This document shows positions 1 to 63,308 of a stretch of DNA of 63,308 bases, piece by piece. The number at the start of each line of letters is the position of its first letter. The first letter of the stretch is position 1. The stretch lies in the IMG/VR virus record IMGVR_UViG_3300035664_000014, positions 1 through 63,308 of that record; one strand, given 5' to 3'. A program made the translations under genes and the position numbers. Source of the stretch: a virus. Taxonomy: Duplodnaviria > Caudoviricetes. The notes under the pieces were generated by a model, which saw nothing but the letters and a program-made list of their open reading frames with translations, was not told where the DNA came from and did no database searches.

Positions 1-315
1 CACCGGAAACGCGTCCGATTCCTGACGCAATACAATGACGCATCATGGATACTTGCCAGCAGCAGCAGCAACGGAGCAGCAGCAGCGGAGCAACGCAGCA
101 AGCCCGAATCCAGGTAGGGGGGGAGGGGGTCGAGTCCAGGTTGGGCGAGAGAGCTGCGACGCATCCCCACCCATACAATTTTTCCACCAAACGCGAGCCC
201 GTCCGCGCATGGCTCCGTGCAGCACATCGAAAGGAAACTGCCATTTCCTTTCAATAGGGTGCTGACATAGCAAGGTTGCTTTCATTTGCCCCCATGTGCT
301 AGCGTAGGCGCATAT

Positions 316-744
316 ATGGCTACATACATCAATAGGAAGCAAGCAATGACGCAGTACGGCGTGGATGTCCGCAAGCACGAGTGGACGAGCGAGCAAGTGC
401 AGGAGCGCAAGAAGGGCACTGGCATGGAGAAGTGGTACGACGAGGAGGCAGTGCGTGCAGTGGCAATGACGAAGCCAGTGGTGGCAGTGCCTGTGGCTGT
501 AGAGCCAGCGGAAGTGGCCGAGGTGATCCCTGCATTGCCGCAAATGGAGCAGGCTGAGGCTGAAGAGCCTGGGGATTATGTGGAGGTGAAGATTGCGAAG
601 AAAGCGATGAACTACCGTTTTGTGATTGGGACGAAGGGCGAGGTGGTGCGGGTGCAGGACAATGCTAGGATCAAGGTGGGGATGAGGCTCATTGCGAAGC
701 GGAACGAGCGTGGGCAGTATGACACGAAGGAGGTGGTACGATGA
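316..744 (+). CDS. hypothetical phage protein
   Basis: ATG at 316 inside ORF 286-744; ATGA overlap with the next gene. Confidence 0.7.
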   Translation: MATYINRKQAMTQYGVDVRKHEWTSEQVQERKKGTGMEKWYDEEAVRAVAMTKPVVAVPVAVEPAEVAEVIPALPQMEQAEAEEPGDYVEVKIAKKAMNYRFVIGTKGEVVRVQDNARIKVGMRLIAKRNERGQYDTKEVVR

Positions 745-1055
745 CGCCTCCAGCAGCAGCAGGGGACGTGGCCGACAAGCTGGGCCTAAAGACGAAGCAA
801 GGGCGGGAGCTATTGTACGCAGCCGTGCAGCTTGTGCAGCTAATGGACAAGAAGCAGCAGGATTATGGGCCACGGAACATTGACGAGTTTGGGATATTGG
901 GCGTTGTGGTGCGGATGAACGACAAGATGGAGCGCATCAAGAATCTGCTTCGGAAGGATAAGCAAGCGGCATGTGAGGCGTATATGGACTCGTTCAAGGA
1001 CATGGCTGGCTACGCGCTCATTGGAGTGCTGCTTGAAGAGAAGAAGTGGAGCTAG
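741..1055 (+). CDS. DUF1599 (nucleotide-modification-associated domain 1) protein
   Basis: KQQDYG...VRMNDKMERIKNL...DSFKDMAGYA pattern. Confidence 0.75.
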   Translation: MTPPAAAGDVADKLGLKTKQGRELLYAAVQLVQLMDKKQQDYGPRNIDEFGILGVVVRMNDKMERIKNLLRKDKQAACEAYMDSFKDMAGYALIGVLLEEKKWS

Positions 1056-1667
1056 AGGATGGATAAGGACATAGCTATCCCTTTGCTATGTGCTTTGTAT
1101 GTGGCTTACTTCATCCTACGGAGATGAAGTGAGCTTAAGGGGCGAAGTCGGGTTCTTGCGATAAGCAAGAAGCAGACGCAGCATGGAGGTGATGCAGGTG
1201 AGAGGTGGGAGAGGTGAACTTCGCAAACGCTGCTCGCTTCGCTCACCCGCGCTTTGCTTGCGCATGTTGAACCTTATGCCTCCGCCCATTCGGGCTTCGA
1301 GCATAAGCCTCAACATTTGCACGGTGTAGCTATTCTCTTGCGAAGCAACCACATCCAGAGCGTGAGCGATGGAGATGAGTGAGCAGAATAAGCCCCTTCC
1401 CATAAAGAAGGAGCTTTATCATGCTTGGAAACAACGACATCCGTCGCGGTCGCGCATCGAATCGTTTCGCATTTTTGCCGTGGCACGAGCGAGGGTTTAC
1501 CCATCAATGTACTCTAGTCTACTCTAGCGGACTCCACGGAAAGCAGTGCTTATGAGGCACTTCTATTAAGAGTGTGGGGCAAACCCACTCTCCCTCCCTT
1601 AGCCGGTATGACGATTTTACTCGTAGCATGACGGTTACGCTGGTTCTATTTGAACCGAAGCCAAGAT

Positions 1668-3386
1668 ATGCAAGAGATAGACAAAGAGCAAGAGGAAAAG
1701 CTGGTGGAGCAGATACTCCGGCTCAAGCAAGAGCCGCATCCGATTATCCCCATGTTGAGCGTGGAGGAGCGCAGGCGGATGATTGGGAATGTGGGCGCGT
1801 TTCGGACAATCGAGTTGCTTGAGCTGCGGGAGAACAGAATCCGCGCAGAGCAGTCTGACCCGATACGCTACGGCACAGAGTTCGATTCATGGGCGGACTC
1901 AGACAAGCTGCTCTCCGAATACAACGAGATGATTATCTTGGGCGGAAACAGGGCAGGCAAGACGGAGTACGCTGCAAAGAGGGCCGCGCAGATGTTTGTT
2001 GGCGCAGACTTGGGCGGCATGCCCGACTGGATCAAGGAACGTATCGAGAAGCGCAATCTGCGGATATGGATGCTCCATACGAGCCATTTCACCTCCGTGT
2101 CAGCGCAGCAGAACGTCTTCTACAAGTATTTGCCCAAAGAGCTAAAGAACCTCAAGAAGAGCGTTCACACCCAGATTGGCTACAGCCAGAAGAACGGGTT
2201 TACAGACAACACGGCGGTATACATGGGAAACCAGGTGTGGTTTATGAATTACTTCCAAGACATCAAGGTGATTGAAGGTGGTGAGGTGGACTTCATCTGG
2301 TGCGACGAGCTTGTGCCGCAGGATTGGCTAGAGACGCTAAGATACCGTTTGGTGACAAGGAACGGCAAGATGCTCATCACGTTCACCCCTGTCGAGGGCT
2401 ATACATCCGTTGTGAAGGAGTACGTCAACTCAGCCAAGATTACGCACTGGAAAGAGTCCGACTTGCTCCCGAATAGCAACGTCATCGGTGTTCCAGCGGG
2501 GCACATGCCGTACATGGCCAAGAACGTGTTCGGGAAACACGCCTGCATTTGGTATCATTCGAGGGACAACCCCTACAACAACTGGAGCCGGATGAAGGAG
2601 ACGCTCCGAGGGAAAACAACGAACGAGATTAAGATTCGCGCCTACGGCTGGGCTGAAGCAACAGCAGGAAGCCAGTTCCCTCTGTTCAATGACCACAACA
2701 TCTTTAGCAAAGACCCAAGGGAGATTGAAGGCACGAACTACATGGTGGTTGACCCAGCAGGGGCACGAAACTGGTTCATGCTCTGGGTGAGAGTGGACAA
2801 GAACGGAGTGCTCTGGGTGTACAGAGAGTGGCCTGACCAAAGCTATGGCGAGTGGGCGTTGCCGTGCGAGAAGCCGGACGGGAAACCTGGGCCAGCGCAG
2901 CGCAGTTCAGCAGGCAGAGGCGTGGACGAGTACAGTCTGCTTATCCAGACGCTGGAGATTAACGACAAGGATAAAGAAGAGATAGCAGAGCGATATATCG
3001 ACCCAAGAAGTGCTGGAACAGCCGCTATGACGAAAGAAGGCGGGGTTACGCTGCTTGATATGCTAGCAGACGCCGAGATACCGACATACTTCATCCCCGC
3101 AGCTTCGGCCAACGTGGACGAGCGTGTGCTCATCATTAACGACCTGCTATGTTACGACAGGGAAAAACCCCTAGAAGAAGGGGTGAACCATCCAAGGCTT
3201 ATGGTGCATGAGACGTGTCAGAACCTGATTTACTCGCTTCGGGAGTGGACAGGCGCAGACGGGCAAAAAGGAGCTAGTAAAGACCCTATTGACGCACTAG
3301 GATATTTGGTAATGATGAACCCGCAGCATTCGGATGCGACGGATGAGCTTATGAAGGCGGGACAAAAATTTGCAGGAGCGTACTAA
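1668..3386 (+). CDS. terL: terminase large subunit (phage A)
   Basis: Walker A GGNRAGKT, Walker B FIWCDE, TFTP coupling motif, nuclease motifs VVDPAG and KDPIDAL. Confidence 0.92.
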   Translation: MQEIDKEQEEKLVEQILRLKQEPHPIIPMLSVEERRRMIGNVGAFRTIELLELRENRIRAEQSDPIRYGTEFDSWADSDKLLSEYNEMIILGGNRAGKTEYAAKRAAQMFVGADLGGMPDWIKERIEKRNLRIWMLHTSHFTSVSAQQNVFYKYLPKELKNLKKSVHTQIGYSQKNGFTDNTAVYMGNQVWFMNYFQDIKVIEGGEVDFIWCDELVPQDWLETLRYRLVTRNGKMLITFTPVEGYTSVVKEYVNSAKITHWKESDLLPNSNVIGVPAGHMPYMAKNVFGKHACIWYHSRDNPYNNWSRMKETLRGKTTNEIKIRAYGWAEATAGSQFPLFNDHNIFSKDPREIEGTNYMVVDPAGARNWFMLWVRVDKNGVLWVYREWPDQSYGEWALPCEKPDGKPGPAQRSSAGRGVDEYSLLIQTLEINDKDKEEIAERYIDPRSAGTAAMTKEGGVTLLDMLADAEIPTYFIPAASANVDERVLIINDLLCYDREKPLEEGVNHPRLMVHETCQNLIYSLREWTGADGQKGASKDPIDALGYLVMMNPQHSDATDELMKAGQKFAGAY

Positions 3387-5494
3387 TGACTTACGACAAA
3401 GATCCACTAGCGATTGCAGGAGCAACGCCCGATATTGGCGACCTTCTGGACGAGTATAACCGCTCCATGGTGAACTCAAGCCAAGGCAACTTGGCGACAA
3501 AGTTCGATAACATCCGTTTTTGCAGGTGGTCTGGACAGACAGACGACGGCAAGAAATGGAGCAAATGGCGTGAAGAAGGCAATCCAGCGTGGCCTTTCGA
3601 GGGTGCAAGCGACGTTAGGCTCCGGCTTGTTGACAGCACCTGCAACGAGTTGTCCGCCCTGCTAGTTACAGCCTACCAGAGAGCTGACATCAACACGCAA
3701 GCTGCAAACCTGCAAGACCTCCCGCTATCGACGATTGCGAACAGCCTAATGAACTGGGTTCGCGACAACAAGATGGCGAACGAGCTTCGCAAAGAAGCAG
3801 AGCTAGCAGCGCAATACGCTCTTCAATACGGCTGGACAGCATTCTACGTTGGCTGGGAGCAGCACATCAGCAAGCGTCCACAGTCCATTTCCATGGAACA
3901 AATCATGGGCCTAGCGCAGCAAGCAGGCAGCGAGCAACTATCGCAGCTTCCCATGCTGATTGTGGAACAGCCAGACGTAGCAGCGTCCATCGTGCAAGCT
4001 GCTCTGGGGATTGACCTCTCTGAATGCAAGCGCATGGTTAAGGAGCTAGCTGAGACAGGTGAAACTTCATACGACGAAGAGTATGTCTCTCGCAACTTGC
4101 CAACCGTGCAAGCTCTCAAGCCTTGGGACGAAATCATCTTCCCGCCTGAGACAGCAGACTTGCAGAGAAGCAGGGTTATTTTCCGCAGAACGTGGATGAG
4201 CGAAGTGGAGCTACGCGAGAAAATCACCACAGACGGTTGGGATCCAGACTGGGTTGAGAGAGCATTACAGCAGATTGGCAAGAGCAGCACGCTCTACAAC
4301 ATCAACCTGCTCCCTACGACGACGATGCTCGTCTACAACGGGGTCAACTACAACAACATGGTTGAAGTGGTGTATGCATACCAGAAGAGCTTGGACGGAA
4401 AAGCTCCCTGCATTTACTACACCGTGTTCTGTCCGCAGGCTGCGAGCAATAGGCGTGAGGATGACGCAAGCTGGGCTATCTACGAAAAGCTGGACTACGC
4501 ACATGGCGAGTATCCGTTCGTGGAGTTCCGCAGAGAACAGCTCCGCAGAGCGATTGCAGATAGTCGCGGGATTCCTGAGCTGGCGATGACCGATCAAGAC
4601 GAGATTAAGGCGCAGCACGACTCTATCCGCGATTACACAGCATTCGCAACGCTGCCTCCCATCAAGGTGGTCAAGCGCATCGGAGCCATCAACAAGGTTG
4701 GCCCAGGCGTGCAACTGCCAGTGACGCAGCGGGACGATTACACATGGATGGAGCCTCCGGCACGGGAGCCAAGCACAGCGTTCAACCTCATCAAGTCCGT
4801 GGAGATGCGGCACTGCGCGTACTTCGGAGTCTCGCACGAGCTTGTGAATCCGGTCAGGACGCAAACGCTCCAGCAGTTGCTCGTGAACAACTGGCTTATG
4901 AGCTGGAGAGGCGTGTTCCGGCAAGTGTTTGCTCTGTGCTCACAGTTCCTCTCACCAGAAGAGATTGCAGCGATTACTGGAGGCTTCCAGATTCCGCAGA
5001 ACCTGTCGGCTATCCACAACGAGTTCGACATCAACATCCGCTTTGATGTCAAGGACATGAACCCTGACTACATCGACAAGAAGATTCAGTTCTTGCAAGT
5101 CATTAGCCAGATGGATGCTGGCGGGGCCATTGATAAGAACGCCTTAACCCGCATGATGCTGCAAGCTGTGGCACCAGAGGTTGCGAACCAGCTTATCGTG
5201 AACCAAGCGCAAGCAAGCCAGCAGATGTACAAGGACGTGCAGAGCGACATTGCCAACATGCTGCTAGGCAACGAGGCCATTTACTCTGAGAACGATCCAG
5301 CCGCACAGACCAAGATGCAGTTTGTGCAGGACATCATGTCAAAGAACCCGAAAGCGCAAGCGGCATTGCAGCAGGACGAGAACTTCAAAGCTCTGTTTGA
5401 GAACTATGTGAAGAACATCCAGATGAGCCTCATGCAACAGCAGAACGCTCAGATTGGGAGATTGGGAGTGAACCAAGTTAACAGTCCTGCGTAA
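3386..5494 (+). CDS. portal protein (phage A)
   Basis: 702 aa, directly after terL, WPFEGASD motif, helical Gln-rich C-terminus. Confidence 0.85.
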   Translation: MTYDKDPLAIAGATPDIGDLLDEYNRSMVNSSQGNLATKFDNIRFCRWSGQTDDGKKWSKWREEGNPAWPFEGASDVRLRLVDSTCNELSALLVTAYQRADINTQAANLQDLPLSTIANSLMNWVRDNKMANELRKEAELAAQYALQYGWTAFYVGWEQHISKRPQSISMEQIMGLAQQAGSEQLSQLPMLIVEQPDVAASIVQAALGIDLSECKRMVKELAETGETSYDEEYVSRNLPTVQALKPWDEIIFPPETADLQRSRVIFRRTWMSEVELREKITTDGWDPDWVERALQQIGKSSTLYNINLLPTTTMLVYNGVNYNNMVEVVYAYQKSLDGKAPCIYYTVFCPQAASNRREDDASWAIYEKLDYAHGEYPFVEFRREQLRRAIADSRGIPELAMTDQDEIKAQHDSIRDYTAFATLPPIKVVKRIGAINKVGPGVQLPVTQRDDYTWMEPPAREPSTAFNLIKSVEMRHCAYFGVSHELVNPVRTQTLQQLLVNNWLMSWRGVFRQVFALCSQFLSPEEIAAITGGFQIPQNLSAIHNEFDINIRFDVKDMNPDYIDKKIQFLQVISQMDAGGAIDKNALTRMMLQAVAPEVANQLIVNQAQASQQMYKDVQSDIANMLLGNEAIYSENDPAAQTKMQFVQDIMSKNPKAQAALQQDENFKALFENYVKNIQMSLMQQQNAQIGRLGVNQVNSPA

Positions 5495-6513
5495 TGCCAA
5501 AGCCTGCCCCAAAAGAAGACTTCTTAAGCAGGGTTACGCAGGCAATAGAGCGAACACGGCAAGCGTACCTAGAGAACAAGACAACGGCAGAAGACCCGTA
5601 TGGACTGCCACTAGAACTCAGGAGAGGGGGTTCCGTTTCGCCGCTGGAGCTTGCTCAGAGATACTACGGCTCCGCTCTAGAAGAGCAGATGGCAGCAGCA
5701 CGGCAGTATGCACTGGAGGCGCAGCAGAAACGCGAGACAAGCCCAGAGGATTATCCGTTTGTTGTTCCACAGGCATACTACGATGCGATGTCACAGCAAG
5801 TGCCAGTCCGTTTCGCAAGATTAGGCACAGTTGCACACTACGATCCAGAAACCAATGTCGCGGCGATACCAGTGCCAACGGATTACATCAAACAGCAAAG
5901 CGGAGGGTATTTGCAAGAATCAGAAAGAGAGCAGCACGCAAGAGCCAATGACCTAATTGACCAAGAAATGAACATGCGCTCAATTGTAGAGAACCTGCCA
6001 GAGAGATATGCAGGAACAATTGAACACGAAGTAATGCACTCCGTTGCTCCGTTCAAAATGGAGACAGGCAAAATCTCCTCAAGGGACGCAGGCTACATGG
6101 GAGATGAAGGACACCTTGCCTTGGGGCTTACGAAGATTCAAAGAGAGTACTACAGAAACATGGGCGAGCGGCTAGACCCGCAGAAGTTCAACGACCTGGT
6201 GATGAATCTTGCTAGCATGGAGAACCCAGAGGAAGCCATGAGCGAGTATTCCACAGAGGCAAAAAGAGCACTCAGGACGCAAATCAAGAACGCCAAGCCT
6301 ATCCTGGAGTACAAGCGGAATCTAGAGGAGTACAACAGCAAGCTAAAGGAGTACGAACAACTACCAAGGTGGAAGCAGTTCCTACAGGGCAGACCGTACC
6401 GCTCGCCTAGCAAGCTCTCAGCTCCAACACGAAACATGCTTTTCCTCAACCAGAGCGCAAACCTTATCCCTGCGCTAGTTAGCACGGGCTCAAACAGAAA
6501 CACAACAGCATGA
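5494..6513 (+). CDS. hypothetical protein with HExxH (zincin-like) motif
   Basis: TIEHEVMHSV motif; translationally coupled on both sides. Confidence 0.6.
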   Translation: MPKPAPKEDFLSRVTQAIERTRQAYLENKTTAEDPYGLPLELRRGGSVSPLELAQRYYGSALEEQMAAARQYALEAQQKRETSPEDYPFVVPQAYYDAMSQQVPVRFARLGTVAHYDPETNVAAIPVPTDYIKQQSGGYLQESEREQHARANDLIDQEMNMRSIVENLPERYAGTIEHEVMHSVAPFKMETGKISSRDAGYMGDEGHLALGLTKIQREYYRNMGERLDPQKFNDLVMNLASMENPEEAMSEYSTEAKRALRTQIKNAKPILEYKRNLEEYNSKLKEYEQLPRWKQFLQGRPYRSPSKLSAPTRNMLFLNQSANLIPALVSTGSNRNTTA

Positions 6514-6761
6514 CCGAAGAACAAGCACTAGCATTCAGCTTCACTGGCGAGAACAAGCTATGGGACAATATTTTGGCTGTAGTTGACTCGTACATTGAGC
6601 GTGAAGTTTTCTCTGCAATCGACAGAAATACCGCTGGAGAAGCCAGAATACACGCTGCCGGACGAGCGGACGGGGCTAATGGACTCAAGGAAACTTTGCT
6701 ATGGTTTAGAGAGGAAGCCCTTAAAAAAAGAGGGTTGACAGATACAGATTTGACCGCATAG
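6510..6761 (+). CDS. small head-module protein
   Basis: 83 aa helical ORF between portal and scaffold. Confidence 0.65.
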   Translation: MTEEQALAFSFTGENKLWDNILAVVDSYIEREVFSAIDRNTAGEARIHAAGRADGANGLKETLLWFREEALKKRGLTDTDLTA

Positions 6762-6762
6762 T
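6735..6762 (+). promoter_or_regulatory. putative sigma70-like promoter for scaffold/capsid genes
   Basis: TTGACA-16 nt-CATAGT; same layout as 45401-45428. Confidence 0.45.
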
Positions 6763-6842
6763 GCGGTTAATTGCCTGCTAGTCTGGGCAACAACAAACAG
6801 ACTTGGTTAATGATAGCGGTTCTTGCACCGCAATAAAACAGC

Positions 6843-7841
6843 ATGCCACAAGATGAAACACAACCTGTGTCGCAGTCGCAGGGGGAAGAAAGTTCTGCGG
6901 AACAAGTCGGTTTGCTCGATGAGTATTCGCTTAGTGCGATGATCAAAGACACGTTCCTATCCGACGAGGGACAAGCACAAGCTCCCGCTCAAGAGGAGCA
7001 ATCGGCAGAGGAGGAGGAAGAGCCGCAGGCTGAAGAAGCCGAAGCTGAAGAATCCGAATCTGAAACGCAGGAAGAATCGGAAGAAGAATCCGAAGAATCC
7101 AGCGACGATGTGTCCAAGGGCGTTCAAAAGCGAATCAACAAGTTAGTTGCCGCTAAGAAAGCTGCCCTTGCTGAAGCGCAAGCCTACAAGGAGAAACTCA
7201 CGGAGCTTGAGAGCAAGCTCAGTCAGGCTCCAGCCCAGGTCGCAAAGCAGGAGAATATCTCTGATGCAGTTGCCAAGCTCACGAGTGTTGAGCAGGTGGA
7301 TGCAGAGTGGAGAAAAGCTACTGAGGTGCTGATGTGGTGCGAGGAGAATCCAGATGGCGGCGTTATTCAGATGCCTAATGGCGAAGAAGCTGATGTGGAT
7401 GAATCCCAAGTGCGGCAAATGAAGAAACTTGCGCTCCGGCGTAGGGAACTGGAGTTGCCAGCACGAAGACAATATCTGCTAGTTGAGCGAGAAGCTGAAG
7501 CTCAGACGGTGAAGGAGTTCCCATGGTGGAAAGACCCTTCTACGAAAGAGTATCAGACCGCCCAGCAGGTGTTGAGGGACTTCCCAGAGATTCGGGCCAA
7601 AAGAGCAGACTACAAACACATCGCTGGGATTGTTGTTCTGGGACTCCAAGCATACCAAAACATGCATGGGAAACAGGCAGCAGCACCCAAGCCTATCAAG
7701 CGAGCACCAAGCCAACCCGCAATCAAGGCTGCGCCTATGGTTAAGGACAATGGCAAAAAGGTGTTTGATAGCTTCGCTAGAAACAACGGTGACTCAAAGC
7801 TGTTCTCTGACCTGCTCAAAGCCAAAGGTTTCGTAGATTAA
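6843..7841 (+). CDS. capsid scaffolding protein (phage A)
   Basis: Acidic N-terminus, GVQKRINKL coiled coil, immediately before the capsid gene. Confidence 0.8.
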   Translation: MPQDETQPVSQSQGEESSAEQVGLLDEYSLSAMIKDTFLSDEGQAQAPAQEEQSAEEEEEPQAEEAEAEESESETQEESEEESEESSDDVSKGVQKRINKLVAAKKAALAEAQAYKEKLTELESKLSQAPAQVAKQENISDAVAKLTSVEQVDAEWRKATEVLMWCEENPDGGVIQMPNGEEADVDESQVRQMKKLALRRRELELPARRQYLLVEREAEAQTVKEFPWWKDPSTKEYQTAQQVLRDFPEIRAKRADYKHIAGIVVLGLQAYQNMHGKQAAAPKPIKRAPSQPAIKAAPMVKDNGKKVFDSFARNNGDSKLFSDLLKAKGFVD

Positions 7842-7853
7842 CAACTCAATACT

Positions 7854-8933
7854 ATGCCTCTATTAACTGAACCCAACCTCTCTGGTCGCGGTAAACGCGA
7901 AGACCTCATGGACATGATTGCCTTGGTGGATGCCAAGGACACGCCATTTACTTCAATGGCGCGTAAAGGCTCCAAGCCTGGCAACATGTACTTCCGCTGG
8001 CAAGCTGACCAGAACCCTGGTGTTACTGTCGGTGGTGTCGTAGACGGAACGGATGTGACTTCGTACTCCAACTTTGTTGTTGGGTATCGCAAGGAACTCG
8101 CCAACTACGCGCAGATTTTCCGGCAAACCGTTCGTGTGTCCAAGCTCACGCAGGACATCGCAGACGTTGCAGGGATTCGCGACGAGTTGAGCGACAACAT
8201 CGCCAAGGCCATCATCGCCATCAAGCGTTCGATGGAAGCGACGTTCACGTCCGACCAGCTTGGTCAACCCGACAACGGCACGACAAATCCTTACCTCACG
8301 GCAGGGGTACAAGCGTGGATTGGCGGCGACAACATCGGCACTGGGCTGAACATCGGCACGACCGCTCCGGTTGGCGCACCGTCGTTCATCACTCCTGCAA
8401 ACAGCATCGTTGGAACTGGCACTGCCCTTGGCACGAGCCTGACCGACACGGTTGTACAGAACCTGCTCAAGTCGATCTACGACCAGACGGGCAAGTACAA
8501 GTCCTTCGACGCGATTGTTGGAACTGACCTCAAGCGTGCATTCACGAGCTTGCTCGGCACGACTGCGCTCACGACCACGACCACCGCTGGTGTGACTGGC
8601 TCTGGCGCAACGAAGGTGCAGACCTTCCAGCGTGATGCTGCTGCTGACACGTTCATCCAGAGCGTTGACGTGTTCCAAGGGGACTTCGGGACGGTGCGCT
8701 TGCACCCAACGACGTTCTTGGGAACTATCTCCGGCTCCACTTGGACGCAGAACACGGCTCGTGGGCTTGTGCTCGACATGGACTTGATTGAAGTCCGCTA
8801 CGGTGGGAACGTCGCCAATGTCACGGCATTGCCTGACTACGGTGCTGGCCCTGCTCGCCTTGTTGAAGCAGTTGCTGGCCTTGTGGTTGGCAACCCGCTC
8901 GGACTTGGCAAGTTCAACTACACTGGGGCTTAA
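7854..8933 (+). CDS. major capsid protein, DUF5309/SU10-type
   Basis: REDLMDMI...DTPFTSM...WQAD...NYAQIFRQTVRVS...DFGTV motifs. Confidence 0.88.
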   Translation: MPLLTEPNLSGRGKREDLMDMIALVDAKDTPFTSMARKGSKPGNMYFRWQADQNPGVTVGGVVDGTDVTSYSNFVVGYRKELANYAQIFRQTVRVSKLTQDIADVAGIRDELSDNIAKAIIAIKRSMEATFTSDQLGQPDNGTTNPYLTAGVQAWIGGDNIGTGLNIGTTAPVGAPSFITPANSIVGTGTALGTSLTDTVVQNLLKSIYDQTGKYKSFDAIVGTDLKRAFTSLLGTTALTTTTTAGVTGSGATKVQTFQRDAAADTFIQSVDVFQGDFGTVRLHPTTFLGTISGSTWTQNTARGLVLDMDLIEVRYGGNVANVTALPDYGAGPARLVEAVAGLVVGNPLGLGKFNYTGA

Positions 8934-9016
8934 TCGCCTTCCGCGACACCTGCGTGGCTCGACTAAGGTTGAGCTAAAAGTGGTGCGACAGCTCGGAGAG
9001 ACGAGCACATTTTCTT

Positions 9017-9328
9017 ATGATACACATTCCAGAAGAGTTCCGTGAGCGAGCACATGGCATGATGGATGCCAAGTGGCAGAAGTCCCGCATCGACGCAAAG
9101 AAAGCTGCTGAAGAACTCGGCAAGCTCAACTCACAGGAGCACAAGTCCGTTGAAGGCATTGGCGAACTTACAGCCCGTATCCCTGGGGTTGCCTTCCATT
9201 TCTGGGGACAAAAGCTGGGCTACGATTGCTGGAAAGACCAAGAATTTTTGCGAGAGTTTTTGCGCGACAATCCCGAATGCAGAGTGAATAGTAAAGGGAC
9301 GAAGTTGCAGGTAGGATTCGGAAACTAA
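9017..9328 (+). CDS. conserved hypothetical protein after capsid gene
   Basis: 103 aa; WKDQEFLREFLRDNPECRV. Confidence 0.7.
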   Translation: MIHIPEEFRERAHGMMDAKWQKSRIDAKKAAEELGKLNSQEHKSVEGIGELTARIPGVAFHFWGQKLGYDCWKDQEFLREFLRDNPECRVNSKGTKLQVGFGN

Positions 9329-10509
9329 TGAAAACTGTCCCGTATAGCGACATCTTGAACGCAACCCTGCAACTCGCTGGCGTTGATAGGGTAAGCCTGA
9401 GCAACAAGACGTTCGCAACCTTTCGGGACTTTTTTAGCAAGCGGATTGCAGAAGCGTGGAACAGAGAACGCTGGCCAGACTTCGTCCAGTATATCACAAG
9501 ATACCCAGGACTCCAGATGTACTCGCTGGACTATGCTCCAGCTACAGGCACACTGACCCTGCGCTTCTCTAGCGACGAGAGCAGTCCGTACTACGAGGAC
9601 ACCACGTTCACAAGCTACAGCGTTGGCGGGTCTGTTTCTGTGCAGATTCCAAAGGGAGTGCTCACGCTCACGCCAAATGATGCGGATGTAAGCCAAGCCT
9701 GCACCATCTCAGCAGGGCCAACAACGGTGACATCCAACGGGATGACGTGCATCCAGATTGTGGCGCAAGCTGACGAGCTTATCAACTCGGCATCCACGGC
9801 AACGGAGACGGTCGTTATCACGGCAAGCCAGTTTCAGCGGTATCCGTACAACAACTACATCGGCTCTTGCTTACACACCAAGAACGGAACTGACGGAGCG
9901 CAAATCCTGCCAATTAACCGTATCAAGCTGCCAGAGGACGCGGACACAGTGCAGGGGGTGTACTCACGCGATCCACGCACGACGACACGGACGCAAGAGG
10001 TGGCATTCATTTTGGAGGATAGCGGCGTGGCATCCGGCTATGTCGCAGCGTCGGAACAGAAGTTCCTCATCACCCAAAACACGGATAGCGTGTGCATCGA
10101 GTACTCCATCGAGAATCCTGTTGTATGGGGAGACGTGTATAACCAATCCACCCTCTATCAACCTGGAGCACAATTCTTCTACTTCCGCTTTCACGACCCA
10201 TCCGCTGACCATTTGAACCCGTCAAATGACAGGCAGATGCGCGGGGACTTCTATTCGCCAATCGTCTCGACCCTAAGCGGACAGTCTCCCTACACGAACC
10301 CGCAGAACTACAAGCTCATCCCGATTCCCGACCTGTTCAAGGACTTCCTCATCAACGCCATGCTGTCAGATTGGCTCAAGTCTGAAGGACAGTTTGAAGC
10401 AGCCATAATGGCAGATCAGCTTGCAGAGAAAGGGATTCAAGACGCTATCGACAAGGTGCTGCGCCAAGAAGGACAAGTGCAGCGAATGAACATGCAATAC
10501 ACCTACTAG
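9328..10509 (+). CDS. head-tail adaptor (tail tubular protein A-like) with inserted domains
   Basis: Position; helical N- and C-termini (AWNRERWP, IPDLFKDFL) around a beta-rich middle. Confidence 0.6.
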   Translation: MKTVPYSDILNATLQLAGVDRVSLSNKTFATFRDFFSKRIAEAWNRERWPDFVQYITRYPGLQMYSLDYAPATGTLTLRFSSDESSPYYEDTTFTSYSVGGSVSVQIPKGVLTLTPNDADVSQACTISAGPTTVTSNGMTCIQIVAQADELINSASTATETVVITASQFQRYPYNNYIGSCLHTKNGTDGAQILPINRIKLPEDADTVQGVYSRDPRTTTRTQEVAFILEDSGVASGYVAASEQKFLITQNTDSVCIEYSIENPVVWGDVYNQSTLYQPGAQFFYFRFHDPSADHLNPSNDRQMRGDFYSPIVSTLSGQSPYTNPQNYKLIPIPDLFKDFLINAMLSDWLKSEGQFEAAIMADQLAEKGIQDAIDKVLRQEGQVQRMNMQYTY

Positions 10510-10510
10510 T

Positions 10511-11926
10511 ATGCCTGACGTAAAGATTTCAGCACTCCCGACAGCAACCACCATTGCCGATGCGGATATTCTTGTCGTAAACCAAGGTTCGCCTGCTGTA
10601 ACGAAGAAGATTTCGTATGGAACTCTGCTGCCAGTTGCAGCGACAAATACGGGCACTTTTGGCAATGATCACGAAGTTGCACAGGTGACTATCGACTCCA
10701 AGGGCAGGACAACCGCAGCGGCATCAGTGCCCATCAATGCGTCCAACATCTCTGTTGGCACACTCCCAGTAGACCACGGAGGCACTGGGGCTGCAACGCA
10801 CACGGCTGGAGCTTATCTAAAGGGGAACGGGACAGCAGCAATTACAACGGCAGCAACAGTTCCAGTTGCAGATATTGCAGGGACACTGCCTGTAGCCAAA
10901 GGCGGGACTGGAGCAGCAACACTCACGGGGTTCGTCAAAGCAAGCGGCACGAATGCCATGACGGCATCCGCAACCGTTGCGCTAGGCAGCGAGGTATCCG
11001 GCACATTGCCAGTGGCAAACGGAGGCACGGGCGCAGCAACGCTCACAGCAAGCGGATATCTCAAAGGCAACGGAACTAGCGCAATTACCTCCCAAACTGG
11101 AGTGCCAGCGGCAGACATCACAGGAACGCTAGGGATTCCGGCAGGAGGCACGGGGCAAACAACGCAGCAGGCAGCATTGAACGCTCTAGCTGGAGCGGCA
11201 ACGAACGCGCAGTATCTGCGAGGCAACGGCACGAACGTAGTGATGTCTGCACTGCAAGCGGCAGACTTGAGCGGCACAATTTCGTCCTCAAACTTGGCTG
11301 ACACTGGCGTATCCGCAACGTCATACGGATCATCAACTCAAGTTGGGACATTCACGGTAGATTCAAAAGGGAGATTAACAACAGCAGCTTCAGTTGCAAT
11401 TTCAGCATCTGGGATTGGCGCAATAACGACGACTACTGGAGGAACCATTTCAAGTGCTGGAATCACTGGAACAGCCTTGGCTATCAATTGTCCAAACTCG
11501 TTATTCGGAATAACGTCAACGACGACGATTGCCTCGCCAACCCTGTTTGCCTCATCGGACAACTTGACGGGGACGACGATTACGACAAACGGCGTGTCGC
11601 TCAAAGCATCCGCTGGAATCACATTCGGCTCATCAGGGACTCAGACAGTCCCATATATAGCTCCGCTGAAATTCTCAACAACCCTTGGGATATTGAGTCT
11701 GAACCCAGGGGCAACAATGTCGATTACAATTACAGGTTCGGGACTATTGAAAACATATCCAGTGCTTGTGGCGATAAATCAAACGTCAAATATACCAAAT
11801 TACCTGCTACTTACAGCGTACTGCTCAAGCTCGACGACAATCTCCGTTACAATAAGAAACTCCTCATCAGCAACGACAGCCAACTTTGACTCTGGCGCAA
11901 CAATAGAAGCTACGGTATTTAGATAG
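10511..11926 (+). CDS. tail fibre-like protein
   Basis: KISALP N-terminus, repeated TLPVAxGGTGA and TVDSKGRLT motifs. Confidence 0.75.
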   Translation: MPDVKISALPTATTIADADILVVNQGSPAVTKKISYGTLLPVAATNTGTFGNDHEVAQVTIDSKGRTTAAASVPINASNISVGTLPVDHGGTGAATHTAGAYLKGNGTAAITTAATVPVADIAGTLPVAKGGTGAATLTGFVKASGTNAMTASATVALGSEVSGTLPVANGGTGAATLTASGYLKGNGTSAITSQTGVPAADITGTLGIPAGGTGQTTQQAALNALAGAATNAQYLRGNGTNVVMSALQAADLSGTISSSNLADTGVSATSYGSSTQVGTFTVDSKGRLTTAASVAISASGIGAITTTTGGTISSAGITGTALAINCPNSLFGITSTTTIASPTLFASSDNLTGTTITTNGVSLKASAGITFGSSGTQTVPYIAPLKFSTTLGILSLNPGATMSITITGSGLLKTYPVLVAINQTSNIPNYLLLTAYCSSSTTISVTIRNSSSATTANFDSGATIEATVFR

Positions 11927-11950
11927 AAGAAACTCTGCAAAGCTCTACTA

Positions 11951-12247
11951 ATGGCTAAGATCACAAAGTTCATTCGCAAGCGGAATGCTAATCCGGCATT
12001 GACGCAGAACAAGCTATCTGCAAGAGTGCAGGTATCTGGGAGCAATCTGACTTTCCGCTTCAAGAAGACTTCGGGGACTCCAACTCCTCCACAAACAGAT
12101 TCATACTATATCAGACCAGCATCTGGATACTATATCAGACCGGATGGGTTCAAATATGTTCGTCCAGCATCGGCAGTATATGAATTTACAGCACCGAATG
12201 GCGACGTATATACCTCTCCAACAGGCGACCAATACATTGCACCGTAA
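11951..12247 (+). CDS. small virion-module protein with YxRP repeats
   Basis: YYIRP, YYIRP, YVRP; similar to 51451-51609. Confidence 0.65.
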   Translation: MAKITKFIRKRNANPALTQNKLSARVQVSGSNLTFRFKKTSGTPTPPQTDSYYIRPASGYYIRPDGFKYVRPASAVYEFTAPNGDVYTSPTGDQYIAP

Positions 12248-12249
12248 TT

Positions 12250-13455
12250 ATGCCAGACATCCAAGTTTCATCAGATATTGATTCCTTCATGCTGTCTGCC
12301 AATCGGCAGGCCGCAATGGACAATCTTGCAGGATCAACAACCTCTGGAAGATACCTTCGTGGGAATGGAACGGATGTGGTCATGTCCACAATCCAGGCAG
12401 CGGATGTCCCAACGCTCAACCAGAACACCACTGGAACTGCTTCAAACGTCACTGGAACGGTTGCCACTGCAAACGGCGGAACAGGGCAGACGACTTACAG
12501 CAACGGGCAGCTTCTAATCGGCAACACCGCAGGCGGGCTTACAAAGGCAACGCTGACGGCTGGGAGTAATGTCACCATCACGAACGGCAATGGAGCTATC
12601 ACCATTGCATCTTCTGGCGGCAGTGTAACCCCGACCGACGTGCAGATATTCACATCGAACGGAACGTGGACAAAGCCTGCTGGGGCTGTATCGGTTAACA
12701 TTCAACTCTTCGGCGCAGGCGGAGGAGGTTCGAGTGGGCAGAAAAATAACAACACAACAATCGCTCGCGTTGCAGGTGGTGGAGGCTGTGGAGGTTCCTA
12801 TTTAAATGCAAACATCAGGGCTTCAGATTTAGGGGCAACGGAATCTGTTCTCATTGGCCTTGGTGGCGCAGGCGGGGCTGGACAAACAACAAACGGTGGA
12901 AGTCAAATTGCAGGCACAGCTGGAGGCAATACAACCTTTGGGTCGCTTATTGCTTTGGGAGGAGTTGCTGGTCAGGCCAACGGAACTGCTGGCACTGGAG
13001 GGCTGCAAGCGAATCCTGGTGGATCTGCTTCTGGAACAGGCTCAACTGGCGCGGCTGGATCTCCTTCGCTTGTAACTGTTTTAGCTGCGTATGGTGGTGC
13101 TGGTGGAGCAGGAGGAGGCGGCCTTACCAACACATCAGTGACTTCTGCTGGAGGAGCAGGCGGACGGTCTCATGCATTAAATTTAGCTGGTGGAGCAGCA
13201 GGAGCGCAAAGCAATGGCCCAGCTAACGCAGGGGCAGGGGGAGCGGGATTGTCTGCTCCAGCGAACATTTTTGCAGTTGGTTCTGGCGGAGGAGGCGGAG
13301 GAGGTGCAAAAGGTGGCGGAAGCGGAGGAGCAGGTGGAGCAGGTGGATTCCCAGCAGGCGGCGGGGGTGGTGGTGGAGCGACCGAAGATGGAGCAACAAG
13401 CGGCGCAGGCGGCACAGGCGCAAATGGGTTTGCTATTATAACAACTTACTTCTAA
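12250..13455 (+). CDS. glycine-rich fibre/appendage protein, copy 1
   Basis: FTSNGTWTKPAGA...GAGGGG glycine-rich domain ending IITTYF. Confidence 0.8.
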   Translation: MPDIQVSSDIDSFMLSANRQAAMDNLAGSTTSGRYLRGNGTDVVMSTIQAADVPTLNQNTTGTASNVTGTVATANGGTGQTTYSNGQLLIGNTAGGLTKATLTAGSNVTITNGNGAITIASSGGSVTPTDVQIFTSNGTWTKPAGAVSVNIQLFGAGGGGSSGQKNNNTTIARVAGGGGCGGSYLNANIRASDLGATESVLIGLGGAGGAGQTTNGGSQIAGTAGGNTTFGSLIALGGVAGQANGTAGTGGLQANPGGSASGTGSTGAAGSPSLVTVLAAYGGAGGAGGGGLTNTSVTSAGGAGGRSHALNLAGGAAGAQSNGPANAGAGGAGLSAPANIFAVGSGGGGGGGAKGGGSGGAGGAGGFPAGGGGGGGATEDGATSGAGGTGANGFAIITTYF

Positions 13456-13630
13456 GCAATGAAATACGCAGTCGTTGATGAGGCTACCAAAGTGGTAATG
13501 AACATGACTGTGTGGGACGGGGTGACACCTTGCACTCCACCACATGGCACAACTTTCGTTAATGTCACTGATACCCCATGTGGCATTGGCTGGATTGAGC
13601 AACCAGACGGAACCTTTGCCCCTCCTCCTG
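12250..13630 (+). repeat. Direct repeat copy 1 (identical core 12627-13586)
   Basis: Matches 51615-52995. Alternative-frame ORF translations in the core are identical, while the flanks are homologous but diverged. Confidence 0.95.
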
Positions 13631-13641
13631 AAGATGCCTAA
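13459..13641 (+). CDS. small partner of glycine-rich protein
   Basis: GIGW..DGTFAPPP motif; homologous to 52824-53003 and 54939-55124. Confidence 0.7.
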   Translation: MKYAVVDEATKVVMNMTVWDGVTPCTPPHGTTFVNVTDTPCGIGWIEQPDGTFAPPPEDA

Positions 13642-13906
13642 GAAGCAAGTCAACCTCTCGGTCTCTCGCGGCGAGAAGCTCCCAGTGTCCCAAGGCGCTG
13701 GGCTCACCGCGAAAGGCCGCGCAAAGTACAACCGCGCCACAGGCTCGAATCTGAAGGCTCCAGCACCCAACCCAAAGACGAAGGCAGACGAGGGCCGCAA
13801 GGCGTCGTTCTGTGCGCGTATGAGCGGGATGCCTGGGCCCATGAAAGACGAGAAAGGTCGCCCCACCCGCAAAGCTGCTTCACTTAAACGCTGGAACTGC
13901 AAATGA
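13634..13906 (+). CDS. DUF6321-like basic protein (phage B)
   Basis: GLTAKGRAKYNRATGSNLKAP...RKASFCARM...SLKRWNC. Confidence 0.7.
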   Translation: MPKKQVNLSVSRGEKLPVSQGAGLTAKGRAKYNRATGSNLKAPAPNPKTKADEGRKASFCARMSGMPGPMKDEKGRPTRKAASLKRWNCK

Positions 13907-14049
13907 AAAAAGGACTCTACGCCAACATCCACGCCAAACGCGAACGTATCGAAGCCGGTAGCAAGGAGAAGATGCGCAAGCCAGGCTCCAAGGGCGCCCC
14001 GACCGCTGCTGCGTTTAAGGCTTCTGCCAAGACCGCCAAGAAGAAGTAA
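13903..14049 (+). CDS. small basic protein (48 aa)
   Basis: MKKGLYANIHAKRERI...; overlaps both neighbours and is below the ORF-track size cutoff. Confidence 0.7.
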   Translation: MKKGLYANIHAKRERIEAGSKEKMRKPGSKGAPTAAAFKASAKTAKKK

Positions 14050-15452
14050 TGCAAGTCCCACTGCTCAGCGGTATCTACACGGACGGGGCCGGCGACTTTC
14101 GCCGAAGCTACCCGCGCAACTTGGTGCCCGTCGTTCAGCCATCCGGCTTGAGCGAAGGCTACCTGAGACCGGCTGACGGGATTAAGCAGTTCGCGGTAGG
14201 CCCAGGGCTCGACCGTGGTGGCATTGAGTGGAACAACGTGCTCTACCGCGTGATGGGCACGAAGCTCGTCTCGGTGAGTTCGCTTGGGAACGTGGTGGTG
14301 CTCGCGGACGTTGGCGGCAGTGGTCAAGTGACCTTTGACTACTCGGAGACGCTGCTAGCGATTCTCTCCAGCGGAACGCTGTACTACTGGAACGGCTCAA
14401 CGCTCACCAGCCTCACGCCTGACCCTGCCATGGGGCCAATCACAGACTTCTGCTGGGTGGATGGGTACTTCTTTCTGACGGACGGGTTTTTCATCGCTAC
14501 GACGAACTTGGTCAACCCGACCATCGTTCAGGCCAAGGCGACATCCGAAGCTGATCCAGACCCCATCGTCTCGATTCAGAAGTTCCGGAACGAGGTCTAT
14601 GCGATTAACCGACATACCATTGAGCTCTTCAACAACGTCGGTGGAGACATCCTATCCTTCCCGTTCGCTCGCATCGAAGGAGCCCAGATTCAACGGGGTG
14701 GAATCGGAACGTACTCCTGCTGCGTATATCTGGATTCTGTGGCTTTCGTCGGAGGCGGACGCAACGAGGCGCCATCGGTATGGTTGGCGTCCGGAGCCAA
14801 CACCGTCAAAATCGCTACACGGGAGATTGACCAGATTCTGGCAACTTACTCTGAAGCTGCTCTGGCTTCGACTATCTGTGAAACACGTCTGTACAACGGA
14901 CTTAACCACCTCTACATCCACCTTCCGGACCACACGCTAGTCTACGACGGCGCGATCTCGCAGGTCGCCGGCCAAGCCATCTGGTTCACGCTGGCTGACG
15001 GTCTCTACGGCAACAGCAGCTACCGCGCACGCAACTTTGTGTACGCTTACGACAAGTGGGTTTGCGGGGACACCTCAGCACCCAATCTCGGCTACGCGGT
15101 TCAAGACATCTCCTCGCTTTGGGGCGAGCGCGTTGGCTGGCAGTTCGAGACGCAAATCTTCTACAACGAAGGCAAGGGCGCCATCTTCCACGAACTGGAG
15201 CTCGTTGCCCTGCCTGGGCGCGTGGCTATTGGCATAAACCCAACCATCTTCGCGAGCTACTCGACTGATGGCGTCACCTACTCGCAAGAGCGTGGTATCA
15301 GCGCCGGTAAGACTGGGGACCGCAACAAGCGCCTGACGTGGATGCGCAACGGTCGCATGGGAGACTGGAGAACGTATCGCTTTCGCGGGACGAGCGACGC
15401 GCACTTGTCAATGGCCCGCTTGGAGGCGCGGCTTGAGCCGCTTGTGTGGTAA
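14049..15452 (+). CDS. P22 gp10-like DNA stabilization (tail hub) protein
   Basis: 467 aa; YPRNLVP...GYLRP, DGYF, EADPDPIV motifs. Confidence 0.85.
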   Translation: MQVPLLSGIYTDGAGDFRRSYPRNLVPVVQPSGLSEGYLRPADGIKQFAVGPGLDRGGIEWNNVLYRVMGTKLVSVSSLGNVVVLADVGGSGQVTFDYSETLLAILSSGTLYYWNGSTLTSLTPDPAMGPITDFCWVDGYFFLTDGFFIATTNLVNPTIVQAKATSEADPDPIVSIQKFRNEVYAINRHTIELFNNVGGDILSFPFARIEGAQIQRGGIGTYSCCVYLDSVAFVGGGRNEAPSVWLASGANTVKIATREIDQILATYSEAALASTICETRLYNGLNHLYIHLPDHTLVYDGAISQVAGQAIWFTLADGLYGNSSYRARNFVYAYDKWVCGDTSAPNLGYAVQDISSLWGERVGWQFETQIFYNEGKGAIFHELELVALPGRVAIGINPTIFASYSTDGVTYSQERGISAGKTGDRNKRLTWMRNGRMGDWRTYRFRGTSDAHLSMARLEARLEPLVW

Positions 15453-16199
15453 ATGGCCAACTCCATCAAGCCCAATCGGAATGACCTTGCCAAGTTCTTG
15501 CCCGACCAGCGCCTCATCCGCGCCTTCGAGCAACTCTTCGAGTACGTTCCAGCTGGCATCGACGCCAACACCATTGACTCGTATAACTCTCAGACGTCTG
15601 CACAACAGGCGCTTGACACGGTTGAAGCCCTTCGCAGCGTCATCGAGCTCGCTTCTACAGCGCCTACTGCGCAGGCTAACCAGATTGCTGAACTGGCCCA
15701 GCAGGTAGCTCTGCTCTCGCAGGCGCCACCGGTAGAGCAGCAGAAGAACCCGAGGTACGGCACCTTCTACGACACCACAACGCAGACCGCAGCGGCCATA
15801 AACACGGCATACGCCGTCACGTTCAACTCGACTGACCTCAGCTTCGGCGTGAGCACTGGAACGCCTGCAAGCCGCATTTACGTTGATTCTGAGGGCATCT
15901 ACAATTTCCAGTTCTCCATGCAGCTAGACAAGACCGCTGGAGGCGTTGGTCTGTTCTACTTGTGGGCGCGAATCAACGGCGTTGACCAAGCCAACTCGGC
16001 CACCCAAATCCGCATTCAGGGCAACAACGCAGAAAGTGTTGCGGCATGGAACTTCGTGTATAGAATGAACGCGGGAGATTACTTTGAGCTCATGTGGTCT
16101 GTGGACACAACAGACATCGAAATCAAAGCCTTTACCGCAGCCCCACCGGTGCCTGACATTCCGTCAGTCCTTTTGAGCGTCACCAACAACATCTCCTGA
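15453..16199 (+). CDS. virion protein (tail-needle position)
   Basis: Coiled-coil N-terminus with a beta-rich C-terminal domain, after the gp10-like gene. Confidence 0.6.
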   Translation: MANSIKPNRNDLAKFLPDQRLIRAFEQLFEYVPAGIDANTIDSYNSQTSAQQALDTVEALRSVIELASTAPTAQANQIAELAQQVALLSQAPPVEQQKNPRYGTFYDTTTQTAAAINTAYAVTFNSTDLSFGVSTGTPASRIYVDSEGIYNFQFSMQLDKTAGGVGLFYLWARINGVDQANSATQIRIQGNNAESVAAWNFVYRMNAGDYFELMWSVDTTDIEIKAFTAAPPVPDIPSVLLSVTNNIS

Positions 16200-16201
16200 C
16201 A

Positions 16202-16537
16202 ATGGCTGTAACCGTCAAAAACATCATCCCGCCCAAGCAGGCCGAGGCTGCTGCGACAGCCCAGTATCAGGCATCGAACTGCAAGTGCATCATCGACAAG
16301 TTCACGGTGACCAACACCTCTGCGGCGAATGCGTCCATCACGGTGAACCTGATTACGCCCTCGGGGACAGCCGGCAACAGCAACAGGATTCTTTCCTCGA
16401 AGGTCGTTGTGCCCAATGAGACCTACACCTGCCCAGAGCTCGTCGGGCAGGTTCTTGAGTCCGGTGGCATCATCTCCACAACCGCAAGCGCAGCGACCTC
16501 GCTGACCATCATGGCTTCTGGGAGGGAAGTGACCTAG
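16202..16537 (+). CDS. hypothetical virion protein
   Basis: 111 aa, in operon. Confidence 0.7.
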   Translation: MAVTVKNIIPPKQAEAAATAQYQASNCKCIIDKFTVTNTSAANASITVNLITPSGTAGNSNRILSSKVVVPNETYTCPELVGQVLESGGIISTTASAATSLTIMASGREVT

Positions 16538-16539
16538 AG

Positions 16540-16986
16540 ATGGAGTTTCAGCGTGAAATCTTTACCGAGCAACTTGGCAATGAAGCAGAAGAACTCATTG
16601 GGATTCATCACGAAGAAGTTTCTGGCGAAATCGCAGACCTTCCTGCAAGGGTTCCGTACGATAAGTATGGAGCTTTTGAGCAACTTGGACTGCTTCGCGT
16701 TTTCACTGCGCGACATGAGTCAAGGTTGGTTGGATACAACGTATTCGCGTTCGTTGAACACCATCAGCACGGCGTCAACTTTGCGTCCCACGACACCTTA
16801 TTTCTTCACAAGGACTTCAGAAAAGGAACAACTGGCATCAAGTTTCTTAAGTGGTGTGATGAACAACTTAAAAACGACGGCGCACTTTTTGTTACCCAGC
16901 ACTCATCAGCATCGATTGATCTTGAAAAGCTTCTTTTAAGGATGGGATACAAACTTGCAGAGAAGATTTACCTTAAACGATTCTAA
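16540..16986 (+). CDS. GNAT-fold acetyltransferase-like protein
   Basis: LVGY...LFLHKDFRKGTTGIKFL...LLRMGY pattern. Confidence 0.7.
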   Translation: MEFQREIFTEQLGNEAEELIGIHHEEVSGEIADLPARVPYDKYGAFEQLGLLRVFTARHESRLVGYNVFAFVEHHQHGVNFASHDTLFLHKDFRKGTTGIKFLKWCDEQLKNDGALFVTQHSSASIDLEKLLLRMGYKLAEKIYLKRF

Positions 16987-16989
16987 ATT

Positions 16990-18084
16990 ATGGGATTAGA
17001 TCCTCTTACAGGCACCGCTCTCGCATTGGGAGGAGCATCAATTTATTCTGGAAGACGTTCTGCTAAAGCTGCTCAAGCAGCAGCAAAAGCGCAGCAAAAA
17101 GGCATTGACCAAGGCATTGAAGAGCAAAGGCGTCAGTTTGATTTTGTTCAAAAAATCCTTGCTCCATACGTCTCGGCTGGACGGCCTGATTTGACGCAGC
17201 CGTACATCGCGGCTGGCCCAGGGGCGATTCAGCAGATGCAACGGCTTGTTGGTCTCGGCGGCGAACAAGCACGCCAACAGGCACTCTTCAATGTATATCA
17301 GGGGACAGATTACAGGCAGTTATCTGACATCACTGAGCAAAACATTGATGAGTACGAGCGCAATAGAAAGCAGGAACTAGAGCTCTTTAAGAAGTCAGCA
17401 GCGTACAAAAAACCAACTCTTGCAGAAGGGCAAAAGGGCAAAACGGCAATCAAACAAGCTCGTGAAGACCTTATTTCCAACTTCCAGCTTGCCACAGATA
17501 AGGGCATTCGAGACATCGAAACGCAGGGGTATAATCAACAGCAGGCTCTCCTTAAACCAGTCCTTGAGGACAAGCAGTACGAGCAGATGGGCATGGAGCA
17601 ACAGCGCCAAGCCATCCAGCAGATTGAGCAGGGGCCACTGTTCCAAGAGCTCGCTCGTCAAGGGGAGGCCGGTTTGCTCGCAACCGCATCTGCCACCGGT
17701 CGAAGGGGAGCTGATGACACGCAAAGCGCGATTGCGCGTTTCCGTCCGCAGCTTCTCAACTCGCTCATCGATCAAACGTATGCGCGACTTGGGGGATTGA
17801 CCAACGTCGGTCAAACAGCAGCGCAAAGCCTGCTCAACATCGGTCAAGCTTCAGCCGCTGGAACCGGGGCTGCGGCAACATCAGCAGGCAATGCAATCGC
17901 CGGTCTCTACTCGGATAGAGGCGCTGCTGGAGCGGCTGGAATCATTGGCGCAGCAAACGCTCAAAACCAAGGTCTCATGGGTGCTGTTGGCGCTCTTGGT
18001 GATTACGCACAGACATTCGGGGCACAAAACTTCGTTCGTGAAATGAAAGGTATGCCCCAGAAAAAGATGTTCGGATTCTTCTAA
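16990..18084 (+). CDS. DNA ejection protein, P22 gp7-like
   Basis: Hydrophobic Gly/Ala-rich ends, PYVSAG and ASATG motifs, position. Confidence 0.7.
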   Translation: MGLDPLTGTALALGGASIYSGRRSAKAAQAAAKAQQKGIDQGIEEQRRQFDFVQKILAPYVSAGRPDLTQPYIAAGPGAIQQMQRLVGLGGEQARQQALFNVYQGTDYRQLSDITEQNIDEYERNRKQELELFKKSAAYKKPTLAEGQKGKTAIKQAREDLISNFQLATDKGIRDIETQGYNQQQALLKPVLEDKQYEQMGMEQQRQAIQQIEQGPLFQELARQGEAGLLATASATGRRGADDTQSAIARFRPQLLNSLIDQTYARLGGLTNVGQTAAQSLLNIGQASAAGTGAAATSAGNAIAGLYSDRGAAGAAGIIGAANAQNQGLMGAVGALGDYAQTFGAQNFVREMKGMPQKKMFGFF

Positions 18085-18090
18085 AAGCGT

Positions 18091-19686
18091 ATGGCCTCTA
18101 AGTTCGATTACTCGATAAACATACCGCAACCAACAGGTTTTGGCGCTGGTATGATGCAGAAAATTGGAGCGTTGCAGAACATTGTTGAGGCCCAAGACAG
18201 GTCGGCTTTGATGCAGCAACTTGCTCCTTTGCAAGTTCAACAGGCGCAGGCAAACCTTGCTTCTACTCAACAGCAGATGTCTCAGAGCGCGGCTGCGGCG
18301 TCCCGAGAAGAAGCAAGGTTTGGAGAGTTCACAAAACAACAGGAGGCAGACAGGAATCTTGCGATTGCAATCTCTGAAGGCAAAAGCCCAGCAGAAATTG
18401 CCACACTGCTTCCAAATGCAAGCCCAGGGTTTGTTTCAAAGTTCCCACAACTTGCTCAAGCCATTACTGCGACAAAGATTGGCCCTCTGCTTGAGCGAGG
18501 GGAGATACGTCCTGAAGACAAGAAAACGGTAAACGATGCGCTTGTTCTCTCGTTTATGCTCAACCCGCAAGAGGGTAATGTGTTTCGGAGCGCGATTGCT
18601 GCAGTCCCAGACCCAGTTCGATCCGAATTTGGAAAACAGATTTCAATGGTAACGACAGCGGGGCTTGGCGGTGACAATGCAACTGCAATCAATCGTCTTC
18701 AAAGCCTTGTGGATGGATTGAAGAACAGTGAAAATCCTCAAAACAAAAATCTTGGAGAAATTGTATCAAAAGAACTGGAGAGCATTAAGAAGCAAAACAA
18801 AGAAGGAACTCTTGATCAAACAAGATGGTATCTTCGTGGCACAGAACTTTCCAATTTGCTTGGTCAATCTGCGATAGGAAAGATGATTGGAGAGACCGCT
18901 GAAACGTATTTCAAGCTCAAGAAAACCAAGGCTGAAGCAGAAAGGGAAACAGCTTTTGGAAAAAAAGCTCAAGGAGAATCAGGTGTTGGAAGACCTCTCG
19001 ATAAAATAGACGAGAAGGTGGTTGAGAGTTATGCGGATTCATCAATCAAAATGAATGAAACTGCAAACAATGCTCTTGATCTTTACAAGAAAGCAGAGGA
19101 ATTGAATTTAGACAGTGGTGCTCCCGCTCAAGTAAAAGAAGCAATTACTCGGTTTTTTGGCGGGGATGATGTGACGCAATTCAGAACGCAGATAGGCGGA
19201 ATGCTTGACGCTCAGGCTCTGCGTAACTGGAAACAAGCAGCTCCTGGCTCTGGAACAATGTCGAACACTGAAACGGCTCGTGCATTAAGCGCAATGCCAT
19301 CAAAAACGGCATCTCCCGTTATCTTGAAAGATTATCTGAAGGCAGTAGTAAACACCACTGCAAGAGCCGAAAATTACGAACAAGCACAAGTTGAGTGGGC
19401 TACAAACATTGGGTTGGCGCGAAAAGCTCAAGAGGACACCAGTATTGCTGGAATCCCTATCAAGAAGGGAGAATCCTTTCCTGATTTCAAAAAAAGAATC
19501 GTAAAACAACTAGGCTCAACGGACTTCTTTGAACAGATGCGGGAAGAGTCTAATGCAGTTGAGAAGCGTAAGATGGATGCTATTAGTCAACGGCCTCCAG
19601 AAGGTGGTCAAGCGCCTGATTTCAAAAATGTTGGAAATGATATTTTTGAGATAGCAGCAGAATACCTTCGGAAAGGAGGTAAGTAG
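18091..19686 (+). CDS. DNA ejection protein, gp20 position
   Basis: 531 aa, helical, SGTMSNTE motif, position. Confidence 0.6.
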   Translation: MASKFDYSINIPQPTGFGAGMMQKIGALQNIVEAQDRSALMQQLAPLQVQQAQANLASTQQQMSQSAAAASREEARFGEFTKQQEADRNLAIAISEGKSPAEIATLLPNASPGFVSKFPQLAQAITATKIGPLLERGEIRPEDKKTVNDALVLSFMLNPQEGNVFRSAIAAVPDPVRSEFGKQISMVTTAGLGGDNATAINRLQSLVDGLKNSENPQNKNLGEIVSKELESIKKQNKEGTLDQTRWYLRGTELSNLLGQSAIGKMIGETAETYFKLKKTKAEAERETAFGKKAQGESGVGRPLDKIDEKVVESYADSSIKMNETANNALDLYKKAEELNLDSGAPAQVKEAITRFFGGDDVTQFRTQIGGMLDAQALRNWKQAAPGSGTMSNTETARALSAMPSKTASPVILKDYLKAVVNTTARAENYEQAQVEWATNIGLARKAQEDTSIAGIPIKKGESFPDFKKRIVKQLGSTDFFEQMREESNAVEKRKMDAISQRPPEGGQAPDFKNVGNDIFEIAAEYLRKGGK

Positions 19687-19689
19687 AAA

Positions 19690-22600
19690 ATGGCAACGGT
19701 AGAAGATTTGGCGAAGGCGTTTGACCTTGCCAGAGAGAATGGAGATACCGAAAACGCGACTTACTTCGCGCAGGAATTGGTAAAATTCAAACAGGCTCAG
19801 GATCGCGCCCGCCAAGAAGCCGCTCTTCCAGCTGGAGAATCCGGTATCGAGCGACCTCCAGAAGAACTCCAGCCGCAACTGTTCTATGGTGAAGCGGCAA
19901 GGCAAGAGGCGAATCTGAACAAGAACGTATCGCGGGAACTCATCGCAGAACTTCGTAAGGCGCAGACCGGCGAGACTCCAACCGCAACGGAAGTTGAGTC
20001 GTTCAAAAAGACAGCTGGCAGCAAGTCCACAAGGGACTTTTTCGACAACCTTGTAGCCAAAGGCGGCATCGACATCGCATCTTCGTTTGATCCACAAGCC
20101 TCGCCAACGCTTGCCGGCGCGTGGGAGAAGTACAAGCAGGAGATGAAGCCAAGTGTGCTTGGAGCTGCTGCAAGAGGCGCGTCAGAGCAGATTCTTCCCA
20201 CAATCGGTGGAGCTTTGGGTGGGTTTGCTGCCGGAACAATGACTGCGAATCCAGTTGTTGGCATTGCTGGTGGAGTGGCTGGCGCAAAGCTCGGTGCAGA
20301 GCTTCAACAGTCAATACTTCCGCCAAGCGAGGCGGACTTGGCTCAACGCCGGTTTGACGAAGCTGCTGCTGCAACGCGGTACGCGAGAGCGGCTGGTGAG
20401 TTTGCGCCAGGTCTTGCCACCGGCGTCCCATCGCCTTCTCGCATCGGCGCAATAGCCGGCATGGGTTCTCAAGCCGCTGTCGCAGCCGCACGTAATATGG
20501 CCCTTAGAGAAGGCGCTATTGGGGCTGGAGCATCGTTTGCGGCGGCAGGCATGGAAGGCAGGCTTCCAACGGCTCAGGAGATGGCTGAAGGAGCCATCAT
20601 GGGCGCTATCACTCGCCCAACAAAGTTGGGAACGGCAATGATGATGCCGCGCGAGCAACGCACCCAGCTTGCTGGAAGAAGAAGCGCCGAGCAAACGATG
20701 CAGGAGTTTGCTGGCGGCGAAAAACCAGCGGAACTGGCCGCGACTGCAATCGAGAAGGGTATCCCAACGTCCCCAGGGGCGACGTTCTTCGCCGGTGAGA
20801 TTTCAGGCAACGAAGGGCTGCTTGGGTTGCAGGAAGCCTTGGCAACAACGAATGCTGGACTGCGCAGCATCCGCCAGCAAACACGCGAAGCGGTTGCTTC
20901 TGATTTGGGCGCAACGCTCCAGCCGCAGGGAGGCGCCGGTATTGAGGCCGCTCAAGGCGTTATCCAAGCCCAACACGACAAGCTTATCAGAGCTGCTGAA
21001 GCCGCCAGAGACAGCGCCATTGAAAAAGGCAACCGCGAAGCGGTAAGTGCCTTAAACGATGCTCTCGCCGAGTCCAGAAACAACTTTAATGCAGCCAAGC
21101 AGGGAGCGATTGCCGCTGATGCTGCTCTTGAAGCCAGCGCGGCGCGTCTAAAGCAGGCTGGTCAGCAGTTTGCTCAAGCGCAGAAAAGCCGGTCTCGGTC
21201 GGACCAAAGCATAACCGTTGAACAGGTGCTGCTGAGGAACGCTAAGGAGGAAAAGGCACTGCACGATGAGGCATATGCAAAAGCTCGCCAGGAGACCGGT
21301 GATCTTGTCGTTGACTACGCGAACACCATCGAGGCACTAAAAAAGGTTCAGAAGCAGGCTGGAGAGCGTGGAAATATTCCAGAGCACATCTCAAAGATGA
21401 TTGAAGATCTGATTGAGAATCCAGACAAAAATAAGGTCAACAGGGTTGAGGACATTGATTCTGATTACCGGAGCATTTCTGGAGAACTTTCAGACACCAA
21501 AAATATCGCCTATCAAAAATGGCTGGGGATGGTGAAAGATTCGCTTAAGGCAGACCTAGAAACTGCCGGTAACGCTTCTCCTCTGTTTGCAAGGGCCAAC
21601 AAACTGTATTTTGAATACGCACGCAAGTATTTCGATGGTCCTGCTTGGGGTGTTATTTATGGACGAGGCGACAAAAAGACGCCACCAAGCAAAACAATCG
21701 ACGCGTACACGTCCGACCTTGAATCCTTAATACAGCTTAAGGAGTCGATCAAAGGAGACCCTGCCGCGCAGCAGGCTATCGATAACTGGTTTGTCGATAT
21801 GTTCTCTCAAAAAGTTGAGTCTGCGCCGACTGTCAAGAGCATGGAAAACTGGGCCATGAAAGGGGATGCCAGAGATTTTTCCAGAGTGTTCCCATCTGCA
21901 AGGGCGGCTGTCGATAAAGCTCAATCGGACATCCGTACAGCGGAAGCTGGCGTTGAGCGTGCGCAGCAAGAGAAAACACTTGCCCGTGAACTTGCCGCCG
22001 AGGCAAAAGCTGAACTTACTGAAAAAAAGGTCGACGCAAAACAGCGCGAAACGGTTATTGAAAAAGAGAAGAGGCAACAGGCCAAGGAAGCGTTTAGGAA
22101 CGAGCAGGAGCGCATCCAAGGCATGGCTGTGAACAAGATTCTCGGCAAGGACGCTAAAATGGCTTTCACCAACATTTTCAAGTCCGACGACCCTGTTGGA
22201 ATGACCTCTGAAATCATGGCGACTCTGCGTGGCAACAAGCAGGCTGAAGAAGGGTTCAAGAATGCGCTTAGCAGCTATCTCAATGAAAATCTGCGGAGCA
22301 ATTCACGGGTTGAGACAACGCTAAACAAAGCGGAGCCGGTAAAGCCAGACGAGTTTGCTGCTCTTTTTGGAAAGCTGAACGACTTCCTTACTGAGGGATT
22401 GAGAGAGCGGGCCGTGCTGGAGAAGGTGTACGGCAAAGATTCCAAGGAGATGAAAGCCTTGGACATCATTCGCAAGCAGTACGAACTGCTCGCTCGTCCA
22501 ACAAGAACGACCCAAGGCCAATCACAGACAGCTCTCAGAACCGCGATTGGCAGCAATCTCTCCGACATAAACAAGAACAACTCACTCGGGGCGCTGCAAC

Positions 22601-22848
22601 GCATCGCTGCCGGTCTTGATGAGAAAGTTGGAGCTGGGGCAAGGTTCTTCACCGCTGTTTCGTCGCTGCTTCGATTCGCTTCAAAAGGAGACCCGTCTAA
22701 AGTTGCCTTGAACATCCTTGTTGAAGCGCAAACCAACCCGAAATTAGCCGCCGAGCTTCTCAGGGGCCAAACACCTGATAGTATCAAGAAACTACGCCCC
22801 TACGCTAAGTTCTACGGCCAGAAACAATCCGAAAAGGAGGAAAAGTAA
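19690..22848 (+). CDS. large DNA ejection protein, gp16 position
   Basis: 1052 aa, Ala-rich and helical, with GxxxG hydrophobic segments. Confidence 0.65.
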   Translation: MATVEDLAKAFDLARENGDTENATYFAQELVKFKQAQDRARQEAALPAGESGIERPPEELQPQLFYGEAARQEANLNKNVSRELIAELRKAQTGETPTATEVESFKKTAGSKSTRDFFDNLVAKGGIDIASSFDPQASPTLAGAWEKYKQEMKPSVLGAAARGASEQILPTIGGALGGFAAGTMTANPVVGIAGGVAGAKLGAELQQSILPPSEADLAQRRFDEAAAATRYARAAGEFAPGLATGVPSPSRIGAIAGMGSQAAVAAARNMALREGAIGAGASFAAAGMEGRLPTAQEMAEGAIMGAITRPTKLGTAMMMPREQRTQLAGRRSAEQTMQEFAGGEKPAELAATAIEKGIPTSPGATFFAGEISGNEGLLGLQEALATTNAGLRSIRQQTREAVASDLGATLQPQGGAGIEAAQGVIQAQHDKLIRAAEAARDSAIEKGNREAVSALNDALAESRNNFNAAKQGAIAADAALEASAARLKQAGQQFAQAQKSRSRSDQSITVEQVLLRNAKEEKALHDEAYAKARQETGDLVVDYANTIEALKKVQKQAGERGNIPEHISKMIEDLIENPDKNKVNRVEDIDSDYRSISGELSDTKNIAYQKWLGMVKDSLKADLETAGNASPLFARANKLYFEYARKYFDGPAWGVIYGRGDKKTPPSKTIDAYTSDLESLIQLKESIKGDPAAQQAIDNWFVDMFSQKVESAPTVKSMENWAMKGDARDFSRVFPSARAAVDKAQSDIRTAEAGVERAQQEKTLARELAAEAKAELTEKKVDAKQRETVIEKEKRQQAKEAFRNEQERIQGMAVNKILGKDAKMAFTNIFKSDDPVGMTSEIMATLRGNKQAEEGFKNALSSYLNENLRSNSRVETTLNKAEPVKPDEFAALFGKLNDFLTEGLRERAVLEKVYGKDSKEMKALDIIRKQYELLARPTRTTQGQSQTALRTAIGSNLSDINKNNSLGALQRIAAGLDEKVGAGARFFTAVSSLLRFASKGDPSKVALNILVEAQTNPKLAAELLRGQTPDSIKKLRPYAKFYGQKQSEKEEK

Positions 22849-22854
22849 CACACC

Positions 22855-24957
22855 ATGTCATACATCATCGAGTCACCTTTCCCGTCGTTCAACGACACCG
22901 ACGGCTCTCCGCTCAACAACGGTTACGTCTACGTTGGATCCCCCAACCTGAACCCTGTCACGGACCCGATACCGGTCTACTGGGACGCGGCCCTCACACA
23001 GCCGGCTGCGCAGCCCATCCGGACCATCAACGGCTACCTCTCGCGTAACGGCTCCCCAGGGCGCATCTACACGAACTTCATCACCTACTCCTTCCGCGTT
23101 ACCAACAACAAGGGCGAGCAGGTGTTCTCAGACCTCAACTACACCGATCCCAGCTCCAGCGCCGGCAGTACCTACCAGCAGGTCATCACGGCGATTGCAG
23201 GACAGACGGTGTTCAACTTGAGCCGCACCTACATCCCTGGGACCAACAACCTGTTCGTCTACCGCAACGGTCTTCGCCTCATCGCCGGTCAAGACTACAA
23301 CGAGACCGGCTACAGCCAAGTCACGCTGACGGCTGGGGCTGCTAACGGTGACGAGTTCGTCTTCGACATCGGCTACAACTACGACAGCGCAGCCAGCGTT
23401 GACGCGCAGGACGTCACCTACAAGCTGCCTGCGGTTGACTCGGTGTTCACCAACGTCGAAGCGAAGCTGTCGGAAATCATCAGCGTGAAGGACTTTGGTG
23501 CAGTCGGGGATGGCGGCACGAATGATACGGCGGCGATTCAGGCGGCGATTAACGCAGCGCAAGCAGTGGGACAAGGGTGCGTGTATTTTCCAGCAGGAAC
23601 TTACAGGGCCAATTCTGGGCTGACCATTACAAGCAACAACATTCACCTTGCTGGCGCTGGTACTTCTGCAACTTTTCTATACGGCTTTCAGGCAAGTGGA
23701 AACTTCTTGTCATACGAAGGAACCGTATCAACTCCAATTTCTGGTGGCGGTATTCGCGAGATGACAATTATTGGAGGTGCTCAAGATCAGACAAGCGGAT
23801 CCTTGGTAAGATTTTCAAATTGCAACGCGATTCGATGCAGTAATGTGGATATTCGGCAATACTTTGGGTGCTTACACCTAGAAAGCGTCACTGACTCGTT
23901 GTTTACATCAGTCACACTGCGCTCAGACAGCAACTTTACTTCACTAAAAACTGGAAGCTACCTGCTCAAGGTATCAAAGGCATCTGGTGGAGTTACACCA
24001 TCAGAAATTCATTTTACTGGAGTTGACTGGAGAGGGCAGCGGGCCGGTGGGGCAAACTATCTCGACTACGGAATTATCCTAAACTGCTTTGATGGCGTTT
24101 GGATCAATGGTGGCCATGTTGGATTCTGTCAAAGTGCCGCTATCCTAGTGCAGCCACAGGACACAACTGCTCTGTGTACTGCGCTCAACACTAGCAACAC
24201 ATACATTGATTCGGTTCCAAATGGACGTGGCGTGCACATTAAAGAACCAGTAGGCTACACAGGGAATCAGGGAGCACACTCCATTCGACTGGCTCAAGTT
24301 TACAACTGCAATCGTGGAGTTGAAATTGAATGTCTAACAAATAATCCCTTTACAGTATCAATTGCTCAGGCTTTTTACATTGTTCTTGATGCAGTATTGA
24401 TCCTTAAAGGTAACAACATAACTGTAAATCTAGAATCTGCTTACAACATAAATACAGCAGGCACTTCTGGATGTGGAATTGTTATTGGTGGAAGCGGCAC
24501 TGGATACAAACTTTTTGCATGCGTTGAAGAGTCAGGAATGTTTACTCCAGCATTCGGAGTTTACCTTGCTGGCACAGTAGACCAAGTAAGCATCAGCGGT
24601 AGATTTAAGGGCACTACCAAAGACATTGTAAACGACTCTACTGGTCGAAACATTCGGGTTGGGACAGTTTTAACAGACAAGATGATGTCGTCTGTTTCTG
24701 CTAACGGTTCTAATGTTTTGTCAGTACCTCTTGCTGAAAATACTGTTTATCTTGCTGGAGCAAACAATGTGACTAGTATTGATGCAAACTCAGCAGCAAA
24801 GGGACGCATTGTTACGTTTATTGGAAATGCAACGCTTTCAGTCTTTGATGGAAACAATTTGAAACTTAACGGTGGATGGACATGTGCTGCGTCATACACG
24901 CTTACACTGATCTGTGACGGCACAAACTGGTACGAGCTATCTCGCAGCGCAAACTAA
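22855..24957 (+). CDS. tailspike 1 (virion-anchoring N-terminus plus beta-helix depolymerase)
   Basis: N-terminal GSPLNNGYVYVG...QPIRT; SVKDFGAVGDGGTNDTAAIQAAI beta-helix start. Confidence 0.85.
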   Translation: MSYIIESPFPSFNDTDGSPLNNGYVYVGSPNLNPVTDPIPVYWDAALTQPAAQPIRTINGYLSRNGSPGRIYTNFITYSFRVTNNKGEQVFSDLNYTDPSSSAGSTYQQVITAIAGQTVFNLSRTYIPGTNNLFVYRNGLRLIAGQDYNETGYSQVTLTAGAANGDEFVFDIGYNYDSAASVDAQDVTYKLPAVDSVFTNVEAKLSEIISVKDFGAVGDGGTNDTAAIQAAINAAQAVGQGCVYFPAGTYRANSGLTITSNNIHLAGAGTSATFLYGFQASGNFLSYEGTVSTPISGGGIREMTIIGGAQDQTSGSLVRFSNCNAIRCSNVDIRQYFGCLHLESVTDSLFTSVTLRSDSNFTSLKTGSYLLKVSKASGGVTPSEIHFTGVDWRGQRAGGANYLDYGIILNCFDGVWINGGHVGFCQSAAILVQPQDTTALCTALNTSNTYIDSVPNGRGVHIKEPVGYTGNQGAHSIRLAQVYNCNRGVEIECLTNNPFTVSIAQAFYIVLDAVLILKGNNITVNLESAYNINTAGTSGCGIVIGGSGTGYKLFACVEESGMFTPAFGVYLAGTVDQVSISGRFKGTTKDIVNDSTGRNIRVGTVLTDKMMSSVSANGSNVLSVPLAENTVYLAGANNVTSIDANSAAKGRIVTFIGNATLSVFDGNNLKLNGGWTCAASYTLTLICDGTNWYELSRSAN

Positions 24958-24961
24958 GGCC

Positions 24962-25030
24962 ATGAACACCCAACAGCAAGCCCCGCCTCCAATAGACATC
25001 GACATCCTCTGGTTCGACCCACGCAGCTAA
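24962..25030 (+). CDS. 22-aa micropeptide MNTQQQAPPPIDIDILWFDPRS
   Basis: Paralog of 27089-27160 with synonymous changes. Confidence 0.5.
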   Translation: MNTQQQAPPPIDIDILWFDPRS

Positions 25031-25049
25031 CACAACAAACAGATACCCT

Positions 25050-27083
25050 ATGAGCAGCAAAGCATTTCAGAACGCAGACAAGCTGAATGGAATCGTCTCG
25101 GTTCTACAGTTCGGAGCCATGGGAGATGGAGTGACAGATGACACCGCAGCGATTCAGGCGGCGATTGATTACGTTGCGTCAATTAAGGGAGGAACTGTTA
25201 CGTTTACAGAACGTCACCTTATAGATGGAGTTTTGACGGTAAAGGATTACGTTTCCCTGCAAGGCCCGTTAGGGATGCCTGACGAGTTACTTCCTGCGGT
25301 ATCAGCAGATTATGATTCGCAAAGTGGAGTTCTGATTCTGAATCAAACCGCAACAATCTACACCAACGATGGAGCTTCCGTTTGCAACTGTCTGATAATT
25401 CGCAAGGGACTCAATCTCCCATTTGCAGACGCTGCTGCCGCTGCGGCTGGAATTGCAGCCTTTGCTGGAACCGCTCTTACCGTTGCTGGAGCTGGATCTT
25501 ATTTCCACCACTTGCTGATTCTTGGATTCAATCAAGCTATTTACTCAAATGCTTATGAAAGGATTCGTTGTGAGTATGTACTAGGAGATTGTACAAACGG
25601 CATTCATCTTAGAGAGGTTTACGATATTGCATATGTTGAGAACTGCCATTTTTGGCCTTGGACAACAACACACAACACTTGGACGATTGGCTCGCCAGCG
25701 GTATTGTTAAAGCGTAGCGGAACAGCCTACAAGTTCTCTGACGTTTGCGATTGGGGAAAACTTACAAACTGTTTCAGCTATGGTTACGAAGTTGGTTTTG
25801 CGGTTGAATCATGCGACCATGTAAACATCATCGGATGCGGAGCAGACCACTACAGTCCTGACGCAAACTTAACTTCTGTTGGATTTGCAATCACAGGCAC
25901 ATCCGAGAACACACTGTTGCTTGGATGCCAAGCAGCGGCTCAATCGTCTGGAGTTGTGATAAACACAACAGAGCCAATAACGGTAAACTCTCACCGCATA
26001 CAGAGCTGCAACTTTTGGGAGAATGATTCATCGGCAATAGCTGTAGTGCGCGGACGCGCAATCATCAGCGGGTGCGAGATGAAAAGCACAGTTGCCGCAG
26101 CTAACGGTATCGTTTTATACGATACTTCAGATGGGATTACCGCAACTGGAAACGATTTTTCGAGCTTTGCGACTACTGTTGCTTTTGTAGGAGCTTCTTC
26201 TGCTGCTGTTTTAAGAAAGTCTACATTTCATGCAAATCGCTTTACAAACTGCATTGATGTAACTGGACAAACACTATCCATACCGCAAGGCACGCTGAAC
26301 TTTTTGAGAGCAACAGTAACAGCGTCAATAGCTAATGGATTTTACTTTGACGCAAGGACATCCAGAGGAACTTTTGATGCGCCAACAGCAAGTCAAATAG
26401 CAGATACCGCCATAGGTTTTCGAGGATACTTGTGGGATGGCAACGATTACCGGACGTGCGCTTTGCTTCGCGCTCAATCCTCCGTGAATGCCTCGGCTGG
26501 AAATGCGGGCGGGCAATGGATTATTTCCACAACTCCATCAGGCAGCGTGTCTCCTGTTGATAGGTTGAGCTTGCTTGATAGCGGACATCTTGCTCCTCTG
26601 GCTGACAATGCGTACTTAAATGGAATCAACGGCAACAGATGGTCTGCAATCTGGGCAGCAAATGGCACTATCCAAACTTCAGACGCACGCGAAAAAACCG
26701 ACATTGCAGACGCTTCGTTAGGCTTGAGCTTCATAAACGCTTTGCGTCCCGTATCCTACAAGTGGATTGAAGGAAGCAAGGAGGTTGTTCGGCAGGTCTT
26801 TAGGGATGCGCAAGGAAACGAGTGTGAGGCGACGGCAGATGGGGCTATTCCTTCTGAAATCATCACCAAGTCAATCCCAGGCAAACGAACCCACTGGGGC
26901 TTGCTGGCGCAAGATGTAAAAGCGGCTTGCGATGCTGCTGGGGTTGATTTTGGCGGCTGGGTATTAACGGAAAAGGACAACCAAGACAGTCAACAGGCGC
27001 TGAGATACGATCAGTTCATTGCTCCGCTAATCAAGGCAGTGCAAGAGCTTTCCAAGAGAGTCGCAGAACTTGAATCGAAGTAA
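25050..27083 (+). CDS. tailspike 2 (beta-helix plus C-terminal Peptidase S74 intramolecular chaperone)
   Basis: FGAMGDGVTDDTAAIQAAI; TSDAREKTDI...LRPVSYKW...GLLAQDV...LIKAVQEL. Confidence 0.88.
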   Translation: MSSKAFQNADKLNGIVSVLQFGAMGDGVTDDTAAIQAAIDYVASIKGGTVTFTERHLIDGVLTVKDYVSLQGPLGMPDELLPAVSADYDSQSGVLILNQTATIYTNDGASVCNCLIIRKGLNLPFADAAAAAAGIAAFAGTALTVAGAGSYFHHLLILGFNQAIYSNAYERIRCEYVLGDCTNGIHLREVYDIAYVENCHFWPWTTTHNTWTIGSPAVLLKRSGTAYKFSDVCDWGKLTNCFSYGYEVGFAVESCDHVNIIGCGADHYSPDANLTSVGFAITGTSENTLLLGCQAAAQSSGVVINTTEPITVNSHRIQSCNFWENDSSAIAVVRGRAIISGCEMKSTVAAANGIVLYDTSDGITATGNDFSSFATTVAFVGASSAAVLRKSTFHANRFTNCIDVTGQTLSIPQGTLNFLRATVTASIANGFYFDARTSRGTFDAPTASQIADTAIGFRGYLWDGNDYRTCALLRAQSSVNASAGNAGGQWIISTTPSGSVSPVDRLSLLDSGHLAPLADNAYLNGINGNRWSAIWAANGTIQTSDAREKTDIADASLGLSFINALRPVSYKWIEGSKEVVRQVFRDAQGNECEATADGAIPSEIITKSIPGKRTHWGLLAQDVKAACDAAGVDFGGWVLTEKDNQDSQQALRYDQFIAPLIKAVQELSKRVAELESK

Positions 27084-27088
27084 CCCAT

Positions 27089-27160
27089 ATGGTTCGACCC
27101 ACACACCAAGACCCACCGCCAATCGACATCGAGCTTCTTTGGTTCGACCCTAGGAACTAA
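27089..27160 (+). CDS. 23-aa micropeptide MVRPTHQDPPPIDIELLWFDPRN
   Basis: Paralog of 24962-25030. Confidence 0.5.
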   Translation: MVRPTHQDPPPIDIELLWFDPRN

Positions 27161-27171
27161 CCCACACACCC

Positions 27172-27339
27172 ATGAAATACATCCTCGCACGTTTAATGGA
27201 GCCATCCACATGGCGCGGCATCATCAGCCTGCTCACGGTCTTTGGAGTTAAGATTGCGCCTGACCAAGCGGACGCTATCCTCACGGCCGGCGTGAGCGTT
27301 TACTCAGCCATCAACATCTTCAGGAAAGAAAAACCGTGA
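27172..27339 (+). CDS. holin-like membrane protein (phage B)
   Basis: RLMEPSTWRG, two hydrophobic segments, basic tail. Confidence 0.7.
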   Translation: MKYILARLMEPSTWRGIISLLTVFGVKIAPDQADAILTAGVSVYSAINIFRKEKP

Positions 27340-27521
27340 TTGCCGACATCTCGTTTGAACCCATGGTGAACCAACTTGTTGCTCAAGGTCCGCTGGCGTG
27401 CGCGATGGCAATCGCTATCTGGTATCTCTCACAGAAGATTCGCGAGTGCGAGGACGACCGGAAGGAGCTGTGGAAGAAGGTGAGCGAAATCTCTGAGCGG
27501 TTCTTCACCGAGCACAAATGA
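27336..27521 (+). CDS. small membrane protein of lysis module
   Basis: QGPLACAMAIAIWYL transmembrane segment plus coiled coil. Confidence 0.65.
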   Translation: MIADISFEPMVNQLVAQGPLACAMAIAIWYLSQKIRECEDDRKELWKKVSEISERFFTEHK

Positions 27522-28144
27522 ACATCTCAGACGCGGGTCTAAAGCTCATCATCGATTTCGAGGTGGGCGGCGGTGAGGAGTACTACCGCAAGTTCCTTCA
27601 GAGCCCGACGTGGCCTGGGGAGCAAAGCGGAGTCACGATTGGGATTGGCTACGACTTGGGCTACGCCACATCGCAACAGTTCTCGGAAGCGTGGGAGGAA
27701 CTGCTCCCCGAGTCCGATTACCTTGCGCTCACCGCCGCCCTCGGAGTCAAGGCAAACGCAGCCCGTGAACTCCTGCACGCCTCGCCCACAATGCGCTCCG
27801 TCGTAGTGCTTTGGCATAAGGCAGTACAGGTTTTTGAAAATCATACCTTGCCGAAGTTTTACCTTCAGATGTTGCGCATTTACCCGCAGGCCGAAGACCT
27901 GCCAGACGAGGCGCGGGACGCTCTTATCTCGTTGGTATTCAACCGTGGCACAGCCCTCGCAGGGGACAGGCGGTCCGAGATGCTTGGCATCCAGAACGCG
28001 ATGCGCGACCGCCGGTTCTATGACGTACCGGAACTCATCCGGTCGATGAAGCGTTTGTGGCCGAACACCAAAGGCTTACAACGCCGCAGAGACGCTGAGG
28101 CGGCTCTGTTCGAGAAAGCGCTTGAGCCTAAGCGTAAGCGATAA
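27518..28144 (+). CDS. lysozyme-fold endolysin (GH24-like)
   Basis: GLKLIIDFE...SGVTIGIGYDLG...ALISLVFNRG...GLQRRRDAEAALF. Confidence 0.85.
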   Translation: MNISDAGLKLIIDFEVGGGEEYYRKFLQSPTWPGEQSGVTIGIGYDLGYATSQQFSEAWEELLPESDYLALTAALGVKANAARELLHASPTMRSVVVLWHKAVQVFENHTLPKFYLQMLRIYPQAEDLPDEARDALISLVFNRGTALAGDRRSEMLGIQNAMRDRRFYDVPELIRSMKRLWPNTKGLQRRRDAEAALFEKALEPKRKR

Positions 28145-28361
28145 ACTCAAGGCCCTTGCCTTTGATTTGCGGGAGCATACCGTTCTCGTCGTAAATCCCT
28201 GCGCCTTTGGGGATAATGGTGTCCGGAGGCAGTGCACTGCCCATGGTGGCAATGGGCCCCGAGTCGGAGTGTACCTTCGGGGCGAGCACAACCATCCCCG
28301 CTTGGATGCCGTGAACACCGGTGTATTTCTCAATCAGAGCGTCAAAAGAGACAGGTTCCAT
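28128..28361 (-). CDS. hypothetical protein
   Basis: 77 aa, fills the gap convergent with the endolysin. Confidence 0.5.
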   Translation of the reverse strand: MEPVSFDALIEKYTGVHGIQAGMVVLAPKVHSDSGPIATMGSALPPDTIIPKGAGIYDENGMLPQIKGKGLEFIAYA

Positions 28362-28414
28362 GGCTCAACACGTTGCAAGGAAGCAGCTTGCGACAAAAGG
28401 AAAAAAGATGTTGC

Positions 28415-28431
28415 GATACGCAAAAAATGCG
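28415..28431 (+). promoter_or_regulatory. putative operator GATACGCAAAAAATGCG
   Basis: CGCA-N5-TGCG dyad; exact inverted copy at 43254-43270. Confidence 0.55.
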
Positions 28432-28449
28432 TACATCTTCATCCCCGCC

Positions 28450-28746
28450 ATGAGCTACCAAATAGATGCGAGGCACATGGTCTTCCGGTTCGGGGGAAAG
28501 AACCTGCTCTGGAAGAAGTTGGTGTTGTCGGGGGTACTTGTACAACCGAGAACAATATCAACATGGATTCGCAGACGGAAAATCCCGCTGGAGAAGTTTG
28601 CGGCGCTTGTGGCGCTTGCACACCGCGAAGGCTGGGTGCTTCGGCTCGAAGACGTGTGCCATAAACTGAAACGTGAACTAGAAAATGAACCTGAAAAAAA
28701 TGCGGGAGGAGATAGCCAAACGGCTCACAAAAATCTCCGCCCTTGA
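28450..28746 (+). CDS. Cro-like helix-turn-helix protein
   Basis: FGG...TISTWIRRRKIP pattern; first gene of the replication operon. Confidence 0.55.
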   Translation: MSYQIDARHMVFRFGGKNLLWKKLVLSGVLVQPRTISTWIRRRKIPLEKFAALVALAHREGWVLRLEDVCHKLKRELENEPEKNAGGDSQTAHKNLRP

Positions 28747-29086
28747 AGAAGAGATAGGGATATTGGAGCAGGCCGTCATGCAGCAGCATGGGGCGAACCT
28801 CCAGAACCTGCTCGCAGAGTCAGGCCGTGGATACGGTCAACTCACAACGGAAGTGGACGGAGTCAAACTGACGTATGAGGTCAAGGCGACCTACCTGTGG
28901 GATCAGGGCAAGTTGCAGGCTCTGTACGAGTCGCTGCCGCTGGCTGACGCACGGGAGCTTGTCACCACTAAGATGTCGGTGTCGGCTAAGACCATTGAGC
29001 GCATCGGCAACGAAGACGTGCTGAGGCGCGTTATGGAGGCGCGTACCACCAAGTTCAGTGAGCCCCGTATCACCTTCATCAAATGA
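28685..29086 (+). CDS. hypothetical recombination-module protein
   Basis: Coiled coil plus WDQGKL motif, upstream of the AAA ATPase. Confidence 0.7.
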   Translation: MNLKKMREEIAKRLTKISALEEEIGILEQAVMQQHGANLQNLLAESGRGYGQLTTEVDGVKLTYEVKATYLWDQGKLQALYESLPLADARELVTTKMSVSAKTIERIGNEDVLRRVMEARTTKFSEPRITFIK

Positions 29087-29928
29087 GCCTGCGCATCATT
29101 AAGGCAGACGAGCGCCTAAAGCGCACCTCGGACTGCATTAAGGCAGTTGTGTTCGGCCCTGCCGGTGTTGGCAAAACATACCAAGCCCGCACGCTGGACG
29201 CGAAGAGCACCCTGTTCGTTGACCTCGAGGCCGGTACGTTGGCGCTGGGCAAAGACTGGAAGGGCGACTGCCTCGACATTCGCGGCACGTCAAACGAGAT
29301 GGGGGCTCATCCGTGGGAGCTGGCGAAGGCCATCGCCCTGTGGCTGGGTGGACCGGATCCTGCCGACGCCAACGGCTCTTACTCGAAGTCGGCGTACGAG
29401 TCCGTTGTGAAGGCGTTCGGGCCGGCGTCCGGTCATGAGCAGTATGAAACGCTGTTCGTTGACTCCATCACCGTGGCGAGTCGGATGTGCTTCGCATGGT
29501 GTCAGCAGCAGCCCGAGGCGTTCAGCGACAAGACCGGTAAGCCCGACACCCGTGGGGCCTACGGGCTTCTTGGACGCGAAATGATTCGCTGGGTAACCCA
29601 ACTACAGCACTGCCACAAGAACGTGGTGCTGGTGGGGATTCTGGAGCAGCAGGAGGATGAGTTAAAGAGGAAGTACTGGGACGTTCAAATCGAGGGCTCG
29701 AAGACGGGCCGCGAGTTGCCTGGTATCTTTGACCTCGTCCTGACGCTTCAGAACTTCGAGGCAGAGGACAAGTCGCAATACCGCGCATTCGTCTGTCATC
29801 AACAGAACCCGTGGGGCTACCCCGCCAAAGACCGCTCCGGTACGCTGGAGCTTCAAGAACCCGCTGACCTTGGGAAGGTGCTCGCCAAGATTCGCGCAGG
29901 TAAACGCATCGACACCGCCAAACACTAA
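29083..29928 (+). CDS. AAA_24/Sak4-like ATPase
   Basis: GPAGVGKT, DLEAG, VDSIT, AKDRSG motifs. Confidence 0.85.
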   Translation: MSLRIIKADERLKRTSDCIKAVVFGPAGVGKTYQARTLDAKSTLFVDLEAGTLALGKDWKGDCLDIRGTSNEMGAHPWELAKAIALWLGGPDPADANGSYSKSAYESVVKAFGPASGHEQYETLFVDSITVASRMCFAWCQQQPEAFSDKTGKPDTRGAYGLLGREMIRWVTQLQHCHKNVVLVGILEQQEDELKRKYWDVQIEGSKTGRELPGIFDLVLTLQNFEAEDKSQYRAFVCHQQNPWGYPAKDRSGTLELQEPADLGKVLAKIRAGKRIDTAKH

Positions 29929-29946
29929 ACAAAAATCGAAAGCAGT

Positions 29947-30519
29947 ATGTTCAACGCACAATCAACAAACGTCGGGTCAACAGAGATGGAACTCATTCCC
30001 AAGGGGACAGTGGCGAAAGCCGTCCTTGTGGTGAAGGAGCGCAAGAGCAGTCAGTCCACCGGTGGAGACTACCTCTCCATCGAGCTCGCCATCCAAGGGG
30101 GACAATACAACAACCGGCGTGTGTTCGGGATGGTCTGCAACCCGTTCGATGAGAACAACAGCGAGGTGTGGCGCCAGATGGGAATCGGGGCAATCACTCG
30201 CATTCTTGAGAGCCGTGGCGTCTTTAACTACGAAGACCCATCCTCATACGAGAAGTTCAATGACGGTGATTTCAACTCAATCATTGAGGCGCTCAACGGC
30301 GCTGAGGTCGTCATCAAAGTCGGCATCGACAAGGGCAAGGACGGACGCGCTGACCGCAACTCCATCAGCGACTGGGGTTCACCCAACCCAAGCAGCAACG
30401 GGCACAAGCTCTGGAACCAAGCCAATGAGAGTGCGCCCGAGGCGAAAGCACCGGTGCCAGTAGCGAAGACCGCCGCGCCTGCGGCGACGGCTGGCAAGAA
30501 ACCTGCTTGGTTGAAGTAG
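29947..30519 (+). CDS. DUF669-like ssDNA-binding protein
   Basis: LIPKG, GDYLSIE motifs, Pro/Ala tail ending KPAWLK, after the Sak4-like gene. Confidence 0.7.
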   Translation: MFNAQSTNVGSTEMELIPKGTVAKAVLVVKERKSSQSTGGDYLSIELAIQGGQYNNRRVFGMVCNPFDENNSEVWRQMGIGAITRILESRGVFNYEDPSSYEKFNDGDFNSIIEALNGAEVVIKVGIDKGKDGRADRNSISDWGSPNPSSNGHKLWNQANESAPEAKAPVPVAKTAAPAATAGKKPAWLK

Positions 30520-30535
30520 TACAGTTTGGGGTTGT

Positions 30536-30575
30536 GGGGGGCGGGGCAATAATGATTGTCTCGCCCCCCTTTTTT
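30536..30575 (+). terminator. intrinsic terminator
   Basis: 15-bp GC-rich stem followed by T6. Confidence 0.7.
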
Positions 30576-30672
30576 GAGGTAGAACCAGCGGCATTCTCAA
30601 GCCGCATGGTGTGCAGGGAGATCCTGCAACGACGCTTTTTCATTTTTGCGTCAGTGAAACAAAGGCCACAAC

Positions 30673-32316
30673 ATGATTTTACGACCAAGGCAGGCGCAGT
30701 TCGTTGACGCCTGTATCGACGCACTGGGCAAGTGCGGCAACACATTAGGAATCGCGCCAACTGGCGCAGGTAAGACGGTCATGGGCAGCGCGATTCTTGC
30801 GCCGTTCGTGAAGAAAGCACCGGTGCTCGTCATCCAGCACCGCGACGAGCTTGTCACCCAAAACAAAGAGACCTTCAAGCGGTACAACCCGTCGGCCAAG
30901 GTTGATGTGTTCAACGCTGAACGCAAGGCGTGGTCCAGCGGGGCGACCTTCGGGATGGTGCAGACGCTGTGCCGGCCGCTCAACTTGGCAACGATGCCAA
31001 GCGGGATGTCGGCGCTCTTCTGTGATGAGTGCCACCACATAGCGGCTGACAGTTACATGAGGATTGTGGAGGCGTTCCGCGAGAAGTCTCCGAAAGGAGT
31101 CATCTTGGGGCTCACCGCAACTCCGGAGCGAGGCGATAAGCAGGCGCTCACGGCGGTGTTTAACAACGTGGCCGACAAAATCACCGTGGGCGAGCTTATC
31201 GCAGCGGGGAACTTGGTTCAGCCGCGTGCGTTCCGCATGGACATCGGGCTCAACGACCAGCTCCAGAACGTGCAGAAGACCGGTGCAGAGTTCGACATGG
31301 GCGAAGTCGAGGCCATCATGGACAAGCGTGCGGTTCACTCGGAGATTCTGAGGCACTGGCGCGAGAAGGCGTCAGACCGGTCCACCGTGGTCTTCTGCTC
31401 GACCATCCAACACGCGCAACACTTGGCTGAGGCGTTCCGCGACGACGGTATCTCCGCCGAGGCCGTCCACTCCGAGATGTCGGACGACGACAACGCCACC
31501 ATCCTGCGCCGGTTCGACCAAGGGAAAATCAAGGTGCTCCTCAACGTGATGAAGCTGACGGAGGGTTGGGACTGCCAACGTGTGGGGTGCGTTGTTCTGG
31601 TGCGCCCATGCAGCCAGAAGAGCACCATGATCCAGATGATTGGGCGAGGGCTCAGACCGTGCATCGACGCGAAGCGATACCCTGGGGTCATTAAGAGCGA
31701 TTGCATCGTTCTCGACTTCGGCGCATCGCTGCTCACGCACGGGGACATCGACGCTGGAGATCGGTTGTTCGTGCGCCAGAGCGAGACCGGCGAGGCGCCC
31801 ATGAAGAAGTGCCCCGAGTGCGGTATTCAGGTGCCGGCAGCGGTCGGGAGCTGCCCCGTGTGCGGCTACATCTTCCCCGTGCGGGTCAACGGCGTTGAGA
31901 CCATCGAATCGTTTGAGATGTCGGAGATGCAAATCATCGAGATGTCGCCGTTCCGGTGGGAGTCGATGTACAGCGATGCGGTGCGAATGGCGAACGCGCT
32001 CACTGCGTGGGGCGCGGTCATCAGACTTGGCGAGGTGTACAACGCCATTGGCGGCGTCACTGGAGGCGCGGTCACCATCATCACCCGCACAAACTCGAAG
32101 GAACTTGCGCTTGCTCAGGCTGACGACTTCCTTCGTAGCAACGGTGATAGAACGAACTCCCGCAAGACGCGCAGTTGGATTAAGCTGCCACCAACGGACT
32201 CACAACTGAAGCATATGGCTGATGTTCCGATGTTTGGGATGTCGCGCTACCGCGCAAGCTGCGTGCTCACGTGGAAGTTCAACGAGGCACGCATAAAAAA
32301 AGCGATTCTTGGCTAA
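30673..32316 (+). CDS. SF2 DExH helicase with Zn ribbon
   Basis: PTGAGKT, DECHH, TATP, QMIGRGLR, CPEC...CPVC. Confidence 0.92.
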   Translation: MILRPRQAQFVDACIDALGKCGNTLGIAPTGAGKTVMGSAILAPFVKKAPVLVIQHRDELVTQNKETFKRYNPSAKVDVFNAERKAWSSGATFGMVQTLCRPLNLATMPSGMSALFCDECHHIAADSYMRIVEAFREKSPKGVILGLTATPERGDKQALTAVFNNVADKITVGELIAAGNLVQPRAFRMDIGLNDQLQNVQKTGAEFDMGEVEAIMDKRAVHSEILRHWREKASDRSTVVFCSTIQHAQHLAEAFRDDGISAEAVHSEMSDDDNATILRRFDQGKIKVLLNVMKLTEGWDCQRVGCVVLVRPCSQKSTMIQMIGRGLRPCIDAKRYPGVIKSDCIVLDFGASLLTHGDIDAGDRLFVRQSETGEAPMKKCPECGIQVPAAVGSCPVCGYIFPVRVNGVETIESFEMSEMQIIEMSPFRWESMYSDAVRMANALTAWGAVIRLGEVYNAIGGVTGGAVTIITRTNSKELALAQADDFLRSNGDRTNSRKTRSWIKLPPTDSQLKHMADVPMFGMSRYRASCVLTWKFNEARIKKAILG

Positions 32317-32321
32317 AGAAC

Positions 32322-32600
32322 ATGGAAAACCAACCGAAAGAGACAGTATGTACTCAAAACTGTGGCGCGAAATCATCCAACCCGTCCTCGACCAGCGCCG
32401 TCGAACACCCAGCGCATTACAACAAGCATCCGAGCGGAATCGAATGCATAGACATTGCAGAGGCATTTTCGTTCAACCTTGGAAACGTGATAAAGTACGT
32501 GTTCAGGGCTGGGTTCAAGGACAATGAAGTTCAAGACCTTGAAAAAGCGGCATGGTACCTGAGAAGAGAGATTTCACGCAGAGCAACAACAACAAAATGA
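32322..32600 (+). CDS. DUF3310 protein
   Basis: VEHPAHY...IECID...LGNVIKY...DLEKAAWYL. Confidence 0.85.
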   Translation: MENQPKETVCTQNCGAKSSNPSSTSAVEHPAHYNKHPSGIECIDIAEAFSFNLGNVIKYVFRAGFKDNEVQDLEKAAWYLRREISRRATTTK

Positions 32601-32743
32601 AAAACAGACTAGAACAAGAAGCCACTGAGCTTCTGGCACTGACGGAGACGCTACTTCAGTCGCACCCAAACCGGCGTGCGTTCGAGGCAACATTTAAACG
32701 CATCGAGGCCGAAATCATTCGCCTCAGAAAGGAGACAAAATGA
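32597..32743 (+). CDS. small hypothetical protein
   Basis: ATGA-coupled on both sides. Confidence 0.6.
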   Translation: MKNRLEQEATELLALTETLLQSHPNRRAFEATFKRIEAEIIRLRKETK

Positions 32744-32904
32744 ACCTCCCAAGCTGGTACGATAGCTGGCTCACCAACGACGAGAGCGAGGCAGAGAAGC
32801 AGTGCAACTGCGGTAACGTCATGGAGTGGAGCGTGCGCTCTGAGATGTGGTTTTGCCCAGACTGCGACACGCAAGTGCCAAGAGAAGAGGAGGTGCATCC
32901 GTGA
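32740..32904 (+). CDS. small Zn-ribbon protein
   Basis: CNCG...CPDC, ends EEVHP. Confidence 0.6.
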   Translation: MNLPSWYDSWLTNDESEAEKQCNCGNVMEWSVRSEMWFCPDCDTQVPREEEVHP

Positions 32905-33137
32905 ATGGGTACTACTACAAATCCGGCGAAGATGCGCTCAAAGGGCCGTTTAAGTCGATGCGCGAAGTCAAAAAGGAAATCCTCAAAGAAGCGAAAGAGT
33001 GTTTCGATGAATCGTGCAACTGCCTGAAACGCGAGGAAAACCGAAACTGGTTTGATGTTGTTGAAATCTTTCAGCGTGTCGCAGTATTCCGTCCTACGGT
33101 CACAAGCAAGCTGAAGCTAGAGGAGGTGCAGCCATGA
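32901..33137 (+). CDS. hypothetical cassette gene 1
   Basis: GTG start after GGAGGT; ends EEVQP. Confidence 0.65.
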   Translation: MNGYYYKSGEDALKGPFKSMREVKKEILKEAKECFDESCNCLKREENRNWFDVVEIFQRVAVFRPTVTSKLKLEEVQP

Positions 33138-33469
33138 CCAACCAGCAAATGAATGTGGCGATTGCCGAAGCGTGTGGATGGACTGACATCCATGACAGTG
33201 GGCCTTGGCACAATCACAAGCTGTGGGGCTATCCGCCAGAACTCCCAGGACAAGGCGGCAACGCATATAAGTATATGCCAGACTACTGCAACGACCTCAA
33301 CGCGATGCACGAAGCGGAGGAGGTGCTGACTGACGACCAGCGTGAGGTGTTTTACCCTAGAAACCTTGGTGCTTGGCAAAGCCCATTCAACGTCATTTAC
33401 GCCCCCGCCCGTCAACGGGCAGAGGCGTTTCTGCGCACGGTAGGCAAGTGGGAGGAGGTGCAGCCGTGA
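33134..33469 (+). CDS. cassette gene 2, phage ABA-sandwich-like domain
   Basis: NVAIAEACGW...PDYCNDLNAM...RAEAFL; ends EEVQP. Confidence 0.65.
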   Translation: MTNQQMNVAIAEACGWTDIHDSGPWHNHKLWGYPPELPGQGGNAYKYMPDYCNDLNAMHEAEEVLTDDQREVFYPRNLGAWQSPFNVIYAPARQRAEAFLRTVGKWEEVQP

Positions 33470-33690
33470 GCAGTCACAACATAGAGCAGGTTGTTGGGTG
33501 CATCCCCTCGCTTGTGCAGGCGCAGACAAACGCACAGGTCGTTGTTTTGCTTGTGCGGGACAGTAATGACGAGAACCACATTGTCGCAAAGGGACGGGGA
33601 TGGAAGTCACTGCTCACATCTGCTGCGGCTAAGGTGTTTAATGAAACTGCCGAGGATTCCTCGGTGGTTGGAGAGGAGGTGCAGCCGTGA
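33466..33690 (+). CDS. hypothetical cassette gene 3
   Basis: GTG start after GGAGGT; ends EEVQP. Confidence 0.6.
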   Translation: MSSHNIEQVVGCIPSLVQAQTNAQVVVLLVRDSNDENHIVAKGRGWKSLLTSAAAKVFNETAEDSSVVGEEVQP

Positions 33691-33938
33691 GTGAGTACTG
33701 CACATCCTGCGGTGTTGCGTGGGAGAACCACTTCGGGCTGGCATACACCTGCCGGTCTTTAAGCGAAGCCGCTGAAGAGCGCGACGAGTACAAGGCGCGG
33801 CTGAACACCGCGACTGAAACCATCAAGCGCCTCGAGTCCGAGATCGCCGAATGGCGGCTAGCCAGCGGTGTTGAGGGCCCTCTATTCTTGAAACATGAAA
33901 CTGCTGGCAACCCTGTTCGCAGCCATCGCCATAGCTGA
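33687..33938 (+). CDS. hypothetical protein (CxxC...H...C plus coiled coil)
   Basis: Starts at the last junction repeat. Confidence 0.6.
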   Translation: MSEYCTSCGVAWENHFGLAYTCRSLSEAAEERDEYKARLNTATETIKRLESEIAEWRLASGVEGPLFLKHETAGNPVRSHRHS

Positions 33939-34056
33939 CACCGTGAAACTCTACCAACAGGAGGACAAAGCCTCCGTAACCGCGTATCTGCTGGTGTTGC
34001 TCTTGGCAATCTTCGGCATCTTCTACGCCCTTAAGAACGACGATGAGCATCTTTAA
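33895..34056 (+). CDS. small membrane protein (53 aa)
   Basis: MKLLATLFAAIAIA...YLLVLLLAIFGIFYAL. Confidence 0.55.
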   Translation: MKLLATLFAAIAIADTVKLYQQEDKASVTAYLLVLLLAIFGIFYALKNDDEHL

Positions 34057-34840
34057 GCCAGAGACCAAGAAGGTCATCGGGAATGAGCCAGCACAAGCCG
34101 CTATCGCAGCCGTCATCGACGGCGCGATTTTGGCGCGTCAGGCAAACCAAGAAAAGCGGGACTATCTCGGGGCTTCGCGCTGGGGGGAGGCGTGCGAGCG
34201 CCGGCTCCGGTACGAGTACGAACACGCCCCCGAGGACGAAGGCGCCGGCTTCCCGCCGGAGGTGCTGCGCATCTTCGACATGGGGCACGACGGCGAAGAC
34301 CGCATGGCGAAGTATATCCGCGCTGCGGGTTTCGACCTGCTCACCGAGAAGAGCGACGGCAAACAGTTCGGCTTCCGCGCTGCTGACGGGCGCCTCGGTG
34401 GACACATCGACGGCATCATCGCCGGCGGCCCCACCATCACCGGTGTTGAGTACCCGCTCCTTTGGGAGAACAAGGCGCTCAACGATAAAAGCTGGAACGA
34501 CACCAAGAACAAAGGCGTGAAGGCATCAAAGCCGGTGTACTACGCCCAGATGCAAATCTACTGCGCCTACCTTGACATTCCCGCAGGCGGTATGTTCACG
34601 GCGCTCAACCGCGACACCGGTGAGGTGCTTGTTGAGCTTGTGCCCTTTGATGCGCTCGCAGCCCAAGAAGCCTCGGATCGTGCGGTGCGCGTCATCGACG
34701 CTCAATCGCCTAAGGAACTCCCGCGCCTCGGCAAAGACCGCACCGACTTTCGGTGCAAGTTCTGCTCGTTCAAGAGCACCTGTTGGGAGGATGCTCCCAC
34801 TCAGGCACCCAACACCACAAAGCCGTTCTGGCTGAAGTAA
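34043..34840 (+). CDS. Cas4/RecB-like PD-(D/E)xK exonuclease
   Basis: LGAS..G.ACER, GHIDG, ENK, YAQMQIY, CKFCSFKSTC. Confidence 0.85.
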   Translation: MSIFKPETKKVIGNEPAQAAIAAVIDGAILARQANQEKRDYLGASRWGEACERRLRYEYEHAPEDEGAGFPPEVLRIFDMGHDGEDRMAKYIRAAGFDLLTEKSDGKQFGFRAADGRLGGHIDGIIAGGPTITGVEYPLLWENKALNDKSWNDTKNKGVKASKPVYYAQMQIYCAYLDIPAGGMFTALNRDTGEVLVELVPFDALAAQEASDRAVRVIDAQSPKELPRLGKDRTDFRCKFCSFKSTCWEDAPTQAPNTTKPFWLK

Positions 34841-34863
34841 GACAGACTACTACCCCAAACAAA

Positions 34864-37374
34864 ATGCAGCCATTGACAGACCGTCGTGGCTTGGTTGACC
34901 TACGCCAAGCCCAAGAGCATCTTCGCCTCATATTCGGAGAGCGAGACTGGAAGGAGAACGAGTTTATCTGCGTTCGCGGTATCGGAGAGAAGGGCACCGA
35001 GCAAGAAGGCGTCTTCCGCGAAGACATCTTCGTTGAGCCAGCCAAGGAGGGCTTCGCCCCCGTGTTATCAGCCACCGAGCGGTGGGCGCAGTACAACGTG
35101 GCGACGTTTGTTGTCCCAGGCATCCTGAGCGACCGAAGGGCAACAAGCGCCAACGTGGCGCGGATGCGCTCGCTTGTCGCAGACCTCGATGCGGGGGACA
35201 CCGACGCAAAGATGCGCGAGCTCACCGAGCAACTAGGCGAGCCGTCGCTGGTGGTGTGCTCCGGTGGGACAACCGATGAGGGAACACCGAAGCGGCACGT
35301 CTGGTACGCGCTGGATGATGAGGTTCCCGTGGAGCAGGCCATCCGGATGCGGGACGCTCTTGCAAAGGTATCAGGCGGTGACTCCGCCATGGGCCTCGGG
35401 GTGGACTCAAACCCGTACGGACGCGCTCACCAACCGATCCGGCTCGCCGGTAGCGTCCACGCCAAACAGGGCCGACCGGTGCAGACCGTCATCGAGTGGC
35501 AGTCTGAGAGCGTGTACAACGCGGGAGCTCTGGGGGAGCGGCTGCGCACGTTGCTGCCGGCAGGCGAGGCCATGGCGCCGGAGGCGGGGCTGTTTGGAGT
35601 CGGCAGCGGGAACGTGCTCCGTCAGGAGCCGGCGTTCCAGCGGGACGTGTTCGAGGGTGGCGCCGGCGGGGAGACTCGGTGGGATGCGTTCAACTCGGTG
35701 GCTGGCGCGAATCTGGGGATGGTTCGGCGGGGCGTCATCACGATGGATGAGGCACGCGAGCAAACGCGGGGCTGGATGCTGCAACGGATGCACCCAGCAT
35801 GGACGGACGCACGGTTTGCTTCGGAGTGGCAGGGGCTCGTCAACGCGGACATCCGCCGCAACGGAAAGCCAGAGGCACCGGCTCCAGTATCCCCCGTGCG
35901 CCAGCTCCCGCAGAGTACACCGGCGGAGTCTTGGTTCTCCGCATGGGAAGCGCACCGGTGGATCAAGTACCCCAAGCCCGAGCACACCTACCTTGTTGAG
36001 GCGCTTGTTGTCAAAGGCGAGCCGCATCTGTTCATCGCCGAGGGAGGAGCCGGTAAGACCGGTCTTATCGCGGATTTGGCGCTAAAAGTGGCCGCTTATC
36101 CCGAGTTCGGCGGGGATTTGGACTGGTGTGGGCAGCGAATCACCAACGGTGGTACCGCTGTTCTCTTGCTCTGCGAGGACAGCCAGACCGAGATGCACCG
36201 GCGCATCTTGGAGATTGACCAAGGAGGGCTCATCGCGAAGGCCGGTCGGCGCCTTGTCGTCATACCGCTCTCAGCGGTTGGCGGGGCGTTCCCGCTCGTT
36301 GAGCGCGACCCCAAGAGCGGGGCACCGGTGGCGTCTTCCAAGTGGGAGGCTGTCATCACTGAGCTCAAGCGAGTGCCTGACCTGTGCCTTGTGTGTGTGG
36401 ACACCTTCAACGCGGTATCCCACGGGGACGAGAACAACGCGCTGGCGGTAGCCGAAATGATGCGCGAGGCAGGGCGCGTGTGCGGGGAACTTCGGGCTGC
36501 GCTCATGATAACGCACCACATCCGAAAGCCTGGGGCGGAGCCAATCCGCACGCTCAAGGACATGAAGAACTCGATTCGTGGGAGCAGCGCCATCCCGTCC
36601 TACTTCCGCATCAACTTGGGGTTCTGGCACGCCACCGATTACGAGCGCCGTATGAAGGGCATGGGCCTCGCACCGCGTGTGGACTCCTGCTACCGGTTCG
36701 GTGTTCTGAAGGCCAACATCTCGGGCCTCATGCGTGGCGAGCGTACCCTGCTTCGGGACGCCAACGGACTGCTTCAGGACGTCACCAAGCTGGACGTCTA
36801 CAGCGCGATTAACGTGACCGAGCGTCTTGCGTGGCTCGTCTTGGCAGTGCGTGAGGCAGCAGGGAACCTGCACCCGTACACGCTGGGGAACAAGAACGCG
36901 GCCAACGGGCTCTACAAGCGCCGGTCTGAACTTCCACCGGTGCTGCGTGCAGTCGGAGCGAGCGAGTTCGGGCACCTCATCGAGGAGGGCTTGCAGAAGG
37001 AGCTCATCGTCTCCTGCGCGGTCAAAGGCTCCAAGTCGAAGAGCTACCTTGATGTCCCAGGCGGTGTGCTGGCGGGGGATGAAACCGGTGCCACCATCCA
37101 AGCTGGAGCGTACTCGTCCCTTCCGGACTGGAACGAGTACGTCTTCGACGCGGAGACCGGCACCTGCGTAGGCAAGGCCGGTAGGGCCGCATGGGGGGCT
37201 ACCTTCTCATCCACGGGGGCGCAGGCTTTTGATCAGCCAGATCCACAGGATGAATCGCCGGAGGAGCCTGAGGAGCTACCGGTGTCCCTGCCTTTAATGC
37301 GGTCTCGATTCGCTCAAGGCGAGCGGATTGGTCTGCCGAGAGCCGCTCGACCATCTTCTCCAGATGACGAATAG
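34864..37374 (+). CDS. primase-helicase fusion (RepB-like primase plus RepA/AAA_25 helicase)
   Basis: ADLD, HVWY and IRLAGS primase motifs; EGGAGKT, CED, VDTF, HHIRK and RGSSA helicase motifs. Confidence 0.85.
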   Translation: MQPLTDRRGLVDLRQAQEHLRLIFGERDWKENEFICVRGIGEKGTEQEGVFREDIFVEPAKEGFAPVLSATERWAQYNVATFVVPGILSDRRATSANVARMRSLVADLDAGDTDAKMRELTEQLGEPSLVVCSGGTTDEGTPKRHVWYALDDEVPVEQAIRMRDALAKVSGGDSAMGLGVDSNPYGRAHQPIRLAGSVHAKQGRPVQTVIEWQSESVYNAGALGERLRTLLPAGEAMAPEAGLFGVGSGNVLRQEPAFQRDVFEGGAGGETRWDAFNSVAGANLGMVRRGVITMDEAREQTRGWMLQRMHPAWTDARFASEWQGLVNADIRRNGKPEAPAPVSPVRQLPQSTPAESWFSAWEAHRWIKYPKPEHTYLVEALVVKGEPHLFIAEGGAGKTGLIADLALKVAAYPEFGGDLDWCGQRITNGGTAVLLLCEDSQTEMHRRILEIDQGGLIAKAGRRLVVIPLSAVGGAFPLVERDPKSGAPVASSKWEAVITELKRVPDLCLVCVDTFNAVSHGDENNALAVAEMMREAGRVCGELRAALMITHHIRKPGAEPIRTLKDMKNSIRGSSAIPSYFRINLGFWHATDYERRMKGMGLAPRVDSCYRFGVLKANISGLMRGERTLLRDANGLLQDVTKLDVYSAINVTERLAWLVLAVREAAGNLHPYTLGNKNAANGLYKRRSELPPVLRAVGASEFGHLIEEGLQKELIVSCAVKGSKSKSYLDVPGGVLAGDETGATIQAGAYSSLPDWNEYVFDAETGTCVGKAGRAAWGATFSSTGAQAFDQPDPQDESPEEPEELPVSLPLMRSRFAQGERIGLPRAARPSSPDDE

Positions 37375-37525
37375 TCTCATCGCGGCTCGTAATCGTCTTT
37401 TGAAGGGCTGTGTTCGCCTCGAGCGCAGCCTTCAAATCTGCCTTAATGTGGTCGGCCTCGGTACTGACTTCAGCGGCTTTTGCGCGCTTCTTTGCGCGCC
37501 ATTCACGGTAGTATTCTGCTCTCAT
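37199..37525 (-). CDS. basic coiled-coil protein, antisense overlap with primase 3' end
   Basis: YYREWRAKKR N-terminus, heptad pattern, A/C-rich leader. Confidence 0.6.
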   Translation of the reverse strand: MRAEYYREWRAKKRAKAAEVSTEADHIKADLKAALEANTALQKTITSRDETIRHLEKMVERLSADQSARLERIETALKAGTPVAPQAPPAIHPVDLADQKPAPPWMRR

Positions 37526-37529
37526 TGTA

Positions 37530-38170
37530 AGTTGCTGTTTTTTAGTTGGTTGTTACTGTTGCGCAAAACGCGCAGTTTCATGTTTGCAAAGTTCGCAAAG
37601 TTTGTGAAGCGTTTTTTACAGAGTATTTTGCGCGAGGGGTGCGCACTGTTGCGCGAGAAAATCAAAAGCTCAAAAAACGGCTCAAAAAACAGCCCAAAAA
37701 CGGCCCTTGTAAGTCGTTCATGTTCAACGGGGAACAACTTGCACAACACTAGTGCAAGAAAGTTCGCAAAGTTCGCAAGCATTGTACCATGCCGTTTTAC
37801 AGAGATTTTGCGCCACTTTCGCACGACACTTTGCGCGATTGCACAACAAAAATTTTTTCGCGTTGGAAAAAACAGTGAAAAAGGACGCTACGTAAGTGCC
37901 TGAAAACCGTATGATTTGCGAAAGAAAACCGATGTTTGAGGACATGAGCCCTTATATAGAGAGTAGCGTACTCATCGCTTACGCTCTTCCTACTATCCCC
38001 TCTCTCTTCTCTCAGTCTAACGCGTTGCTTGCCTGAGAGGAGAGGGGATACTGCTTCGCAGGCTGCCTTCCTCTATATTGACCGTTGATGACCTTGTTTT
38101 TTTTCTCGTTGTGTTTGCTGACCGTTTTATCCCGCCGCGCCGCTCGCATTGTATACAATCCCGATAGACT
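37530..38170. other. candidate replication origin / control region
   Basis: Apparently non-coding, with A/T tracts, two copies of AAAGTTCGCAAAGTT and multiple TTGCGC, next to the primase-helicase. Confidence 0.45.
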
Positions 38171-38173
38171 TTT

Positions 38174-38623
38174 ATGACGTTCACTTTCTTCGTTTCCGGA
38201 ACTCCTCGCCCACAGCCAAGACCGCGCTTTGTGCGTGGGAGAGCGGTGTCCACCTTGGATGCTGGCTCGAGCGCGTGGAAGGGGCTGTTGCGCTCGTCTG
38301 CGGGGGTTGTTTTAAGCAAGGCCGGCAAGACGGCTGAGTCGCTTGGGTTGACTGAGGCGATTTCGATGGAGCTGACCTTCCACTTTGCGACCAAGGAGGA
38401 GGCGCGTCACGGTCAGCCGCACACGCACAAACCGGATGCGGACAACCTGGCGAAGCTGGTGATGGACGCGCTGGTGGATGGCGGTATGTGGGTTGGGGAC
38501 GACAGCCGTGTGGCGGATTTGACCGTGCGCAAGCGTTGGTGCAAGGCCGGCAGTGAGGGAGTCGCGGTGAGCATCTATGTCGACGCGCCGGCGGAGGAGA
38601 AGCCACCGGAGTGGCTTTTGTGA
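38174..38623 (+). CDS. rusA: RusA Holliday junction resolvase
   Basis: PRPQPRPR, KPDADNLAKLVMDAL, DDSRV motifs. Confidence 0.9.
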   Translation: MTFTFFVSGTPRPQPRPRFVRGRAVSTLDAGSSAWKGLLRSSAGVVLSKAGKTAESLGLTEAISMELTFHFATKEEARHGQPHTHKPDADNLAKLVMDALVDGGMWVGDDSRVADLTVRKRWCKAGSEGVAVSIYVDAPAEEKPPEWLL

Positions 38624-38679
38624 TTGGTGAAAGATTTTGCTAAAGGGCGGAGGGGAAGTGGCCGAAAGAAGGAGTACCA

Positions 38680-39147
38680 ATGAACAGCGCAATACACGGC
38701 TTCAACGCCGACGAGATACGCTCCATCGTGAGCAAGATGGTCAACACCGGTCGCATCAGCAAACCGCCCGAGAAGCCCAAGCGCGGCAAGTACAGCGGAC
38801 GCACCAAGAGCCAGAACAAGCTGCGCGTCATCGCGTGCGACCAGTGTGGCACGAAGTTCATGAAGCGGTGCGCGGTGCAGATTCGTTGCTCACCGGAGTG
38901 CTCGCGAAAGGCGAACACCGAGTCGGTGAGGCGATGGCACGTTAGGCACGGTCTGAGGGGAGTACCGCATGGGGTCTTGCCGTGCGCTTACTGCGGGCAG
39001 AGCTTCCAGAAGACAACACGCGGCCACCGGTTCTGCTCAGTGGATTGCAGGAGGATTGGCATCAAGATTGAGAAGGCAACGAAACCAACAACAACAACAC
39101 CAACAACCAAACCAACAACAACAACACACCATGGTCACACCAAATAA
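38680..39147 (+). CDS. Zn-finger protein
   Basis: Two CxxCG...CSxxC units. Confidence 0.7.
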   Translation: MNSAIHGFNADEIRSIVSKMVNTGRISKPPEKPKRGKYSGRTKSQNKLRVIACDQCGTKFMKRCAVQIRCSPECSRKANTESVRRWHVRHGLRGVPHGVLPCAYCGQSFQKTTRGHRFCSVDCRRIGIKIEKATKPTTTTPTTKPTTTTHHGHTK

Positions 39148-39514
39148 CGACGAGCAGTACAGCGCACACGGTCCAGCCCACTCCCCAGGCATCCACGACA
39201 CCGGTCTGCCGGTCATGGAGCCCGAGGACATCATCCGCAACTTGATGCGGGCGCTGGAGCGGATGGAGAAGCGCCTCGACCGCGAGATAGCCGCTGCAAG
39301 CGACCTGCGCGGGAAGCTGATGGAGGCGGAGAAGCTGGTGGCGGATGGCACGCACGTTGTCAGCGAGCTTAAGGAGAGGCTTCTGTCGCGGGTTGTGGCG
39401 GATCTGGAGTGGAGGGGCGGGGACAAGGGGCTGCTGCTGGACGCGGACCGGTGGATGCAGGCGTGTGTGCCGACCGTTGTGCGTGTGACCATGGCCGAGG
39501 AGTTCGGGTTATGA
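39131..39514 (+). CDS. hypothetical coiled-coil protein
   Basis: ATG after a CAA-rich leader. Confidence 0.6.
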   Translation: MVTPNNDEQYSAHGPAHSPGIHDTGLPVMEPEDIIRNLMRALERMEKRLDREIAAASDLRGKLMEAEKLVADGTHVVSELKERLLSRVVADLEWRGGDKGLLLDADRWMQACVPTVVRVTMAEEFGL

Positions 39515-39807
39515 CCGCGCGTCCCCAAACCACAGCCCAAAACCACCCCAAAAGCCCCGAGTTTACTCTGTTGGGCGCGTTTGAGGACGAGGGGGTAATA
39601 CAGCAGTCAAACAACCGCAGGACGCCAGCGCCAGCGCCAGCGCACGCAGAACATTCGCTGAGTGCAGGCGTCGCCCAAGTCGACGCACTCATCAGGTTGC
39701 TACAGGCAAGAAAAGCAGGGAGCACAGCGGCGCAGGCCGCTGCCGTCAACAGTGCCATCAGCAGGCTCAGGAGAACTCTGTTGCCAGAGAACGCCAGCGT
39801 GCGGTAA
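39511..39807 (+). CDS. hypothetical protein
   Basis: ATGA-coupled to the previous gene. Confidence 0.5.
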   Translation: MTARPQTTAQNHPKSPEFTLLGAFEDEGVIQQSNNRRTPAPAPAHAEHSLSAGVAQVDALIRLLQARKAGSTAAQAAAVNSAISRLRRTLLPENASVR

Positions 39808-39832
39808 AGGGTAGCGAGACTGCAAAAAAAAC

Positions 39833-40213
39833 ATGAACACCTACATCGAAACCAAAATCATCAACGGCAAGCAAATGACGCTTCGTGAGTACAACGACCT
39901 GCGCGGTTGGAAGATGCTGCCAAACGAGAATCCGGCACAAGAAGGCTATCTCGTTGAATACACGGACGGGTGCGACTTCAATGGCTACATCTCATGGATT
40001 CCAAAGGACGTGTTTGAGAGGATGTATCGGCCAGCGCAGGGGATTACGTTCGGCGCGGCCATCGAGGCCATGAAGATGGGCAAGCGCGTTGCACGCGCTT
40101 GTTGGAGCGATAAGGGGATGCATCTGCGGCTTGTGTCGGGAACGATTGTTCCCAACGGTTGGCTTGCTTCGCAGACAGATATGCTCTCGGAAGACTGGTG
40201 CATCGTGGAGTAA
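39833..40213 (+). CDS. DUF2829 / Tad2-like anti-defence protein with extra N-terminal domain
   Basis: GYLVEY..GYISW.PKDVFE, then FGAAIEAMKMGKRVAR..W...WLASQTDMLSEDW. Confidence 0.8.
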   Translation: MNTYIETKIINGKQMTLREYNDLRGWKMLPNENPAQEGYLVEYTDGCDFNGYISWIPKDVFERMYRPAQGITFGAAIEAMKMGKRVARACWSDKGMHLRLVSGTIVPNGWLASQTDMLSEDWCIVE

Positions 40214-40620
40214 TAAATCTTGCGACACCTGCCGCTCGCGGTCACGGGTAATGCCGATGGCGACGCATAAGAGTGGTGTGACAGGCCGGAGAGACGGCCA
40301 ACCAAAAAACCGGATTAATGTTCCAGTTTCAAAAAGGCTGACGGGATTTTCAGATTCGTGAAAAGTTTTCCAAAACCCACAAAATCGGAAAACCATCCCA
40401 CCCAGAAAACAGGACGTAAATCCGTTTGTCCTGTTGCGCAGTGAGCGGTAAGCGCCGGTCAGCTCCCACGGGACGGGACGGGACGGCGGAACGGATCAGG
40501 CGGGGGATGAGGCGGGGGACGGGATGAGGGATATGGCATAGAGCATGGCATAGGTCAGGAACGCGCAGAAAGGCACCGAGAACGCGGCGAAGGGCGCGGC
40601 GCGGGTGAGGAGCGCAGGGC

Positions 40621-40650
40621 AAAAGAAAAGCCGCCCACAACGGGGCGGCT
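40621..40650 (-). terminator. intrinsic terminator (minus strand)
   Basis: GCCGCCC stem with T-run downstream of ORF 40683-40979. Confidence 0.7.
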
Positions 40651-40682
40651 CGGCTAGGTCAGGAGAGAGAGAGGGGGCGGTG

Positions 40683-40979
40683 TTAAATCGTGCAGCACCC
40701 GCAACAGGGCGCGTCAATGCACCGCCCACGGCGATTGCGCGTGAAGCGCGCGCCGGTTGAGAAAGCAATGCCGTAGGAAACCGCGTTGCCCTTGCTCCAA
40801 GAAAGCGCCTCAGCAGAGGCCTCAGAGGGCGCGTCACCGCACCGGTCAACGCAGTCAGGGCAATGCACAGCCCAGCCAGACCGCGCACGCGAGAGCGTGC
40901 CGGTGTTAGCGGGGACACGGCACCCACAGCCGACGCAGTCGGCGGGGTATTTGTTGGAGCGTTTGTTCAGGGTTTGCAT
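40683..40979 (-). CDS. Cys-rich Zn-binding protein
   Basis: CVGCG...HCPDC...RCIDAPCCGCC. Confidence 0.7.
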   Translation of the reverse strand: MQTLNKRSNKYPADCVGCGCRVPANTGTLSRARSGWAVHCPDCVDRCGDAPSEASAEALSWSKGNAVSYGIAFSTGARFTRNRRGRCIDAPCCGCCTI

Positions 40980-41422
40980 GGTTTGTTTCTGGTTTGGGGT
41001 TGTCTTGGGTTTGTCGGCAACTCCGACGGAAAGCTTTAGGGGAAAGTTTGCGAAAAGTTTGCGAAAGGGGTGGGGTTTGTGGCGGAAAAACCGGATTAAC
41101 GAACCAAATCCGAAACGGTTGGCGAGATTTTCGATTTCGTGAAAAAGTTTCTAAAAGGCAGAAAATCGAAAAACGGTTTCAGGTGGAAAATGCGGGTTTC
41201 AGAGGGGTTCGGGAGCGTGAATGGCGCACTAAGTTGAGTTTGCTTAGGTTGGATTTAAGGCGGGAAAGGTGAACGCGTGCAGAGAAGAGGAAAGAAACAT
41301 GGGCCTAGAACGAGCGGAAAGTGGGTGAGAACGCGAGGAAGGAAGCGGTGAAGGTGGCCGTATCGGACAAGGGGTGAGAAGCGCGGGAAGGGGTAAAGGG
41401 GAAGCGGGACGGATGGAGACAC

Positions 41423-41453
41423 AAAAAAAGCCGAACCCGTGAGGGCTCGGCTT
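41423..41453 (-). terminator. intrinsic terminator (minus strand)
   Basis: AAGCCGAGCCC/GGGTTCGGCTT stem plus T7. Confidence 0.75.
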
Positions 41454-41475
41454 GGATTGGGGAGGGGAGTGGGGG

Positions 41476-41658
41476 TCAGTGTCGGTACAAACGGCCGTCA
41501 GAGCCGACTCTCCACGCGTCAACGGGGGGCGGGGGGGTGGGGCGGACGGTGCACTGGATTATCAGCGCTTTGTCTACGGCAGCCTGAGCCGACTCGAGAG
41601 AGGAGGCCGTTATGGTTCCAAGATATCGCTCGGAACAGTAAACGTAGAAAGTTTGCAT
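41476..41658 (-). CDS. small hypothetical protein
   Basis: 60 aa between the GP88-like gene and the terminator. Confidence 0.55.
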   Translation of the reverse strand: MQTFYVYCSERYLGTITASSLESAQAAVDKALIIQCTVRPTPPPPVDAWRVGSDGRLYRH

Positions 41659-41670
41659 GGGTGCGGGAGT

Positions 41671-42399
41671 TTAGTTTGCAATGTCGACAACGAATCCTGA
41701 GCGGTCTCGCTTGGCCTTTCCCTTCGCCTTTAATCCGACAACGTAACCGGAACGGCCTGCCTTTGCACGGCGGTCTAAGAAACGAAGATCGGTTATGTCG
41801 CCGTTCAACACGGGCCGGTGTTTCCAAGTTGCGGGAAGGGAATCGCGGAACACGACGGAGACATTCCCGCCAGCGCGAAGAACTTGTTCACATTCACTCT
41901 CGTTCGCTGCTGAATCACGGGAGAACGTAACCGAGTAGTTCTGGGGGTGGAGGCCGCGTGCGTTGTCTAAGGCCTTTTTGACCGACTTGGAATAATCGTA
42001 GAACGGAACGTCCGGAAACAACTCCATCAGCGTCATGCCTTTTGAAGGTACGACAAGGCGGTGGAAGGCCAAGTCGGACGTTCCGTTAAGGCGAATGCAT
42101 GGAAGCATTCCCGCGCGTTTAGCCTTGCGCACCAAGGCCTTGCAATCTTCATACAGCGCTTCCATGAAGGCGTTGCGGTTGGTGAAGAAGAAGCGGGTCT
42201 TCTTCACTCTGGCTGCCTGAACAGAGTTGAAAGCACCTCGTCCTGCAGAGTTTAGGCAAGCTTCTTTGCAGGTACCGGCCCATGGGCAGACGTTGCCAGC
42301 GCCGGAAAGGTCGGAAGGGGAAAGGTAAAGAATGCCGGTGAGGTAGCTAAGTGATTCACCTTTAACGGTCTTTGCCGAGTTTGTTCCTAGGAGTTTCAT
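41671..42399 (-). CDS. GP88-like (radical-SAM-like) phage protein
   Basis: VCPWAGTCKEACL, RLNGTSD, FYDYSK motifs. Confidence 0.7.
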   Translation of the reverse strand: MKLLGTNSAKTVKGESLSYLTGILYLSPSDLSGAGNVCPWAGTCKEACLNSAGRGAFNSVQAARVKKTRFFFTNRNAFMEALYEDCKALVRKAKRAGMLPCIRLNGTSDLAFHRLVVPSKGMTLMELFPDVPFYDYSKSVKKALDNARGLHPQNYSVTFSRDSAANESECEQVLRAGGNVSVVFRDSLPATWKHRPVLNGDITDLRFLDRRAKAGRSGYVVGLKAKGKAKRDRSGFVVDIAN

Positions 42400-42431
42400 T
42401 TTGTTTTTTTTGGTAGTTAAAGGGTTCTGGT

Positions 42432-42956
42432 TTAGTGGTTTGAGTAGAAAAAGCACCCGTTGTGCTCGCAAAAGTCGAAGCGTAGCATGCTGTTCCAGAC
42501 CGCTTGCCAGTCGATACAAGCGGTTAGGTAAGAAGGCATTGAGTTTAGGTCTTCGTGCTCGAAAACGTACTCTTCAGCGAATGCTTCTGGGGAGTCATAG
42601 TCGCCAACGTACGCCTCAAGGGCTTGGGAGAGAGAGGTTTCCTCGAAGGAATACCCGAAACACTCGGTAAAGGCTTCCCAAATAGCTTGTTCCGCATCAT
42701 TGCAGTCAATCCATTCCCAAAGACTTGAGGACAAGGCGCTTTCGGAGTAGAAGGTGCGAGGGAAGCCTTCGAAGTCTTGAAACATCAGTTCGGGGTCTGA
42801 CTCGTCCGAATGGAGCTCTAGGCAGGCAGCGTGAAAGGTTTCGGGCGTGTGTCCTTCCAGCTTAATCCACGCGCCTTTGATGGAGCCTGAGTTGTACTTG
42901 GCGAAGGTGCCAACGTATACGGCGGGAGACACTTCGGTGCAGTTTTCGGTTTTCAT
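42432..42956 (-). CDS. ardA: ArdA antirestriction protein
   Basis: VYVGTFAKYNSGSIKGAW, DPELMFQDFEGFP, acidic composition, IDWQAVW. Confidence 0.9.
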   Translation of the reverse strand: MKTENCTEVSPAVYVGTFAKYNSGSIKGAWIKLEGHTPETFHAACLELHSDESDPELMFQDFEGFPRTFYSESALSSSLWEWIDCNDAEQAIWEAFTECFGYSFEETSLSQALEAYVGDYDSPEAFAEEYVFEHEDLNSMPSYLTACIDWQAVWNSMLRFDFCEHNGCFFYSNH

Positions 42957-43010
42957 TTTGTTTTTTGGTTTGGTTTGGTTTGGTTTGGTTATGGGTTGAG
43001 GGTGAGGGGT

Positions 43011-43166
43011 TTATGAGAGGAGTGAACGCCACAGCAGGACAGTGGACCAGATGAAAAGCGCCATCACGCAGAGGGCTTCCGGTAAGGTGAGGGTGAGTTG
43101 AGACAGCGCGAGGGTGTCGACAGCGGTGAGGGTGAGGAATCCGAGGGATAAGAGGTTGTGTTTCAT
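43011..43166 (-). CDS. small membrane protein
   Basis: 51 aa, hydrophobic, first gene of the reverse operon. Confidence 0.55.
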   Translation of the reverse strand: MKHNLLSLGFLTLTAVDTLALSQLTLTLPEALCVMALFIWSTVLLWRSLLS

Positions 43167-43253
43167 GGGTTTGTGGGGTTTTTGTTTCGCTTGCACATTG
43201 CAAGCTTGGTGCAAGGTTGGCGCAATACGTGAGGGTTGGCAATGAGAAAAATG

Positions 43254-43270
43254 CGCATTTTTTGCGTATC
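43254..43270 (-). promoter_or_regulatory. putative operator, second copy
   Basis: Exact reverse complement of 28415-28431. Confidence 0.55.
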
Positions 43271-43324
43271 AGAAGGAAAGGGAATCTTGAATCAGGCTCT
43301 ATAGAGAGTAGAGCCATATCCGAT

Positions 43325-43690
43325 ATGGCATCGCCTGCACAGTTGGCTAACCTGATTCACACGGGTAGACCAAAGGGAACACAGAACAAGACGACAACGG
43401 CGCTCAAAGACGCGCTGATGCTGTCCTTTGAGAGGCTAGGCGGCGCCGCGTACCTTGAGGAAGTGGCGCGTAGAGATCCGCGCACCTATTGTGCGCTCCT
43501 GGGCAAGGTGCTGCCACGCAATCCACTTGCTCCCGAGTCGGGAGCGGGAGCCGTCTCCACGCTATCAGACGCTGAGATTCGGCAAAGGGTCGCTGGTATG
43601 TTGCGCGAAGGGTTGTCTCCCGCTGGCATTGAAACAGGCGAAGTCGTTGATGCTGTGGAGGTTGCAGTTAAACCGAATGCGTCTCGATAG
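43325..43690 (+). CDS. terS: terminase small subunit (phage B)
   Basis: GRPKGTQNKTT...GGAAYL...LLGKVLP, upstream of terL. Confidence 0.75.
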   Translation: MASPAQLANLIHTGRPKGTQNKTTTALKDALMLSFERLGGAAYLEEVARRDPRTYCALLGKVLPRNPLAPESGAGAVSTLSDAEIRQRVAGMLREGLSPAGIETGEVVDAVEVAVKPNASR

Positions 43691-43853
43691 GTATCCATGT
43701 CGGTTATTGTATTGCGTAATAGGCCAAACTGATAAACGCTGAGTGATTCCAATGGATTCCAATACCGGATTAGGAGGGGGGCAAGACCCCCAAGGGTGGC
43801 GCCGGAACTTACAGCGGAGACGGCGGCGTCTCCGTGAATGTCGCTATTAGACC

Positions 43854-45299
43854 GTGAAAGAACTCAGTCCAGAAGAGAAAGCAGAACTGGTCATGTGCCT
43901 CGAGGAACTCCAGAGGCGCAAGCGCGAGCGCCGTTTACTCGGTTACTACCCAGACACCGGACCCCTCAGACGGGAGCTCTACAAAAAGCACCTAGCCTTC
44001 TTCGAGGCGGGGGCAAAGTACAAGGAGCGTCTGATGATGGCAGCCAACCGCGTCGGCAAGACCGAGGGCATCGGCGGCTTCGAGATGGCGGTACACTTGA
44101 CGGGCCGGTACCCCTCATGGTGGACGGGCCGCCGGTTCGACCGCCCCATCTCGGCATGGGCGGCGGGGGACACCGGTAAGACCTCACGGGACATCTTGCA
44201 GACGAAGCTGCTGGGACCGGCTGGGAGTCACGGCACGGGCCTCATCCCGAAGGAAGACATCCTGCGGGTGTCGGCCAAGGCCGGTATCGCTGACGCGGTG
44301 GAAATCATCGTGGTCCGGCACGCCTCAGGCGGAGAGTCGCGGTTAACGCTCAAGAGCTACGACCAGCGTCGCGAGAGCTTTCAGGGAACGGAGCAGGACA
44401 TCATCTGGCTGGACGAGGAGCCACCGCTGGACATCTACACGGAGTCGCTGCTGCGAACGATGACGAACGACGGTATGGTGATGCTGACGTTCACGCCGCT
44501 CTTGGGGATGAGCGAGACGGTGATGGCGTTCTTAAGGGACGGTGAGGTGTGTGAGAGGGCGGAGGGGACGAAGTTCGTGGGGATGGCGACGTGGGACGAC
44601 GTACCGCACCTGAGCCAAAAGCAGAAGGAGGACCTGTGGTCGAGCATACCGCCTTTCCAGAGGGATGCACGGTCGAAGGGTGTGCCGCAGTTGGGGGCGG
44701 GGGCGATATATCCGGTACCCGAGAGCGAGCTTGTGGTGCCGGACTTCGAGGTACCGGTGCACTGGCCGAGGGTGTTTGGGATGGACGTGGGCTGGAACAA
44801 GACAGCGGCGGTGTTTGGAGCGTTGGACCAGCAGAGTGACACGCTGTATTTGTACTCGGAGCATTACAGAGGGCAGGCGGAGCCGGCGATTCACGCGGAG
44901 GCGATTAACGCGAGGGGGCGTGGTATCCCTGGGGTGATTGACCCAGCGAGCCGTGGCAGAACACAGGTAGACGGGCAGCAGTTGTTTGTGAGGTACCGGC
45001 AGATGGGGTTGGATTTGACGGTGGCGAACAACGCGGTGGAGACGGGGATATACGACGTGTGGCAGCGGATGTCGACGGGTCGGCTGAAGGTGTTTAAGAG
45101 CATGACGAACTGGGTGGCGGAGTTCCGGTTGTACCGGCGGGACGACAAGGGTCGGGTTGTGAAGGAGAACGACCACTTGATGGATGCGACGCGGTATTTG
45201 GTGGTGAGCGGGCTGAACCGAGCGGCCTTGAGTCTGAAGAAGCGGATGCAGAAGCTCATTGACGTGGTACCGGTGATGAACTTCTTCTCGAGGAAGTAG
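43854..45299 (+). CDS. terL: terminase large subunit, P22 gp2-like (phage B)
   Basis: AANRVGKT, WLDEEP, TFTP, GMDVGW, DHLMDATRY motifs. Confidence 0.95.
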   Translation: MKELSPEEKAELVMCLEELQRRKRERRLLGYYPDTGPLRRELYKKHLAFFEAGAKYKERLMMAANRVGKTEGIGGFEMAVHLTGRYPSWWTGRRFDRPISAWAAGDTGKTSRDILQTKLLGPAGSHGTGLIPKEDILRVSAKAGIADAVEIIVVRHASGGESRLTLKSYDQRRESFQGTEQDIIWLDEEPPLDIYTESLLRTMTNDGMVMLTFTPLLGMSETVMAFLRDGEVCERAEGTKFVGMATWDDVPHLSQKQKEDLWSSIPPFQRDARSKGVPQLGAGAIYPVPESELVVPDFEVPVHWPRVFGMDVGWNKTAAVFGALDQQSDTLYLYSEHYRGQAEPAIHAEAINARGRGIPGVIDPASRGRTQVDGQQLFVRYRQMGLDLTVANNAVETGIYDVWQRMSTGRLKVFKSMTNWVAEFRLYRRDDKGRVVKENDHLMDATRYLVVSGLNRAALSLKKRMQKLIDVVPVMNFFSRK

Positions 45300-45413
45300 C
45301 AAGCTCCACGAATGCCCCAGCAAGCCCCAAAGCCCCCAAGCCACCACAACCCCCAAGCCCCCGAGCCCCTGCAACCTACCCAAGCCCCTACCCAGCCCCA
45401 TTGACACAAGCCC
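45299..45413 (+). repeat. C-rich degenerate tandem (AAGCCCC)n spacer
   Basis: About eight AGCCC-type units between terL and portal. Confidence 0.7.
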
Positions 45414-45428
45414 TTAAACCCGCATGAT
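45401..45428 (+). promoter_or_regulatory. putative sigma70-like promoter for portal
   Basis: TTGACA-16 nt-CATGAT abutting the start codon. Confidence 0.45.
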
Positions 45429-47472
45429 GATGAGCATGAAGAACGATCCGGTTAAGGTCCACGCGGACGCGCTTGCGGAGTTTGACCGCATACAAGAGGT
45501 GCTCAGGAACGAGCGTTTGCAGTGCCTGCAAGACCGTCGGTTTTGTTCGATCCCAGGGGCTCAGTGGGAGGGGCCGCTCTCTGAGCAGTACGAGAACCGG
45601 CCGAGGTTCGAGGTGAACAAGACGCAGCTGGCGGTGATGCGTATCATCAACGACTACCGGTCGAACCGCATCACGGTGGAGTACGTCCCCAAGGAGAAAG
45701 AGTACGAGTCACTGGCGGAGACGTGCAACGGTCTCTTTCGGGCGACGGAAGTGGACTCGAGCGCGGAAGAGGCGTACGACAACGCCTTTGAAGAGGCGGT
45801 GACCGGTGGGTTTGGGGCGCTGCGCCTGCGCAATGAGTACGAGGACGAGTACAGCGGTGAGAGCGACGAGCAGCGCATATGTATTGAGCCGATTTACGAC
45901 GCGGACTCCTCGGTGTACTTTGACTTGAACGCGAAGCGGCAAGATAAGGCAGACGCGAAGCGGTGTTTTGTGATTACGGCCTTAACCCGTGAGGACTACG
46001 AAGCGGAGTGGGGGGACGACCCCACGACGTGGCCGAAAGAGATTACGCGCACCCAGTTCGACTGGCAGACGCCGGATGTGGTGTATGTGGCGGAGTACTA
46101 CCGTGTGGAGGAGACGACGGACTACATGGTGACGTTTGAGGGGCTTACGGGGGATGAGGAGAAGGAGCTTTTGTCGGTGCTCAAGGAAGGCAAGATGGAG
46201 GAGATGGAGGCGCTTGGGTACAAGGAAGTTAAGCGCAAGAAGATTAAGCAGAAGAAGGTGCACAAGTGGATTATGTCTGGGGGGAAGATCCTTGAGGACT
46301 GCGGGTACATTGCTGGGAAGTGCATCCCGATTGTGCCGGTGTACGGGAAGCGGTGGTTTGTGGACAACGTGGAGCGGTGCATGGGGCATGTGCGGCTCGC
46401 CAAAGACATGCAGCGCCTAAAGAACATGCAGCTCTCTAAGCTCGCAGAGATTTCGGCGCTCTCGTCCATGGAGAAGCCCATCTTCATGCCCGAGCAGGTG
46501 GCGGGGCATCAGGTGATGTGGGCGGAAGATAACCTCAAGAACTACCCGTACCTGCTGGTGAATGGGATTACGGACGCGCAAGGCGCGGTGCAACCGGCGC
46601 CGCCGTTGGCGTACACAAAAGCCCCGCAGGTGCCCCCTGCGATGGCGGCGTTGTTGGGGGTTACGGACATTGATATGCAGCAGCTCCTTGGGAGCCAAGG
46701 CAACGGGGACAAGATGGTGTCCCACGTTACCAGTAAGGCTGTGGACTTGGTGATGCAGCGCCTCGACATGCAGAGCTACATCTACGTCTCCAACATGGCG
46801 AAGGCCATTAAGCGCGTGGGCGAGATTTGGCTGTCCATGGCCAAAGACGTGTTCGTGGAAGATAAGCGCAAGATGAAGGTTGTGACGTCCAACGGCGAAC
46901 AGGACGAGATTGAGCTCATGACACCGGTGATTAACCCAGAGACCGGTGAGCTTGAGTACGACAACGACCTATCAGAAGCCGAGTTTGACGTGGCGGTGGA
47001 CGTGGGACCGTCTTCAACAACGAAGCGGCAAGCGACGGTGCAGGCGCTGCTCTCGATGATGGCGGTGACGCAAGACCCTGAGACGATGAACGTGCTCTCG
47101 TCCATGGCGATGATGAACATGGAAGGCGAAGGGCTTGGGGACGTGCGCAGCTACTTCCGCAAGAAGCTGCTGAAGATGGGCGCGGTTAAACCCACTGAGC
47201 AAGAGGCCCAGGAGCTCCTTGCCGAGGCCCAGAACGCCCAACCGGACGCACAGACGCAGTACTTCGCAGCAGAGGCGCAAAGGGCAAATGCGCTCGCTAC
47301 AAAGGCACAGGCCGACACGGTGCTTACGCTGGCAAGGGCCGAGGAGACGCGAGCGAAGACCGAGGAAACGATTGCAAAAGCTGGTCAGATTGATCAGGAC
47401 AAGGCGATGAAGCTGGCGGACCGCATCGAGGACGATGTGCAGAAGCTGGTAGCGCCGGTGCAAACATTTTAG
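45424..47472 (+). CDS. P22-like portal protein
   Basis: GAQW, FEVNK, GGFGA, IPIVPVYG, DVGPS motifs. Confidence 0.92.
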   Translation: MMMSMKNDPVKVHADALAEFDRIQEVLRNERLQCLQDRRFCSIPGAQWEGPLSEQYENRPRFEVNKTQLAVMRIINDYRSNRITVEYVPKEKEYESLAETCNGLFRATEVDSSAEEAYDNAFEEAVTGGFGALRLRNEYEDEYSGESDEQRICIEPIYDADSSVYFDLNAKRQDKADAKRCFVITALTREDYEAEWGDDPTTWPKEITRTQFDWQTPDVVYVAEYYRVEETTDYMVTFEGLTGDEEKELLSVLKEGKMEEMEALGYKEVKRKKIKQKKVHKWIMSGGKILEDCGYIAGKCIPIVPVYGKRWFVDNVERCMGHVRLAKDMQRLKNMQLSKLAEISALSSMEKPIFMPEQVAGHQVMWAEDNLKNYPYLLVNGITDAQGAVQPAPPLAYTKAPQVPPAMAALLGVTDIDMQQLLGSQGNGDKMVSHVTSKAVDLVMQRLDMQSYIYVSNMAKAIKRVGEIWLSMAKDVFVEDKRKMKVVTSNGEQDEIELMTPVINPETGELEYDNDLSEAEFDVAVDVGPSSTTKRQATVQALLSMMAVTQDPETMNVLSSMAMMNMEGEGLGDVRSYFRKKLLKMGAVKPTEQEAQELLAEAQNAQPDAQTQYFAAEAQRANALATKAQADTVLTLARAEETRAKTEETIAKAGQIDQDKAMKLADRIEDDVQKLVAPVQTF

Positions 47473-47498
47473 TGGACAGACCCACTAATTGAGAAAAA

Positions 47499-48371
47499 AT
47501 GGAGAACAACAACACGGCAGTAGATGCTGAAGTTGTCTTGGAAGATGAGGAAGCTCCCGTAGCGGAGGCTGTGGCTGAGGAGACCGGTACGCCGGCGACC
47601 TCGGAGCCAGCCAAAGACGGGGAAGCGACCGCTTCAGAAGAGATCGACGTCAGTATCGGGGATTCGCCAACCCAGAAAGAGGACGCAGAGAAAGCACCGG
47701 AATGGGTGCGTGAAGTGCGTAAAACGAATCGGGAACTGCACCGTAAGAATCGGGAGCTAGAAGAGAAGCTGAAGGCAATATCGGCAACTGAGAACAATCC
47801 GGTTGACCCTGGGCCAAAGCCGACACTTGAAGGCGCTGATTACGACACGGAGAAGTACGAGGCCAAGCTGGCAGAGTGGTTTGACCGGAAACGGAAAGCT
47901 ACTGAACTCCAAGCCAAGGCCGAGGAAGAGCAGCAAGCCCAACAAGCAGAGTGGCACAAGAAGCTTGAGAACTACGCGAAGTCGAAGACTGAGCTGAAGG
48001 TTCGAGACTACGAAGATGCCGAATCTGCGGTGCAAGAGGTGTTGAACACGACTCAACAAGGGATCCTGTTGCAGGGTTCAGACAACTCGGCATTGCTGGT
48101 GTACGCGCTGGGTAAAAACCCCAAGAAAGCGAAAGAACTCTCTGAGATAAAAGACCCAGTGAGGTTCGCGTTCGCGGTGGCAAAACTCGAAACACAACTC
48201 AAGGTGACAAAGAAAACTGCTCCTCCTCCAGAGAAGACCCCACCGTCCGGCGGGGCTAGGTCAACCGGTGGTTCCGACGAAGTGTTGGACAACCTACGCG
48301 CAAAGGCTGAGCGCACCGGTGACTACACGCAGGTAATCGCCTACAAACGTCAATTGCAGTCAAAAAAGTAA
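47499..48371 (+). CDS. scaffolding protein (phage B)
   Basis: Acidic N-terminus, coiled coil, before the coat gene. Confidence 0.8.
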   Translation: MENNNTAVDAEVVLEDEEAPVAEAVAEETGTPATSEPAKDGEATASEEIDVSIGDSPTQKEDAEKAPEWVREVRKTNRELHRKNRELEEKLKAISATENNPVDPGPKPTLEGADYDTEKYEAKLAEWFDRKRKATELQAKAEEEQQAQQAEWHKKLENYAKSKTELKVRDYEDAESAVQEVLNTTQQGILLQGSDNSALLVYALGKNPKKAKELSEIKDPVRFAFAVAKLETQLKVTKKTAPPPEKTPPSGGARSTGGSDEVLDNLRAKAERTGDYTQVIAYKRQLQSKK

Positions 48372-48374
48372 CCT

Positions 48375-49688
48375 ATGGCTAACTCGTTCAATAAAGAAGA
48401 GCGCGTAGCGTTTGAAAACCTCCTTGAGGGGTTCAACGACGCGCTTGTCCTCTCCCGTAACGTCTCGATCTACAACACGGATCAGACGATGATGGAGCGC
48501 ACCAACAACGTCATCTGGCGCCCGCAGCCCTACATCGCGACTTCGCTCTCGAACGCCGGTGTGGGTACGGACATCACCAGCGTTGGTGGCTACGCCTCCT
48601 ACACCCAGCTCGCGGTTCCCGCCAGCATCAACCAGACGCGCACGGTCGCTTTCGAGCTCAACGCTCAAGAGCTTCGTGACGCTCTGCAAGAGCAACGCCT
48701 TGGCAACTCGGCCAAGCAGAAACTCGCTTCTGACATCAACGTGTCAGTGCTGAACATCGCGGCCAATCAGGGCACGCTGGTGGTTAAGCGCACGACGGCG
48801 GCTGGTGCTTCGAGTGGTTTCGATGACGTCGCCCAGTGCGAGGCCATCTTCAACGAGCAAGGCATCATGGACGGCGACCGCTACCTCGCGCTCAACACGC
48901 GGGACTACAACGGTCTTGCTAACGACCTTGCCAAGGCTTCGCGCTCCTTCGGGAACCAGAAGTCCGACAAGGCGTATGAGCGTGCATACGTTGGGATGGT
49001 AGCGTCCTTCGACATCTACAAGCTCGACTACGCGGTGCGGCTGTCTGCTGGGTCTGCTACGGCGACCATCAACACGACCGACGCGGCAGCGAACTACTAC
49101 ATCCCGAAAGCCATCTCGACCTCGCCAACGACGGCTGAGCGGCTCAACGTGGATAACCGCTTCCAGTCTCTGACGGTGGCAGTTTCTGCTGGCGCCTTGG
49201 CGGCAGGGGACGCGTTCACCATCGCTGGCATCAACGCAGTGCATCACATCACCAAAGGTGACACCGGTCAGCCTAAGACCTTCCGTGTTATCTCGGCGAG
49301 TGCGCCTGCTGCCGGTAGCCAAGCGATCGTCATCAGCCCTCCGATCATCTCGAACCAGGTTGCTAACGCGGCTTCTGCGCAGAACCAAAACTGCGTGGCG
49401 AACACGAAGGCATCCAACGCGGCAATCACGCTCCTCAACACGGCAGCAGCTCCTGTGAACTGCTTCTGGCACAAGGACGCGATTGAAATCCTCCCTGGCC
49501 GCTACTCGCTCCCCGACAACGCCGGCGTTGCGGTGATGCGCGGTTCAACCGACCAAGGGTTGGAGCTCGTCATGACCAAGCGTTTCGACCAGAACACTCT
49601 CACGACCAAGTATCGTGTGGACACGTTCTACGGGGTTGTCAACAAGCAGCCCGAAATGAGTGGTATCATCCTGTTCAATCAGGTATAG
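48375..49688 (+). CDS. P22 gp5-like coat protein
   Basis: WRPQPY, AKQKLASD, AGDAFTIAG, YGVVNKQPEM motifs. Confidence 0.92.
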   Translation: MANSFNKEERVAFENLLEGFNDALVLSRNVSIYNTDQTMMERTNNVIWRPQPYIATSLSNAGVGTDITSVGGYASYTQLAVPASINQTRTVAFELNAQELRDALQEQRLGNSAKQKLASDINVSVLNIAANQGTLVVKRTTAAGASSGFDDVAQCEAIFNEQGIMDGDRYLALNTRDYNGLANDLAKASRSFGNQKSDKAYERAYVGMVASFDIYKLDYAVRLSAGSATATINTTDAAANYYIPKAISTSPTTAERLNVDNRFQSLTVAVSAGALAAGDAFTIAGINAVHHITKGDTGQPKTFRVISASAPAAGSQAIVISPPIISNQVANAASAQNQNCVANTKASNAAITLLNTAAAPVNCFWHKDAIEILPGRYSLPDNAGVAVMRGSTDQGLELVMTKRFDQNTLTTKYRVDTFYGVVNKQPEMSGIILFNQV

Positions 49689-49700
49689 TTCCCGCAAACG

Positions 49701-49728
49701 GGGGGTGGCCCTTCGGGGCCATCCCCTT
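49701..49728 (+). terminator. hairpin terminator/attenuator after coat gene
   Basis: GC stem with C(TTCG)G loop and short T tail. Confidence 0.65.
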
Positions 49729-49751
49729 AACTTAACTGAAACCAAGGACTT

Positions 49752-49913
49752 ATGCCGCTTAAGAAGGGTTATTCACAGAAGACAATCTCCTCGAACATCA
49801 GCAAGGAGATGAAGTCCGGCAAACCGCAGAAGCAAGCGATTGCAATCGCGCTCTCGACTGCTCGCAAAGCGAAGCAAGCGGCTGGAAAACCCGTCGGCAA
49901 ACTGAAAAAATGA
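49752..49913 (+). CDS. small basic protein (53 aa)
   Basis: [16 protein letters not shown]...[10 protein letters not shown]. Confidence 0.75.
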
Positions 49914-50233
49914 CTGATTTCCCCATCATGGTGTACCGCTCGCCAGGCAAAAGCCCTGCGCGATATGGCACCTACGACTACTGCGGCGTCGAATCACAAG
50001 ACGAACTCGATGAAGCCCTCTCTTTGGGCTGGAGTTTGAGTGTTGAAGAGGCTGTGGACACCTACAACAAGGCCGTTGAGGCCGCTGTAAGGCTCAAGAA
50101 CGAGCCGAAAGTGAAGATTGTGGTCAGTGAGCCCGAATCCGAGGCTGCGCCTGCTCCTGAGGCTGCCGGAGAGCCGGTTTTGCTGGCTGAAGAAGACGAA
50201 GAAGAAGACAAACCGCGCCGCAAGCGCAAATAA
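49910..50233 (+). CDS. hypothetical protein
   Basis: 107 aa, in operon. Confidence 0.7.
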
Positions 50234-50237
50234 CCGC

Positions 50238-50714
50238 ATGGGATACACTAAACGCCAGTTCGTTGAGGCCGCTTTTGAGGAACTCGGGTTGGCGTCTTAT
50301 GTGTTTGACCTCACGCCCGACGAGCTTCAGTCAGCGGTGCGCCGGCTTGATGCCATGGTGGCGCAGTGGTACGCGAAAGCCATCCAGATTGGCTACCCTT
50401 TGACCAACTCGCCTGACAACGCTGACCTCGACACGCAGACCAATGTGCCGTTAACAGCCAACGAGGCGATCATCTTGAATCTGGCGATGCGTATCGCCCC
50501 GCAGTACGGCAAAGCGCCTTCGCCTGACACCAAGACAGGCGCGATTGCTGGCTACCAGACGCTCCTCATGCAGAGCGCCAACGTCCTTCAGCAGCAGTAC
50601 CCTTCGCAGATGCCTTCTGGCGCTGGCAACAAGGATGTGGACTGGCCGTTCTTGCCGGTTCCGTCTCTTGGCCCCATCGAGCAACAACCCAACGGTCAGC
50701 TTCTCTTCCTCTAA
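50238..50714 (+). CDS. P22 gp4-like head-to-tail adaptor
   Basis: LDAMVAQW...IGY...NLAMRIAPQYG...MPSGAGN. Confidence 0.85.
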   Translation: MGYTKRQFVEAAFEELGLASYVFDLTPDELQSAVRRLDAMVAQWYAKAIQIGYPLTNSPDNADLDTQTNVPLTANEAIILNLAMRIAPQYGKAPSPDTKTGAIAGYQTLLMQSANVLQQQYPSQMPSGAGNKDVDWPFLPVPSLGPIEQQPNGQLLFL

Positions 50715-50715
50715 C

Positions 50716-51159
50716 ATGGCTATTCAAAATCTCGATAACGTCGACAGCATCAGCCCCTCGACGTTGTTTGCTGTCAACCAGAACGGGCTCGACTACAACT
50801 GCACCGCAGCGGTGGTGGCTGACTTCATTGAGCAGAACGTCACGGTCAACGATGGCAAGGTCATCCAGTACTCCTCGCCGATTAGCGGCTCGACGGTCGC
50901 CATCAGCGGCACGAACAACAGCGTGTGGCTGGTGCTTACCCCCATTAGCACAGTGGCCTCGCTGACGATCCAACTCCCGCAGGTCTCAGGCTGCGTGGCA
51001 AACCAAGAGATTCTTGTCAACACCACTCAGACAATCACCGCTTTGACGGTGAACCTGAACGGTGCGGTCGGAGGCGGCGTTCCGACGACTCTCGCGGCAA
51101 ACGGCTTCTTCACACTCCGGTTCGAGCCGGTCATCCAAAAATGGTATCGCGTAGGCTAA
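50716..51159 (+). CDS. hypothetical virion protein
   Basis: Beta-rich, ends WYRVG. Confidence 0.7.
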   Translation: MAIQNLDNVDSISPSTLFAVNQNGLDYNCTAAVVADFIEQNVTVNDGKVIQYSSPISGSTVAISGTNNSVWLVLTPISTVASLTIQLPQVSGCVANQEILVNTTQTITALTVNLNGAVGGGVPTTLAANGFFTLRFEPVIQKWYRVG

Positions 51160-51160
51160 T

Positions 51161-51454
51161 ATGACACTCCCATTCAATCCCTCTTACGGTAGCGGACAAA
51201 CCCAGTCAGCAACTGGAACCTCCGCCCAGTACAGCATCCAATCTGGCACCCGCAGCATCTGCGTGACCAACACCGGTTCAACCAATCCGGTGTACGTCCG
51301 CATCGGGCAGGGCACGATTACCGCAACGACCGCTGACTACATCGTCATGCCGAGCAGCCAAGTGTCCCTTGGCAAGTTCGAGGACGATAACGTCATTGCA
51401 ATCATCTCGCCTTCCGGAACGACGGTTAACTTCATCTGCGGCGCTGGCCTGTGA
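51161..51454 (+). CDS. hypothetical virion protein
   Basis: 97 aa, beta-rich. Confidence 0.7.
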   Translation: MTLPFNPSYGSGQTQSATGTSAQYSIQSGTRSICVTNTGSTNPVYVRIGQGTITATTADYIVMPSSQVSLGKFEDDNVIAIISPSGTTVNFICGAGL

Positions 51455-51609
51455 TTCGTTACCTCTCAAGACGACGCTCGAAGACGCCTGCGGGGCCCAC
51501 GGTGACCCCTCCAGGGCCGCCTCCCGCTGCGTCGTTCTACCTGCGCCCTGGTGGCGGAACGAACTACTATCGCCGGCCAGGCGGCGTTGACCGGTACATC
51601 AGACCCTAA
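51451..51609 (+). CDS. small protein with YxRP repeats (52 aa)
   Basis: FYLRPGGGTNYYRRPGGVDRYIRP. Confidence 0.6.
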   Translation: MIRYLSRRRSKTPAGPTVTPPGPPPAASFYLRPGGGTNYYRRPGGVDRYIRP

Positions 51610-51614
51610 AGCAT

Positions 51615-52820
51615 ATGCCTGACATTACAGTATCCTCTGACATCGACTCCTTCATGCAGTCTGCCAACCGGCAGGCCGCGATGGACAACCTCGCCGGCGC
51701 AACGACCTCCGGTCAGTACCTTCGCGGGAACGGATCGGACGTTGTTATGTCGGCAATCCAAGCCGCTGACGTCCCAACGCTCAACCAGAACACGACCGGC
51801 ACGGCGGCTGGTCTGTCCGCAACGCTGGCTGAGACGTCTGGCGGAACGGGGAAGACCAGCTACACGAACGGAGAGCTTCTCATCGGCAACGCCGCAGGCG
51901 GGCTTACAAAGGCTACGCTGACGGCAGGTAGCAATGTCACCATCACGAACGGCAACGGAGCTATCACCATTGCATCTTCTGGCGGCAGCGCAACCCCGAC
52001 CGACGTGCAGATATTCACATCGAACGGAACGTGGACAAAGCCTGCTGGGGCTGTATCGGTTAACATTCAACTCTTCGGCGCAGGCGGAGGAGGTTCGAGT
52101 GGGCAGAAAAATAACAACACAACAATCGCTCGCGTTGCAGGTGGTGGAGGCTGTGGAGGTTCCTATTTAAATGCAAACATCAGGGCTTCAGATTTAGGGG
52201 CAACGGAATCTGTTCTCATTGGCCTTGGTGGCGCAGGCGGGGCTGGACAAACAACAAACGGTGGAAGTCAAATTGCAGGCACAGCTGGAGGCAATACAAC
52301 CTTTGGGTCGCTTATTGCTTTGGGAGGAGTTGCTGGTCAGGCCAACGGAACTGCTGGCACTGGAGGGCTGCAAGCGAATCCTGGTGGATCTGCTTCTGGA
52401 ACAGGCTCAACTGGCGCGGCTGGATCTCCTTCGCTTGTAACTGTTTTAGCTGCGTATGGTGGTGCTGGTGGAGCAGGAGGAGGCGGCCTTACCAACACAT
52501 CAGTGACTTCTGCTGGAGGAGCAGGCGGACGGTCTCATGCATTAAATTTAGCTGGTGGAGCAGCAGGAGCGCAAAGCAATGGCCCAGCTAACGCAGGGGC
52601 AGGGGGAGCGGGATTGTCTGCTCCAGCGAACATTTTTGCAGTTGGTTCTGGCGGAGGAGGCGGAGGAGGTGCAAAAGGTGGCGGAAGCGGAGGAGCAGGT
52701 GGAGCAGGTGGATTCCCAGCAGGCGGCGGGGGTGGTGGTGGAGCGACCGAAGATGGAGCAACAAGCGGCGCAGGCGGCACAGGCGCAAATGGGTTTGCTA
52801 TTATAACAACTTACTTCTAA
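51615..52820 (+). CDS. glycine-rich fibre/appendage protein, copy 2
   Basis: 401 aa; C-terminal ~275 aa identical to copy 1. Confidence 0.8.
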   Translation: MPDITVSSDIDSFMQSANRQAAMDNLAGATTSGQYLRGNGSDVVMSAIQAADVPTLNQNTTGTAAGLSATLAETSGGTGKTSYTNGELLIGNAAGGLTKATLTAGSNVTITNGNGAITIASSGGSATPTDVQIFTSNGTWTKPAGAVSVNIQLFGAGGGGSSGQKNNNTTIARVAGGGGCGGSYLNANIRASDLGATESVLIGLGGAGGAGQTTNGGSQIAGTAGGNTTFGSLIALGGVAGQANGTAGTGGLQANPGGSASGTGSTGAAGSPSLVTVLAAYGGAGGAGGGGLTNTSVTSAGGAGGRSHALNLAGGAAGAQSNGPANAGAGGAGLSAPANIFAVGSGGGGGGGAKGGGSGGAGGAGGFPAGGGGGGGATEDGATSGAGGTGANGFAIITTYF

Positions 52821-52995
52821 GCAATGAAATACGCAGTCGTTGATGAGGCTACCAAAGTGGTAATGAACATGACTGTGTGGGACGGGGTGACACCTTGCAC
52901 TCCACCACATGGCACAACTTTCGTTAATGTCACTGATACCCCATGTGGCATGGGCTGGATTGAACAACCAGACGGAACCTTTGCACCTCCACCAG
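51615..52995 (+). repeat. Direct repeat copy 2 (identical core 51992-52951)
   Basis: Matches 12250-13630. Confidence 0.95.
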
Positions 52996-53003
52996 AAGAA
53001 TAA
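52824..53003 (+). CDS. small partner of glycine-rich protein
   Basis: MKYAVVDE...FAPPPEE. Confidence 0.7.
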   Translation: MKYAVVDEATKVVMNMTVWDGVTPCTPPHGTTFVNVTDTPCGMGWIEQPDGTFAPPPEE

Positions 53004-53009
53004 AGCATT

Positions 53010-54935
53010 ATGGCACAAGTAGTTGTTTCAGCAAACATTGACACGTTTCTTCGCACAGCAAACAACGCTGCTGCCAGAACGAGCCTAGGGCTAGGGGACG
53101 CCGCAACCAAGAACACGGGGACGACCGCTAACACGGTAGCCGCAGGGGATGACTCGCGCATCACGGGGGCAGTCCAATCGACTCGCACGATTACTGCAGG
53201 CACTGGACTCACGGGCGGTGGCGACTTGTCCGCAAACAGGACGCTAACTGTCAGTTACGGATCAACCGCAGGAACAGCATGCGAAGGCAGCGATGCGCGT
53301 CTCTCCAATGCTAGAACCCCCACAGCACACGCAGCAACCCATGCCGCAGCGGGGAGCGATCCCATCACCATCACGGCAGCGCAGATCAGCGGGAGCCTCA
53401 CGCAGAACACCACAGGGACGGCATCGAACGTCACAGGAACGGTTGCAGCGGCAAACGGCGGGACAGGGCAGACGACCTACACCAATGGGCAGCTCTTGAT
53501 TGGGAACGCTGCGGGTGGACTGACAAAAGCCACATTGACCGCAGGCCCAAACGTAACCATCACGAACGGCAATGGCTCAATCACAATCGAGGCCACAGCA
53601 GGCGCAGCAGGCGTATCCTCATTCTCCGCAGGAACCACAGGGCTCACTCCAGCTACTGCATCCACAGGAGCAGTCACGCTAGCAGGGACGCTTGGAATCG
53701 CAAATGGCGGCACGGGGCAAACCACAGCAAACGCAGCAGTAAACGCTCTGCTTCCATCACAGAGTGGCAACAGCGGCAAGGTTCTCTCTACGGACGGCAC
53801 AAACACATCATGGATTACGTCAGGAGGCGTAGGCACGGTTACGAGCGTTGATGTCTCTGGAGGAACGACTGGGCTAACCACATCCGGTGGTCCTGTGACT
53901 GGTTCGGGCACGATTACCATTGCTGGGACGTTGGCTCTTGCAAACGGAGGCACAGGCGCAACTACTCAACCAGGAGCAGCCAATGCGGTGCTGCCATCAC
54001 AAGCGAGCAACAGCGGCAAGTTCCTGACAACGGACGGATCGAATGTATCGTGGGCTACGGCAGGCGGTGGAGGTGGCTCAACAACACAGGTAGCCAGATA
54101 TTTAACAACGCAGAACGTGTCGGTTCCGGCAGGTGCTAAAAAGCTAGACGTATTTTGCGTTGGAGGAGGAGGGGGCGGTGGGGGTGCGTCAGGCAGCAAT
54201 GGGGCATTAGCAAATCGCGGCGGCGGGGCAGGAGGAGGCGCAGGTGGATTCTCTACTGCATCATTCGACGCAACGGCTCTTCCAGCATCTATACAGGTTG
54301 TTATTGGCGCAGCGGGAGCCGCTGGAACAGGTGGGGTTGGACTGAACGACGGCACGGCAGGAGGATCGGCTGGAAGGTCAGGGGTTACAACTGTTGGAGC
54401 TGATATAGCGACATTCCCATCTTTAATTTGTGCATTTGGAGGAAATGGCGGTGGAGCAGGACTTACAAATGGATCAGGAGGGTCAACTGGCAATGCAGCG
54501 ACATCAGCACTTTTTCCAGGAACAAACGGAGGAAGTGGTGGGAGTAGCGGTGGAGTAGGTTCTGCAGGGTCAAATCAAAATGCAACCGCTGGAGTTAGAG
54601 GGCCAACAGGAGGCGGTGGGGGAGGAGCAATATCAACAACTACATTTGCAAATGGAGGCACTGGAGGAAATCTTGTGCTGCAAAGTTTTGGAGGGGGCGG
54701 CACGGCAGGAACAACAAATGGCGCAAACGGTGGAAACGGATGGACTGCGCTTTATGATGGGCAAACAACAGCAGGAGGTGGAGGTGGTGCGGGATCAACC
54801 ACGGGAACGGGAGGAACAGGTGGAGCAGGTGGGTTCCCTGGCGGTGGTGGTGGAGGAGGCGGGGCTGGGATTAACAACGGAGGGAATGGAGGAGCAGGTG
54901 GCGCGGGTATTGTCGTATTAACTTGGTATTTCTAA
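53010..54935 (+). CDS. longer glycine-rich fibre protein (phage A)
   Basis: GLGDAATKN, GGGDLSANRT and ANGGTG repeats; Gly-rich domain ending VLTWYF. Confidence 0.8.
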   Translation: MAQVVVSANIDTFLRTANNAAARTSLGLGDAATKNTGTTANTVAAGDDSRITGAVQSTRTITAGTGLTGGGDLSANRTLTVSYGSTAGTACEGSDARLSNARTPTAHAATHAAAGSDPITITAAQISGSLTQNTTGTASNVTGTVAAANGGTGQTTYTNGQLLIGNAAGGLTKATLTAGPNVTITNGNGSITIEATAGAAGVSSFSAGTTGLTPATASTGAVTLAGTLGIANGGTGQTTANAAVNALLPSQSGNSGKVLSTDGTNTSWITSGGVGTVTSVDVSGGTTGLTTSGGPVTGSGTITIAGTLALANGGTGATTQPGAANAVLPSQASNSGKFLTTDGSNVSWATAGGGGGSTTQVARYLTTQNVSVPAGAKKLDVFCVGGGGGGGGASGSNGALANRGGGAGGGAGGFSTASFDATALPASIQVVIGAAGAAGTGGVGLNDGTAGGSAGRSGVTTVGADIATFPSLICAFGGNGGGAGLTNGSGGSTGNAATSALFPGTNGGSGGSSGGVGSAGSNQNATAGVRGPTGGGGGGAISTTTFANGGTGGNLVLQSFGGGGTAGTTNGANGGNGWTALYDGQTTAGGGGGAGSTTGTGGTGGAGGFPGGGGGGGGAGINNGGNGGAGGAGIVVLTWYF

Positions 54936-54938
54936 CAT

Positions 54939-55124
54939 ATGAGCGCAGCATCTTATCTTTGGATTGACCAAAACGGAGTTGTAACCAACATAGTCATGTT
55001 TGACCCATCAAACGAGCTTACGCTTCCAGCAGGGCATGAGCTAGTTCTCTGCACGGGCCAAGCCGACATTGGCTGGATTCGCAACGAAGACGGCAGTTTC
55101 ACTCCTCCTCCTCAAGATGCCTAA
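54939..55124 (+). CDS. small partner of glycine-rich protein
   Basis: DIGW..DGSFTPPPQDA. Confidence 0.7.
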   Translation: MSAASYLWIDQNGVVTNIVMFDPSNELTLPAGHELVLCTGQADIGWIRNEDGSFTPPPQDA

Positions 55125-55377
55125 ATCCGTATCACTCTCCGTAGGGCGCGGCGAAAAGCTCCCAGCATCGAAAGGTGCAGGGCTCACAGCCAAGGGTCGC
55201 GCCAAATACAACGCAGCCACAGGCTCCAAGCTCAAGCCTCCAGCTCCTAGCCCCAAGACCAAGGCAGATGCAGGCCGGAAAGCCTCCTTCTGCGCGAGGA
55301 TGAAAGGTGTGGTCGCCAAAGCCAAGGGGCCAGCAGAACGAGCCAAAGCAAGCCTTCGCAGGTGGAAATGCAGCTAG
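55117..55377 (+). CDS. DUF6321-like basic protein (phage A)
   Basis: Homologous to 13634-13906. Confidence 0.7.
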   Translation: MPKSVSLSVGRGEKLPASKGAGLTAKGRAKYNAATGSKLKPPAPSPKTKADAGRKASFCARMKGVVAKAKGPAERAKASLRRWKCS

Positions 55378-55386
55378 AACACGACT

Positions 55387-55554
55387 ATGAAATACATCTT
55401 CGACCGTCTCTTTGAGCCCTCCACATGGAGAGGACTTGTCTCCCTTGCAACCCTGCTAGGCATCAAGATTGCGCCAGACCATGCAGACGCAGTTTTCACC
55501 GCAGGAGCCAGTGTTTACTCGGCAATAAACATCCTCCGAAAGGAGCGCAAATAA
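55387..55554 (+). CDS. holin-like membrane protein (phage A)
   Basis: RLFEPSTWRG; homologous to 27172-27339. Confidence 0.7.
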   Translation: MKYIFDRLFEPSTWRGLVSLATLLGIKIAPDHADAVFTAGASVYSAINILRKERK

Positions 55555-55715
55555 TGGACAAAGCAATGGAGCAGATTGTCGCTCAAGGCCCATTAGCCGC
55601 AGCAATGGCAGTCGCCATCTGGTGGCTTGCTTCCAAGATTAAGGACTGCGAAATCGACCGTCAGAAGCTCTGGGACAAAATCTCTGAGATAGCCAGCAGG
55701 CACGACAATGCTTGA
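55554..55715 (+). CDS. small membrane protein of lysis module
   Basis: Homologous to 27336-27521. Confidence 0.65.
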   Translation: MDKAMEQIVAQGPLAAAMAVAIWWLASKIKDCEIDRQKLWDKISEIASRHDNA

Positions 55716-56172
55716 TCCTCGCACAGAGAAGACGCTAGGCACGCTGCATGAGAAGGTGCAGCCCAAGTTCCGTGCATTCATGGAAGACGCGCAAAGGCTT
55801 GCTGCGATGAAAGGGCTTGAATACCGCGCCATATCTGGGCTACGCACGTTCGATGAACAAGCAGCTATTTACGCGCAAGGACGCACGAAACCTGGCCGAA
55901 TCGTATCAAATGCAAAGCCTGGAACGAGTTACCACAACTATGGCCTCGCCATTGATTGCGGGGTTTTTCGTGGCGGGAAGTATCTTGATAGCGATGAGCC
56001 TAAGACAGCTAGTGCTTTCCACAAAGAAGCAGGACTCCTAGCGGACAGCTACGGACTCACATGGGGCGGCACATTCAAGAACATGGTGGATGAGCCACAT
56101 TTCGAGTTGAGTAAAGGGCTTCCAATCCTAACACTGCTGGACAAACACAACAAAGGCCAAGACATCCTATGA
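55708..56172 (+). CDS. M15 family peptidase endolysin
   Basis: SGLRTFDEQ, SYHNYGLAID, WGG...DEPHFE motifs. Confidence 0.9.
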   Translation: MLDPRTEKTLGTLHEKVQPKFRAFMEDAQRLAAMKGLEYRAISGLRTFDEQAAIYAQGRTKPGRIVSNAKPGTSYHNYGLAIDCGVFRGGKYLDSDEPKTASAFHKEAGLLADSYGLTWGGTFKNMVDEPHFELSKGLPILTLLDKHNKGQDIL

Positions 56173-56405
56173 GCAAACTTGAAGACTTAATGAATGCGCT
56201 TGTCGGTGGCGGCGAGAGCGAGGAAGAGGGCGGCGAGCACATGGAGAAGATGAAGAAAGCCTACAAGCTGATGAAGAAGGCTACAGAGCTTATTGGAGAG
56301 TGCTGCGGCGAAGGCGAGGAGGACGACTACGAAGAAGAGGATGAGGAAGAGGGCAAGGCCATGCCAGTGGCAACCACGTTCGTCATTCAGAAGAGCAAAC
56401 GCTAA
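56169..56405 (+). CDS. small acidic protein
   Basis: 78 aa, Glu-rich, coupled to neighbours. Confidence 0.6.
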   Translation: MSKLEDLMNALVGGGESEEEGGEHMEKMKKAYKLMKKATELIGECCGEGEEDDYEEEDEEEGKAMPVATTFVIQKSKR

Positions 56406-58423
56406 TGGCATACCAGCAACAGACTGATGGGGATATGGGGTTCAAGGGATTTGCGTCCCGACTCAACCCTATCGCTCTGGAGCCAGGGATGCTGCAACTC
56501 GCGCAGAATTGTCGATTGGAGAGAGGCGTTGTCACAGCCAGAAAGGGGCTGGAGAAGCTAACGGGGCAAACCCTAGCCAACGACACGCTCATTACCACAT
56601 TCGCCTATACGGACGACTCCAATGTAGACCAGATCATGCTCGTCTGCATGGACGGGCTCTACATCTACACGCCAGAGCAATACGGTCAGCCTGGGTCGTT
56701 GTCAGCCAAGAAGAGCTTTGCTGCTGGCAGATACATGTCCACGACATTCCTGCTCACAACCGAAGCAGGCGACAACTTGACCGCAGAGGACGGCTCAAGG
56801 CTCACGGAAGGCAATCCGGCATCCATCAAGTTCGATGTGCAAGGCCCGTTTCCATCCAACGGAGAGAACCACTTCGTTATCTTCCGTGGACGCACAGACG
56901 AGCCAAGGCTCACAGGCACATTCTCCAAGCCAAACGGAACGAACGTCCCAGTAACCGTCACAACAGAATCCGCTCACGGATACTCCGTTGGCGAGGAAGT
57001 CAGCTTCTATTCCTTCGATAACAACGCCCAGCCAATCAATAACAACTACATTGTAGCTAGCGTTCCGTCATCGACGACATTCACGTTCCTTTACACAGGA
57101 GCAACTACAACGCAGCACAACAACACCGCTTGCTACACTCAGCGTGGAAGACCGCCTTTATTCTGGAATGGCGTATCATCAACCGTTGACATTGTTCCGC
57201 AAACAAGTCCTGCGTTTATGATTGGCGTTGTCGGGTTTTCCGCAGGCGCATGTTCAGTGCCTCCAGGTGACTTCGGACTCCAGTTCCAGAACAGGCTCGT
57301 TGTAGCCTACAAACGCGACAAGCTAGCGGTATCCGACATCCTTGAGTATCGCACATTCGATCTCACGCTAAACAACTTCACCATCAACACGGGACTTAAC
57401 GACACGCTCGTGGGCGTATTGCCTTGGGTGCAAGACCAGTTCCTCGTGTTCATGCAGAAGAGCATCTACATCTGCTATATCGAGACGAGCAGCTATGCGG
57501 TTGGCGCAGCCCCAGGGGTAAACTCATCCATCACGGTGGTGACAACAGAGCTAGGCTGCATTGCCAGAAAGAGCATCGTCTCTGCCGGACAGTTCGTGTT
57601 CTTCCTCTCAAACAGAGGCATCAACATGCTTACACCGCAGCTTGACCTCAAGCTCATCGGCAACACAAAGACGCTCTCTGACAACATCGACGACTGGATT
57701 CAGCGAATCAACTACAACTTTGTTTTCGGAGCCTGCGCTGCGTATTTCAACAACCGCTTGTGGGTATCCATGCCAATCGACGGGGCTCAGAGCAACAGCC
57801 ACATGTTCATCTGGAACATGCTGAACGAAGCATGGGAGAGCATTGACACTTACCAGCCAGTTGCCCCTGACACCATCATGGGATCGGACGAGTTGCAGGT
57901 TGCCCAGTTCAAGGCGGCAAAGCAGTTGTTTGTCATCCGCAGGTTCGACCAATCAGGCACGGTTACAACGGACAACGGCGGCGTGTATGTGAGCGACCAG
58001 AAGGCTGATGGCGACTACGTCAAAAACGAAACTGGAGATGGTCCAGTCCTCACGTTCACCCTGCCTGCAACGCTCACTGTAGGCACTTCCGTTCCTTCAG
58101 CAATCTTGTCCTCACTCAAGAGCAGGCAGTATACACTTGGGACTTTGCAGGAGAAGTATTACTCCAACGTGCAGGTTGTCTCGAAAGCGAGCACATCCCA
58201 AGACCAGATTGCAGTGTCGATTAGCACGAGCAACCAAGACATCACGCAGAACAATGGCGTTATCTCCTTCACCGACGCTACGGACAAGACCTATCGCGAC
58301 CGTATTGGTTTGCGTGGGTATGCAGTTGATGCGACTCTCTCCTTGCAGAAGGGCCAGCCAGAGGTGCGTGCAATCACCATCACGGGCAGCGTGGCATCTA
58401 GAGCAATGATTTCCCAGCAATAG
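56405..58423 (+). CDS. tail nozzle/hub protein (phage A)
   Basis: 672 aa beta-propeller-like; QNRLVV, ELGCIARKSI, FFLSNRG motifs. Confidence 0.7.
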   Translation: MAYQQQTDGDMGFKGFASRLNPIALEPGMLQLAQNCRLERGVVTARKGLEKLTGQTLANDTLITTFAYTDDSNVDQIMLVCMDGLYIYTPEQYGQPGSLSAKKSFAAGRYMSTTFLLTTEAGDNLTAEDGSRLTEGNPASIKFDVQGPFPSNGENHFVIFRGRTDEPRLTGTFSKPNGTNVPVTVTTESAHGYSVGEEVSFYSFDNNAQPINNNYIVASVPSSTTFTFLYTGATTTQHNNTACYTQRGRPPLFWNGVSSTVDIVPQTSPAFMIGVVGFSAGACSVPPGDFGLQFQNRLVVAYKRDKLAVSDILEYRTFDLTLNNFTINTGLNDTLVGVLPWVQDQFLVFMQKSIYICYIETSSYAVGAAPGVNSSITVVTTELGCIARKSIVSAGQFVFFLSNRGINMLTPQLDLKLIGNTKTLSDNIDDWIQRINYNFVFGACAAYFNNRLWVSMPIDGAQSNSHMFIWNMLNEAWESIDTYQPVAPDTIMGSDELQVAQFKAAKQLFVIRRFDQSGTVTTDNGGVYVSDQKADGDYVKNETGDGPVLTFTLPATLTVGTSVPSAILSSLKSRQYTLGTLQEKYYSNVQVVSKASTSQDQIAVSISTSNQDITQNNGVISFTDATDKTYRDRIGLRGYAVDATLSLQKGQPEVRAITITGSVASRAMISQQ

Positions 58424-58425
58424 TT

Positions 58426-59739
58426 ATGGCACAGATTCAAGCAGGACAAACCTATCAGACAGGGATGGCTGTAACAGCAGCCAACCTAAACGCGCATGTC
58501 AACAATGCCTCACTGCTGCCAGGGTGTATCGCAGAGCAAGTGGTCGCGCCTTCTGTGTCCAGCACGGACAGCATTCTTATCAGCAACGGAAGTTCGCTCA
58601 ACAAGACAACGCTGGCATCCATCGTTTCCCCGCTTGGTTTGTTCGATAAGACCCAGCCGCAGACGCTAGGCCAGAACGTGACTTTCGCAAGCGGAGCCGA
58701 CATTGCCTTGTCATCCGGCAGCATCATGGCCCTGTCGTCAGGGGCGCAAATTACCCTTGCATCTGGATCGTCAATGACGCTCTCCTCTGGAGCCATCCTC
58801 ACCTTGGGACAAGACCCAGTGTCTGCTTTCCAAGCAGTGCCGAAGCAGTATGTGGATAATGGATTTCTGAACAGGTCAACTGGCGGACTTGTCAGCGGCT
58901 CAATCTCGATGATTGGCACGTCATCCATCCTGACGCTATCAGCAGACCCAGTGCAACCGCTTCAAGCCGCAACGAAGCAATACATAGAGAACTTTGCTGC
59001 AAATGAAGTTGCAAGGATTCGCCTTCAGACGACCACTGGCATCGGCGGAGCAAACACGCTGATTACAACAGCTCAAATCAACGCAACATATTCACAAACA
59101 GGGAGTACTGGAACTGTTTCCGTTCCAGATGCTTCATTCTGGGCATCAGACACAGCCCCATTCTTCTTGGCTGGCCAATACATCGGAGTGCTGTCTGGTG
59201 GAACTCCAGCGTTAACGGCAAGGCTGTACAAAATCCAAACCGTAAATTACACAGCAAAAACATTCACTATCACTGGGCCAGATTCAACAACAAGAACAGG
59301 CTCGATTGTCTTAAGCTGCGTGTATCGCAATACAACTCCGCCAGCAGCAGACACAAAGATAGACTCAAATGGGAACAAGAACATCAAGAGCGTGTACTTG
59401 TGCGTAGCGTCAAATAAGCACTACATCAACTATTGGTACGATACCAAGGGAACTGCCTTAAATGCTTCACCAACAGAACTAGACAGTGGTGTTGATGATG
59501 ACCAAAAGGTGCTCGTGCAAGGGTCTGGCTGCAATGGAACAACTGCTCCAGAACTACTATCTGTAAACTTAATGTCAAAAATTGCAGGGTCAGTAGCAGC
59601 AACAAACATATACGCACAGGATCAGCCAATGGGATTTGGTGCTACATCAAAAGGAGTGCATATAGGGTTTTTCTACACATACAACAACGGATCAGCTAGG
59701 CAGTATATATGGGACTCTAACATCTATATTTCTAGATGA
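58426..59739 (+). CDS. tail-associated fibre-like protein
   Basis: VTAANLN, repeated SSGxxxxL units, two DP...A(V/A)xKQY units. Confidence 0.6.
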   Translation: MAQIQAGQTYQTGMAVTAANLNAHVNNASLLPGCIAEQVVAPSVSSTDSILISNGSSLNKTTLASIVSPLGLFDKTQPQTLGQNVTFASGADIALSSGSIMALSSGAQITLASGSSMTLSSGAILTLGQDPVSAFQAVPKQYVDNGFLNRSTGGLVSGSISMIGTSSILTLSADPVQPLQAATKQYIENFAANEVARIRLQTTTGIGGANTLITTAQINATYSQTGSTGTVSVPDASFWASDTAPFFLAGQYIGVLSGGTPALTARLYKIQTVNYTAKTFTITGPDSTTRTGSIVLSCVYRNTTPPAADTKIDSNGNKNIKSVYLCVASNKHYINYWYDTKGTALNASPTELDSGVDDDQKVLVQGSGCNGTTAPELLSVNLMSKIAGSVAATNIYAQDQPMGFGATSKGVHIGFFYTYNNGSARQYIWDSNIYISR

Positions 59740-60131
59740 CCGTATGGGACAAAATCCTTGAAGCAGAACTAGCCGCTGCGAGGCGTCATCCCAAGCTCTG
59801 GGACGGCACAAGCGAAGCGGAGATAAGGAACATACTGATATATTACGGACTGCATGGAGGGCTATTCTACTCCATAAACCAAGAGGATGAGATTGAAGCT
59901 GTGATGCTCGCGCACCCTGGCTGCAAGCTGCCGGATTGGGAGTGGGACGAACTCACGAACGACTGGACAATCTACACGCTTTGGGCCAAGAACCGAAAGG
60001 CGTTTGAGGACATGGTTGGACGTGCAATCCAAGACAAGAAACCCGACTTGATTTACGCCGTAAGAAACGGAATCATCAGGGAAGTAACACCGGAAAAACT
60101 ACTGCGACTATTCTATGGGCGGATCTCCTAA
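59736..60131 (+). CDS. hypothetical protein
   Basis: 131 aa, coupled. Confidence 0.65.
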   Translation: MTVWDKILEAELAAARRHPKLWDGTSEAEIRNILIYYGLHGGLFYSINQEDEIEAVMLAHPGCKLPDWEWDELTNDWTIYTLWAKNRKAFEDMVGRAIQDKKPDLIYAVRNGIIREVTPEKLLRLFYGRIS

Positions 60132-60984
60132 AATCAACATGCCTGCGGCTCCGACGTACACTGGCTCGATGGAGGAGATTCTCCGCGCCCAGCTCAAGTA
60201 TGCTCCAGAGGTATACGCAGCGGAGCAGCAGTATCAGCCTTTATATGGAGCCTTGCAGCAGCGGATGATGCAAGATGAGGCAGCAGCACAGCTCAAGATG
60301 TATCAAGGCTTGCAGCCAGAGCTATCAAAGCTAGAGGAGAGCTATCAGACAGCAGATCAATTAGCGCAGGCTAGAGCTTTGAAAGAAAGGGCTCCTGATT
60401 TCGTGCAGCAGTTTCAAAGGGCTCAAGGGACTGAAGGCATTCTCTCTGGATTGCAAAAGTACGCGCAAGAACAACAGGCGATTGCACCTCAATACGATCT
60501 CAACCCCGAAGAAGAACGGGCTATCCAGCAGAGTACCCGCGCAGCTTATGCAGCACGGGGAACGGTAATGGGAGATCAATCGGTTCTAAGCGAGATTCTC
60601 AATCGCCACCAATTCCAGCGGCAACGCAGACTGGAGGAAGACCAGCTTGCAGCGCAGCGTCAGCAAATGGCATCAGGAATAGCAGGGGTGCTGCAACAGC
60701 AAGCCGCGCCAGCCATGCAGAGTTTCTACAGGCAACCAATGTACGGAGGCAACTTTGCCGGAAACGCTGTGCAGAGCGCACTCATGGGCCAGCAGCAAGC
60801 TGGATCGCAATACTTCAACCCAGAATCGCAAACAGGGATGGGACTTATTGGCGGCACATACAACTCCAAGGTTCAAGCAGCAATGGCGCAAGCGCAAGCG
60901 AAAGCGGCGGCTGGCGCAGGAGGGATGGGGCTTGGAGGGTCGCTTGGCGGGTCGGCTATAATGGCGACTGGGATGGTTTTGTAA
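60115..60984 (+). CDS. internal virion/ejection protein
   Basis: Gln/Ala-rich, AYAARG motif, Gly-rich hydrophobic C-terminus. Confidence 0.65.
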   Translation: MGGSPKINMPAAPTYTGSMEEILRAQLKYAPEVYAAEQQYQPLYGALQQRMMQDEAAAQLKMYQGLQPELSKLEESYQTADQLAQARALKERAPDFVQQFQRAQGTEGILSGLQKYAQEQQAIAPQYDLNPEEERAIQQSTRAAYAARGTVMGDQSVLSEILNRHQFQRQRRLEEDQLAAQRQQMASGIAGVLQQQAAPAMQSFYRQPMYGGNFAGNAVQSALMGQQQAGSQYFNPESQTGMGLIGGTYNSKVQAAMAQAQAKAAAGAGGMGLGGSLGGSAIMATGMVL

Positions 60985-61865
60985 TGAAAAATAAAACGGA
61001 ACATACAATACAGAAAGCACTAGCTAGAGCAAAACGTCCCGCAGTTCTATGGAGCGGCGGCAAAGACTCGACTGTCCTTTTGGATATCGCTCGTCGTCTA
61101 AAGCCAGACATTGAGGTAATCCACTTCAAGCTGCCATTCCTGCCAAACAAGTATCGGCATCACCACAACGTGCAAGAGCAGACAGGACTCACCGTCCATG
61201 ACTGGCTTCCGCAGCGAGTTGCGCTAACCCACGGAAACGACCGCATCGATGTGTGCGAAACATACGACATTGGATCAGGAACACTGAGCGTCATGCGTGG
61301 CACGGAACCTTTTGATGAGCGCAGACCCTGGGTGTGTGGGCTGGATTGGCTGAATCGTCCAACTTCAAAGACGTTCTCAAACTTCGATGTGCTTTTGTGC
61401 GGTCACAAGTCCGTCGATATTGACCCGCTTACAGGAGGCATGCCACTGCACATTGACATGAAACGCCTTGGCGCGTTGACTGAGATGTGGTTCCCATTAA
61501 GGGAATGGACGGACGAAGACGTAGCTGAATACATACTGGCAAACGGCATTCCTTACGACAAGTACCGCTACGACGAGGAGGTGGTCAGCAAGCCTGACAA
61601 ACACTTCAACTCTGACTATGTGCATTCATGCATGCGGTGCGTGGATAAGAGGGAGGGCAAGTTTGTCCATTGCCCAAAATTACATGCAGACATTGAAAAC
61701 ATCTCCGAGTTCGTATTGCACGAACAGCCCCGACACGACTACTGCAATGTCCGATCTGGATTGCCAGACGTGCGGAGCGTGTTGCAGCCACAAGTGGTCA
61801 TGGCCGATTCTCAAGAAGGATCGGTCGGATGCGAGTGGAATCCCAGCGGAGATGCAGCGAGATGA
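60984..61865 (+). CDS. PAPS reductase-family (PP-loop) protein
   Basis: WSGGKDSTVLL, FPLREWTDEDV..YI, CMRC motifs. Confidence 0.8.
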   Translation: MKNKTEHTIQKALARAKRPAVLWSGGKDSTVLLDIARRLKPDIEVIHFKLPFLPNKYRHHHNVQEQTGLTVHDWLPQRVALTHGNDRIDVCETYDIGSGTLSVMRGTEPFDERRPWVCGLDWLNRPTSKTFSNFDVLLCGHKSVDIDPLTGGMPLHIDMKRLGALTEMWFPLREWTDEDVAEYILANGIPYDKYRYDEEVVSKPDKHFNSDYVHSCMRCVDKREGKFVHCPKLHADIENISEFVLHEQPRHDYCNVRSGLPDVRSVLQPQVVMADSQEGSVGCEWNPSGDAAR

Positions 61866-62094
61866 TTACCCGCTACTAAAGACGTGCAACAATAGATGCA
61901 TTGCTTTGCAAGGTATAGTTGGAGTACAAACATCTTGTTCGATATACAGCAACAGGCCACAGGCTTGCAGGAATTTCAAGAAAGGCAGTGAACTTTGTTT
62001 AGAAGCTAGGAGACATCTATATGGCAAAACCACAAATGTTGTTCGGGCAACAAGCCCCGCAGTCAATATCCATGATGGGTCAGGGTGTCGCTGA
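61747..62094 (+). CDS. YkgJ-like CxxCxxCC metal-cluster protein
   Basis: CQTCGACC...RCIAL...CSIYSNRPQACRNF. Confidence 0.8.
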   Translation: MSDLDCQTCGACCSHKWSWPILKKDRSDASGIPAEMQRDDYPLLKTCNNRCIALQGIVGVQTSCSIYSNRPQACRNFKKGSELCLEARRHLYGKTTNVVRATSPAVNIHDGSGCR

Positions 62095-62497
62095 TTCAGG
62101 AGCAAGGATGGCGCAGATGTACGCGCAGGGTCTTGAGTCCATAGGCAAGAATGTTGGCAACGCAATTCTTCAAACTGCTGGCATTTACGAGAACGAGCAG
62201 CAGACGAACCAGGCAGCAGATGCTGTTAAGAAGTTTATCTCGGTCATGCCAGACAAAGAAACCGAAGGCTCGATGGGGTTCATGCTCAATCAGTATGTAA
62301 AGGATCCGAATGTATCGAATGCTCAGATTGCCAAGTTTGGCACTGGAGCGATTAGCGAGTACATGAAGAGCGTCTTCGATATGCAACGGATTCGCGAGCA
62401 AAACAAGGGACGCTTGGATGTTGCAGGGATGAGACAACCAGGAGCCACTGGAGGATTGATTAGTCCTTTTGCTCCATCACAAAACCCTCAGCAATGA
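62021..62497 (+). CDS. internal virion protein candidate
   Basis: 158 aa, Gly/Gln/Met-rich. Confidence 0.6.
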   Translation: MAKPQMLFGQQAPQSISMMGQGVADSGARMAQMYAQGLESIGKNVGNAILQTAGIYENEQQTNQAADAVKKFISVMPDKETEGSMGFMLNQYVKDPNVSNAQIAKFGTGAISEYMKSVFDMQRIREQNKGRLDVAGMRQPGATGGLISPFAPSQNPQQ

Positions 62498-63308
62498 ACG
62501 AGCAACAGAAAGCCTTTTACGAGGATGCGGTATACCCAGAAACATGGGATTTACCAACGCCGCCTGCCAAGATTCGTATTCCAGAAGGATATGACGAGTC
62601 TAATCCAGCGCACGTCGCGGCTCTGCAAGAGACATATTCAAAGGCATACAACCCTGTAGAACTAAACCAGAACGCTCTCACTTACCTTGCTGACATCAAG
62701 AGCCAAGGACAACGTGTTGCAGCGCAAACGCAAGCAGTTCAATCGGCCCTTAAAGAGCTAGAGACCGTCCAAAGGGACAAGTATGTGCCAGTAGCAGGAG
62801 GAAGGTTTGAGCGTCCTAGGATGAGCGCAGAAGAAGCTGCGAAGTACGGACTGGCAGTTGCCAAGGCAAAAGAAAAGCTCTCAGCAGCAGAAGCCGATTT
62901 AGCTGCCGCCAACAAGCCTATTGAGCCGAAGGTCTTTGAAGTTCAATTGCCGCAGCCTCAAGCACAGGAAGCCAAGCCAGAGGAAGCTCCCAAACAGGCA
63001 CAAGCCGGATTGCCAAGCAAGGCAAGCGCAGAGGGAGTGGGTGTATCCGACCAAGAAAAGTGGTATCGCGGAGAATTGGATAGGCTTGGCAAGTGGACGC
63101 AGCAGCAGATTGCAGGTGGCGCAGACCCGTCAAAAGTTCGTGCAGCTAGAGAGATGTACCTGGCAGACATCGAAAGCCAGTGGATTCCAGAAATCAAACG
63201 CTACGGTGGAAAGACATGGAGGGTGGATTTGCCAAACAAGCATGTTGAGGTCAGTAACGATGCAGCAGCGCTTAAAGAGCCGTTCACTCACTCCGTTCAG
63301 AAAGCCAC
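62494..63308 (+). CDS. partial CDS, probable ejection protein
   Basis: MNEQQKAFYEDAV... reads open to the window end. Confidence 0.6.
   Translation, partial: MNEQQKAFYEDAVYPETWDLPTPPAKIRIPEGYDESNPAHVAALQETYSKAYNPVELNQNALTYLADIKSQGQRVAAQTQAVQSALKELETVQRDKYVPVAGGRFERPRMSAEEAAKYGLAVAKAKEKLSAAEADLAAANKPIEPKVFEVQLPQPQAQEAKPEEAPKQAQAGLPSKASAEGVGVSDQEKWYRGELDRLGKWTQQQIAGGADPSKVRAAREMYLADIESQWIPEIKRYGGKTWRVDLPNKHVEVSNDAAALKEPFTHSVQKA

Follow-up and report, generated by a model that had tools for sequence, protein, structure and literature searches.

A P22-like phage genome between two copies of a fibre module in the contig of an unrelated phage: a probable assembly chimera

The window, which is the whole stretch of DNA analysed here, is the complete IMG/VR record IMGVR_UViG_3300035664_000014. 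It is 63,308 bp long, linear and without a terminal repeat, and its IMG/VR entry gives a CheckV completeness of 100. The window carries genes of two phages, designated A and B (Table 1). The outer phage, A, occupies both ends of the contig as a 23.9-kb fragment, and its last open reading frame is open at the contig end. A is referred to as SU10-type by the family of its major capsid protein (PF17236). The inner phage, B, has a P22-like gene set, and the whole B unit measures 39,365 bp. At each of the two borders between A and B lies a copy of the same two-gene module, consisting of a fibre gene and a small ORF.

Table 1. Features of the window, by part of the contig
Feature	Position	Strand	Basis or remark
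A-left, left part of outer phage A	1-12249	+	family matches, composition, free A-like relatives
A terL	1650-3386		phrog_2
A putative portal	3386-5494		position; one PDB portal match, E 0.14
A indel ORF	5494-6513		
A capsid, SU10-type	7854-8933		PF17236 SU10_MCP, E 1.3e-42, 146.8 bits (cutoff 24.1)
A structural or fibre genes	9328-10509; 10511-11926		
Module copy 1	12250-13641	+	fibre 12250-13455 (401 aa, Gly_rich_2); small ORF 13459-13641 (60 aa)
B-specific part of P22-like genome	13634-51614	+	family matches; colinear with free B-like records
B DUF6321	13634-13906		
B gp10-like	14049-15452		phrog_578, E 3e-97
B ejection protein	16990-18084		
B tailspikes	22855-24957; 25050-27083		
B endolysin-like	27518-28144		weak; phrog_7, E 1.8e-7
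B Sak4-like	29083-29928		
B helicase	30673-32316		
B Cas4-like	34043-34840		
B primase	34753-37374		
B RusA	38174-38623		
B terL	43854-45299		phrog_2
B portal	45424-47472		phrog_156, E 6e-132
B scaffold	47499-48371		phrog_648, E 1e-57
B coat, P22-type	48375-49688		phrog_283, E 4e-67; P22 coat 2xyy, E 7.7e-30
B gp4-like	50118-50714		phrog_637
Module copy 2	51615-53003	+	fibre 51615-52820 (401 aa); small ORF 52824-53003 (59 aa)
A-right, right part of phage A	53004-63308	+	family matches
A fibre 3	53010-54935		
A paralogous small ORF	54939-55124		
A DUF6321	about 55117-55377		
A endolysin	55708-56172		E 5.6e-24
A virion protein	56405-58423		
A PAPS-reductase-like gene	60984-61865		

The preliminary description of this contig listed two sets of structural and lysis genes, and profile searches bear out most of this list. 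Both large terminase genes are found, the two capsid proteins belong to unrelated families, and the Sak4-like, Cas4-like and RusA genes of B all have family matches. The gp4-like and gp10-like genes flank the module in the arrangement that had been proposed, in which the gp4-like region of a circular B runs on to the gp10-like gene. For the portals and scaffolds, the B pair is secure, while the A pair is placed by position and one PDB match; neither the putative A portal (in Pfam and PHROG) nor the putative A scaffold has a family match. Likewise, the A endolysin is clear, while the B gene is endolysin-like with a weak match. A PDB search with the protein encoded at 9328-10509 gave no match. 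The earlier statement that no integrase or transposase could be recognized is borne out for three families, PF00589, PF00239 and PF00665 (integrase, resolvase and rve), for which searches in all six frames gave 0 matches with positive controls.

The two module copies are direct repeats (12250-13635 and 51615-53000) with an offset of exactly 39,365 bp, and their 960-bp core (12627-13586 and 51992-52951) is 100% identical, in agreement with the spacing and core length first reported. The similarity of the repeat is far above chance. On the 5' side of the core, the stretch 12250-12626 is about 77-89% identical to copy 2, and on the 3' side, 13587-13635 has five mismatches; past 13635 the identity falls to the random level of about 25%. 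The homology block thus comprises two whole genes, from the ATG of the fibre gene to the stop codon of the small ORF, and the two fibre proteins have 95% amino acid identity. In copy 1, the first 377 nt are A-type and are followed by the core and by about 50 nt of B-type sequence; in copy 2, a B-type 5' part is followed by the core and by about 50 nt of A-type sequence. The insert between these direct repeats with reciprocal hybrid flanks is exactly one B unit. As the homologous stretch stops where genes start and end, every gene is intact when A and B are modelled as free genomes. A truncated DUF6321 ORF in copy 2 was considered and rejected, as the homology stops at a separate ORF of 59 or 60 residues in another frame. 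The DUF6321 gene of B more likely starts at 13634. A chaperone role for the small ORF or for the DUF6321 gene would be guesswork.

The two parts of A resemble each other in composition, with a GC content of 52.9% in A-left and 52.8% in A-right and a tetranucleotide correlation of 0.916. The correlation between A and B is 0.56-0.62 for the two thirds of B with 57% GC, and 0.80-0.81 for the third that contains the tail genes; for A-left taken singly, the values against B are 0.59-0.80.

The preliminary description had suggested a search for free A and free B contigs. Relatives of both phages exist as separate genomes in IMG/VR, and their junctions are of the alternative kinds. Three free B-like records (G001-G003) are colinear with B, with lengths of 37.1-37.8 kb and CheckV values of 96-99%, and free A-like relatives of 41.6 and 44.7 kb have CheckV values of 100%. 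A-left is 90-95% identical to free A-like contigs (L139, L140, L141 and L144), and A relatives extend past the left end of the window. In several of these relatives (L139, L141/L100, L144/L058 and L122), the homologue of A-right follows A-left, with 2.6-4.8 kb of fibre genes in between. The closest of them, L139, has 95% identity up to position 12066, and its match picks up again at 55071 after a gap of 3,710 bp, for which the free-A model of the window predicts 3,639 bp. Of the 151 loci that were fetched, 64 were classifiable by an HSP of 300 bp or longer. Among these, B-left runs through a fibre gene to B-right in 26, and A-left is joined to A-right in six, which come from four contigs; A-left is joined to B-left or B-right in none. 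The slot between the gp4-like and gp10-like genes is variable across the 26 related B loci, and three B-like loci (L059-L061) carry a fibre that is 92% identical to fibre 3 of A. An INPHARED megablast with A-left plus the core and with 25 kb of B gave no match. Exact patterns specific for A-left and for A-right each gave 0 matches in viral_contigs, and neither these patterns nor a pattern scan of metagenomes yielded an A-left/core/A-right contig of the exact A strain. The metagenome scan with the pattern that joins the core end to A-right gave one 2,999-bp contig (L138), 72% identical and ending 124 nt to the left of the boundary; it shows no more than that fibre 3 starts next to the end of the small ORF in a distant relative.

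The depth of A and B was compared, as had been proposed, from the mean k-mer depths of Logan contigs, which are not read-mapping values, in four runs (X1-X4). In X1, which is probably the source run, contig breaks coincide with the two core ends (contigs 3001-12621, 12592-13586 and 13557-23000). The depth is 27.6 for A, 61 for the core, which forms a separate 995-bp contig, and 45.9 for B, a 1.66-fold difference between B and A; the core value lies nearer to the A plus B sum of 73.5, a comparison that is rough. The bins of A-left have depths of 4.7-7.9 in X2 and 2.9-6.3 in X3, against 13-35 and 10-18, respectively, for the bins of B-right. These values give an A:B ratio of 0.60 for X1 and of about 0.25-0.3 for both X2 and X3. 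Since this ratio is not 1:1, cointegrates alone cannot account for the data, and its shift among the runs fits the expectation for independent replicons. Because the core is entered only from A-left and B-left, at least 18x (45.9-27.6) of the B-right depth in X1 must be preceded by B-left. This flow implies that free or concatemeric B was present in the source sample, and that the path of the contig through the graph is not unique.

The Logan contigs of the four runs include none that bridges A-left-specific and B-right-specific sequence. Contigs that run from B-left through the core and 40 nt into B-right are found in X2 (record 9, 1226 bp) and X3 (record 18, 1162 bp), although they may follow coverage and not read links. 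X4 is one of 17 further runs, with 0.51-0.60 of the sampled words, that might be taken for B without A. Since X4 contains fragmentary relatives, 95-99% identical, of both A and B, the word shares of the other runs do not count as evidence. The preliminary description held that an artefact would appear as spanning reads of the A-A and B-B types only, together with different coverage of A and B; unequal depth is one half of that outcome.

The depths, the junctions in IMG/VR, the near-complete free relatives, the difference in composition between A and B, and the absence of integrase, resolvase and rve transposase matches together favour a chimeric contig. Very probably, the window joins the genomes of two distinct phages that were present in one lake sample. 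One would be A, a podophage with an SU10-type capsid that is only partly contained in the contig; the other would be B, with a complete, circularly assembling P22-like genome. Both phages truly carry the same host-recognition module with its 960-bp identical stretch, a sign that the lineages have recently exchanged fibre cassettes by recombination. In the de Bruijn graph of this sample, the core would be a single node entered from A-left and B-left and left towards A-right and B-right, with the B edge looping back to it. An assembler such as SPAdes that walked from A-left through the core, once round B, through the core again and out to A-right would write the core twice. The real DNA would then most likely consist of an A molecule, A-left-core-A-right, and of B as a circle or concatemer.

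The same arrangement is, in turn, what a genuine A::B cointegrate would look like. Here a single crossover between the identical fibre cores of A and B in a co-infected cell would have fused circular or concatemeric B into A, an event that could have been aided by the Sak4-like, Cas4-like and RusA functions of B or by host RecA. The direct repeats, the hybrid flanks and the insert of one B unit are exactly what a single crossover predicts, B carries recombination genes, and the lineages repeatedly exchange fibre cassettes, as the B-like loci with a fibre close to fibre 3 of A indicate. Given these genes and this fibre recombination, co-infection must now and then give rise to cointegrates by a single crossover. 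Since loop traversal by an assembler predicts an identical layout, however, the layout does not discriminate between the two origins. The X1 depths also fit a cointegrate at 27.6x with free B at 18x, a mixture that neither the graph nor the depths would distinguish from free A with free B. This fit requires that essentially all A genomes in the sample be fused, as otherwise the path is no better supported than A-A. The variation of the A:B ratio across X1, X2 and X3 speaks against a cointegrate, as does the lack of joins of A to B in the classifiable IMG/VR loci, in which the A-A and B-B joins are found. In addition, headful packaging sets a limit on genome length, and a fused molecule of about 82 kb, compared with 42-45 kb for free A-like genomes and 39 kb for B, should fit neither capsid if packaging is headful or unit-length. 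A cointegrate is therefore unlikely, and it is just as unlikely that the contig is a captured intermediate of cassette exchange between an SU10-capsid-type and a P22-like family in a lake population.

Two further readings are less probable still. Free A and free B might dominate while real cointegrates, or concatemers undergoing recombination, make up a minority in infected cells, so that the path chosen by the assembler mirrors a rare molecule. Cassette exchange between the lineages is evident, and recombination between 960-bp identical sequences of co-infecting phages is expected; nothing in the data requires such a minority, though, and its junctions would be undetectable at the contig level. 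This combination is very improbable. The least credible reading is a single real phage of at least 63 kb in which two full sets of structural genes are stably maintained and B resides in A or piggy-backs on it. The CheckV completeness of the record agrees with it, as does the published case (PMC3398947) of a phage containing a nearly complete second phage genome. Against it are the unequal depths with variable ratios, the existence of each half as a separate near-complete genome, the position of both contig ends within A together with the continuation of A relatives past the left end and the open last ORF, and the lack of matches to the three integrase and transposase families searched.

The preliminary description left the choice between a cointegrate and a chimera open, with the chimera at least as likely. 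Its account of the anatomy stands, the evidence favours the chimera, and the nested phage as a biological object finds no support. A nested phage, if true, would be a remarkable biological object; the evidence points to an artefact. The value of the case is then as a warning, as a public viral record with a completeness of 100 probably combines a complete phage with roughly half of a second one, joined through a shared gene module. Catalogues, host predictions and gene-sharing networks can all be contaminated by chimeras from loop traversal, which mimic integrations with flanking direct repeats. The part of modest biological interest is the module of fibre and small ORF. It is real and common to two unrelated, co-occurring freshwater podophage lineages that repeatedly swap such cassettes, a known kind of mosaicism. 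Its sharing agrees with the known movement of host-recognition modules between phage families (PMC10579305).

Set against the P22 gene order, B resembles P22-like phages in its portal, scaffold, coat, gp4-like protein (Ad3), gp10-like protein (Hc3), ejection protein and tailspikes, which occur in the P22 order. Unlike these phages, B has the fibre gene, the small ORF and the DUF6321 gene between the gp4-like and gp10-like genes, and the family searches found no integrase in it. Assembly by loop traversal differs from end-to-end chimerism in that it embeds one full circle in the fragment of the other phage and so mimics integration. Repeats and phage mosaicism yield chimeric contigs (PMC10104058, PMC8862349), and the present contig is like repeat-induced chimeras in that an identical repeat, written twice, marks the exact place of the join. 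Its parts also differ in coverage and composition, and each is found separately elsewhere. Typical short reads and inserts fall short of the 960-bp length of this repeat, although the library type and read length of the source are not on record. The almost complete MZTP02 phage genome within SpaA1 and BceA1 (PMC3398947) is similar in that a near-whole phage genome lies within the sequence of another phage. SpaA1, however, has been isolated as a phage of 42.8 kb whose cohesive ends are defined, and it is hence a packaged molecule, whereas the present sequence is a metagenomic contig with parts at different abundance and a total that would reach about 82 kb. Alteromonas phages A5 and V22 (PMC10579305) carry a host-recognition module of a fibre and its cognate small protein in distantly related families. 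Here, too, a fibre gene and a small downstream gene are shared as a unit by morphogenetically unrelated phages, the exchange boundaries coincide with the ends of genes, and both lineages carry the module recurrently. Unlike that pair, the present lineages are SU10-capsid-type and P22-like phages of lake metagenomes, and in one sample their modules have a 960-nt stretch of 100% identity.

The window holds the whole of record IMGVR_UViG_3300035664_000014, a single linear contig of 63,308 bp that contains no N and lacks a terminal repeat, and its IMG/VR entry reads 'linear' with CheckV completeness 100. The outer phage, A, occupies 1-12249 (A-left) and 53004-63308 (A-right), while the inner genome, B, starts after the first copy of a direct repeat (B-right) and ends before the second (B-left). 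The two copies, 12250-13635 and 51615-53000, are offset by exactly 39,365 bp. Their identity is about 77-89% per 100 nt over 12250-12626 and 100% over the 960 bp of 12627-13586 (the core); five mismatches follow in 13587-13635, past which identity is random (about 25%). Copy comparison thus bears out both the spacing and the 960-bp core given in the preliminary description. The nested phage is very probably not a real feature: the assembler seems to have traversed a loop at a fibre module that both phages genuinely share, and so produced a chimera.

Composition and comparative data indicate that A-left and A-right are one genome and B another. GC content is 52.9% in A-left and 52.8% in A-right, and their tetranucleotide correlation is 0.916. 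Of the three thirds of B, two are GC-rich (57%) and correlate at 0.933 with each other and at 0.56-0.62 with A; the tail-gene third is intermediate. The gene set of B and its 2xyy-matching coat identify it as a P22-like genome, which measures exactly 39,365 bp after subtraction of one repeat copy; free B-like records have 37,773, 37,118 and 37,560 bp (CheckV 99, 96 and 98). Since near-complete free A-like records have 41,565 and 44,657 bp (CheckV 100 each), the 23,943 bp of A in the window would be about half an A genome. Both window ends lie within A: relatives extend past the left end, and the last ORF is open at the right end. The 100% completeness of CheckV and IMG/VR was given to what is apparently one complete B plus roughly half an A genome, and completeness checks can be passed by chimeras of this type.

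Coordinates and database matches of features in A and B
Feature	Phage	Position	Match or remark
terL	A	1650-3386
Capsid, SU10-type	A	7854-8933	PF17236, E 1.3e-42
Fibre genes and virion proteins	A		family hits
Small ORF, 59/60 aa, directly behind fibre	repeat copies 1/2	13459-13641 / 52824-53003
Paralogous small ORF, 61 aa, behind fibre 3	A	54939-55124
DUF6321 gene	B	13634-13906
DUF6321 gene, after fibre 3	A	about 55117-55377
Endolysin	A	55708-56172	good hit
gp10-like (Hc3)	B	14049-15452	phrog_578, E 3e-97
Ejection protein and two tailspikes	B		family hits
Endolysin	B		weak hit
Sak4-like ATPase, helicase, Cas4-like nuclease, primase, RusA	B		family hits
terL	B	43854-45299
Portal	B	45424-47472	phrog_156, E 6e-132
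Scaffold	B	47499-48371
Coat	B	48375-49688	P22 coat protein 2xyy, E 7.7e-30
gp4-like (Ad3)	B	50118-50714

The preliminary description had listed a double set of virion genes, and much of it stands: two terL genes and two unrelated capsids are present, as are the Sak4-like ATPase, Cas4-like nuclease and RusA ascribed to B. Of the two portals and two scaffolds, those of B hold, but the 'portal' and 'scaffold' of A have no family hit and are assigned by position, with one PDB portal match at E 0.14. The endolysin of A is a good hit, that of B a weak one. A six-frame search of the window detects neither tyrosine nor serine recombinases nor an rve transposase, in agreement with the earlier reading that had seen no integrase or transposase.

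Several further features were observed. The A ORF at 5494-6513 (339 aa, behind the putative portal, without family hit) is an indel, which 5481 skips by joining about 6507-6510 directly in the related loci L142, L143, L122, L145, L146, L148 and L150 and in a contig of the public run X4. Two further genes of A, one with a PAPS-reductase domain (60984-61865; PF01507, E 1.2e-10) and one with DUF1599, 'nucleotide modification associated' (741-1055; PF07659, E 7.7e-6), together hint at DNA modification functions. In B, an 89-nt direct repeat (40305-40393 and 41086-41174, 76% identity, 781 bp apart) is located in a gene-poor stretch upstream of the packaging genes and could have a regulatory or origin-type role.

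The repeat block consists of two complete genes, with homology running from the fibre ATG to the small-ORF stop. In both copies the fibre has 401 aa, is glycine-rich and matches PF21722 and tail-fibre PHROGs; the two proteins are 95% identical, and every difference is within the first 127 residues. The B unit has the order fibre, small ORF, DUF6321, and a second unit of A has the same design, from fibre 3 through the paralogous ORF to a DUF6321 gene. The 59-61-aa ORFs, one behind each fibre gene, share a motif at the C-terminal end, IGWI...DG.F.PPP, and may be fibre-associated assembly factors. Inside fibre 1 (10757-11040) and fibre 3 (53436-53965) of A, 41-nt units at a spacing of about 120 or 240 nt form in-frame repeats with a G-T-L-x-x-A-N-G-G-T-G-like motif.

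Judged by related loci, the fibre and small-ORF module is genuinely common to the A and B lineages. In the B-lineage loci L001-L003 it occupies the same slot, with a protein identity of 94-95%. The A-lineage locus L027, whose neighbouring gene shows 66% protein identity, has the core in the corresponding place at 92-93% identity and stops inside it; L057, a B-like locus from the same metagenome, starts inside the core. These breaks look like the same assembly problem, unresolved there. A second sequence common to both lineages is the 111-aa B gene at 33134-33469, which has 98.9% nucleotide identity over 357 bp to a gene of G005, a free A-like genome (L155 1501-1857); G005 also has several diverged paralogues (69-90%). 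In the B-like contigs L059-L061, the gp4/gp10 slot holds a fibre gene with 92% identity to fibre 3 of A (53680-55102), the sole A-like part by locus classification. L059 and L060 also have a 69% match to 12084-12298 of A, upstream of fibre 2. These three were rejected as cointegrates, the fibre-3-like gene being a cassette swap. Cassettes of the fibre/small-ORF/DUF6321 design thus move repeatedly between the two lineages.

Queries with the fibre of the repeat, the third fibre of A and the A protein encoded at 9328-10509 yielded 151 IMG/VR and metagenome loci, of which 64 were classifiable, each with at least one blastn HSP of at least 300 bp to the window. B-left and B-right occur together in 26 of the 64, and A-left and A-right in six, which represent four distinct contigs (L139, L122, L058=L144 and L100=L141). 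None of the 64 joins A-left to B-left or B-right; three (L059-L061) have A-right plus B-left or B-right. Of the others, 12 have A-left alone, five B-left alone, three B-right alone and two A-right alone, and seven have under 500 specific bases. The 26 B loci run from B-left through fibre gene, small ORF and DUF6321 to the gp10-like gene (e.g. L001-L004, L006-L023); in the four A contigs, fibre genes spanning 2.6-4.8 kb separate A-left from A-right. Among relatives of A the closest, L139, has 95% identity up to 12066 and regains homology at 55071 after 3,710 bp, compared with 3,639 bp predicted for the window minus B and one repeat copy. Free relatives of A and B, which the preliminary description had proposed to seek, therefore exist with parental junctions; an A-left-core-A-right contig of the exact A strain was not found in the viral contigs and metagenome searched.

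Window 9600-18600 is present in twenty public runs, with a share of 0.99 in X1, possibly the source run of the contig, and of 0.93 in X2 and X3, from other studies. Logan contigs of four runs were compared to window 3001-23000, depths being contig means, not read mappings. In X1, A-left (3001-12621) lies on a 12,027-bp contig of depth 27.6, the core on a 995-bp contig (12592-13586; depth 61) with B-left letters at 12624 and 12626, and B-right (13557-23000) on a contig of depth 45.9. These three overlap by 30 nt, as is characteristic of a k=31 graph node branched at both ends. The suggested comparison of depths shows A and B to be unequal, 1.66-fold in X1, where core depth is closer to their sum. 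A-left and B-right have depths of 4.7-7.9 and 13-35 in X2 and of 2.9-6.3 and 10-18 in X3, so that the A:B ratio varies from 0.6 (X1) to about 0.25 and about 0.3. X2 and X3 each have one contig running from a B-left-type start through the whole core to 13675: record 9 (1226 bp, depth 25.6) and record 18 (1162 bp, depth 16.5), both B-left-core-B-right. Record 9 has 18 differences from the window stretch, all left of the core at variant positions between the repeat copies, and its unaligned left-end letters are those of B-left 51818-51842. In none of the four runs does any contig link sequence specific to A-left with sequence specific to B-right. As the core can be entered only from A-left and B-left, flow balance, as arithmetic on contig depths, has at least 18x of B-right preceded by B-left in X1, and most of it in X2 and X3; free or concatemeric B is therefore present in the probable source sample.

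The exact sequence is predicted equally by a single crossover and by an assembler walk, and therefore cannot decide between them alone. A real A::B cointegrate as the main form is nevertheless unlikely: practically every A genome would have to contain B, the depths are inexplicable by cointegrates alone, and the hybrid A-left/B junction occurs in no comparator, the four A-type contigs and 26 B-type loci all having parental junctions. The molecule would also have about 82 kb (42-45 kb plus 39 kb), which, on general phage biology, neither capsid is expected to package. Given the B-B junctions, the graph can be decomposed equally well into free A with B and into A::B with B, and the contig is one path through it. 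Rare real cointegrates alongside free A and B are very improbable, and a single stable double phage is extremely so. The proposed nesting via a shared fibre gene thus holds as sequence anatomy but most likely not as a molecule, since depths and parental junctions favour a chimera.

The graph topology would be a core node onto which a long edge, B, loops back, with a single further way in and out. Path-extending (SPAdes-type) assemblers leave such loops by non-cyclic exits, and the path would then run from A-left through core, B and core again to A-right. Passages of two published studies describe chimeric phage contigs arising from repeats and mosaicism (PMC10104058) and viral assemblies in which some contigs run collinear with two different complete viruses (PMC8862349).

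For SpaA1/MZTP02, an isolated phage is described as containing a second phage genome that is near-complete (PMC3398947); SpaA1, as described there, is a packaged 42.8-kb genome, whereas the nested sequence here is a contig. For the cassette exchange, the closest published parallel found is a module of fibre and cognate chaperone found across distant Alteromonas phage families (PMC10579305).
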